DNA from: Ophelia neglecta
Lineage: Eukaryota
DNA: 64,000 nucleotides
Assembly (NCBI GenBank): GCA_965285935.1
Contig: OZ260661.1
Span: forward strand, 34,224,001-34,288,000
Direction: 5' to 3'
Made by a program: the position numbers and the translations under genes. The notes under the pieces are model-generated. The model saw only the letters and a program-made list of their open reading frames with translations, was not told where the DNA came from and ran no database searches. Positions 1-64,000 of the stretch are shown here, in pieces; within the stretch, counting starts at the first letter, position 1, and the number at the start of each line of letters is the position of its first letter.

Positions 1-439
1 GAGATTTTGGCAGAATTTACAATTGTTTTTGGGCGATATATCGGGGAGACACATATATTTACTTCGATAAAGCCGAAAGTTCGGTTAGTTGATGTTTGGC
101 TATCTAGTTATGAGATCAAATGGATGTTATGCTGCATAAAAGTCTTTATCCTAGGCTCCGATTCTTCGTGCTCAGCCGGCTCCAACTCATATATTTCCTC
201 GACTTTACCTGTGAATCTACCAGTTCACAAACCTTATTAATAGAGCACAGAACTCCGCGATGTATCAGACAACAGTGCCTTCACCGAAGCTGCGCACCCG
301 GGCCGCGCAGTGATGGCAGAACGAGTGGTTGACCAGGAAGTTCGAAAAATTCAGTATTAGGCCTATAGGCACATACTACTTGTTTGGGCTATCTTGAATA
401 CTGAGAATTGAGACAGTTTGAAATTAATTTTGCTCGTAC

Positions 440-975
440 TATCATGAAGGTCAAAGCATTAGGTCATATGAAGGTCACCATTAGATTCCTTGAAAATGAG
501 CTACTTTCATATAGTATAGTAAGTCAAAATGTTTTGTGACTAATTTGCGTCGCCAAATCAGGGCATTGAGCTTCTTGTATTCTCCATTCGACCTTGAGAA
601 ATATGCCAATGCGAAAAATTGAAAATGAGTTCATATCAAAGTTCCGCTTAATTCATATCAATTCCGCCTTTCGTATTTTACATCGGTAGACCTGAAAAAG
701 GCGTTTACATTTTTTTTATACGACGTTAAAAACGAGGTTCAGGTTAAATAAAGTTCAGCGTTAGAATCCTTAAATATGAGATCTTATTAGTGAGCAGCAC
801 GTTTGTCATGCCTGTCCTAAACCGTGAGGCCACAACGAGGCGTTCTCAAAGCGACCTTCAAATATAGGTTATAGTCAAAATCAAGGTCACCATTGGATTC
901 TTTATGGTGAGTTACCATTTATAATCAACATACCAGTCGTGTTTATTTTGCACCGTTAGGTCACCACAGGGTGTT
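440..975. repeat. Degenerate repeated segment, likely an old DNA-transposon remnant
   Basis: AAGGTCACCATTAGATTC (471-488) vs AAGGTCACCATTGGATTC (883-900), with weaker variants near 761 and 959. Confidence 0.4.
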
Positions 976-3673
976 GAAAATATAGTTTTCTCAGTACAAG
1001 TTTGAAAAATGGATCAAATGTGAAAACTCTATGTGATTTCTCACATTTAACTTCCGATTAACGTTTCCTACAGCTGGTAGACTTATCTCTAGCCGGTAGA
1101 CAGATTTTTGCAGAACAACATGTTTTCCAATATAAATAATTTAACCATTTCAAATGTTCCGCCATTTTCCTCGATTGGAAAATGTTGCAATTTGGGGTCT
1201 TTGTATTTTGAAGAAATGTGCCAGGGTCCCTTCTGAAAACATTTGAAGAAATAGATATCAAATCACATGCAGGAAATAGTAGAGAATTTAATAATAATTT
1301 TATTGAAATGTTAGAAGCTTATAAAAAATGAGAAAAAAACCTCAAACTTTTTGATCATTGTACTCCGAGGGATCACAGTAAGAATATTCAGGCGCAATTT
1401 GAAAATGAACCAATCAGGACTGAGCAGAAATTTACAGAAAATGTGTTCATTTTTAACCAAAAAAAAAACCCAATATCTTCCTTTTAATTGTAAAAATTAT
1501 TGGAGATTGGTAGCAGATTTGGTTTAAACATATTTATACGTAGACAAACTTGGCCATACCCATTACACTTGAAAATGAACTAAATAATAAAACAAGCAGT
1601 TTAAACTTGTGTAGAACTTAAGTTTGTCCTTGAATCCTTGTAGAGGGTTCCGCAAACTTTCCATTAGAAAAAGACCTACAGGAAGTCCATACCTATCTTT
1701 CTATAATTTAAAGGTGTTTCTCAATGAACCGAGGTAGCTTCCTATTTATACTGGAAGGAAACTGATTTATCACTGCAGTAATGTAAAATGAAAAAAAAAC
1801 ATATATTGAAGAATCTGTAATTGAAATGACAAAAGGCGATTTCAATTTACTGAGAATATTGTCTAAGATCCAGTATTAATCCCAGGGCCGGTGCGGAGCG
1901 ACACAGATGGTAGATGTGATAAGTCCATTAGGTCCTAAATGGAATCACTCCGCCGCCAAATCCACGTAAATTCAGACATAATGCGGGCTTGGCTCGTCGT
2001 AATTAGGGGCGAGAAGTACACCATTATGGTCGTCTTCTGTCGCATCCACTCAATAAATTTGTAAAATTATTTCAGAAATGAAATTGCTTACGCATTCTCC
2101 CCCCATTAAAGGCTCAACATATCGTCGGATCTGGGCGCTGGAATCAGTAGGGATAACGCGCAGGTCAATTTGTCAGCGTCCGCAGCAGGCGAAATGTCGG
2201 CTGCCTTCTAATGGCCGACTCAGGGATTTGCCTTCCATAATTAATGACTTCTAAATAAGCTTCTGAATAGGCAATATGTGTCATGGAGCCCTTTATACCT
2301 CACTTGCGCACATGGCTTTTAATTTGCCGCCGCTCTTCAGTCTCGTTTGCCGCAAAACCCTGTCACTTAGATAATTATTGGCGCGCTTATTTGTAGCGCT
2401 ATTCTCCTCAGCGTAAATGATGGCCGACGTCTCGGGTGTCATAGACCACGGCAGGAAATTAGCCAAATTACCGCCAGCTAGATATACGTCCGCCGGGAAA
2501 TTTGCACAATGGCCACCCTGATAAACAATGAAATAAACATGGCGACATAAAATTATCGTAATCCCAGGTTGTTGGATAGTTCATCCCAGGCCTGGGGCCT
2601 GGCACAGACCTGATAATACGCATTCAAAGACGGTCGGGCCAAGCCCCGAGGAGCCCCTGAACAACAGGAAGTGCACAAATGACTCCAGGTACATCGCCCC
2701 ATCATTGTCCAAAGTGTATTGGTTATCACATCTGGACGGAAAAAACATGTAAAAAGGGAACATATGAGAATATGTTTGACATTATCTTTTTAAAAACAAT
2801 CGAAAGAGAGGACATTAATTTCTTCTTGTCTCTTTCATGTTTTGATCTTATGACAAAGTGGGTCCATTTTGTCTGTATAGGACTTATTATCCTCGCCATT
2901 TTAGAAAAAAAATCCTTCAAATTCGGCTAGTAGAGTGAGCTTTTACAAATTATCTATAACGTCATTATATAAAGCGTTCAAGATTTGTATACCTCGTACT
3001 CTCAGGGAATAATATTTGTTGTATTAAATAATAAGTGGGGCATAGTGGATTGTTCCGTTGAATGATGGTGTATTTATTTGTAAATTGAGAACAAACATTC
3101 CATTAAAACTTTCTGGTAGACTGTTATACATTAATACCATGTAATTATAACATCCATCAATATTAAAACAACTTCTTAAATACATGACGACCTAGCCCCA
3201 GGCTCTCCCTGAAGCTACTGACTTTTCTGCTAGACATAAGAGGGCGGGAGAGGAGGAGAGGGTGGCGTGCCCTCTCGTCCCGACCCCCCACTTAATATCC
3301 AGCAGTGGTGAAGGCTGGACATCGATAAGGTAAACGCTTATTAGTGTCCCCTTAATGTTCCGCCATTAAGTGTTATATAGGCCTATATGTTAAAAAAGAA
3401 AATATGCACGCGAACAAATATGGTTTACTGTCACATACATTATTATGTAGGCCTATAAATAAGCATGCTGCGATGTTTGTGTAGCCCTAAACCCGTACAT
3501 CCTGGTCCTGATATATTTTCATGTAATATTTGACAATAATAGACCAATAGCTTTATGTGTATTGTCATTTAGTATTGCTATAACGAACTTAGTGCAAGTA
3601 TTGCGTCTCGTAACCCACCGTAGGCTATATAAATACATACATAGGGGCTTATGTATATATGTATATATATATT

Positions 3674-3852
3674 CAGTGGAACCTGTGAATTGAGACCACC
3701 CAGGGGACTGGAAAACACCGGTCTGATTAGAGAGGTGGTCTGTTTAGACAGGTTATTATTTCATTGAAAGTATACAGCAACATCCTCACATTGGTGGTAT
3801 GAATTGACAGGTGGTCTGATTATAGAGGTGGCCGTTAAGGCCGGTTTGACTG
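3674..3852. mobile_element. ~180 bp MITE, family 1 copy 1 (Tc1/mariner-pogo-like non-autonomous element)
   Basis: Imperfect TIRs CAGTGGAACCTG...CCGGTTTGACTG, set in a (TA)n context, with internal AGGTGGTC repeats. Clearly homologous to 22938-23115 and 30488-30665. Confidence 0.85.
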
Positions 3853-6690
3853 TATATATATATTAAGTCGATTACATGTTGGGACCGAGTCAATTACCAC
3901 ACACTCAGAAAAAATCGTGTTTTTAATGTTTTATTGAAAAGCAATCAATTAAGACAAGACTTTGGGGAGCTTTAAATCGTTGAAACACTCTCAACCAGTC
4001 AATTACCCTAACTTACAATAACTAATGCTCCGGGGCGAGCGGCCATCAAACATCGCTATAATACGAGCGGTCATGCTTGCCATACGCTTAAAATTTGCAT
4101 TGCAGATATCAGGGCTTTTGAAGAATTCACCCGGGACCGATTAAATTTCTAAAACATTGTTCTGTGTTTGTTTTTATGCAAAACATCACGCCTTAACCCG
4201 GAGTATCAACAAGGGATGCGTGGTCCAACAATAACTCGAGAGCGGCCCCGGACAAAGGGAGTAAGCTGGGAGCTGCCGTTTGATCAACCACATCCCAGTG
4301 CTTGTCACATGGAGTGGAGAGGGCATGGTTTCAAATAAGTTCATCCAAATAACATGCACTTCCTTGCAATGAAAATAATTTATAATGGTATAGAACTAGG
4401 CTGATAAAAATGTTAATGTTTATAGTTGGAAAAGCCTTACACGGACAAAAAAAAATATATATAGGGCATTTTATTGTGTATTTATATGCATTATCCGGAG
4501 AGTAGGCCTATATCTTTACAAAGAATCCAACTATTTGTACGCTAAAATTGTGCACATGGTAATAAACAAAGGATGATCAACTTAGTTATAATTCCCTCTA
4601 TGCGTTTATTTTAAGTATAAAAGACGAGGCTAGTGAATGTGCTTATATTTATAAACTATAGCAAAAACGATAGTACATGGAAAGGATTATCCAACTCCGA
4701 GACCTATTTAAAGTTGACCACATTAGATTATAGTTGGCGGTCGTTAACCACCAGCCAGCTGTCGGGGCCATTTACACGAGACCGGTGATACACGAGGGGC
4801 AATATCGGCAAAATCGTCTAACTGTCGACGTGGAAAATCTGTCTACTGTGCCGTGAAATTACAACGATTGTCTTGAAAGAGTCATCAAATCGAACTAAGC
4901 GTTCCATAAATTACACTATTTGCCAAAATCAGGCCATAATAGCGTTTCTCCTGATGAAATTCGTCAGAGAACAGTGACACTCTCCAAATTTCACAAGTGA
5001 ATGTCAACGAAAATGAGGCAATTTCTAATAGCCTCTTTATAAATATAGACAGCGATATATTGTACATGAAATTAAAGCTTTTCCAAGTATTAATAACCTA
5101 TGTAACATACTAACCATACAGGGAGACTTGTAAAGCATTGGGGCCTAAACGGTCTTCTAGTCTTTATAAAGGAAATCATAGGCCCCACAAGCTGCTGAAG
5201 TATGAATACAAATTCGGAGGCCTCGGTAATATGGCAGTTGGTGCCTGCCGTAACCAGACCGGAGACGCCTTCCCTAATGAAAATAACGGAGGATCTACTA
5301 TAAATGATCTGGTGGAAGATGCAGCGCGCCCTGGCCAGTATGCACTGTACATTGACCAGTGGGGAAGGGGTCTCCCGGCTGGACTGAGGAGGTCGGGAGA
5401 ACCCAGAACTAGGGACTTAATGAAAGCTGAGGACACAACTATCTAGTGCATGGGATCTCTACTATACAAGCGCGGGAAGCCGATTGTTGGGCAGACATTA
5501 TACTCGAGTGCCAGTGACCACTGACCCGTGGACTCTTCCCTATATATATATGCATTTTTATTGGATCTTTCCATTTAGGCTATACTTTTGTACCATTTTT
5601 GCATTCGACGTATTTCACGATTTAATATAATATTTAAGACAAACAAGGCAGCAGATGCAATTTACTATTCGATTTACATACGTAAGAGTCCCTTAAAATT
5701 AATGTCGGCTTTAATGTACAGGATATAAATTATATTTATTATTTAGGCAAGTAGATGTAATAATTGAACAACTTTCTTTCTGCTCACAAGTAGCTCGCTT
5801 TGCTACCGATCACGTCTCAGTGTATATATTGTCCCGAAGGTCGGCGGCTTGCCACTTCCTTTGTTCTACACCAACCCGGCGGCCTAGACTGTGTTCTTTT
5901 TCACCCAAATTTGTCCGTTTTAGGTTGCGGTTTCAGTGGCTGGTTTAGGCGTGTTGACAATGGGTTGTGGACCTCGCCTGTAGAGGTCTTATACCCAACA
6001 GATCAATGCTGGGTATCACGACGATGCCCCCCCCCCCCCCTAGCCAGTTTCCTCATTCCTAGATCCGACACGGAGTTTAATCTTCCCTGAAAATGGTTGA
6101 CAAATTCCGTTAAGAGCCCCGCCATCGACCCTGGTAATAAAACACGGGCTGGTATTACTCGTCTTTGTGTGAGTTGTTGGCTGAGGAGAGGAGATAGTCT
6201 CAGTATGAGCCACATCTCCCAGAGATATTGACTGGGCCACTTAACTCCTGACTGCCGTGTTTACTCACCATTCTCGGCGCAATATCGCTAATTGAAAAGC
6301 TACGATTTATGCTCACCGTCCTGTATTATCGCTCATTTCTGTAATAGCCCCGTACCAGCGATGATCCTCGCCGCTAATTTCCCTAATCGCTTGTACAAAT
6401 GTCTCGTTTGGGGTTATCATCTCACGAGAGAGCTCGGAGCCTTATCGTGCTGCGCCATACCCCGATTTGCAATGAGGGAGCACACAGCTAATGGAGGGCG
6501 ATATTTGAGAATGTAAAAGGCCACATCACTCATCCGGCATCAGGCATATTTCGTATAAAGAGCGCAAAACATAAGCTCCAGCTTCAGGAGATTGCTTCTA
6601 ATTGCTATTGAATCAAATCGTTCTATTTATAGAGAACATCACTGTTGCCTGGGTTACATTAAAACTTGGCTAGAGACCATTTCTTTAGAA

Positions 6691-6754
6691 TACTCCCTTA
6701 AAGAAGTTTCCTGGCTCTCGTGTCCCCTAGCAGTTCCTTAAAGAAGTGTCATGT
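6691..6754 (+). repeat. Detached ~1.5-unit copy of the same minisatellite
   Basis: CCTGGCTCTCGTGTCCCCTAGCAGTTCCTTAAAGAA is nearly identical to 7433-7468. Confidence 0.85.
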
Positions 6755-7250
6755 AGCTATTTCATGCCACATTAGATGTTTAATATTATATAATAGGCCC
6801 AGGCATGTAGCCTAATAAACGTAAGCCTTAATCATTTTTGAAATTTGTCAAGGCTTGGGCCTTTTCCGGAACATATATATATATATACCTATGCTTTGTT
6901 TCGTAGTTTGGCCCGTGCTTATTTCTTATTCGCCTGGTTTCTAGCTCATTTCGCTTAATAATTAAACTTCGCTTTAACTTCCTGCTTGAGAAGTGCATTG
7001 TTTTACTAAGGCATAGGGCTAGAGGCGATATCAAGGAGACAATTCCAGTTTTTCTTGCTTTTATCTCTTTTAGGAAATCGTTTGGCCATATTTGGTAGCA
7101 CGAAAACATGAACGCATGTGAGAGAATTTTATAAATATGTTCTTTGTGTACAAGAGAAAAGAACAGTTACAGGCCTATAGTTTTCAAAAGAGGGATTCGC
7201 TTTCGCTAGTAAAACCCGAGTGTGGTGCGTGTCCATGTCCCTTCTAGAGG

Positions 7251-7754
7251 GGGAGGCGGATCCATGGGGCTGAGCCCCGAGACCCCCCTCTGGATGGGCA
7301 ACTCACCGCCACATCCCCCAGTCAATCTGGAGCAACTACGAGAAAGAAGGGAAGGGTCCCTTGTGTCCCAAAATACTCCCTTAAAGAAGTGTCTTGTCTT
7401 GTCTTGTCTCCCAATATTCCCTTAAAAAGCCTCCTGGCTCTCGTATCCCCTAGCAGTTCCTTAAAGAAATGTCGTATTACTCCACAATACTATATAAAAT
7501 GAAGAATTCTCCTGTCCCATTTATCCCCCAATTCTCCCTTAAAGAAGTGTCAGTTCCCTCGTGTCCCCAAATACTCTTTAAAAGAAGTGTTATGTCACTC
7601 GTGTCCCCCAATACTCTCTTTAAGAACTCTCCTGTCCCATGCACCCACCAATACCCCTTATAGAAGTGTCATGTCCCTCGTGCCTCCCGGGCCAACACTC
7701 CCTTAAGAAGTCTCCTTGCCCTCGTGTCCCCCAACACTCCCTAAATCCGCAGTG
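7251..7754. mobile_element. Probable GC-rich-TIR MITE (PIF/Harbinger-like) carrying an internal minisatellite
   Basis: Ends GAGGCGGATCCATGGGG ... CCCTAAATCCGCAGTG resemble the GGCGGATCC/GGATCCGCC terminal inverted repeats. TSD not resolved. Confidence 0.5.
7356..7742 (+). repeat. Minisatellite, ~10 degenerate units of ~40 bp (consensus approx. GTCCCTCGTGTCCCCAAATACTCCCTTAAAGAAGTGTCAT)
   Basis: Unit cores recur at about 7364, 7406, 7444, 7479, 7522, 7562, 7602, 7642, 7686 and 7725. Confidence 0.9.
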
Positions 7755-9203
7755 GAATGCAAATGTATAGGTAAATCATACGGCTGGTTCATTTTTATGA
7801 TATAATGCACGTGCACTGTCATTTCGACTGATATTTCCGGAAAGAAGAATATAAAACAAGTGTTTAACTGTTATTGTTATCACGAAGCACTCGTTATTGA
7901 GCCTATTCCTTTGGAATGTGTAAAAAATAGGGCAATTCGGATAACATGAAAACAGAGAGGAAATGAGTAATCAATTCCATGAAATTGGTAAAAAATGCAC
8001 GAAGAAATATATCACATCGCATTAAACTCATTCAGTAAACCTTTAAATGTGTCCATATAGTGGGAAAGTTTGAAAACATAGCTTGAAAATGATAAACGAA
8101 CTCAATCACAATGCTTGGTTTTGTCTCAAAACCAAAGATTCAAACCCCTATTGTCTGCGAAGATCCCTTACCAACAAGTAAGATGTTAAATGTGTAATGA
8201 CATGGGACATCAAAGGGGGTGTCCTTAGAACCTCCCTCCTAACAATGTCAAATTACCCTGTAATTGTAACACAAAGATCACGTCTCAGTTAATTATCAAG
8301 TCAATGCTATACGCTATTCATTTCGATCGTCTGCTCGGCGTATTTGTTTTCTCTTTGGCTTCATTTCTTCAATGTTTAACAATTATATGATAACGGCTTT
8401 TGAATGAGGTGGTATCAATCAGAAGTCGGAGAAGAACATTCTTTACAAGTGTTTTATAGCGGCGCAGTGTCGTATACATTGTCCCGCGTGGCTTATTGAA
8501 TGGGGATAGTGCTGAAATCGCGGTGTGTGGCGGGAAAGCTGTGAATAGCAGACGATATCCGGCAACTAGGGTGACGCTAGCCTCCCAAAATGGCATCTCA
8601 TGTAATTACCATGATCGGTAGAAGGCACTTGCAAACTGTCTTTCATCTTGAATTCTTTTGGCGGTGTTTTAGGTGACTTCATAATCAGACATTTTATATT
8701 TTTCTACCATAAATATTACACCTCACGAGTAAACAACGATATGTTTAATCAATTAACTGTTTTTAAGCGATATTCAGATTATGATTTAACTACATTCTTT
8801 ATAAATTATCTTCTTGTTATCGTGTTAATAAATTTGCTGACTTTATTTCAATTAATAATTCATATAATAAGCCTAGATGCCTAATGGGTATAAATTTTAA
8901 TTTTTCTAGCAGCTTAAGTATTATTTATTATAATCATACGCTCTCAGGTCTATATGTTGCTTATTTTGATTATTCTTGAATAATTAACAAGTCAACTTTT
9001 TTAATATAATTGGTGCAGGTCATTTCTTCCTAATTTAATAAAAGGCTATGTTATTTTCCTTTGTTGCCGTATGGCTTCATGATCAGGTCCTTATTCAACC
9101 CGAGCAATTTAGAATTATTTACAAATAGGCCTATTGTTAAAAAATAACCTAATTAATCAGTGGGAATAATTAACTTCAGGTCTAGTTATCATTTCAAACA
9201 GCG

Positions 9204-9209
9204 TTTATT
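9204..9209 (-). terminator. Candidate distal polyadenylation signal of copy A
   Basis: AATAAA on the minus strand about 1 kb after the stop, following a U-rich UTR-like stretch with Pumilio and miRNA-like sites. Confidence 0.45.
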
Positions 9210-10218
9210 CTGCTACATCACGTGATACATGTACACATAGGTCAAACCTTACATAGCTTTAATTTATGATAAGTTATTGCACAAATAATACACTATTTAC
9301 AATGGCTCTTTCTAAATGTATATATATCTTGGCTTATTAACATAATTTATAACATTTATCAGTACTATGTACAAATTTACACCACATTCAATGTGGTACT
9401 ATACCGTATCTGTTTTAAAAGCAAAATATCTGTTATAAAATCAGATTTCGTTTAAAATGGCACTTCAAATTGACCATACATTCTCCAAATAACAGTTTTT
9501 TCCCAAAAACGTTACTATATTTCAAATGCGGTTAAAAGATATTAACCACCTTCTGTGTTTATAGATTCTACATTATCTGCCAAAAGCGTCGTTTGGCAAA
9601 AATCGTTCAGATGCCAAAGAAGCAATGTTTACATGACATATTTATTCTTACTGAATTTTCAAAATCAATTTCATCTAATTAAGGGCCGGGACAAAACCTA
9701 CAAATCCGAGTTCTAAGGAGTCCGTTTAATTGATATGTTTGGAGAGCAAGTCACTTAGGTTGGTAAAATCATGTAAATAAAATGCGACTATTTCCATTAG
9801 CGCGCCCTGTGCCACAGTAATCCCTGCACCGAGGAAGGCCCGGGAGATAGACAAGAATGAATAGGGGTCCTTCACCAGCGAGAGATGCTCACAGTCCCAG
9901 TACTAACTATCAGTTGATAGCGATTGATAAAGTGTCTGTTACTCACTTGGTTTCACAGTGGCAGTTGGCTGTATAGTCTACCCCGCCCCTGGCTCCAAAT
10001 CTACCATAGACCGGTCTACTGTGGGTCAAGACACGCGGGAAATTAAGTCCAAAAGTCGTCTGCCGAAATGTTTTTGTTTGAAGGTGCGTCACAATCTAAG
10101 GCCTTTTGCACATCCGTTAAGTATTATTATAAAATAATATGCAGTCATTCACACAAAGTTTTCGGGTTTACTGGCACTGTAACTAGCAAATTTTATTAAA
10201 TGTTTCCTTCTGGCCCGA

Positions 10219-13712
<3,494 letters not shown>

Positions 13713-14142
13713 CGTCGTCCAGTTTTCTCTGTTTCCAGGGGTGCCACACATCTCGTCCGTACTCCCGTTCTGCTGGTTTGGTAAACTTGCCAGGGTCGAG
13801 TATATCTACCACCGAGAAGGGGGTGACACGGGGACGGCATACCTCCATCAGCCCCGGGATCTTAGGGCCGCCGGCCCGGACTAGTCCGTTCGGGGGAGGG
13901 GCAGTAGAGCACTCCCCGCTCTTGGCCACCACTGACGGGGGCCGGTCCCTCTCAGCCCTGTTCTTGTCAACCCGTAAGTCCTTTGCCTCGTTAGCGTTAG
14001 CGTTATCCCGGGGACGAGGACTGACACAGGCGGCCAGCTCGGAGCTGGTGACAGACTCCGGAGAGCCCACAGACCCTCTGTCCATATCCCCAACAGTCAG
14101 GGGAGAACGACTTCGACCTTCCTTCTCCATTCTTCCCTCCAT
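13713..14142 (-). CDS. Nkx1: NK1/Nkx1 (slouch-like) homeobox gene, copy A, coding exon 1 (143 codons + 1 nt)
   Basis: ORF starts MEGRMEKEGRSRSPL and contains the NK1-type eh1/TN motif TPFSVVDILDPGKF (13824-13783). It ends at donor GAC G|GTCAGT (phase 1), which splices in frame to the homeobox exon. Joined CDS is 954 nt = 317 aa. Confidence 0.9.
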
Positions 14143-14269
14143 AATGTGTTCACAGGTCCACAGAGCGCCTAGAAATGATCGTCAAGTCCTTCGCGCCTCA
14201 CGCTTATTGCAGACGACATTTCCAGCAGACAATTCGTGATAGTCGCACATAAATTTATTCCGATTCGCC

Positions 14270-14500
14270 AAACCAGTCACGCATGCGCTGTGGCGTTACC
14301 AAAACGGTGGCATTGGCGCATATCAAATCAAAACGGCCCTTATAGTGACATTAGGCGCTATTAATTACACGGCAAGGGGTAATTGGGCGGTGGGTTAACG
14401 AGACACCGGCCGATAGGGCTCGTTGGCCGGCACGTGTCAGTCCCTAGCATCTGTCGAGGGAGGCTGGGGATTTGAGGCCCTCTAAAAATATCGTCTGCTG
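14270..14500 (-). promoter_or_regulatory. Candidate proximal promoter of copy A
   Basis: CpG-rich block upstream of the ATG with TATA-like CTATAAGG (minus strand, ~14345-14338), TAATTA sites, a GC box and an E-box CACGTG. TSS unknown. Confidence 0.45.
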
Positions 14501-14814
14501 CATCTCGTTCGGGTGTTCACCGGGGGTGTTCAGTGTTTACAGTGTGGCAGAGCCGGAGGGCAGACACGCAATGCCATATTGTAAGGGGCTAAGTCAATTG
14601 GGAAACGACATTGACCTAAACACCCACGGGCAAAACGAAAATCAAATCAAAATAACTCCATCCTCGTGTGTTTTAAACTGAAACTTGCCTATAAGCCATC
14701 AAAAAACCATGTTTTAGTCTCCGTTAGACGCTTGTGACTAAGGGCTAGAAAAATTACCCTGGCAATTGCTTAGTTTAAAATCTATTTTTTATAATTAAGC
14801 TACAAAGTGAACAG

Positions 14815-15025
14815 CAGGGTTTTTTTCCTAGTGATAATTTGCCAGGATAGTCCGGGCTTCCTCCCCCCTCCCCCAAATTGTCTTTCCCCCAAAACTGACA
14901 TGTCCTCGTCCCAAATATTTTCATATTCTAATAAGCCACTCTATTCGAGCTAACTCGCTCCGCTATTTAAAAAAAATGCCCCCCCCCCCCTCCGCACCCA
15001 AATAAAACCTATGGGAAAAAGCCTG
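14815..15025. mobile_element. Probable small non-autonomous DNA element about 0.7 kb upstream of the copy A ATG
   Basis: Imperfect TIR CAGGGTTTTTTTCCTA / TATGGGAAAAAGCCTG with internal C-tracts. No TSD recognised. Confidence 0.4.
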
Positions 15026-18000
15026 GAAATGCAAAGTCGATTAAAAACCTTATAAAAACCGGACGTCTTGCTAGGGCTATATAGATCATGATTTAAGTCT
15101 CCCCAAGTCCACGTAAAAAAATTGGTTGAAACAACATTAATTAAGTCTATCTCAATGAAGAATTAATTACAAACATGGTTTAATATTATCAGTTAAGGGA
15201 TCCATGGCTTTCTCGGTTACTCTTAATTCTTTTATAAATGAAGGATTAAAGATAATTGAGGTCTTAAAATGATTAATTCTCTTGAAGACCCTAAAAAACA
15301 TGAACCGGGCCTGTTCGTCGAGTTTCTCCATGGGCACAGGCAGGCATTAACTTAATGGGTGTGCCGAACCCTCCAACTACCCCCCCCCCCTCCACTCCCA
15401 CCCTTATTCCGCTGTTGGTCATGTTAGCCACAACCTTTTTAAAGTCCAAAAATTGATTATTTATGTTTTTTAAGACATCTTAGATATATCCGCCACTTTG
15501 AAGACCAGGGGGTAAATATTGAATATATAAATTGACAGCAACTTACGGCCATTCATGTTACCGAGATGAAACAATATAGCTCTCGAACCTACAGTATACG
15601 AACAAAGCCTCATTAAAATGCGAACTCATTGGATCTTAATAGCATGGTGACAAACCAATTTTCATTTTCCTAATCATGAAAAATAACTATTCGCTTGTCT
15701 TGTTTACTTTTTACGATGGCTGAAACATTCAGTTTTTTTGTGAGCGCTACAAAGGAAAGGTTAGCCTGGTTTATTTTGCCTCAATGTGTCATAGTTGCCG
15801 GCTAAGTCAGTTTGTGTTGTAAGACATTGTGCCTAGAAAATCTCCAGAGCAATTTCTTCCGAGGCAGCTCATGTGGAAGAAAAATGACTCCTCTTCTAAA
15901 CAATGACTTCTGTATAGTTTTCCTATTCGAAGAAGCGTTTAGCCTGTCTCGCTGCAAATTGCAAGCTAATCTATGCAATTAAGAGCAGCTTAGTTTGGAC
16001 TCGGAAACAGGAGCAAGTGTCAAAGTGGTTATGAATTATACAAAGTGTTCCACACAGTCTCGGCTGCTCGGGTAGTGGCGGATACAGATTTTGACGTTAA
16101 ATCATCTGAAAGCAGACGACACTGCCACATAAAGACAACTGCGTCCATTGAAATTCGCGAGCGTTCAATTATGCATGGATGTGGAAGGGGTGAATTAATT
16201 GTTAGTGAATATAGCCGACAATCAAAGGAAATATTGTTACATCGCCATCTGCGAGAGTTTCCTCATACAATGAAGAATGGCGGTCCTTGTTTATCTTTCA
16301 CAGATTTGCGGCACACATAATGCGACGATTACCGCCAACTGAATTAACTTTACATCCGAAAATTGTCCATAAATCCTGTTTGCCAATTTACATGAATAAT
16401 TCCTCCGTCGTTTGCCATTTCTCTGAAGAAATTATAGAGCGTTGATCCCATTATGGCCGGATTGAAGGAAAATGGTGGAAGTATCATCTGATTATCTATA
16501 ACGTGACACTAGGCACTCGGCCCACTTAGAGTTATTTGAGACGGCCGGTGTAGGGGAACACTTCATACAGGGAAATAGGCGAATGCCAGAACTTGGTTAC
16601 AATATGACGAGTCAATAAATCACTGGGGGTGAAATAATGATTCTTTACTTCAAGGTATCATAGATTAGGCTATGGATATAAATTTGTTAGGAGATGCTAT
16701 ATCAAATATCCATCATTTGTCTATGTATACATCTTGATATAGATATATAGGTTTAAGAAAATACTATTGTATATATTCAAATTGGTAAAATGCTATATAC
16801 CTGATACCTTCTTGGACTTATGGTCAAAATAAAGATTTGAAATTAACTAATTGTTAGTCAGAACAATAAGGTTTTACCATATCAACCCCATATGAGCCAA
16901 TATAGGCACACTATTTTTTTTAATAAAAAGTGTAGATATATGTAGTCTCGAAAGGTATATAGTTGATACATAATAATATAGCCATTTTAGTTATTATATA
17001 TAAAAACTAAAAAAATAGTTTTATACCTCCCATATTCCTATATATATAGATACTACATGGGACTATTTGAACGGGCGTAGGCCTATAGGCCTGTGACCCG
17101 CTATGATTTACTGTTGCCATTCAATAAAAATACATTTTTTTACATTTCTCAACACATTAGGTTGGCTATCGAAATGGGATTCTAAGTCACTAAGAGCTTT
17201 TAAAGAAAACATCATGGAAGCAACTCAATCTGCTTAAAATCACGAAATTCGATCAGGCTGTTTTCAATGAGTCTTAAGCAGTTATTGACGTAAAAAATAT
17301 AACCTCAGAATAAAATTGAAATATAGAGTCATCCCACCTGCAGCCCTGTCGGCAGCCAGGCTTTGATCTCGATGCAGGTGAGTCGTATTATTACCACCGA
17401 CTCTCGCCGCGAAGGTGACTGAATTGTCCGGGAAGCTGGGTGCAAACAGCCGGGTCTGTCCGCCATTAAACCTATTTGAACACTCTAGTTTATATGCTAG
17501 TTCCGCGCTTTTGTCGTCAATATTTAGTGAATTACGACTCAATGGGGTAAATTGAAGCGGTGTAAAAATAGCTATTAATTCGATACGTGCGTTTTCATTT
17601 CATTTTAAAATGTGTACACAGTAATTTTACCTCGATATAAACTCAGTCCGAATGGGCGTTCAAATTTGTTACTATCGGCGCGTGACACTAGTGAAAAGCT
17701 AAGGATGAACCGCCGAACGGTCCTTTACAACCTTATAATGAGAAAAGAAATGAAAATCGCCTGAGAATATTTATTTAGCAGGCTCTCGAGAGATGAAACG
17801 GATAACAATTTGCAAAGAAGAGTGACATTTTCACCTCGCTGGCAGAATTTCAAAGCTAGTCAGTGCGAAACCAAATGGAGAAGAATTTTTTTCTAGCCGT
17901 AAGCCTTGCTTTATATCTTTCTTGAGTACAGTCACTATTAAAATATATCAAATAATGGATACTGTTAACATTTATTAGAAAGCATGTGAATTTTATACTT

Positions 18001-18472
18001 AAACGCATTAAGGTGAGATCTTTCAGAAAACTTCAACATCCTCTTTTCGTAATGTATGTTTATGCACTATTCTTAAGACTAGTCATGAGTTTACAATTCA
18101 TATTTCAATACATTAATAACTCAGATATAAAGGTAAGTTATATTTGGCAATATAACTACATTAACTGCACTTTTGACTTGAAACCTTGGTTTCTTTCTGT
18201 GCACATATTCACAAAGCTTCCATAAACATTCTCATAAATTTAAGTTTAAAAGGCTTCACACAGGTTCACCACAATGTTTGAATAACGCGAATAGATGTGG
18301 CAACTACTGTAACTTGAATTGTGTTAAATTTGCCGGCTTAGAATTCGATTAGGTCCCTTCTGTTTGTGTTCATTTTCATCTCAGGACGTCTTTGACAGCT
18401 AAGAAATCAAGCTAATAAGCCAGTGACTTAGAAATCCGTGTTTTTATAAGTTTCATTGAGAGGCACAAAGGC

Positions 18473-18703
18473 TAGTAATGGGATTTCCAAGGTTGCAACT
18501 GCCGGATATTGGGGGGGGGGGCGGTTTGAGGGAAGGGGGGGGGGTAATGGTCACGATTTGGGATAGATTAAAAGTTCTCCCTGTATATCAGGAACCCCGT
18601 GCCCCCTTTGACAAAGAACCCCCCCCCCCCTCCCCCATAGACCCAGATCCCCGTGCCCACTCGAGATCATGACCCCGACGTCGCCACTCTGGGTCCGCCA
18701 GCG
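18473..18703. mobile_element. Possible degenerate GC-rich-TIR MITE
   Basis: G-tracts followed by C-tracts, ending CTCTGGGTCCGCCAG. The left TIR is decayed. Confidence 0.35.
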
Positions 18704-21700
18704 GTGGGACCAAGCTAGCGGTATATTCCTGACTGTTTACATTTCATTAATTTGTTAAATGGTGAAGTATTCACTGTTAATTGTTGATCATTGCTAGTTA
18801 AGTTCGGTCCTTTGCCTCCCTGTGCTTACCAACCGGACCGTAAAATGTCCCCATAGGACGCAGGGACAGTATTCATATCAATTTGTCTGTCAAGTACTTT
18901 GAAGTCACACTACTTCCACCCAAAGGGGTGATTCTAGCTTATGATTATCGGCTATTGTCATCTGATTTTCATGCCTTTTGACTTTCAAAGGTTTGAAAAC
19001 GATATTGCAATCGGAGTATTGCCTTTTATTCAGAATACTACGCCAAGCAAAATGAGATGTTCAAATCATAATCGTTAAAAGCTTACGACCGCTCGTCTGT
19101 CAAACCTCATTATAATGGCTGATAAAATCCTTATAGGCCTTAAAATCTTACTCCTTTCAAAATTATGCTAATATGGGTCCAAACTGAGAAGTTTTTATCA
19201 GAGAATATGCGTCACAACAAGGCGTGTTGAGACAGAATACTGTAGGGAATTTATGCCGATTGAAAACGAATCATCCTTTAACGTTTTTCTATATTTATTA
19301 TTATCAAGACATTTGATACTTTAAATCCCGATCATTTGGCGTTGCCTGATCTGCGCAAATAGTATCTTGCATGGGTTTTTATCGCTCGACCCATGGGGTA
19401 GTTAACTTTACAAGCAGTGTACATAGTTGTTTAAATCAACGATTTTCTTTTATTCCATTTTTTCCACACGCACGAGAGTACCAAGAAATCCACAGCAAAT
19501 TGACTGATTTTCGACTGACAGCTTGGTGTCACCAACCATTGTTTGGAAACAAGGAGATGCATAATATGTCACCTGATGATTTAACCTAGCACGATGGACG
19601 GTACAATGGGAATCGATTTGAGCCCCTCTCAGGGTCAAATAGGTCAAGATTGTTACAGGCAGACGATAAAGAAATCTCGCGGGAAACGCCAACTCATCCT
19701 GTGAATAGTCCAGCCTCTTTTTGACACTAGCTCACCATTTCTCATTAGCCAGACTAGCCCGCGTGACGTTACATAAATAGAAAGTGAACTAAAAGACTAG
19801 GTGATCACGGGAGCGGGCAGGTAGTCGTGTGGGAGACAATGCCCGAGGGCAGACGACATGAAGCCCAATTGTGGCTTGTTGCTTCACCAGCCGCCGCTGT
19901 GTTTAGAGACTGAAGTGAAATCGTGTTGAAGCATCGCCCAACCAGAAGGGTCTATCCATTATTTAATGATACCGGCCGCTTGTGATCAATTAAACTCGGC
20001 TTTTAACAAGGCCGGCATGTTCGCGTGTTTGTCGTGAAATCCATATTCATTTAGGCCATCTTGTCGGCGACGAAAATGAGCCCCGCAACTAGATTTCACA
20101 AATATTGTACTTCCATTTAGGTAATTGGGAGTTGATATTTAATCTTGTGTTAAAATAACTGTAGCTTCGGGAGATTACTGGCAAGCCATCAGTGGGCTCG
20201 TGCCAGCCACGGCTTCCCTTGACAGCTTCACCGAATAGTTTAGTGGCTAATTTCCTAAACCTACAAAGCAAATGACATGTACCCCGTTATCAGTGTTGTC
20301 ATTGGAGGAAAAAAATCGTTGCTGCATTTACGTCACTTTCAGATCCCATTTTATCAAAGGGTTGGCGTTCAAACAAGTAAATAGGAAATAATTAAACTAT
20401 AAAAAGCATATAAATTGCCCAAAACAGCGCCCACATGGCTTAATTATAAAACTACGAGTTGTTTAAAGTTTGAGGATCCTGGAGCAAAAACTTGCCAAAT
20501 GTTAATTGCAACGTAATTATATAATTAGTATAATTAGTGTAAATATGCCAGTATATGATATCGCCTCAAAGCTCTTGCATAATGCATAGCTTATAGATAT
20601 TAGATGACAGGACACCCACATCGAACCATAGGGTCATCATGGTATCACCTCTATATAGACATTAAGTCTCACTTTAAGGTGAATGTCCATAACTAATAAC
20701 ATCATATCTAAGTATATATATATCTAATAATTTATATAGTATTAAACATATGTCATAGTTTCGGTAACGAAACTTTCTGTTATTGTGATGTATGTGTTAT
20801 TGAGTAATTAAGTAATTAATTAATCTATAAACTCATCAATTATAGATATTGTTTTTAACAGTTTTGACCATTAGGCTATATAACCCTACTGGCTCCGGAG
20901 TTGATCAGGACAAGGGCGCAGTTCATTTCATTGTGGTTTGTACACTAACTTCCGCTTGATGATTTTGGCCTTTCCATCACAAAAAGCCTATGTAAAGTTA
21001 GAGCCAATCATCTATAGTTAAAACCGTGAAAAACTGGATACTCTTACAGGCCCATGATGCCGAAAGATACATCCATCTATTTCTGAATAGAAAAGAATTA
21101 GAACTACTTTTCTAATCACTTTTAAAAGTCAATCAGAAATTAGGGCAGTCTTATTCTCTAGATAGAGAAGTTCATCGGAGGCAAAACCGTGTTGTGCTTG
21201 CTCTACCAGTATACCAGCAGATACAAAGTTCCCGAGGCTTCGCTCAATAGCGTGGCAGCAGTCCGTGAGTTGAGTACTGTGCCCAGATTGAGCCGAGTTC
21301 TCCAGGCTTAGCCAACCTATCAAACCTGCCATCGACCTCAATTACAGCTAATTTCCAGGTCCTTCGATAGCGGGCTTGCCATTGTCGTCTGCTCAGTGGA
21401 ATAATTGGCCACGTGGCCCGCGGTCGGCTGCCACGAGAATAGACGAGAATGGGGCCCAGTGAAGGAAGCCGGGAATGGGCTCGGTTTATGGGGCTGAGAA
21501 GCAGGACAAGGTAGCCCTAACAAGGGACCAGTCAGGGACCAGTGCGGGGCAGTTGTGAGAAATATCGTCTGACATTTTTTTTCTTCAGAAATACGTTGTC
21601 ACCATATGAGACCATAAGATATCTTTTCCGGCTTTAAATAGAATCATGAATAGAAGTTTTTATATATGTGACTGAGTTAATGGGACAATCACCATATTAA

Positions 21701-22937
21701 TAGCCCGAATTTTTTTTTATCATTAAGCAATTTTATATTTTGCCGTATATACCATTGTGTAGTTGATATTCTACTATTTAAACTGCTACTCTGCATGTGC
21801 AAGCTCACTCTAGGCTTAAGTTTCTGATAATGTTTGCATCCCATCATGATAATCTAAACACACTGATCATTCTTGGTGGTTTTAGGCGGAAGCTGTAATA
21901 AAGTAGGCCTTTAATGGTCATAGACTACTCCGTCAGTGGGTGATAAAGTGTCACCAGTCCTGACAGTGAGACCTGACCGTCCATTGTAAACAATTGCCTC
22001 CCAGATGTTACAATAAAGATGCAAATTACGCTGATCCGCCGGTCCATGGAGGATGTTCCGAGTTTCATTACACTGCTAATCTCTAGTAATTATCTGTAAG
22101 ACTCTGGGGTCGCGCTCAGAACTCGGACGTGGTTAGCGCCGATCATGGACGGTAATAGCCGGGATTGCGCTGCCAGGCGATTGCCCAAATTGCAGTGCTT
22201 TTCCTGAAATCTCGCACATAAATCAATTATAATTATGTGATAATTGAAAGTTACCGTCGGCAATAAGCTCGTTCGACTCTGATGCATTTGCTGAGCGCCG
22301 GCCGATCTTAGCTAAAGAGAGATCGGCCTGGTAAAATGGCCCTCAACTAGCCAATTAACCCGCGCCAAATTGAAGGATTTTCTGTCGATCTTCGGGCAAT
22401 TTCCTGCCCAATCTGCTCCGCAGATATTGCTGATGCGCTCTAGATCTATCAACTGGGCCACTAATAACCACTGATACCTACTTTAAGTCTTCAATCAACG
22501 GTTATCTGGTGGAGGAGAGGAAAGGCGCGCTAAAAGGTGAGCACAAACATCTATATATATAACTACTTATGCCTACAGCGCTTGCTTGGCTTACACCGGA
22601 TGTGAAGCCTGTTGTAGCCGGTAGGATTCACTTCTATAATTCAATGGTATCATAATAAAATGTCTGAATTGCGGTGGTTCAATATTAAGTTTGCAGTGTG
22701 TTTAAGGGAGTGGTCATTTATGAAATTAAGCCGGAAATTTTGGTGGTTGACAGAAACGCATCGTTGTTCACAAGTGTTCACATTCACGCACACACACACA
22801 CAGTCACAAATAATAGGATAAAAAAATTGCTTCATGTCTGTATACATACATTCCTCATTCCTCATGCTCTGACTGCATCAGAGCATGTTTTGAATTGTGC
22901 ATAGGGCCTTAATATTCATTGGCTCTGTGTACATGAA

Positions 22938-23115
22938 CAGTGAAACCTGTGAATTAGGACCACCAAAGGGGCTGGAAAATACTGGCCTGATTTCGGAGGC
23001 GGTCTGTTTAGACAGGTTATTTAACATTAAAAGCATACAGCATGGTCCTTATATTAGTGGTCTGAATTGGCAGGTGGTCTGATTATAGAGGTGGTCTTTA
23101 AGGCAGGTTTCACTA
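22938..23115. mobile_element. MITE family 1 copy 2
   Basis: CAGTGAAACCTGTGAATTAGGACCACC...GGTGGTCTTTAAGGCAGGTTTCACT followed by TATATA; aligns end to end with the other two copies. Confidence 0.87.
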
Positions 23116-26100
23116 TATATATAAAGAAATCTGCTAATTAATGATCAGAGTGATGAGGTTTTCATGGATGATCCCTGTTTGGCACAGTAATATATCGGCA
23201 TCACTGCTGAAGCTCCCCCTTATATCTATTATGGCACAGCGAGAGAGAAAGGGGTTTACCAGATGGAGTTCAGGTTACTATGCAGTTATTCCGATACAAA
23301 CATAACACCATTTAACTTTCGGAACATTGTCATTTAAATAATAATAGTTTAATAGTTTAAATATTTGTCCGCTAGAGTTGGAGGAGAAGATGTGGATAAA
23401 TCTTTTCGCAGTGACATTGACAATTCAACTAATATCACTCCAGTTAAGGAGGTAGTATATATGTCAGTGATCCGAAAAGTTGGGTTATGTCCGTGGGCAC
23501 ATAAACAGAGTGCATACTGAGAGGACTATATGCTTCTCCAAAAAATTATTTATTTATTATATTTCATTTATATTTATTAACTAGTTCATACAAGCTTGGC
23601 CGAAGCAATGGCTTATGCTTTGGTACCATTTGTGTAAGAATAGCGATGTTATTGTGGCTAATGTGTGATAAAATTTCAAGGGCCGCTCACAACCCTTCAG
23701 CCTGCAAACCACTTTATCTTTGAAGCATCCTTGAGCCAGGATCATATAGGAGCCCAATCCATTACATTATCGCCCATTGTCAGCTCATTGGCCTCGGTCC
23801 TTACTTCTTTGGCGAACTAATCAATAGATTACGTCGATCTAATCGTGAATCGGCCCTCAGACAACACCGCACCGCGGAAGAATACAGAAGGCATCCCAAA
23901 TTGGTCGGCCTTTGTGCCCCTTCGCGGGGAGCTATCTCAAGCAATTTACTAGTCAGCCGATGCCACATTGAGATAAATTCCACAATTAGCCAATAATCGT
24001 TGATTGTAGAGAGGCCATGGCCAGGATCAGATTCCGTGCCTCGCTTTCTCTTCTGCATAAAGAAGCTTTGAATACAGTGACTGAAAGGGCATTGCAGTAG
24101 CTAAAATGGCGCGTTTATGCTAGGGCCAGACGATAAACCTCAATAAACCGGGAATTTTGCAATAAATTGATACAAGTAATCAGCAGGATATATAGGCGCG
24201 TTTATGAACACCAGATGAAATAGTTTGACGTAGGTGGCGCACACTTTAATGTCCAATATACCCGATGCTCCGAAAAGAAAAATTGGCAAGTAATAACCTA
24301 GCACTTTATAATGTTTGTCAACCATTATATTTTACTAGTGTGATGTTTTCATGCCTTAAGTCGTACTTTAGCGATTCTGAAACGGATATTATATTGCCGG
24401 CGTATTTGCAGACAAATGTATGGGCAACTTGAGATATGTTTTATATATTTAGCATCTGCGCCAGCTAAAAATACTGTAAACACTTGTACTAATAGGGTTT
24501 ACTCAAAAAGAGTCGAATGCCATAGGTAATATCATAAATGGAGGCGAATTGCCAACGCTGGCGGCAGAATACGAATTTCTTTCTGGTTTTGTCCGCCAAA
24601 AGCGATAATATTAATGGTGTCTTTTCAATGTCCAAATTGGTGTTTAAGCCACAAGAAGGTGTGAAGAATTATTCAAAGTGTGTCTAGCTTTCCGCCTTGA
24701 AATGCTGCTAACCGGCGAGTAATTGAGATAACAATTTAGTAAAGATTAGAACCATTTATCGTTTTAAAAAGGAACAAATTTTATTGTCGACGATTTGCTA
24801 CCGGTTTTGGCTGCTATTCCCCTTGATCCTTTGCGAACGTGGCCAAAGTAAGCAGGTTTTGTTTTCTTTCAATTACGTCCGGTAGCAAACCCTGATAGTC
24901 CGATTATGCTAGTTAAATGCATGAAGTATACAGTCGACAGGGGGTTCGCCCATTCATGATATATCAATATTTATATACTGTATCCAATCTGCGCCGCCCG
25001 TTGTTAATCAAAGCAGCCGCACGAACGCCAAACGACAGGGCAACAGTGACCAGAAACGTAATGTTTTTCTTGGTCATCCTGTCGCGGTTCAACCATGTGA
25101 TCCTTTTAATTATAACCAAATGGCTTATAGACAGGGTACAGCTGGTCTCCCTGTGTCGGGAAAAAACACCCCCGGGCGGTCACAGGCGAGACCACACTAA
25201 TACGTGATTGACACTAAAGACCAACATGGATACTTAATAATTAGTCTAAAATATACCAACTTTCAAAGGGCGGCCAATTCAACTTCTCCACGCGCACTAT
25301 TTGTTGTTAAGTGGATATGTATAACTTCATTCTGAATAAAAACGTGCGGCGGACTATAGATAGCATGGGGATGTTGCCGTTTTTGGTGGTGTGAGTAAAG
25401 TTTGAAAGATTCTTATAGATATACCAACTATTGTTAGAAAATGAAATGGAGAAAATAGTTCCTTAATCATGTATGATGCTCTTCTTTGATTTCACTGTTA
25501 TTTGAAGCTCTTTCGACGATTTCATTGACAATTATCGGGACACTTTGGTTTCTATTGTGCCTCCCATTTCTCGGCTACTGTGGCTAAAATGTTGAAAGAA
25601 ATACCAACTGGTGTTAAATTGACTTAAATCGGGTTTGTTTTGATTCTATCAGTCGGTAAAAATATAAAACATTTACCCGATGGCAACCATGCCAACCACA
25701 CAAGCTATCGTGGAAGAATCCAGTTTTCAGTTCAAACACTGATGATAAAATGAATTCGAACCAATCCCCAAAACCGTCATATGTAGACTAAAGGTTAGAC
25801 CTTCGTTGAAAAAATGGGGTAATATCGCTTAAGTAAAATTACTCACAGTTAATTGGTTTGCATTAAAATCATACAATTAAAATGTTAGCCGCAAAGAAGG
25901 ATGTTCTGACAGGAGGCTGATGTCCCGTCGCACCTGTGCCAATATACCTGAGATTCATATCAAAGGAAATAAACCTCTCCTCCTCACCTGCTCAAATCTA
26001 TAAAACCTAGCCTACCAAAATAAACACCACCGAGTTTATACCCCATTAGTATATATAATTCTCAGTTTTGTGTCATTGTTTGTTGTATAATAGACTAATT

Positions 26101-27812
26101 GATCTTTTTCTCGCCATAATGCACATGTGTGAATGGTGGCTATAGTTTTGACTCCGCGCGTATGACAGAAGTGCAATAGATACCCGCCTTCGGCATATGA
26201 ATATGTTTAAAAACGCAACACTCGGTAACAGTCTAACAAATAGCCTGGCAGATCGTATAAAAATAGCTCTAAACGACTGTCTTCGCATTCTAAATCGTAC
26301 TTAGACTAAAGAGGATAAAATTGTGTTTTATAATTGAAAACCTGTGATTGTGAAATTGTCCGTGAAGCACTGGAAGAGCCAGGAGTCGGCAGTGACTTGT
26401 TGGGTGACAAGCATACAATCGCTAGTCGGCTCTAAGTCTTGTTGAAGTCGTCCCAAGTCACCACCTAAAACTGAATATTGCCAATGACTAAAGCGCAGGT
26501 GTGCTGGCTGTCTATTAAATTGCCTTGCAGCCTTTGAAGTCGAAATCTCAATTGATTGTCGCTCTTGTGTCAAATAGTTTCGATAGAAGTGCCTATACAA
26601 CTCTCTAAACCGCTATATGCACTATTAAATCTCTATCAAGTCGCGCTTCAAACTTGTTACACCGTCTTTTGTACGTGAATTACACGTATTAACTTACGAT
26701 TGAGTTCTTTGTCCCGGACTAAGAAAGGCAATTAATGGTTTTCGTGCGCTCTCATTCTGATTTGGGCGCAGTAATTCACCAATTTTGCGCAAATTAAAAC
26801 TAGTAATGGCTATATGATTGCCTGAGGAATGTCAGGTCGAGTCTCACGTGATCTGGAGGTAGTAGCTGGCGATTAAGTTCTCACCGCGGCGGGTTTGAAG
26901 TTCATTCAAGCCTTGATCGTCTGCTCAAAGGCGAAAGCACGCTGTTGTTGCGTTCCGGAGGACAAGGTTGAAAAGGCGACATTTAATAACTAAGGCACCG
27001 TAATGCGAAAACATCCCCGGATTGAATACAAACCAATTTTATACGACAAAACATTGGACAGAACAGCCAGTGACTTTCTGACGAGAAAATATACCAATGT
27101 CAACATCATAACCCAACTTCAAAGGAAGGTACCGCTGTATTTTCATAGCGGTTCTCTATTTTTACGACCTGAACATTCAGGGTGTGTAGTCCCACAAAGA
27201 TTGCCTATCTGGGAGATGTCCCAGCGCATAATAGACCCAGTTAATCTTTATGTTAGCTTACGCCCATGCTTATGACGGTTTTTAAGAGCTTTCACTTACA
27301 CCACGGAAATTGCTTCCATTTTAGCCACCTTAAGCTTCTTTTAGTAGGGTGTTTATCTAAATTCATTCTGATATCAAACTGCATATATTAGATATGTGAA
27401 ACATCCAACTGATATCATAGAAGGGGCATAACGCCACTGGAAGTCAATATTTCTTTATTTAGGTTAATAAACATGGGTTAAGTGGGGGCCCCTTGTTATC
27501 TATTATAAATGAAATTGCGAATATAGTTCAAAGGTTCTAATTATGTGCTATAAAACCTACACTTCTTCTGATTCATTTAACGACTTAAACAGTTTTCATT
27601 TCTTAAATGTGATATTCTTCCTTTGGGTCATTTATTTGCCAACCACTGCCACTGCACATATTCCATAAAATTGAAAAATAAAAATCCAGTGCAATCCAGT
27701 CAGCGTTAGCCTATGAGAAAATATCGGGGTAAGACTGATTTTTCATCATAGTAACGTAACACGTTCTTCTGTTAGGCAAAAGGAATAATATCTCAATATA
27801 TTTAGGATCGTC

Positions 27813-27834
27813 TTTTTTTTTTTTTTTTTTTTTT
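27813..27834 (+). repeat. Poly-T tract (22 nt)
   Basis: Direct reading of the sequence. Confidence 0.95.
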
Positions 27835-30487
27835 GCTCTGCCTATTATATACAGTCTTGGAGTTTATATATCAATCACAGCTCTTTCGTAACCCTTTGAA
27901 TTGTCTCAGGAATTCCTGCCCATGCCCCTCCTGTCCCTGCATACCTTTCTGGGGAGCCACGACCCCTGTCACCGCCGCTACCTTTCACAAGACACAGATA
28001 ATCAAGTGAGTTAACCGCTCAATGCCCATAATACCCGTGGATCAATTTTGTAAATTGATTTTGGGCGTCTATGGCAGGCGAGGAGCTGGTGAATACCCGA
28101 TCAAATCCACCTCACCGAGTGTTCTTTCTCATTAGATGGCCAGGCATTGTGCAATTTGCTTAAATGTCCTCACTTTCATGCCCATTAACCTCTTAAAACC
28201 GGCGATCGGTGTCTTTTAGAAAAGCGAGCGCCCCGAAACCAGTATCAAATTAGGAGACATTATCGGGTTTACCCCGAGCTGGCAAGAATAAGAATTTATT
28301 CATTAGGCCGCAATTTCTGCCAAAGGCGACCCACCTCCTCAGCAATTTAATGCCGGGCGCTCACTTTGGAGATGGATTCTGCAGATTAGCGCACGCTAAC
28401 AAGATCCCTGGCACTCACCGAGTGAAGACTTATATCATTAGCCTCCAATTAATTTTAATTACCCGTCAATTTAGTGACAGGAGGTCCCGTGCCGGCGTGG
28501 CTCGTGGGTGAGGCATTGTCGGGCGGTATATCTCCGGAGAAGAGCGGGTGTCTAACTTGTGACAGGTCCTCTGCGGGAGTCTCAGGGCTGAGTGGAGATG
28601 AGAGGCGAAGGAGGGCGGGGGGACCAAGACTTGCCAGTGTGGGAAGAAAACACACACACACACACGCGTAAATCTCCAACACTTTAAATAAATCGTCTAA
28701 CATTAACGAAAATATCGATACATTGATATATCAATAAGGATAGAAACAAAATAATTCAATACCATGTATATTAAACTTGTTCTCTCACCATTCAATTAAA
28801 CAAAATGTAAAAAGACCCTGGGTCAATTCTGATCGTGCATGCCCACTGAGTACAAACCTGTACGGGTCTCCCTTCGGGGTCGTAGAACCCATACCCAGTG
28901 TACACAACAGTCTATTTATATTCTTATTATTATTTCCTGGCCTATTAGCCATATTTTAAAGTATACACTTATGAGGCTTAGTTTTAATACTATAGCTAGT
29001 AATATTCAATTGAGACGGATTCACCCAGTGGTCATTAAGTGTATTTAATATGTACAGACGTACAATCAAAATTATTGTCTTCCTGGGGAAAAGTCCCACC
29101 ATCTTCGATTGACGAAGTTGAATCTTAACTAATTTTTTGGACAGGTCGAGCGGAGCCTAGCTAATTTGGACAACACCAATTCGTATTAAAATGCTTAAAC
29201 TAACACGTATTGCTTTGCTGTAAAGTGGTGTGCTTCTGGCGTGAAAATTGAAATTGAGAACTGCTGTTCAAAGATTATATAGCCAAAACACCTTTAGGTC
29301 TACACACCACTGGGGGCATTACACGACCGATTGGAATTGCATTCTGGACTTGTTCCGCCATCCGTCAGAATCTTAGCAGGAATTAACGGTTTGTGCATAG
29401 CGAGTCTTCATTTAGAAGCGAATGCATTATAGCTGAAATATATTGATGTTGAAACGCGCTGTGAAATACCGACTTCCCCTCCAGCAAAGCAAACAGCCAG
29501 TTATACAAGTGTGTCATACATTGAGCATGGTTGCAAACCGCCTTATTACAGTTGATATTAGTGCCGAGTCCCCGAGCGGCCATACATTGTTATGATTCGC
29601 GTTCTCATTTATCTTTCCCTAGAAGCACTTTACATTTCATACTGCCATAATGAGTATTTCACCCATCACATTAAACCTGATAATCTCCCTTGTGCTTTGT
29701 GAAGCCAGCCAGCCGCGGATAATACACGACCAGATGGGGAAGAAAAGACAGAAAATGTCATAACCCCTAATGTATCGGCCATTTCTTAAATATTTCAAAC
29801 ATTTGTTTATACAAGAGTGGTGGAGTATGATTATCTGGGGATTGTATAAATGGCTTGTAAGGAGGGTTTTCTATTGCCATGGCAAGCCCATTGAAGGAAC
29901 CCATCTGTTTTCGAGACCAGCACCAATTTCATGGCCAGCAGCGACAAGAAATTCAGCTGTCGTCTGCTTAGCCGAGGCGGCGGGAAAACGACGAGAAAAC
30001 GATGTGTAATGGGAACAGTGAGCACGTGCATAGTTCACAAATATCATTTCCCGTAGGTAATTTACAGCTAAATGATGTATGGATCCCAAACAACTTAGCT
30101 TACTGTGTATTTGTCATCAATATTAATATTAATTATATAGATATGTGATACCGAACTTGCTTGTACTAAGAATGTACAAAGCCCAAGTCATTCGTCGGTG
30201 TAAAACTGGTCCACTCATTCTACCGCTGGTAATACTTATGTATCGTAAGTAGTATAAAAAGTAGTATAAAATCATATTTTGTAAAGTTTCGCAAGGATAA
30301 CCTGAATTTCAGCCTTACATCTTTTCAAATTGAAAACGGATAAAATGGCTGAATTGCAGAGTTGCTATAAAGTGGATAAGTAAGATCAATATAGACCAAG
30401 GCCTAGGAAAAGAAACATTAAAAAAAGCACGACACTTTGAACATATACTCAAAAAATCTAATAATTATGCATTTATAGAAACGTATT

Positions 30488-30665
30488 AAGTGAAATATGT
30501 GAATTAAGGCCACCCAAGGGACTGGAAAATGCTGGTCTGATTTCTAAGGTGGTCTGTTTGGACAGGTTATTTAACATTGAAAGTATACAGCATGGTCCTC
30601 ATATTAGTGGTCTGACTTGACAGGTGGTCTGATTATAGAGGTGGTCTTTAAGGCAGGTTTCACTT
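30488..30665. mobile_element. MITE family 1 copy 3
   Basis: AGTGAAATATGTGAATTAAGGCCACC...GGTGGTCTTTAAGGCAGGTTTCACT; the 3' half is nearly identical to copy 2. Confidence 0.87.
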
Positions 30666-33600
30666 GATTTAAATTTCCATTGTGGTTTGCTATAAAAGTT
30701 ATATAAAAAGGGTCCATTTGGTGACTAGTGGGAAGTAGGTAGTGGGAGTAACCAGTAGGCGGAGTCATGAAAAGTGGTTAAAGGTCATTCTGCTTGGAAA
30801 CAAAGATGTGGAGTGGGTTGGGGGAGAGTTGGATGAAGGGGGGGGGGGGGGGGTAGATATGGCTTCCCTTCGTGCTGTTTCTCCTTTTAATTATCCGCCA
30901 TGGACGTTTAACCTTCATTTATTAAGTATACGTTAAGGCCTGGGTTAAAAGACCGCTGTGGCTGTGATTGGGTGAGCACGCCATCATATTTGTTTACAAA
31001 AAAAACGAACGAAAAACGAACAAAGTATAGAAGTTTCTCTCGCAACTGTTTACATGTCAAGTTAGGTGTGTTAAATATATGTAATCAATTCATGATGCTT
31101 CCAAGGCCAGAAACTGCCTTCTTCTTAAACAATTTTACCAAAATGTGAACAGCATAGCTATCTCACACTAAATTAACGCCATTGATAAAAATTTCGTAAA
31201 AATGTTAACCCACATACATCATTGGAATGTTGGAATATTGACTCGAGGATTCACCATCAGATATTTAATATAAAATTGATTGATATGATGTCGGGGCATG
31301 CAGGTGACGAAGAAACATTGATAATGGGTAGTCTGTAACATCTATATATTTATTTTATTCACATTTAATGATATAAAAAGCAATTATACGGTAGGCACGT
31401 TTATGTTCTAATTAAACTGATGTTCATTTTTACATACTAGTAAACTTCAATAAAGAATCTATTCATTCGATCATATTCTTTAAACTCACTATAAATAGTT
31501 TGATTAAATCGAAAGATAGTTTTTGGTTGATTTTTAATTTTTCATCAAACATAAATGATAGATGATGAGGGAAGTTCATGATAATTACAATTGCTTTCTG
31601 CATTCTGTGGCTTTTTATTTTGATCCACACTTTTTAATTTAAATTCTCTAGTACATTTTTCATTTATATGACAAAATGAATGAATTTTGCGTGAAAAACG
31701 ATTTTCAGTTATTGCCAGTTAACTATGTAATAAAAAAGACATTAGCTTCTTCAGTGGACATATCAATATTCTTGCCAGGAGGTCCTAGAAAGTCATGTCT
31801 ATCCATTTAAAACTAAAACGATTGACCAACTGTGATCAACAAGCTGTGAATATGACGAAGCTATATTCTTTTGTGTATTTATAAATAGATATACCTCTGT
31901 GAAAAGCTGACGTTTTATATTTATATGCAAATAGGCCTATAATATCTTGTAATCGTAGCATATGCGATGTTCATTTTGGAATATCATAGACACCTTGATA
32001 ATGTGCTTTTAAGTCTATGACAAGGAATATATTACAAATGTGATCGCCAAAGCAGTATATGAATCTTCTGTCAAGTTTCCAAACTTTCCAGTATAGATAG
32101 CAGAAGTAGTTTGTGGTACTAGTAAGTAAATGGCGTCTCCTAGCGTTAGTAACGGTGACATCTTGCCTGAACCTCGGAGTTTCTTCGAAAACCACTTGAT
32201 ACTAGTGACATCTGGTGGGTAGTTTATGCAGACGACACACTGATGAAGTATCAAGAGAAAGTTCACCTATGATATTGTTATACGAATTTCAATTTCAATT
32301 TATTGTTTTCATTTGCATGGTTTTGTTTGATATAAGGAATCCAAAATTTAATTACATTTATTCCTGACACGCCAGACTGTCGTTATTTGGCACACTGTAA
32401 GCCCGGTAGATCCTCTCTTGACCTTCTGACCTTCCTCCTCTCGAAGCAGACGACACGGCATGTCGGCTGGTTGACAATCTGGTGGCAATTTACATGGACA
32501 GGAAATCACCCGGATTAACATCTGTTATACGGCACTTTGTATGGAAATCGCGGCCAAATGCTCCTTGTTCAAACCTTACCATAAAACTATTTGGATTCAG
32601 ATACAGGGTACAGACGCTTGATTTAGGAAATATGCATCAATGACTATCTTAGAATGCTTAGCTCAGTGCAAAGATTTGCCACCGTCAAACTCGTATTGCA
32701 ATCGTGAAGAAGTAGCTGCCGTGCGCATGGAGATATAAAAGTTTAGTACCTGATTTAGTGGTGATCAGATAATTAATTATAGTCAACCGTGTTCATTTCC
32801 TGAATCGCGCACTCGTTTGTATATGTACATTTTGTACTGTTATGAATTCTTATAGGTAAGTAAAACAAAAACAATGAAATTGCTTGACATAATTAATTAC
32901 TGGAACCGTCCTGAAGGAAGTGGCCTTTCAGATGAACACACTACATTCGATGAATGTACATTGTTTATCTATCTTTGTTGCAATAGTATCAAATATTTTG
33001 AATAAAGTATTGAAACGCAGGAAATGATGAAACCCTAGCGGCCAATTCTGGAACTTATGTGGATAGTATACAGGTAATTCAAATCACTTCCCTGGTGAAT
33101 CCGTCACACCCAAATAATTCCTAATTCAATTCAGTGTTTGTGCCAAAACGGATTAAAGTAATACGAGCATTTGATATATGTATTTTGGTAAACATGCCGC
33201 CGATTTCATGCGAAACGAGACATTTAAGTGATAAAAAGTTTGGTTTTATAAACGGGTGGCCGCTTTGTTCTTCCCTTAAAATTAATTGGATCCGCCTTAA
33301 AGGGAAAGAAACATCTTAATATCAACGACCCCACAGTAAGCGGGTGAGATAAAGGTATTATTCTGTTGGCTGGTCTTTGAGATGTGTAGTATATTAGGAT
33401 ATTCATACATGGTTTACCATAGTAATAAGTTCATTTCACTCTAAAGCTCGGCTGTTGATAGAGCATTATGTCGTTTATATATTTCACGAGAAGCTTATCC
33501 TATACAAACAAGGGTTTACTACTCTCTGTCTATAGTAACGTTACTCATTTCCACGACACCTTGTATAATACATCAGTGTACACCCCTTGAGTGTACACCA

Positions 33601-36600
33601 CACATTATGTTTATAATGTATATTATTGATGCATATACATATATGAGAGTCGTCTGTTTATGCCCGCCCGGTCGGTGAATTCTCAGCACCGTATTACCAA
33701 AATTTTAGCATTTTGTAACTACTTATTATAACTATTCACTGGTAAGTGAAGTTGTAAGCGTTATGTAAATTATGGTCCTAATAGATCACTGTCAATGGTA
33801 AACTAACTTGTAATTCATTTGGCATGACGCCATTTTTCCAGTGCTTTATCGTGGTCACCGAATACCGTATTCACGCGTTTTTAATGCTTTTTATAGCAGG
33901 CCACAATAATGCGATCTAACGGGCAGTCGCTCTCATTTAAATCGCACTGAAGGTGTACTGAAAATTTATTTAATGTTACTCAATTTTTTTTTAATCAGGC
34001 CTCGTGCAGATTACATTAATCCAGGATTGATGGTTTTTATCAACACACGTCTTGGTAGTGCAGTTGTCTTGTAGATTATTTTAATCAATACATTGTGCAT
34101 GCTTGTGAATGTGTATTTAATGAGAAGAACATTCCATCAATTTCATGACTCAAAATTCAGCCAGTCATATGTCCAGGAAGCAGGTTCTTTTGACGAAAAT
34201 AGATGTTACTATATGTATACTGAAAACAAGAATTCAGCCAAATTAATCTTTCCAGCTTTGACCCGCTAGTTTATCGTCTAAGGTCCATGTAATGCCCGTC
34301 TAGATCAATTGTCGTGGTTCTAACTCGGTGAGTACCCCCCCCCCCCCCCGAGTACCCCCCCCCCACCCTCCCACCCTCTCCCCTCTCGCGGTTTACAGTT
34401 TATTAGGATTAAAAGGCCGGCCTGTATAATTGTTTTCCGTCTGTCATCCATGCAATTAATAGGCAAAACCAGAGCTCCGGTTACTAGTTATTTAGCCTCC
34501 TGCTAACATATATCCTACATATATTATTATAATATATATTCTATCCTACATATATTATCATAATAAATATTCAATCTATGCATACCGTTGAGAGCCTACT
34601 GTCTAAACCATACCCCCCCCCCCCCCCTCCTCCCCTCCCTCCTTCTCTGTAGCCTCAACACCCATCTGTCTGTAACATCTAAATGATAGTTTCAGTGCTA
34701 TCCACGAGATGTTATTTTTGTTCCCGCTGAATAACGGAGTGTCCCAATTGCTTGTGTGAGCATTCAGCCATACAGGAGCATGTCGAGATAAATTACTTTA
34801 AAACGGTAGCTCTTGGCTCAGAAACGATCGTTTCTGCCACATTTACCAGCCGACTTTGATGTTAATCGAAACAATTCATTACAAAATGGGTATCAGATAA
34901 GCCTACCCAAGCATGGTGTAATGGCAAAATGTTTCCAATTAAATAACACTCTTCCGGCTGCGTTCCTCATTACGGTGTAAAAGAAAGTTATATCCCATCC
35001 AGTTTGTCCCCGGGTCATCATCTTCAACGAATTATGATCTGTTGAGTAAAGCCGGTGGATATTAAAATGCGGATTTCTGTGAACTGGAACAAAGGGACCC
35101 GCCACACCTATCCAACTGATGTAGCGGTCCATCGTCATATGGCACATGTGGTTGATTTATGTAACATTAATTCGTCTGATAAAGGCTCACGGACGGGAGT
35201 TTACGAGTTGTAAAACAACCAGCTAGAGAGCAATAATAAGTAAGAGAACAGGTCTGATATTTATTGCATGAAGCTATGTATAGATAATAGTGGGTGGTAT
35301 TTATAAACACACATGTATGTGTGTGTGTTATTTGGATTGAGGCACACTGATAATGTAATAATTGCACTTCCTACCGTTTACCACTTGCTTTACACCGAAC
35401 TTAGCATTACTAATAAAATCAACGCAGTTTGTACACTAGCTTCAACCGCATTTTTGTTTATTGATAACCTGACATGGGTACGTTAATGTAGTGAGCAATT
35501 TTAGGTGTTGAGTTATTTTTTTTTTATATAATGATTATTCTATAAAGGCCTATATGTGTCGATCAAGGTTTCATTGGAAGCTCACGCCTTTGGGCCTAGC
35601 GACAGACGTGTCCGCCCCTCCCCTACACGGCTAACACGGCGGGTACACCCCCAGCACCATGACCCTGCTGTAAATAGGGCCCCGGGCACTAGTCACCTGC
35701 CACCGCTATCACTCTCCAATGAACTCTAATTCATTAGCTCTCTATCTCAGAAGCTACAAATTGTATTGGATGGCCAGCAAAATGGCTTCAAATTTGCCAG
35801 TGATGGAAAACCATCGACTTCTTGCAGTACCTATCCCGATGTTATATATAGTTCCTAGCCAATGGAGCTGGGTGTTTTCGGTATACCTCCTAAAATACTA
35901 ACTGAAGTGACTTACCAGAAATTAATGTCAATCACAGCGGGCTAATTCATTTTGCACATATCTGCCGGAGGGCGTGAGATGCGAGGGGTTAACATGGACA
36001 TTGCTGACCCCGACCCCAGCCTGGAGGGGGTTAACCTCCGCTGTCCGAACAGCAGGAGGCTATATCAGTCTCTAAATCGATGGGCTCCCGTGGAAGAAAG
36101 GGGTAGACGAGAAATTGGGGAGGACATTGAAACCACAGATTATGTTCGGGCAAAGACAACAAGACTGGTAAAAGAACTGTAGAGGCAAAACCAGCCCGTT
36201 AAACTATACATAGCTTCATGTATATAGTCTATAACTTATATTAACTGCTGAATAGTCTTTCGTTTTAGGCCCTTGTAAACAATCAAGTGTTTATTGCACA
36301 CCGAGTCGTTTTACACATATCAAGTGAATTTATTTCCACAAGTCCATTACTTGTTACCAGGCTCACAGACTACACCAAGTTAGCTCGTAAGATCACTGGT
36401 TTTAAGGATCTTACAAACTGCCACTGTGAGCGAGGTAATAACTTGTGTGCGGGTCTAATTTACTATATAAAGTCAAGCGCTCTTTATTTTAAAGATTTAT
36501 ATTTAGGCAATTCGCAATTTGATGCTGAAGCTATAGAATTGACAACAAACAAGAACTCAAATTGCGACAATATGGGTCATAATATCACTTTAGGTTATAT

Positions 36601-39600
36601 TAAACTTGTAACCCATTATAAGAATTAATAAGCTTAATATTTGAGTAATTAAACCAAGCCAAATGTTGAAATATCTGTGATTTTAATAGTTAGTAACGTA
36701 ATAATAGTCTCACTATCCAAAACATGAGCTTTTTCTATTAAATCCAGGGGTTGTGTATGAAATATATGCAAGGAATTTGTTTTGCACAGTTTTCGCTTTA
36801 TATCATATGATTATACACATTTCCATGGTATCAAACTGTGACTCCGTGAACACAATCCATTAGTGTGTCTACCAACCAATTTTGACCCGAAACCAAACTT
36901 CATTTATAGACGTTAGGATAGATCATAAATCTTTCACATTATAGATTGTGGCGAATGCAGACGACATGTTTGATGACTTCCTAGAAGGATGAGTTGGAAA
37001 AGAAATACCTGTACCGATTTGTGACTGGAGACTTGACAACATTAGAAATTGGTTTAGAATTGAGTTGTGATTCCGTCGCCGTCCTGGGTAGTTTGGGTGA
37101 AGAGTTGAGATTGCTGGAGTTCCGATGGAAATTGGTTGTCTAATAGCGGGGAGATTGGTTGGGAGGGGATTGGATGTGGAGGGGGCCGAGTCAGCTAGAC
37201 TCCTGGGTTGGAGGGGGTCGAGCGGGCAAGCTCCCGAGCAGGGAGGAGGCTGAAGCTGGCAGAATCCCGGGGAGAAGGCGACAGGCGTGCGGGAAGGCCA
37301 GCCCTCTATCGGACGGGGGGCATACCGAAATCAATTTCTACATTGTTAAGTGGCGACCGTCTGCTCTTCTACCCATTATTCTTATGAAAAAAAGGGTTTA
37401 TTTATCCCAAATTTTATTTAAACTAAATCATTCATCACAAAGACAGTTATTACTACTATAGATACGCCAGGAAAGGTTGATAGTTATACCTCAAACCCGC
37501 GTCTGGATGCCAACGGTCTTGACGTGTTAAAAGTCGCTTGCCAGTCACTTTCTTAATATTTAGTCGTTAATCCATGGCAAATTTTTTTAAATTCACTTCT
37601 ATTTTGGAAAGGTGAGCGCTAATATCACTCTTAATCAACTTGATCAGTCGAGGATATATATCTGATTTTGTGTGCAGAATTATCTATAAGTCTATATAAT
37701 ACTCTGTACATATACAGAACACATTCATAGCCAGTTCGTTACTAGTCCCGCGAAAGACGATATTGAATCGTTGGTCTAATAACTAAATTAAGTGATTTAT
37801 GTCAGACATGTCATCTTGTTTTATAATCCTTTCTGATCGACATATGGCAACTTAAATAAAAAGAAAGGCACCACGTACATATAATTAAAACATCGATCTG
37901 TGTTTGAAAAGAAGGAATCACCGATCAATGATTCTTTCTGTTCCATTTTTCATACACGGGTATTTAAGATAAGTCAATTAAAAGTCCATTAATTTCAATC
38001 TCGCTGTTAGTCTGGTTTATGACACATTCTCCAACTGGGTGACTTTGATTGATATATTTTTCAGTGCTCGCTTGCCACGTGCATACTGGTAAGAGACGAG
38101 ACACTGACTTATCGGAAGTCAGCTCAACCCCAACGGTGTACTCCAAATTATCGCTCAAGTATCAGCGCCCCCCTGCGGTAAGATATTCTAAGCCTGTTGC
38201 GCTGGTATCAGTCACATTTGGCTACCTGTTGTAATGAACGCTGCCTTACTGTGTCGTCTGATTAATAGGGCAATTCCTACGGCAGACGACCATTGCTCTG
38301 ACATATGGACCCTACTGCGTCTACCTGAGTCTATCACGTTAATTTGTTACAAGTTAATTGAATGGCCGGTATTAATCAAATGATTTTGGGCGTTACAAAC
38401 TCGATCATAGCATGGGCTACGAATTGAGAAGTTGGGACCGCTGGGACCCTCTGGGCGCCTAGCGGAGAGCGGACAGACACGGCCGCGATTTGCCGGAACA
38501 GCTACTGAGTGATAAAGTAGTTCATATAAAATCACGGCCATGAAACTAAGTGCATGCTATTTAGCAGATGCGCGCGCTAATAGGGTAAAAATAAAAACTT
38601 GAAAAAGTAAACGGCATTTTACAAATTATTTGGTGGTGATTCACGGGTTGGCGTTAAAATTTAATTGATTTTTATTAGCCACGTTTCGTCGATCAAACAC
38701 AAGCGGAGGATGTTTGAGTCATGAGTTGGGTCGTTTGCACCCGAGCACTATCTATCTGTTGACATGTGTTAGGGCCTTCATTGTCAAGTTTCTTATAATA
38801 TCTGACAAGTATGTCCCCAAGTGCATCGTTTTGTCGCTATCTCTCGCCTTATCAGAATAATAATCTACCATGATTCCCGGGTAACCAAACTCGCCACCCC
38901 TGCACGTGGCATGCTATGACTAGATAAGGGCCTGACACATGGCAGCTACGCTCTATTGAAAACAACGAAATAACAGTGGTTACAACGCCGTGTGCCCTGT
39001 CAGATTGAAGCATGGAACGCTCCCCAAGGACCGCAGACGATGTGACACACCCTCGCGCGCGCACGCCGGAAGCCGCAAGAGAAATTCTGGGATGTCAACA
39101 CCCGCTGAATCACCGAGTGACCCGAGACGAAGACGGCAGCGAATTGAGTCACGTGTGTTGGTAAGATTAAGTAAGATTTGTTCATTGATGACATGATAGA
39201 GGCCAAAGGCGAATAGAGAAGGCGCTATCAGGGTCCTGATAGGCAGGGTGGCGAATGACTCGGCGTCATGCTTAGAGAAAACAAGAGCGTAAAATTGCGT
39301 ATTGGTCGTTAGCAGAGACATTGCAATAAAACAACATTATATCAGATGGTGTAAACTGTGTGTTTAGTGCTACGTGTTTCTAGCCCAGTGAAATCGAGAT
39401 CTGTCATTAGTGTATGGCTCAACAGAATAAAACTCAAATTTATCCAATACAGGAGCTTATACGTATATCTGATATTAAATGAAGCTTGTATGACCTTCAT
39501 TAAACCAATTAATTTAGAAAGAAAAGCGTCATAACAATTATTTTTATGGTGAATCAGTTATTATACATTTCACTTTTGTCTGTTTCGTATAAATGGAAGT

Positions 39601-42600
39601 CATTTTATGATATGCGGTTATTATTCAAAACTATTTACAGTGATATAAGTAGCGCCAAATATTGTAGCTTGATGCAATAGATGACCGATATGATATCAAA
39701 TCAATTTGCTAGTGATGATATGCCATTGGCAGACCTTTGGCCCTAGTCTGCCTCTAAGCCCTCTTAATGTCCCAGCCCTCGGCCTCTCACCACCCTCTCC
39801 GGTTCCCATGTCTCCCTCGTTGGCCTCCAAAGGCCCGTGCCTGACCCGTCTCTCTTACTCCACTCCTCACGCCACTCTTCTCCATTTAAAACACATCAAA
39901 ACTCCAGCTCTACCTGCCTGAAATTACCCCTCCAAATTGCCACCATGGTTTCAATTAAATGGCGATTTTCTTCTCGAAGACCCGGACTATATTCCAGTCG
40001 AAAAACTCTTACTTTTCCTGGCGCATAATCGAAAACAAATTAATATGGTGGCTATTTGGACTGGCCTTATCATAGCCAGGCTCAGGAACTGTCATCGCCG
40101 GCTTTAATTGTCGGGGATAAAGCCCCAATCTTTCGGCGTGGCTTTTGGGCCAAGTGCCGGCTCTAAACGCTAGCAACTGTTGGGCAACATCTATCACTGG
40201 TTGGCTAGGAAACGAGATGGGGTCGGGGAAGGACTGAGCTCGGGCACAGACAGGCCGCTAGTTTATATTTATCATGCACCTTTCTAGTCGACCTATCAGC
40301 CTATTTGCTGCATATTTCTGACAAGAAATTATGACCATTGTGCAAGCCTATAAAAACTTGTTAGAGGAGTCCCACTGATTAATAAAAAAATAATTTAAAA
40401 GTTGTCTCAAAAGCGAATGATTCTCGCTGTACAGCTCCTAAGATTATGTGAAGTATAAGTTTAATAGATAGTGACATTTAGAAGGTAAAAAAGTAGGAGG
40501 TAAAAACGAAGAAAATGATATATTGACTAAATCGCCTGTGATATCAACAAATTAACCAAACCTTACTGATGGAGACTTGCACAAGACTATCGAATAATAC
40601 ATAGAGAGGAGGGCATAGCGTTGAGTGCACGAGGAGCAATGTTATCGAGAAGACATTTAATAATAAAAAATGATTAAAATGCTCGCACTCGTCTTACAAG
40701 TTTCCCAGACCCCGGAGTCTGTGTATTCGGGCCGTCCGTCAGCCAGGGTCGACTATGTCTAGGGCGGGACTTCGTGTACACCTGTTTTCACTGAAAGCCG
40801 GGCATGCCATTCGAAATCACCTTCGGTTTAACAGTCTTTCCGCTCAGTTGAAGCGTCTCAAAGCGCGAAATTAATATATTCACCGGCTTCCATCCATCCC
40901 CATGGCTCGGAGGGGTAAACGCGGTAATATCGCCCGAAACCATCCCTAATCTACAACGCACGCTTCTTGCCCCTCTGACAAAATCATCACTAATATCCTA
41001 GGCATAGTTTTTATAAAATTACTTTTGAATTTATGGCAATAGAGTGTGTTGGTTCTAATCAGGCACATGTTAACTAGAGGTGTGTGAAAATCGACATAAA
41101 ATGAAAAATGATGGTACTAGGCATATCTGGTTTCGAGGACAGGCATTGTCAGATGTTTAACAAGGGTGTTCACTGGAAGAAATTCTTTCTGGTTTTTCTC
41201 AGCATTCTTTCTACTCGCAATGCTTTGATTCAGGATGTCTGTCCGTAGGTGTTCCTTTTTTTTTCTGTTCAGAACATCATTGCTAAACCTTCTTCTATTT
41301 AGCTACAGAGGTTAAAATGCCACACGATGTTTTCGCATATTTCGCGTGTCAACAAGCCTACCCTACAGCTCACTTCATGCTTCTCTGCCACCGAAAATGT
41401 TCTGAAAATTAAACCCTAGCAATTCAAAACAGCGTGAAAGTGGCGAGTGTTTGGGAACGCCGGCATCCAACTCATGTGGGAATCAAAACTCTGTTTTGAA
41501 TGAAACGTCAAAGAGCGGAAAGAAACGAACAGCAAAGGGCCTCAGTGGAGCGACCACAAGCAGGTCCGCACTTGGGACAATATTGACATAATATTGGTTT
41601 TGTTGTGGTGCGGAATTGATACTGTGGCCAACATAATGAGATCAGTCTGTTCTACGGCTGTTTCCAAACAGACCCGGATTGATCATAACTAATTAGTAAA
41701 ATTACACAAATACTCGGTGTGATTAGAGTTAGTGGGAGCCAGCTCAGTATAAATGGGGCACCTCGTTGGGCGTAATCATTTTCAGATAGCGGTAATATTC
41801 ACATTCTTCCGGTGTTCGTCTGGAATGCTGGGTAAAGTGCCGAAATCTGGTCAGGTGTTGTCGAACTCAAGTGAAATGGATTTGACCTCTGAGACTTGTC
41901 TAGGAGTTTTGGAAGAGGTTCACGGCTCGTGTTAAGATCACTGGAATCTCTTGGTTCCGCTTTAGATACGGGACTGTTGAAATGTGCATGTGGCAACTCC
42001 TAACAGCTCTCTGGACTGTCATGGCGCCGTTTACACTAAGTGTTCGGCAGGCCTAAACTCACTAAATTATTTACATAACAACTATATAATATCAAAAGTG
42101 ATAGTCATAATATTGTTGACCTATTTAGGATCAAGTTAAAATGGGATTGACAGTTTCTAATATAGATCCCAATAATCCTTTCTATCTAATTCCAAAGCTA
42201 TATTGAACATATGTCAGCAGTTTGTTTCGAAATGTATAAGAAACCAGTGAACTTAAATAATAACTGGGTGCCGTGCTGGATGATGATCACTTTGTATCTA
42301 CGGAATAAAACAGATAATCTGCATCATATTGGCACGCAGCTCATAAAGAATTCAGGCAATTAATGCCAATGTGTCAAACTCTCGTCAAGCGCATGCTCAC
42401 TCAAGGAATTCACCACGGCCAGTCACGTTCCAATGGTCGTACACCAAGCAGAGAAAATCATCAGGCACTATTAAAAGGTTTATTTAATAAATCTGGAGAT
42501 CATTTGAAGCTCCCAAAACTAAACCTGTTGTATGCGCCCGAACTTCAAACATATCACATAAATAGGAAAACGAAAAGAAAAGGATGTGTTTTACAGGAAG

Positions 42601-45600
42601 TTTCATAATGAGAGTTTTCTATATTGATTTTGCATGGTGCAAGCTAGATGCACTAATTTCAAAACATTGGGCACAACCAAACGATAATCAATAGACTTTA
42701 AGGGATAATTTGGTAAGCTACAAACCACAACATACCTTATCCTCCCAGTGTCACATTACTAAACATTTCGACTGCAAGCCGATCATATTCAACATGTGCC
42801 TGTATGAGAATCATTGAGACTTAGTTTGCCATGTAATTAGCTAATTTAATTGAACACCTAAAGTGACTAATTGCATGGAAATCAATTGGTCAAGGGAGGT
42901 GCTACAATTTATATGAGTCACGCCCAGCGAATATGTCCGGGAATGAGGTCCGTTACAGGCCTATATGATAGACTAGGGTTTCTTTTTTTCCCTCAGACAA
43001 GTCTGGAATAATTCAGTGTAAGCACATCTAATTTCATCTGCGACTAGTTTAACCTCGATAAACGGTTGAATTTAGATACGGCCAAATTAAGTCTTGGCGA
43101 CGAGCAGATTAAAATCCCAATTAGATATGTCATCGTTGGTTACCGAGGATGAAACAAATCCATATTTTAGACGGCGATGATGTAAGCGATTCCGTATTTT
43201 AGTGCCGCGTCTCTGACATCAGATATGAAATGAAAGGACAGAAGAGACCAAAGTATAGCCAGCCGTGGTTATCGCTAACACTTGTGAGTTTAAATTGACA
43301 ACAGGGCCTTTTTCAATAAAAGTTGTGGTTTGCCATTAGTCAGTTGGTTTCATGTTTGCTCGTGTTGGAGCGTCTTGTGTAAGCACACCAGCCCCACCAG
43401 GCAGCTTGGATAGAACTAAAAAGCTACGACCACAATTTGATTAATTTTGTCCCATGACTGATTAGGCCTAGAATAAACAGGTGACAAATTGAATACTAAA
43501 ATATAGATATCTTTGAAGCTAACTATGAAGTGAGGGGATTTGAAATATACCTGTAAGCTATGTATATGGCTTTGTTCGATGTGTGTAATGTAACTTGCCC
43601 TTGTCGTCTGCTGGGTCATAAGTCTTGTAGCCCAGGTTTCACGGATCACCTTCAAATAAGATTTAAAACGGGCAGCGCCAGCTGGGAAAACCAATAAGCT
43701 GGGTCTAAGTGTGTGTCATATGTTTAGATAAGACCTAATATACGACTATTTGAAAACTTATTAAGAGAAAAGTTCAGATGTCATTATTAAAAATCTATAC
43801 TGGCATCGAAATAGAGGCAATATATGTCAGACCTGACAGCCATTAGGGCTTGTGACGTGTGACCGGCGTACCAGGAATCTGTGCTCCAGCGTATGATTGA
43901 CGGCAACAAAGTAAGGTGGGACTCTATTCCTCTGACACCAATAGATAGCATTCCATTTCGCGTGTCATCACAAATTAATCTGTGGTTTATTATTTCCCAA
44001 AACCTTGCATGAACCTGTGTCGACAAATGTAATTATGAGGGTGATATACACACGTCTGTCGGTTTCCTCGATTTTACTCGCACCTCTCTATGTTCCCACG
44101 GAAAAATGACTCCAGATATGTTCTTGCAGATCAGAAATATTTGTTGGTTCGTTTGTAAACTAACCCGGAGGTAACAGACGTCCAATGAATCAATGGAGTA
44201 ATTTATCTGACTTTAAAGTGCCATCAGCAGTATCAATTCGATGTAAAAACACAGTATGTGAGCATCTCTCGTTTGATGTTTCAATTTCACCGTGAAAACG
44301 TTTGGCTTTTCGATGATACACAAGAATAATATTTACTTGGCGAGCGCCTTTACTGAGAGTAGATTGGACCAATTAAGCAACGTTGGAATCTTGGAATTAG
44401 GCATATAGTTAATCAACAATAATATTATCTTAAGCGTTCGACATACATAAACATTGAAATCCTAAATATACTCGCTAAATGAGCTTTGAAAGAAACATCA
44501 AAGTCAGATTTTTTTGTGCCTTTTGAAGTTTGAAAAAATAGCGGGTAGGGTTCACGGTCGTAGTTGAACTCGATGTAGAAAGATTCACAAGCTGAGGTAG
44601 TTCAAAATAACTAATGTATATATATGTATCGTTTTAGTCGACGCCAATTAGCCAAGGTAAAAATAACACTGCTTTGAACTGACACACAGCAAAGACATGT
44701 GATATTGGAGGCAGCCTCTTACATGTAATATGTGTTGTTAGTGTGTAAGTGGTGTGAGATGTAAGTCCAACTGACTTTTCTTACAACAATTCTAGGCTAT
44801 GTGCAACGTTCATTTCATGTTTTATGAAGTGTCATTTATAAAGAATGTAACTAATAAGTTATCATAGGAATAAATCAAGCCAATAAATCAAGAAGTCTAA
44901 AGAGGATATATTTATTAGAACACGATGATAAGTGCATCTATTTGATGAAAAGTTTTCGTATCCATCACTTGGGGGTCTTCTATTCGTTTGTCGAGTTTAT
45001 CAGTAAAGTTATGCAAGCATTGAAACAACAATTGTGTAACATCCATCATATTCATGACTTTTTTATCGTTTTATAAACGGATATTAATACCATTATTCAT
45101 TTTTTGTCTGTTTATTAAACTTCTGCCAAGTGAATGGTTTCAGTTCCTAACAAATCATTTCAATGAATTACAACAACCCCCACCCTCCCCTCCCTACCCT
45201 CTGAATTCCCGCCCCCTCCCCCCCCCCCTGAATTCCCACCCAACCTTGTTTCTTGCCGTGAAATACTTTCGCCGGTAACTCGCTAATTGGCCACATATTA
45301 CCTTTTCGATTTATCGGTGGCCTTGTCAAACGTTACACGCGGAAATAGAGACGGGCAATTCGGCTGGCGATGACTGGCCTCTCTTCTCGCCGAGGCATAA
45401 TAGTCGACATATGGGAGTGTTGATGGCTTGAGTGGGGCAGCTCCCGGGAACTGGCGAGCAATAAACGTGAAGCGAAGACGGACGAATTGAGCGTGAGGCG
45501 GCTACTTCTGATTATAGGTCTTCTCAACTTGTTTGGGTAAACACTCGCTTATTGCTGCATCCACTAAGCCAGATCATCGCCAACGATATCCAGTTAATTT

Positions 45601-48059
45601 ATATCAAATCTTCACTCGGCTATCTCTCCGGGCGTTCCTTGTAAGTCTAGGAGAACCTATAATGAGGTTTTTATATCTATGGACCCCACAGCTTCTCTAA
45701 CTAGCTGTCAGGCCGGCCAAGTCGAGATTTGTTAATCCTCTCCCAGAGCATACTTCAAAGTCGGCTCACTTATTCACAGGTGCCTTCGTAAACAAGCAAG
45801 GCGGCTAATTTAGTCTCTGATCCTAGACAGGTGCTACCCCTTGCCACCCGGTAAAATGGCAAATTAAGGCTAAATGTTGGGGTATGCTCAGGTAACATTT
45901 ACTCAGGTAAAAACAACAGTTTATTGCATAGATAAAAAATAAACCTAGCTTAACCACGCGTGATTCATGTGATGTAATATGCACACGGGGGTTAATAGGT
46001 CTATTTTGCGCCTCGTTTTGAATCCGAGCGGAAGTTAGCCTTATTCCGCGCAGCAACTATCCATCTATAATCCATCTCCATTCTGTAATCAGGGTTAATA
46101 TGTGGCGTAATTACAAAGATGGTCGTAATAAAACAGAAATATTCCATTTAACTTTTATTAAATCTTATATGATATATGTGAAGTAACAAGCCATGCATAT
46201 GATTGGCAATTTCTGGTCACATAAATTCATTTATGATGTATGATTAGCCAATCTAACGCAACGGTTTACTAATACCCACAGCTGCTGACAATTTGCGAAT
46301 CATCCTTCAGATAAATCAGATAAATCTCCCAACTTAACGTCTTTTCCAGGTGTTTAATCTAAGATATTAAAACAATATATAATATCATTTTTAAGTCATG
46401 TGTCTCTGAACACCTGCATCTGATTAATGTATAAACTGGAATTTAATTATTACTTCGAAACTAATTTATACTGGAATTAGATCATTTATGTATGAGTCGG
46501 AATATCTTCGGACTTAATCATTGTAATGTGGTCAGATCTAGTCCCAAGCCGAGGATGGGGTGGTTCTGAAATTTCGCTGGTGAAAATTTTAAAGTGTCCA
46601 GAGATTTGGCTGGCTAAGATATATACCATGCCTGCCGGTCGGCACTGCAGGGGTGAGGAGCATTGACAACGGGTCCTTAAGCCATCTGTAGAGGCCATTA
46701 GAGTTGTGACTATTCAAATATATCCAGATAGAACAACATTATCAGCCTTTCACATTGCGAACATTTTTATAATCAAAATAACCTGTATATATTGTTAATT
46801 CAGATTTTTAAGCCTGTGTCAAAATAATAAATGAGCATTTCTGCACCCCAGTAATCGTATAAATGAGTAAACCTTAAAATTTCAAATGATTTTTTTGGTC
46901 ATATGACTTTTTCGGAATACGCAATACGCCTTCTTTATGCAACATATCTTTGGGGATCCCCCAGGGAGTGTTGGTTAGGGGCTGATTGAGGGGTGAGGTG
47001 GACAGGGGTGGTGGAGGAGAGGGGCAGGTATGCTATGAATCTGAGGGGGTATAAACGGTGTGAAACTAGCTAGAGACCTAACAATTCACACACTTTCCGC
47101 CTTTTCGACAAATAAATCTGCCAGTGGTGACAACTTTATTTACTTTAAAACTTTTATTGTCTTCTATACGACAATACATACTACAAAATAGTTCGATTAA
47201 TCGGTATAGTGTCAGTTGAGAAAATCGCATCGATTATCACCAGTATTTCCCCTTTCTTGTTTAAACTAACCAGATTCTGAATAACCTGTTTAACGGGCTT
47301 GTCTCTAATTTGTGAAACATAATTTAATCAAGACACCGTGGTGTAAAATTTTCCTGAAACAAGACGTGTTCTCATGTTCAAAACGAATATGAGCAGCTGA
47401 CAAGCCTTCCTGGAATTGTGGTAGGCAGAATTCCTTTGAAGATTAACCCGTGGGCCCAGAACTCACACAAAAAGTACTAGCATATAACACGGAGTTTCCG
47501 AGTACATGTAATATCGTTCAGGCCTAAACATGATCAAAGGCACTCATAACTTTTTATAAATATCTAAACCGACCTTACAATTTAATTGAGAAGCGACTGA
47601 ACTAACACTTCAGCTACCATCAACCTGGCGGAATTTATTTCGGCTCGACATCTGCCCCATTTGATGTAACACTAAACTCATCTACGCGCCGCCATCATAT
47701 CTTTCGACAGTTTTTGCCTCGGGGCCATTTCATTTCTTAACTACCTAGAAATTCCACGGTTATCGAAAGGTGCCACACTCGTGAAAAACCGATCACCGCG
47801 CCTCTAACCTGTCACATCTGGCAAGGTGCATTTCAATTCATCCCTTAGGATTAGTGAAGGATAAAGTGAGCGATAATCTGTGCATTGGATAGTTTAAAAT
47901 GGCCGCCAGGCAACCAGGCAGAGCTATCCCCGTAATTAATCGCTAACAAATTATTCCAAGATAATTTCACGCCCAGATGCGAAACACATTTCCCTGGTAT
48001 TTGCCTCGATTGAAATAAAGAACTCGGTACATAGGCCTAGGCCTATAAGCCATGCACAC

Positions 48060-48090
48060 GTCTGTCTGTCTGTCTGTCTATCTGTCTGTC
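48060..48090 (+). repeat. (GTCT)n microsatellite, ~7 units with one interruption
   Basis: Direct reading of the sequence. Confidence 0.9.
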
Positions 48091-50627
48091 AAAAGCGCCA
48101 CTTGTCAAATCGAACTATCAGAATTGTGACAATTAAAATCACAGTGCACGATTCAGCAGACTTCTTTAATGTGTGTTGTTCGCTTTGACACTTTTTTAGA
48201 ACAACATTGGCATTAATACCTTCATATCACAAGTTTGTTCTAAAACACTAAAAAACTAACTTTTTACAAACTCATTTGTGCATACTTGGGAGCATACTAT
48301 TTTAAAAAGCTATGGATTTTTGCCGACAGACGGTCGAGCCACTCTACCAATGATATCGCACACGTATTGCTTTTAAACAACACATTTATTGAATTTAGTC
48401 AATTGATCGGTTAATTCCTGGCCCTACCCGATGGATAACTATTAAATGACCAATAATACACTTACATGGACATTTGATTTAAAAAAAAGACATAGGGTAT
48501 TGTCGGTTCATTTTAGTATAATCTGCAGTGTGTAGCCTAAATGCGCGAAATAAGACTGCTTAATGCGAGGAAGTAAAGGAAGCCGAAAACTGCTGGTCCT
48601 ACACTGTATTAAGTGCGGACCTAGCCGACTTTCTCTAATATCGCTCACAATTTGTTGGCGCGATTAAACGATATGCGAATTTAAGCGACTTCAGCCTATA
48701 TGTCAACTCGAAATCAGGCAGCATTCTCTCAGTTATCAATACGCGAATGGAGAGTACTTATTTCATTAAATTATGAATTTCGCTCAGTCTGGGCATAGAT
48801 TGTTAACAGAGATTTGGCTCATTATTCGACTGCCTTGTCAATTTCCTGCCCGACCTCATCCATCTAATTAGCCGCCATGTATTTCACACACACACTGCGT
48901 ACAACTCCAGTGAGGACATTTTCTTTCGAATCTGTCAACACCTCGCCTATCTTTCAACTTGTGCGTTCGCAAACCACAACTGTTGCGATTTTTTTTTCTA
49001 TTTTTGCCGCCGAAAAACGGTGTTTTGCTCCACACGGTGAAGCGATTTTCACATTGGTATCTAGCGATTAGCGTCGGGGCCAGTCGGGATTTCAACGGCC
49101 CGGCTGCGCGGAGCGATTTCCGGCTGGCGTGATGAGGTCTGAAAGAAGTGTTTAACCCATTCTGACTCACTCAGCACCCAAGACGGAGATTAGACCCGAT
49201 TTACATTAGCTTAATGGCTAACACATTCGCCCCGCCATTTACGAAGAAACAGTTTTAAATTCGGCGAAGCAGGGTGAAAGTCGTGAAAATACGGGCAACG
49301 AGCCTGGCCGCTGGTGGCTGATGACAAGCATGTGTGGATATAGCTTCTTCAGTTATCGACTTTCTCTAATATCGCTCACCCTTGACCCGGCGTCTCTTTT
49401 AACCATCATTTACTAACACCCTTGGATCTCAATTGATATTTTCCAGACACGGCCAGATGTTTAAATATGTCTTCTAGATATTTGAAACTACACTACCTGC
49501 CTGAAAGATGGATATTGATCAAAGCTTATCAGCCTCTATTGATCTCACACCTGTCGGGACCAAGTTGTACCTGAATATGAAAAACCCCTGTCTGCACAGC
49601 AAGCAAAACGCTCGGGCAAATTCGGAGGTGCCAATAAACAGCCTTGCCGCTTAACCCATAAACAGCCCATCAATTTAAGATAGGAAAAGCGCGGAAAATA
49701 TCACCAGATGGCATTAGAAACTCTGCTTTTAGGGTTTTTTTTCCATAGTTTACAGAGAAAAAAAGCAAAGCATGTTGAAAATCGCTATTTAGAAGCTTTT
49801 AGACATCCGAGATAGGCCTTGGTGCATTTAGGTTTTGGGGTAGGGCTTGGAAACTTTGGCTGTTAACTGCAAGGCTCCCTGTTAGCTAGGCCTATATTAT
49901 TATAGAAAGCTACAAACATACGTGTATCGGCTTGTTATTTTCAACTTATCTTTGGTCTATTAGTATTCTTTCTTGAAAAACTTCAATCAAATATTAAGCA
50001 AACTTATATGTCCATAGACCTATAGTCATATTTCACTATTATTTACTTTTAGCAGCTATTGGTTTCGATTATAAATGAATAAAAAGTATTGTTTTAAGCT
50101 AAAAACATGGAACCCTATCTATCATCTTCTGTGATAGTCTTTGTCTCACTCGGCTAATAATAGGACGATTGAGTAGAAAAATATTTAAAATCAAAACATG
50201 TGAGACAAAAACAAGTAAGATAGTTATTAATGCAAACAAATATGTATTATAGTTATTTCTCACAATCCTTATCCCTGATAGCTCACTTAGATTTAATTAA
50301 ATAATCACTTATCTAGGTAGTCTCGCGATAACAATGTCCAATATCAGGACTTATTATCTGTAGTTAAGTAATATCCTAATTAACCCACTTTGCGTAATAC
50401 GGCTTAAACACTAATTAGTAATTAATTGTTAATGAAAAGTCATTAAGTCCATAAATGCACCAGAGATTTCAATACTTGCCTCGTTGCACACATAAGCGCT
50501 TAATTACTGGGCGCTTATCATTCTAAAACAAGGAAACTGATACTTATTGGTGAATATTAATGTGTTTACGTTCTGACTTGTTATCGAAAGAAAACAAATG
50601 TGTCTACTCAATAGTAAATAGATAATA

Positions 50628-50633
50628 TTTATT
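50628..50633 (-). terminator. Candidate polyadenylation signal of copy B
   Basis: AATAAA on the minus strand about 0.9 kb after the stop, followed ~30 nt later by U-rich TTTGTTTTCTTTC. Confidence 0.5.
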
Positions 50634-51514
50634 ATACAATATTCACAGAATATCCTAATTAAATATACAAGATTATACAACTCACAAATATTACAACTTG
50701 GCCGACGTCAAGGTCAACTATTTTTAGCCAGAAGAGCGGAAGTCAGAGGAGAACACAGTTCCGGTATAGACCTACATTATAGTTTCTTCATTTTGAATCA
50801 CCATATTAACATTCATATTAGGTCTCATCTTTAAATAATTGTTGAAAATATTTAACGATCACCATTAACATATTGTCTGTAAAAAACCATGTGAAAAGGA
50901 ATTGTGCTATGGCGAAAAGCGGATTTTCCACACCATACAAAAAAGTTCACCAATAAAAATAAGAAGGGGTGAATATTAGAGTTTCATATTAAATAAGAGT
51001 CTGCTGATTAAATAAAAGATATTTTCATATAATGATAATCATAAATATTTAAATACATAAATAGAATACCAAAGTGCTTATTGGATAGTCAAACAAGCAT
51101 AAAATACTTCAAGCCTGAGGTATTTCTAATCTAGAGATTCGGCTTTTTGTCAATAATCTACAGTTATGAGTTTAGTTCATACTTTCAGAATATTTACACC
51201 ACAAAACTGCATCCGCCTGTATGTCAGTCAAGCGACCAGCCAATAGGTCTTACTTTGTTTAATTAGAAATAAAAAGCAAGGAATTTCAACCTACATGTTA
51301 TAAGCACCCAGTTATTTTCCTGCGATCCACTGGAACACAGACTTTGTATACTATCAATTCAGTTTGGTTATTTACATTAACAGAGTTTTCAGTCTAAAGC
51401 GCTCTTGTTCTGCTTGCAGCTCAAAATTGTTCCTACAAACTTTCCTTTTTGAAAGTGTTTTAGCAGACGATTTGAGGAGCATGGTTAGAGTATTTGTTGG
51501 ACACCGTTGATCGA

Positions 51515-53521
<2,007 letters not shown>

Positions 53522-54113
53522 CTAATTCTTCAATATCCTCCTCGTCGGTTTCATATGATCTGTCAAGTTTGTTTTCTCTCGTCAGCGTGCTGTTATTATT
53601 GTCAGACGATTCGGAATCCGATGACTTTTTATTGCTGAATTTCACAGGATCTAAAATGTCTGCCACGAAGAATGAGGTAAACCTGACCCCCTGGCCGACA
53701 CTTGGGGCCCTTTGAGGGGGGTTAGGGGGTCGCCTGTCGTCATTGTTTGGTGAAGTGCTCGGCACGGGACTCGGTGGACTATGATTGTGTGGAAATGTCC
53801 GAAATCCTGGTGGACTTGAGCTAGAGTTAGAGTGAGGTGAGACCGACTTGGCGGCAGACTTGCTGAGATTTTCCGGAGACGGTAGCGGCGATCGGGATCT
53901 TTCCCTATGTCGGCTGCCTCCCACTTCCTCGCGCTCACGATTAGTGTCCGAGGAGTGATAATGTCCTCCAAACTCCTCCCTGAAACTCATCTGCTCCCTC
54001 TTATTCCTGAAATTTTCCATCATTCTAAGTTCTTTCTGTACTAACGACACCCTTCTTTCCATGCTCGTAGGGCTCATTGAAGCCTCTCGTGTCCGCAGAC
54101 TGCTGACATCCAT
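53522..54113 (-). CDS. Nkx1: NK1/Nkx1 homeobox gene, copy B, coding exon 1 (197 codons + 1 nt)
   Basis: First in-frame ATG at 54113 in good context (AAGATGG). Contains RERSRSPL and the eh1/TN motif TSFFVADILDPVKF (53678-53637). Donor TTA G|GTAAGA (phase 1). Joined CDS is 1092 nt = 363 aa. Confidence 0.88.
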
Positions 54114-54279
54114 CTTAAATAAATTCGTAAGCAGTAAACATTGGAATTCTGTGTGATACACAAGAAATCCGCGAAGCCTCTGCTCGGATGCTGCCAATAG
54201 AGATAGTGGTCAAACGTTAGAAGATATTCCCAAATGAAGATCTGTCACTGGTCTGATGTCTTCAACTTGGATGCTGATA

Positions 54280-54670
54280 GTCAAGTGATTCTGCAGTGAT
54301 GCACTTGTCCCATCTTATGCTGCCTGCTCAAATATCGGACGCTTCTGGTGCCCAGTGCGCCTGCGCGCTACCCAATGATGAAGCTGCACCTGTGATACGG
54401 CGATGACGGGCCAGCGAACACCTCTGGGCCTGGTTATTAATTTCACACTGGGGTTCTCGATTGCCTATCGTTCTGTGGACGAATCTAGCTGGGAATCACA
54501 TTCCGACACTGTTGATTCGGAGCCCTGGGAGCCGTGGCCCCGCCCAACGGGCCCAGGTTCTCGGCCCATACCCTCCCTCCCCCGGGGTGAGAACGGGCTC
54601 TGACGACCGCTTGATAATCGGTAAACACAAGGCCAAGGGGGCTGACAAATCGCCATTTATGTAATGCTCT
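54280..54670 (-). promoter_or_regulatory. Candidate proximal promoter of copy B
   Basis: GC/CpG-rich block upstream of the ATG containing TATTAATT, GC-box-like CCCGCCC and a CGCCATTT site. TSS unknown. Confidence 0.4.
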
Positions 54671-57600
54671 ACTTCCATGCTCAGCTTTATCTTTGCTATT
54701 TCCATCTTTTGCTTCGATTTCTTACTCTATAAACTGGTAAATGACATAGCAGAAGAATATTTATTTATCAACCATTCGGTCAAATGAATAACCACTCAAA
54801 TTTAACATGTTATCGAAAACAAGATATGAATCATCGAAAGCTTAAATGAATTATTTACCAAGAATGTAAGATGAATGATTCGTAATTGATTTTATTTCCA
54901 TGCAAATACGAAACAGCTCGTTTCTCGTTCTGAAGGAACTATCTTAGAGAATCAGCCGTTCTCTACCATCAGCCGAGTTCCACCACGTTATCCCGGTGAG
55001 TTTCCTATTCTTTTATTATCTAGCAAGAAATAATTGATAAATAAGAAACAAGAAGAATCTAGAAAGAACCAGTCACTTTGTAGAGATTTACATCGCGACC
55101 ATAGTTCTTGATGGCCAGATGAAAATTTAATCCGAGCAGTGCTGCTAGCCATATGAGCAGATCCTTAGCTGATAATCTGACAATGATAGCTGGTTGAGTA
55201 AGATAATCATGGGATTACCAGCGATGATCCCAGAGCAGTGTCCGTGACCAGGAACCGAGAACCACATAAATCTCGCCAGGCCCTGCCAACAACTGAAATT
55301 GAAGTCGAGAATATTGCACAACTTATTCCCGACTCAGCATGCCTGCTTTCTCACGTTATTAATGGCTTATCGGGGTATCATCAAATTAGAAGCGTTTACT
55401 GATAAATTGAGAGTCGGAATTGGCTTTAAATTACACAATTAGATGGGGTTAATGAAGAGTAGGCCAGTTGACACTTGTTTCCCTGAAGGGCAATTCGTTG
55501 GTATAATGTTATCGCGGTGATTTGACATGGTCCAATAGCATCACAAGAGCCGGTAAGATGGACGCAGTCGAGCCGACTGCGGCGGGAACCTATAGGACTT
55601 GAAAATCGGGGCTACTTTAACCTTAGCTCATTCTTATACAGTTATTTATTATATACTGGCTTATTAATGAATGCAGTGCCCTTTCTGGACAAAGTCAATC
55701 AGGAGGAATATCCCTAAAACGTAGCTTGATTGGATGACTATAGATCGTCTTGCTAGCTCTATTTAGGAGCTCGGGTTAGGAGCTTGTGAGTCGCCCAGCT
55801 CAACAGAGAGGGTAAGGTATTTGCCATTCTGTCAGACTCTAGCGATGAGGCAGACGAATGACTTGGCAAGCGGTTTAGACGAGTTAATAAGTCTTACGTC
55901 TTACAAATAAGGGCTTAAATTCCGATAAATCGAGCCAAATCTAGACAGGTTCCGAGAGTTGAATGTGACAGGTGAAATGACGTCACGCGAGGTTTTGCGA
56001 GATACGGCGTTATTTGGTAAACAAACATTGCAGATAACGTTTGGCGATTAACTGCGGTAGGAATTGCTACCGCATCTGGTAAAGTCCTTACCCGCGGAAA
56101 CACAATCTGTAACGCATTTAATTAAATTGTTTTCGCAGGGCGCTGTGCTGATAATTATCCCAGACTTGGAGCACATCAACCTAATTGATTAATCTTAATT
56201 GTAGTGCAGCACAAACCAAAGGCAATATTTAGGCATCTTATAATAAACAAGGTCTCGCCATTTTCTAACCACCAGTCTGATAAGGAAAGCTGTTGGAAGT
56301 CCTTTAGATAAGAATATGAGAAGATTTCAAAAGTAGCCACTGTAAACGAAACTAAATCTAGTTAAGACGTGTTGAAAACAAACTTTTGATTAAACTGAGC
56401 TCATGCTGTTTGTGTATGTAAAATAGATCAAATTCATTGGAAGTTTCATCAGGTTTTATTGGAAAGCGGTGATAATCAGTCGAACCTGCTGTTTGCAAGC
56501 GCCAAGTTGATGTCTTCTGCTGTACAGCTCAGCAAGAAAACAAATTACGGCCTTTTGATTTCTTTTGAAGGTGACAAACGGTTAAACAGTTCTCAATTAT
56601 GAAGTATAACCAGTTTACGAGTTTACCAATCATGCTTACATAAATAATTTCTACAAAGAAAGTGTGTCTAGTTCATAAGCTATAAAATGTTGTCATTTCA
56701 TTTAGGAGGAAATAAAGACGTCATTATCAAAATGGATTGTTTTTAAGGCACCCTCCTTCAGAGAATTACAACATTGAATTAAATGCTATTGTCCTCTATT
56801 TAAGAGTTTGATGGCAACAGCAACAGCCTCTGTTGATGCCCCATCCCCCCCCCCCTCCCCCGACATGCGTTCAATGGGATAAGAGTACAGTATCTCCAAA
56901 CAAAACCATGTTTTATTTGAGAGGCCTATTTCAATACATAAACGTTTTTAGCATGAACCGCTATGTATAAAACCCTTTCACCGCCATTTATTTATTTTAC
57001 GTTGGTAGAGGACTAGCAAAAAATCCATCACCCTTCTCCCCCTTCTCTGCAACCCCCCCCCCCCCCCTCCCCCACCTTCCTAGCCATCTTTTAAAAGAAA
57101 ATATAAAAATATATAGTCTGACATATTGATTGAACGGCATAAATATAATATATTGGGATCTGGCGGGTGTAGATAGCTAAAAGCAACGTGTAGTAAAGTA
57201 TCGTGGAGGGAACCAACTTATAATGTTCAGCATCATTGGAGTTGAATGTAAAGCTCACTTGATACACACTTTGTAGAAATCAAAGGGATTTGTGGTCTGC
57301 CGACACCTATTCTTATTTACGAAGTACATTCTTGAGAGGACAATATAGGTATGTAATATTTACCTCAGACACGTGGTCAAAATCAGTTAAAAGATTGAGG
57401 CAACCGGACGCTGTCAGGCTTATACCACCCCAAATGTGCGTGAAATTTGTATAATATGTCCAGGGCGGCTCATAGATTGATCTTTGATTTACATAAAGGC
57501 ACCAACACGTGTTGAAACTTCCCAAGGAAAATATCTCTTCTCTTTGAACCCCGGCGATTGACATCTCCAAACATATAGATGATAAAGTCAATATTTAGAT

Positions 57601-58697
57601 ATTATTATGTGGCTATCGGACTTGGGGTTATCGTGGCCTAATGATCGCCCGGGCGAAGGGGGCAGCATTGGAGTGATTAGGCTTCAGAGCGCCGGCGGGG
57701 CAGCGCCGAGACCCGAGAAAATATTTATGTAAGGAAACAACCACCGAGCACCACTCCCTGATGTTACTTTTTGCCTCAGACATCAAGTGAGCCACAAAAG
57801 AGTGACCAGGGCCTCAAACCGCGAGGAAAAAAGACCCCTTGTGTTTAGTGAGCATCCCAGGTCAGACGAAATGTGTTGTAAGGAGACGAACACATGGAAC
57901 TGATCAATAGGTGTGTTATAAAGAAAACAAAGGGAAAATATTACATTAAATAACCTGAGGATGTACAGATTATAGGTTATACCACAACAGGCCTGCCAAT
58001 GGAAAATTAGACACTCGGGGCTGCATGTAGTCGACTAAAATCATGATTGCCTTGTGTGATAGTTTTCTCATACTGTTCGCACCATAACTCTGGCTCATTA
58101 TAAAAATTCATTACCAGTAAGAATATCAACCAAGCCAATTTAACATGTATAAAGCAATGGAATCTTGGCCGTATTTTAACTGTGAAAGGGTTAATTGATA
58201 CTTTGTTTAGGGGTCAAACGGTTATAGGCCTATCTTTGACCATTTGTATGTCAAAAATAAATTTGTAAACAGTCCACCCTTAAGACTTACAGTAATCAAT
58301 AGATGTTAACACAGCGTTTGTCTGTTCATGAACACGTTTAGTGCTGAGATATCAGTGGATTTGGAAAGAAAAGAACCTTTATAATTATTCTATAAACAAA
58401 GGTATAAGCAAAGGGACTCGTGTACGGTTCTATAACAGCTTATCCTACCTATTACTTTACAATGACGAGACGCATGGGCGATGGAACCATCTGAGGCGAA
58501 AAAACGGTGAAAGGAGAATTGGGGGTGGGGGGGGGGGGGCTATTCAACTTATACTTGCTTATCGTGAAAATGATACGCAATCAAATGTGAGGGGCGACTT
58601 GACGTCCCATTGACAAGCGCTGGCTGATCATAACCAGTCATTAGTTAGAATAACTCTAATCAAAAGCACCGGGAAAGTCCCATCAGCTGGTCTGAAC

Positions 58698-58929
58698 TAA
58701 AGTGTCTCTGGTGTCGCAGTCAGAAAGTTGATTAATTGCGTAAGTTTAACTGCGTGAAAAACCACACTAAGCACATGTGCAATGTGTATATTTAAACTGA
58801 AATCTGGACTTTCTGTCTTTTTTGGCAACGATATACACAGTTTCATATGTGAATTAACAACATAGCACAGTCGGTAAAGTGTCTCTGGTGGCACACTCAG
58901 AAACATGATTAATTGCTCGGTAATTTAAC
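58698..58929 (+). repeat. Degenerate direct duplication (~55 bp core, 177 bp apart)
   Basis: TAAAGTGTCTCTGGTG..CA.TCAGAAA..TGATTAATTGC at 58698 and 58875. Confidence 0.8.
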
Positions 58930-61900
58930 GAACATAAATATACCATACTGATCGCTACAACGCCACGACAATGTGGGAACCTCAAAAGTTTCCACAAAAC
59001 GGCAAAAGATCGCACACGTCGAGATGTTAAGGTGTTGATGGTAACCGCTATGGGTATAGCAATGAACACCATCATTTTTAGAGCATTAATTAATTCTAAA
59101 GGCTACAATGCATTACGAATTTGCAGCTATAGATTCGTAGGTCTAGAGCATAGTTCTTCTTCGAATGAGTGCTCAATGACTCATGAGTATTTCAATGAAA
59201 ACGTCAATGCCGAGCAAATGTTCAGATAAAAGATTACCAGGAACGTAAAAAAATGATATCAATTAGTCTATGTGTCTTTTAGAATGATAACCCCAGCTAG
59301 AGCGATGTATTTTAACAGATCTCGAGCTATTGAATGTAAAACCAAGCATGGAAGACATCAGTTTGCTCCCAGAGCCGTACCAGACACCATGGCGATAATA
59401 TAAGACTTACAGGAATCTGCCGAAATTCTTAAGGTGGCACTATCAGCAAAGCGAAACAATAATTTCTGACTCTAGCTTTCACCACCCCATTAAGAATGCG
59501 AAATCTTCCATTAAGCCCGATTAAAATTAATTAAAACCAAAGCGTTTAGCGTTCATTATCGTTTAAAGGCACTGAAGGGTGCCGATTCGCACATTTACAT
59601 TATCTGAGCCCTCAGGGCATTGGGGGCAAATTGTTGTTGAAGTCCCGCTGACATGGCCCCCAGCTTGTGTATTTTTCTTGTTTTCAATCTGTTTCGGATT
59701 GCCGGACCGTGAGAACACTTGTTTCATTTGTCCAAATATGCTTGACCGTTAAAGACAGCGATTAGAAATTAATTGTTTTGAGATACCGCACATATCTAAA
59801 CCTGGCACCGAACATGTTTAAACTGATTTTAATAAAGGTTGACTATGGACGAACATGTTGCTCACTGACCATGGCAATATCAGAGTGTTGAAAGGCAAGA
59901 TCTCGTCCGTGTTTACCAATTTGTTTCAAATGTTGCGCTCCTAATTTAACGCACTTGAATCAAAAGGCTAATATATTAAAATTGTGTTATCATAAGAATA
60001 AAATAATTTGTTCTTGCTTAATTTTAGATGCCTGACATTGTCACAGTGTGGCCTTTCTGTTGGTGGGAAAAGTTCCCATGAAATCACATACAAAATCTCA
60101 GGAGTGCATGCTTACTGACGGGGAGGCGTTCTGAGGTGTTGGCAGATGGGTAAATTATCCAATTCATAAATTTTTTGATTATATTATGTCGCTGTGAAAG
60201 GATATATATAAATATCGGTTATGTCCAGGCTAAACTGCTTAAATTATGGATTTAGGAATCATAGCTATGCACTTATCATATATCTGATATATAAATATCG
60301 CATCTAGCTAATTCATCTGCCCATTAGTGTGCAAAAATAATGATATTCCAAGTTTACCTTAAAATTATTGATAATCCTATACCTCTGATGATGTCACAAA
60401 ATTGACATAATCAGGTTTTTTTTTCTAAACATGACGTCACGGTGCACCCTAAAAGGCCAATTAAGCAGTAGGCTACCTGTAAGTTTTTTTAATGATAATA
60501 CAAAAGCATAATTTTGTACCACATGGTATTCAAGTATAGACCACAGACAATGGATTATGTCTAGGACAACGTTTTCCTTAATTAAGAGCTTAGGTCTATT
60601 ACAGTCTTCTTTTAAAAAAAAGACTAATTTGTATCGTGAGGTCACAGTAGGCTATTCATTTATTGGCCAGTGAAAATAAAATGTAGTGGGCCAAACCCGA
60701 AACAAGATATTACTTAATATCCTAGAAACCACAGCTGCCGCGGTATATATCAACTCTCCACAGACCGTACGACACACAACATACATCCAATACGCATATA
60801 CAATAAACATTATGACAGCGATAAGATAACCAGTGTTTGATCGCAACGATGTGATTTCATGGCTGTTGAAAACCATAACTTTCTCGCTGCTCGCTTTGAA
60901 ACCAAATCTTTTTGGTTATTAATCTCAATACTCGTTTGATTAATGACGGTGAACATTTGATTGGCAGCGGCTCTCTCTTCATTCCCTGCCGTTATTAAGA
61001 TCAATAAAATCAAAGTTAATGACACCGAAACAGCTATTATCGTCGGAAAGAAGTTTATCCGGGGAAATTGCAGCAATTAGCTTTAAGATTGTGCGGTTAT
61101 GGCCGAGTGGGCGAGTAGACAAGAGCCTCGCTGTGGAAGCTCAGGGAGATGACGCTTTGACAAGATCCATTACTCCGCGCAGCGCCCGGATCACTGTGTC
61201 GTCTGCCGTGTTTTAATTGCCTGCCTTGTTTTCTGTTAACCTAACGGCGTTACCTGTCAAAACAAGCGACTAAAACGCCGCCATTAGATCGCCTGAATGC
61301 TCCCGGAGGGCTAGCGGGAGGGTACTACCACGTTCTGGCAAATACCTTCTCTTTATTGATTCTGGTTAAAGGCCCGACAAAACACAATTTGATATTCTGG
61401 CGAATATTTCTTTCAGGGGCTGATTCGAGCTTATGAAGGGATGCAATATACCTAACCTTTCTTTCGTGATCATGAAGCGACTAGTATCAGGGCTATTCTA
61501 GCTATACTTCGTTTTGTGAAAGGTCGCCTCAAACACAAAGAGAACAGAGGTGTTTTAGTTGTCTAGTTTATTGAGGCGAAGGCTTGATAACAATAATGGA
61601 AAACTATTTCTAACCATCGCACTTCACTTTAGAGACAGTCGATAACTTGGTTACTGCACGTATGATTTCTGTGTCATAGTATGTGTAAACAAAAGTTAAT
61701 TTTGATCTAGTCTCACAAGCTGGATAGACTACACCTCCCTCTTATCAGTGTCCGTTGACCCTAAGGCACTCCGGTCGGAGCAAATCGCCCCTTTCCCAGC
61801 GATAGTCGGGACATGTGTTGACGTCACTTCACAAGGACCCGGCCCTCCATCACTCCTCAGCCCACGGAACAAGCAGATGCCCCGGGGCAGCAGGCGAGGT

Positions 61901-64000
61901 TTTAAACAGCATAGCGGAACATATTGGCCAGGATAGGACTTATTGGCGGAACAAATGGGGTGGCTGGGCGAGCGGCTCGCAGGCAGTTAACATGGATGGA
62001 GGAGAAATTAGGGTTAAGAAAGGAGAGTGATTTGTACCGTATTAGGCGATGGATCATCTCTTGCAGAGGTGAAGGAGGGTAGAGGGTGACTGGGGCCGGC
62101 GGAGCCGTGGGGGAGGAGATGGCCGGCCCTGAGGGTCCCTAGCAGGAGCAGGCGCAGGGCAAACAATCATGCTCGCCTGCTGCCCACCCCCTTGGAGCAT
62201 TTTCAAACGCCATTTTGAATGTTTTTTAAGCCAACGCCAGTGCAAATCTTACTGCGCGGGGTTCAATTATATGGAGACAATTACTATATTGCTCGAGGCA
62301 AACTAAAAGACAGTTGTCACTTTTCCTCGCCTGGCGCCTTTTTTTCTCCCTGAAATGCGACACTAAGCTGTTACACTTATCATCAAATTGTCGTCTGGCT
62401 TCAGTTAAATCGATTTTTCAAACGCTTGCTATGTACTTGTCAAATGAATCTCTGACAAACATGAGTTGACAGCAAACTATTTCATCTAAACGCAAGTTTC
62501 CGGTGTTGAAAATCACAGCCAATTACATAAACGTTGGCGCACGCGCTTGTCGATCTCGTCTCGAACGAGAACTGCCGACGACAGACGATTGCCAGACGCC
62601 TCAAACTTCTGGTAACCATCATTCTCGCGCTTCCTTCTCGCGGCTGCGAGATCTGGGAGATCACGACCGGAAGTGGGGTAACTTCTAAAAGCTCATCTCA
62701 TTGGTGCAGATGTGGAAATAATTAAGGACGCGCGACGCCTTGTCTGATAAGTCTATTACTACTTGGTGATTTTCACCAGATTTCTACCAAATCTGGTGGA
62801 CGCGTGTACCATTTCCACCATTAACAGCACGTGGGGCCTTGGAAAAAGATTTAAACACCGGTTATCTGTAGCAAAGCTGTTAAACAGATGCATCCCAGGC
62901 CTTCGTTTAGTATCAGACAGGTTTGCGAGGAACAGTTAATTGGTTACAGCTATAGGTAAAACGGGAACGCTTGTGTCTCATCGACAGCCACCCTACAACA
63001 TTATTGGAATGAAGTCCCTTCATTAACTAAACTGATGTATGCCTGGTCTTTACAATGTTATAAACAGCAACACAGAACAATAAATCTCTCGCTCATTATT
63101 TTATTTACTCAGAGCAGCCGTAGGGAAAAAAGCACAGAAAAATCTCTATCTGTGAAACTAAGTTTCAAAATTTATTTTAAAAACATGTTGTGTTTAACTT
63201 CATACATAAATCCTGGTGTACGTGACACTAAAAGTGACAAGAAATCACGTAATTGTTTTGGGGTGACTTGTGTTGCTAATGGAGCAGACGAGCGAATGAG
63301 AATCACGTGACTTTGGCGCCCCTCCCATGGTTTTACGAACGCCCCCTGGTGGCTGACACGTGCACCTGCCACTTCTAGCCGCCAATTCGTAGCCGGAATG
63401 CGTCAGTCCTGGCGGGAATACATAGCTCGTCTGATAGCTCTCGTTAGGAAACATTTTTATATCAATTTATATAATCAATCATATCACCTCTGACAAATCA
63501 TAGGATGTTATAATGTAGTAGTATTTAGTTATGACGGTGGGCTTGTCGCAGTATACCACAGTAATATCAGAAAATACTTCTATTCCAGGGTACTTAATAA
63601 TGCATTTATTTTTGACTCAGACAATGATGGTGCTATATCACTGCTTTTCTCCCACAGTGATGACTTTATAAAGTGATGCTGTGGCGACATCTGCGGTCAT
63701 TCAGTTAGACTATAGGGTATATGTAAAAAGCTCTATTGTGTAGATATTCAGTCATATTTCTTCAAATATTATTATTAAGCGAATTTTAGTTGTTATGCTT
63801 ATTTCCCAGAAGTTTAGTTTGGTAGATTAGTGAAGTATAAAGATAAACAAATGCCTGCTGCTCCCTAGGATTTATAAGCTGGGTCCGTTCGAACCCCATG
63901 CATGTGATCCAGTTTTGTAAGTAGTTCGTTAGTAGTGAGGTAACTGATTGCCCACGACATCCTGGGCAGATGATAGTTGATTGCGACACCATTCACAGCG

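Follow-up and report, generated by a model that had tools for sequence, protein, structure and literature searches.

The window, the whole 64,000-nt stretch of Ophelia neglecta DNA analysed here, carries two homeobox genes on the minus strand. Copy A (10219–14142) has its homeobox exon at 10219–10695 and its first exon at 13672–14142, and copy B (51515–54197) has its homeobox exon at 51515–51883 and a first-exon ORF at 53490–54197. The Pfam homeodomain profile matched copies A and B with 83 and 81 bits, respectively, and the two homeobox exons share 77% identity over 209 nt; by their likeness to NKX1 homeodomains, we take both genes to be NK1-type. An Rfam scan of the window returned no match. 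Dispersed around these genes are exact copies of the 10-mer GCAGACGACA, found on the plus strand at 14209–14218, 16112–16121, 19849–19858, 32228–32237, 32446–32455 and 36957–36966 (those at 16112 and 32446 in the form AGCAGACGACAC) and on the minus strand at 21383–21392, 29958–29967, 43602–43611 and 61197–61206. The shorter core GCAGACGA occurs further at 8548–8555, 19659–19666, 38282–38289, 39033–39040, 51463–51470, 55850–55857 and 63284–63291 on the plus strand and at 8327–8334 (followed by TC), 10056–10063, 14491–14498 and 26917–26924 on the minus strand, the sites at 8548, 14491 and 19659 having the form GCAGACGATA. The original prediction had reported these copies, and all of its coordinates and strands proved exact; the seven near-misses that it named (11548, 21565, 24126, 33649, 38252, 62389 and 62581) are all one-mismatch variants. 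One of them (38252–38261, minus strand) forms a divergent inverted pair with the 8-mer at 38282, spanning 38252–38291 with an unrelated 20-bp spacer. The placement of sites beside the copy A ATG and behind both coding regions was likewise correct: the 10-mer at 14209 lies 67 nt upstream of the copy A ATG, the 8-mer at 10056 lies 156 nt downstream of the copy A stop codon, in the probable 3′ UTR, and that at 51463 lies 45 nt downstream of the copy B stop codon.

Dinucleotide-preserving shuffles of the window supported the claimed over-representation, yielding 0.03 expected copies of the 10-mer against the 10 present and 0.88 of the 8-mer against 21, with no shuffle coming near the latter count. 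In 264 kb of sequence there are 41 exact sites, and their alignment gave a compact 11-bp motif, RGCAGACGAYA, that is, R-GCAGACGA-Y-A, with an invariant 8-bp core and two to three partly specified positions; position +1 is C at 18 and T at 16 of the 41 sites, and position +2 is A at 21. The exact word is highly confined, as 38 of these sites fall inside one domain and 3 outside it, compared with 98 and 67 for the one-mismatch variants of the 8-mer. Genome-wide, the exact word is five times as common as its mean one-mismatch neighbour. Searched for in the literature, the word and its reverse complement turned up only in primers and unrelated oligonucleotides. The public sequencing runs number three, all of them of DNA from the assembled sample.

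The enriched domain extends from −21 to +108 kb about the window (C1:34.203–34.332 Mb, ~130 kb) and encloses the window entirely. It is transposon-poor and has retained its CpGs, with retrotransposons at its borders, and at its edges CpG o/e steps from 0.4–0.7 to 0.8–0.9. The region had been described as an NK1 landscape, and the NK1 genes do lie within it; however, it is not purely such a landscape, since a Fuseless gene and three tyrosinase genes occupy its right third. Throughout the domain the motif recurs about once per 3–4 kb (about 3.4 kb), on mixed strands and with no orientation rule that we could find, and the 11-mer AGCAGACGACA is present in 6 copies against 0.49 expected. Among all 8-mers, GCAGACGA ranks first for dispersal over the domain, being found in 25 of the 33 four-kb bins where 4.6 would be expected; several other high-scoring 8-mers of the domain were rejected as products of a single tandem array located between −15 and −10 kb. 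The sites sit in small GC- and CpG-rich bumps (GC 0.46 versus 0.41), and 39% of them have a CGCG within 70 bp, compared with 17% of GC-matched controls. These bumps are ~500 bp long and module-like, and 25–28% of them carry a motif site. Of the sites, 34% are clustered, against 6–9% under null models. Pairs at ~200 bp spacing were not significantly in excess (5 versus 3.1, P 0.2), and no preferred dimer geometry was found, divergent pairs having unrelated spacers of all lengths and convergent close pairs representing mostly one transposon palindrome.

Genome-wide, the 8-mer has 26,791 copies and the 10-mer 7,634 copies in 762 Mb. Reversal of the word was unsuitable as a control, as the reversed word overlaps the motif (AGCAGACG), and an independent control word was substituted; this composition-matched word with one CpG and its reverse have 511 and 270 copies, respectively, so that the 10-mer is 15–28 times commoner. 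The genome average predicts only 0.64 10-mers per 64 kb, which places the window ~15-fold above it; the word is thus not equally dense everywhere, averaging 10 per Mb in the genome against ~156 per Mb in the window. In the first 97 Mb of C1, the 11-mer AGCAGACGACA occurs 26 times in the Hox cluster against 2.16 expected (12-fold, P 1.5e-19), an excess that is individually significant in three of four disjoint subsamples. The subsamples, split by the base that follows the word, are unevenly enriched in the Hox cluster (11 copies followed by C, 7 by T, 6 by G and 2 by A; A versus C, P = 0.003), so that a longer context might be common to some of the Hox copies. Within 25 kb on either side of the other homeobox exons of the same 97 Mb, the 11-mer is present 22 times against 3.73 expected (5.9-fold), bearing out the enrichment at homeobox loci that the original prediction had proposed to look for. 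Homeobox genes are found in 6 of the 10 densest 150-kb motif windows of this interval. Several dense windows, at 32.04, 24.9 and 21.6 Mb of C1, are free of genes of the homeobox, Fox, Sox and T-box classes. The idea that Fox, Sox/HMG or T-box genes account for the other dense C1 windows was rejected for lack of overlap: a scan of C1 found no Sox or T-box gene, and its five Fox genes show no motif enrichment, only one being adjoined by a site.

An explanation by composition would hold that any CpG word survives better in this region because it is unmethylated and transposon-poor, and the match of the domain edges with the CpG step and the retrotransposons fits such a view, as does the preference of two further words, TAGGCCTA and CGCCATTT, for the same domain. 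Generic CpG retention is part of the association between motif and homeobox genes, since the control CpG word is also enriched near homeobox genes, by ~2–3-fold on small numbers; yet this control word occurs once in 264 kb and not at all in the Hox cluster. Variants with one mismatch that keep the CpG are only ~1.5-fold enriched in the domain, against 12.7-fold for the exact word, the shuffles that preserve local dinucleotides account for a negligible share of the 10-mers, and the motif is absent from a CpG-rich interval between +132 and +156 kb. Largely refuted by these tests, composition is a highly improbable account of the word. Alternatively, the word could be the legacy of a mobile element, namely the tip of a DNA transposon terminal repeat or a transposase-binding site, its copies being relics (solo tips or excision footprints) or sites bound by a transposase or by a domesticated protein descended from one, and playing no part in host regulation. 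A small transposon family does carry the same 9-mer in its terminal repeats: two 21-nt arms, each beginning GCAGACGAC, form a palindrome that recurs genome-wide with only its centre varying, and the same arm bounds elements of ~580 bp, with one arm pair 3.9 kb apart at C5:22,803,914–22,807,835. With 117 arm copies genome-wide, however, the family cannot account for the motif counts, and none of its arms is counted among the 10-mers, since T stands in the arm at the position for which the dispersed sites favour A. None of the 41 sites in 264 kb continues like the terminal repeat (GCAGACGAC followed by TACCAATATAAC), the best matching 6 of 13 positions. By our estimate, the thousands of terminal-repeat families make one with a given 8-mer expected by chance. 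Relics would, moreover, hardly stay exact over 8–10 bp while one-mismatch forms remain unenriched, nor would they gather 12-fold in the Hox cluster. The flanks argue in the same direction: the claim that they are unrelated held, as information content within 20 nt on either side of the 41 sites is ~0 at every position and pairwise flank identity is at chance, save for three sites outside the window at homologous positions in the three tyrosinase paralogs, and no repeat family covers any site, so that the sites are not fragments of one. We therefore consider a mobile-element legacy very unlikely.

Because the word is neither equally dense genome-wide nor derived from a repeat family, and because the Hox prediction held, the site of a sequence-specific factor is the best reading of it. 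We give a somewhat better than even chance to RGCAGACGAYA being a real cis-element under selection, to which a single DNA-binding protein of high specificity would bind. The CpG in its core would probably make binding by this protein methylation-sensitive, in which case the sites could be used only in unmethylated developmental regions. As the sites pepper whole regions rather than marking one element per gene, the action of the candidate factor would most plausibly be on regional chromatin state, an assignment that we make tentatively and well short of even confidence; the factor could recruit or stabilise a Polycomb/Trithorax-type state, keep the region unmethylated, or tether or insulate it. 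The pattern might instead reflect an ordinary transcription-factor or pioneer site at the level of enhancers, each copy lying in a separate cis-regulatory module of developmental genes and the region-wide density simply giving the number of modules per landscape, as with the Zelda CAGGTAG heptamer or the site of a Smad cofactor. The ~500-bp GC-rich bumps under the sites do resemble modules, spacing and orientation follow no rule, CAGAC is contained in the word, and enrichment is graded between loci rather than all-or-none. Nevertheless, an invariant word of 8–10 bp carries unusually much information for a tissue-specific enhancer factor and has no conserved partner site, and it is dense at Hox, NK1 and tyrosinase genes, whose expression logic differs greatly, while the Fox genes of C1 are unenriched. 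Such an enhancer-level site is credible but somewhat unlikely.

Returning to the recognition site of one dedicated protein, the most specific form of this reading would make the word a sequence-encoded address, by which a lineage-specific protein holds Hox, NK and other homeobox landscapes in a Polycomb-type, unmethylated condition. The protein would read unmethylated RGCAGACGAYA every ~3–4 kb and set or hold the regional state, and it might be a domesticated transposase, given that the terminal repeats of a live transposon family contain the same 9-mer. This full version is rather unlikely to hold as it stands. If it does, developmental regions of a non-insect invertebrate would possess in this word a sequence-defined recruiter element, and if a relative of transposases reads it, the word would clearly exemplify the co-option of a DNA-binding module from a mobile element for genome architecture. 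Outside flies and plants, the means by which DNA sequence singles out Polycomb-type or unmethylated developmental regions is an open question, to which the word offers a concrete handle: it can serve as bait in pull-downs, help to predict how far such regions extend, and be mutated directly. It is also a practical marker for developmental regulatory landscapes in the Ophelia neglecta genome.

Among known sites, the Smad-binding element is CAGAC/GTCT, and BMP response or silencer elements have the form GRCGNC-N5-GTCTG. Compared with this consensus rather than by a database scan, the word contains CAGAC at its positions 2–6 but has an invariant core of 8–10 bp, against 4–5 bp for Smad, in agreement with the earlier view that it is longer than a Smad site. 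The palindromic GTCTAGAC is absent, and since the flanks carry no information, with nothing conserved outside R-GCAGACGA-Y-A, the word has no GC-rich Mad-type partner at the fixed distance of 5 nt. The original suggestion of a factor marking developmental regions, possibly a Smad partner, is supported in its first part by the Hox prediction, whereas the link to Smad rests on the embedded CAGAC only. BED-finger proteins bind comparable sites, namely hDRE, TGTCG(C/T)GA(C/T)A, for human DREF/ZBED1, DRE, TATCGATA, in Drosophila, and CGATA for BEAF-32 (PMC7471704). The 3′ half of the word, CGA(C/T)A, equals the hDRE half-site including the choice of C or T, BEAF-32 is a boundary protein acting on clustered short sites, and BED fingers derive from hAT transposases, recalling the transposon that has the word in its terminal repeat. 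Unlike hDRE, however, the word is not palindromic and lacks the central TCG(C/T)GA needed by ZBED1: its 5′ half GCAGA is not the reverse complement of its 3′ half, its centre is GACGA, and the TATCGATA palindrome is absent. DRE and hDRE, moreover, belong to housekeeping promoters, whereas the word is dispersed in developmental landscapes. For Prospero/PROX1, the site TAAGACG has been proposed (cited in PMC2826315). Its likeness to the word is at chance level, for only AGACG is shared (5 of 10–11 positions) and the 5′ G-C-A and the 3′ A-Y-A differ.

At the level of regions, and with regard to the orientation bias or border pairing of insulator-type (CTCF-like) sites, strands are mixed along the domain and close pairs have no favoured geometry apart from the transposon palindrome. 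Drosophila PREs are clusters of sites for Pho (GCCAT), GAF, Cg, Sp/KLF and other proteins, and they resemble the present case in that their target loci are of the same class (Hox, NK and other homeobox genes). A PRE is, however, one of a few discrete elements made up of several short degenerate motifs, in contrast to one long exact word every ~3–4 kb. Counts of the Pho/YY1-like core CGCCATTT exceed expectation both in the window (11 versus 2.38) and in the domain (22 versus 5), and it lies within 150 bp of the word in 4 cases against 1.8 expected (P 0.10). Region-marking words are known from the fly MSL recognition elements and the C. elegans MEX/rex motifs, both of which mark the X chromosome, and from the Zelda TAGteam site CAGGTAG in early fly enhancers, all of them first found through over-representation. 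Their sequences, factors and targets are different, and what they mark is a chromosome or a period of development rather than autosomal developmental-gene landscapes; by analogy only, they share with RGCAGACGAYA the principle that the density of a short specific word, and not any single copy, sets a class of regions apart.

The 64 kb window, at C1:34,224,001-34,288,000, contains 10 copies of the exact 10-mer GCAGACGACA, against a mean of 0.03 in dinucleotide-preserving shuffles, at the positions and on the strands given in the original prediction, and 21 of its 8-mer core GCAGACGA against 0.88 expected; allowing one mismatch gave 24 matches against 2.0, and the seven near-misses reported initially proved to be genuine one-mismatch variants. 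When all k-mers of the window were ranked, the word stood at the top of the over-represented 9-mers and 10-mers, low-complexity ones aside. Alignment of 41 sites from the 264 kb read revealed a purine at −1 (A 17, G 14), the core, a pyrimidine at +1 (C 18, T 16) and A at +2 (21/41), and the flanks of ±20 nt carried no information. No repeat family covered any of these sites, and pairwise flank identity was at chance level except in one trio, at homologous positions within three tyrosinase paralogs, which was scored as one event. The claim that the flanks are unrelated and the sites are not transposon copies was thus upheld. Both strands were used with no orientation rule, and gaps of ≤300 bp, 5 versus 3.1 expected, were not in significant excess (P 0.2). 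Around the sites, GC and CpG rise locally over about ±250 bp (GC 0.46 versus 0.41), and CGCG lies within 70 bp of 39% of them versus 17% of GC-matched controls.

With 100 kb of flank added on each side of the window, the enriched domain around the NK1 copies could be traced from about −21 kb to +108 kb (window coordinates), a span of about 130 kb that holds 38 8-mers. The specificity of the word is sharp: exact 8-mers numbered 38 in the domain and 3 outside, and one-mismatch variants 98 and 67, respectively (264 kb read). The domain matches the extent of a block with CpG o/e 0.8–0.9; the flanks (0.4–0.7) are nearly site-free and crowded with Ty3-type and LINE-type retrotransposon ORFs. Retrotransposons bound the region, among them a Ty3-type element in two tandem copies, at L004:858-6587 and L004:8346 to L005:4075 (L numbers denote flanking sequence pieces), carrying long open pol ORFs of 1,483 and 1,358 aa. 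These stretches also hold LINE-type endonuclease-RT ORFs and more RT and integrase ORFs, jointly listed at L007:2283-5861, L015:2407-5928 and L017-L018. In addition to its two NK1 genes, the domain contains, in its right third, a Fuseless-family gene and three tyrosinase genes. The Fuseless-family gene and the tandem tyrosinase group are jointly listed at L012:659-4058 (+), L012:7348-8463 (+), L013:5683-6714 (+), L014:4681-5424 (−) and L019:9280-9999 (+), just right of the window in the same CpG-retaining block. The 8-mer occupies a homologous coding position in each of three tyrosinase paralogs, and only 8-mer forms occur in this third, the 10-mer being absent. A CpG-retaining stretch from +132 to +156 kb had no word site, indicating that CpG retention alone is not sufficient.

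Genome-wide, the 10-mer has 7,634 copies in the 762-Mb assembly and the 8-mer 26,791. At the 10-mer's density, about 10 per Mb, 64 kb would hold 0.64 copies; with 10 observed, the window is about 15-fold above the genome average. Because the reversed word overlaps the motif, an independent word of equal base composition with one CpG was used as control; it and its reverse have 511 and 270 copies, making the motif 15–28 times commoner. The exact word is also about 5 times commoner than its mean one-mismatch neighbour.

We then compared word positions with homeobox exons placed by Pfam PF00046, splitting the word by flanking bases so that each 100-place position list reached far along chromosome C1. 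The complete set of the 11-mer form AGCAGACGACA on C1:0-96.87 Mb comprised 371 sites, or 3.83 per Mb. C1 60.50–61.10 Mb, inferred to be the Hox cluster from ten collinear same-strand homeobox exons, had 26 sites versus 2.16 expected (12-fold, P 1.5e-19), an enrichment predicted ahead of inspection; by the same measure the NK1 domain was also 12-fold enriched. Split by next base into four disjoint subsamples, the Hox excess was significant singly for C (11), T (7) and G (6) and not for A (2), and A and C differed significantly (P 0.003). Over C1:60.50–61.15 Mb, C followed AGCAGACGACA 11–13 times and A only twice, the four next bases being about equal genome-wide; this excess of C could reflect a longer motif or a common local context. 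Within ±25 kb of the other homeobox exons there were 22 sites versus 3.73 expected (5.9-fold; 11/17 intervals hit), and homeobox genes fell in 6/10 of the densest 150-kb windows (C1:0-96.87 Mb), among them a cluster at 22.84–22.99 Mb that had at least 9 exact 10-mers on one strand. Sites with at least 2 neighbours within 50 kb made up 34%, versus 6–9% under null models. The control word was unclustered, with zero copies in the Hox cluster, and its roughly 2–3-fold enrichment near homeobox genes (small numbers) indicates that part of the association is a generic CpG-retention effect. Subject to that part, the excess at homeobox loci on C1:0-96.87 Mb fits the original idea of a word that marks developmental-gene regions. 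The five Fox genes on C1 showed no enrichment, and dense windows at 32.04, 24.9, 21.6 and 96.8 Mb contained no gene of the homeobox, Fox, Sox or T-box classes; eight same-strand copies at 96.8 Mb suggest a tandem unit. Same-strand runs at regular or near-regular kb spacing (C1:21645947/21650027/21654075, C1:96816121-96868111 and C1:3512985-3531364) suggest that some copies sit in tandemly duplicated units, a minority class apart from the dispersed sites.

Other words were also over-represented. The CpG-free palindrome TAGGCCTA (often ATAGGCCTAT), second by dispersion, had 29 sites in the domain and 5 outside (134 kb flanks), with unrelated, AT-rich flanks (window 358, 3378, 3448, 4503, 9126, 12724-12815, 13654, 17078, 31932, 43463, 48032-48045, 49887 and 58225; also L009-L012). 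It is sometimes doubled at an 8-bp or 6-bp offset, and might be either another site that marks the region or the footprint left by transposon excision. The Pho/YY1-like core CGCCATTT occurred 11 times in the window versus 2.38 expected (1160, 2894, 24104, 32128, 33828, 39957, 49233, 54651, 56256, 56982 and 62208), a count reached in 0/100 shuffles, and 22 times in the domain versus 5 outside. Neither was nearer to GCAGACGA sites than chance. A tandem array at L009 about 5000-10000 (window −15 to −10 kb) lies behind several very high 8-mer counts; one 5-kb bin, for instance, has 23 copies of CGTAACGC and 34 of CGCTTCAC. AGGTGGTCT (Gli-like GACCACC) is present two or three times in a 183-nt dispersed repeat (window 3676-3858, 22939-23121 and 30489-30671; also L009 and L003), its nearest two copies lying 17 bp apart, and this repeat accounts for the over-representation of that word. 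A degenerate 40-bp tandem repeat of at least 8 copies, with units containing CCCTTAAAGAAGTGTC, occupies window 6689-7758.

A search for close pairs genome-wide, as a dimer-geometry test, found divergent pairs at 24 places, with unrelated spacers of many lengths, and convergent pairs at 53, mostly one palindromic element of two 21-nt arms, each GCAGACGAC then TACCAATATAAC, whose copies vary only at the centre by deletions or filler. About 30 such arm-to-arm palindromes (e.g. C1:72247076-72247117, C2:7132582-7132623 and C5:53804746-53804787) are candidate micro-elements or excision footprints. The arm has 117 copies genome-wide and bounds elements of about 567–585 bp at at least 8 places (e.g. 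a pair about 570 bp apart, C1:77051895-77052479); a pair 3.9 kb apart (C5:22803914-22807835) is a candidate full-length copy. These appear to be a small DNA-transposon family with a 21-nt terminal arm starting GCAGACGAC. We rejected this family as the cause of the enrichment: it makes up 0.4% of 8-mer sites, contributes none to the 10-mer count, since the arm carries T at a position where A is preferred in the dispersed sites, and no NK1-near site continues like the arm. As genomes have many terminal-repeat families and any 8-mer is expected in one, the coincidence is weak evidence; the word's reader may still be related to a transposase.

The anatomy and distribution of the word are direct observations, and its exact, information-rich core, unrelated flanks, unenriched one-mismatch forms, preference for CpG-rich bumps and replicated Hox/homeobox concentration point to selection on a predicted protein-binding site. 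Of the original proposal, an unrecognised factor marking a developmental-gene domain, the distribution is supported, extending to the 12-fold Hox enrichment, and the factor itself we infer. One factor would read the word, and the central CpG may make its binding methylation-sensitive. More tentatively, the factor might act on whole regions, through a Polycomb/Trithorax-type state, protection from methylation, tethering or insulation, as suggested by sites scattered evenly across 130 kb, roughly one every 3.4 kb, and across about 600 kb at Hox, and by loci that are classical Polycomb targets. The main rival reading has an ordinary factor of the enhancer-level or pioneer type.

No paper describing the word emerged from our literature search. 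Among known sites, the word contains the Smad core CAGAC but lacks a partner site, and AGACG alone is common to it and the proposed Prospero site (PMC2826315). Its 3′ half equals the CGA(C/T)A half-site of the BED-finger hDRE/DRE/BEAF sites (PMC7471704), although the word has neither their palindrome nor the central TCG(C/T)GA.
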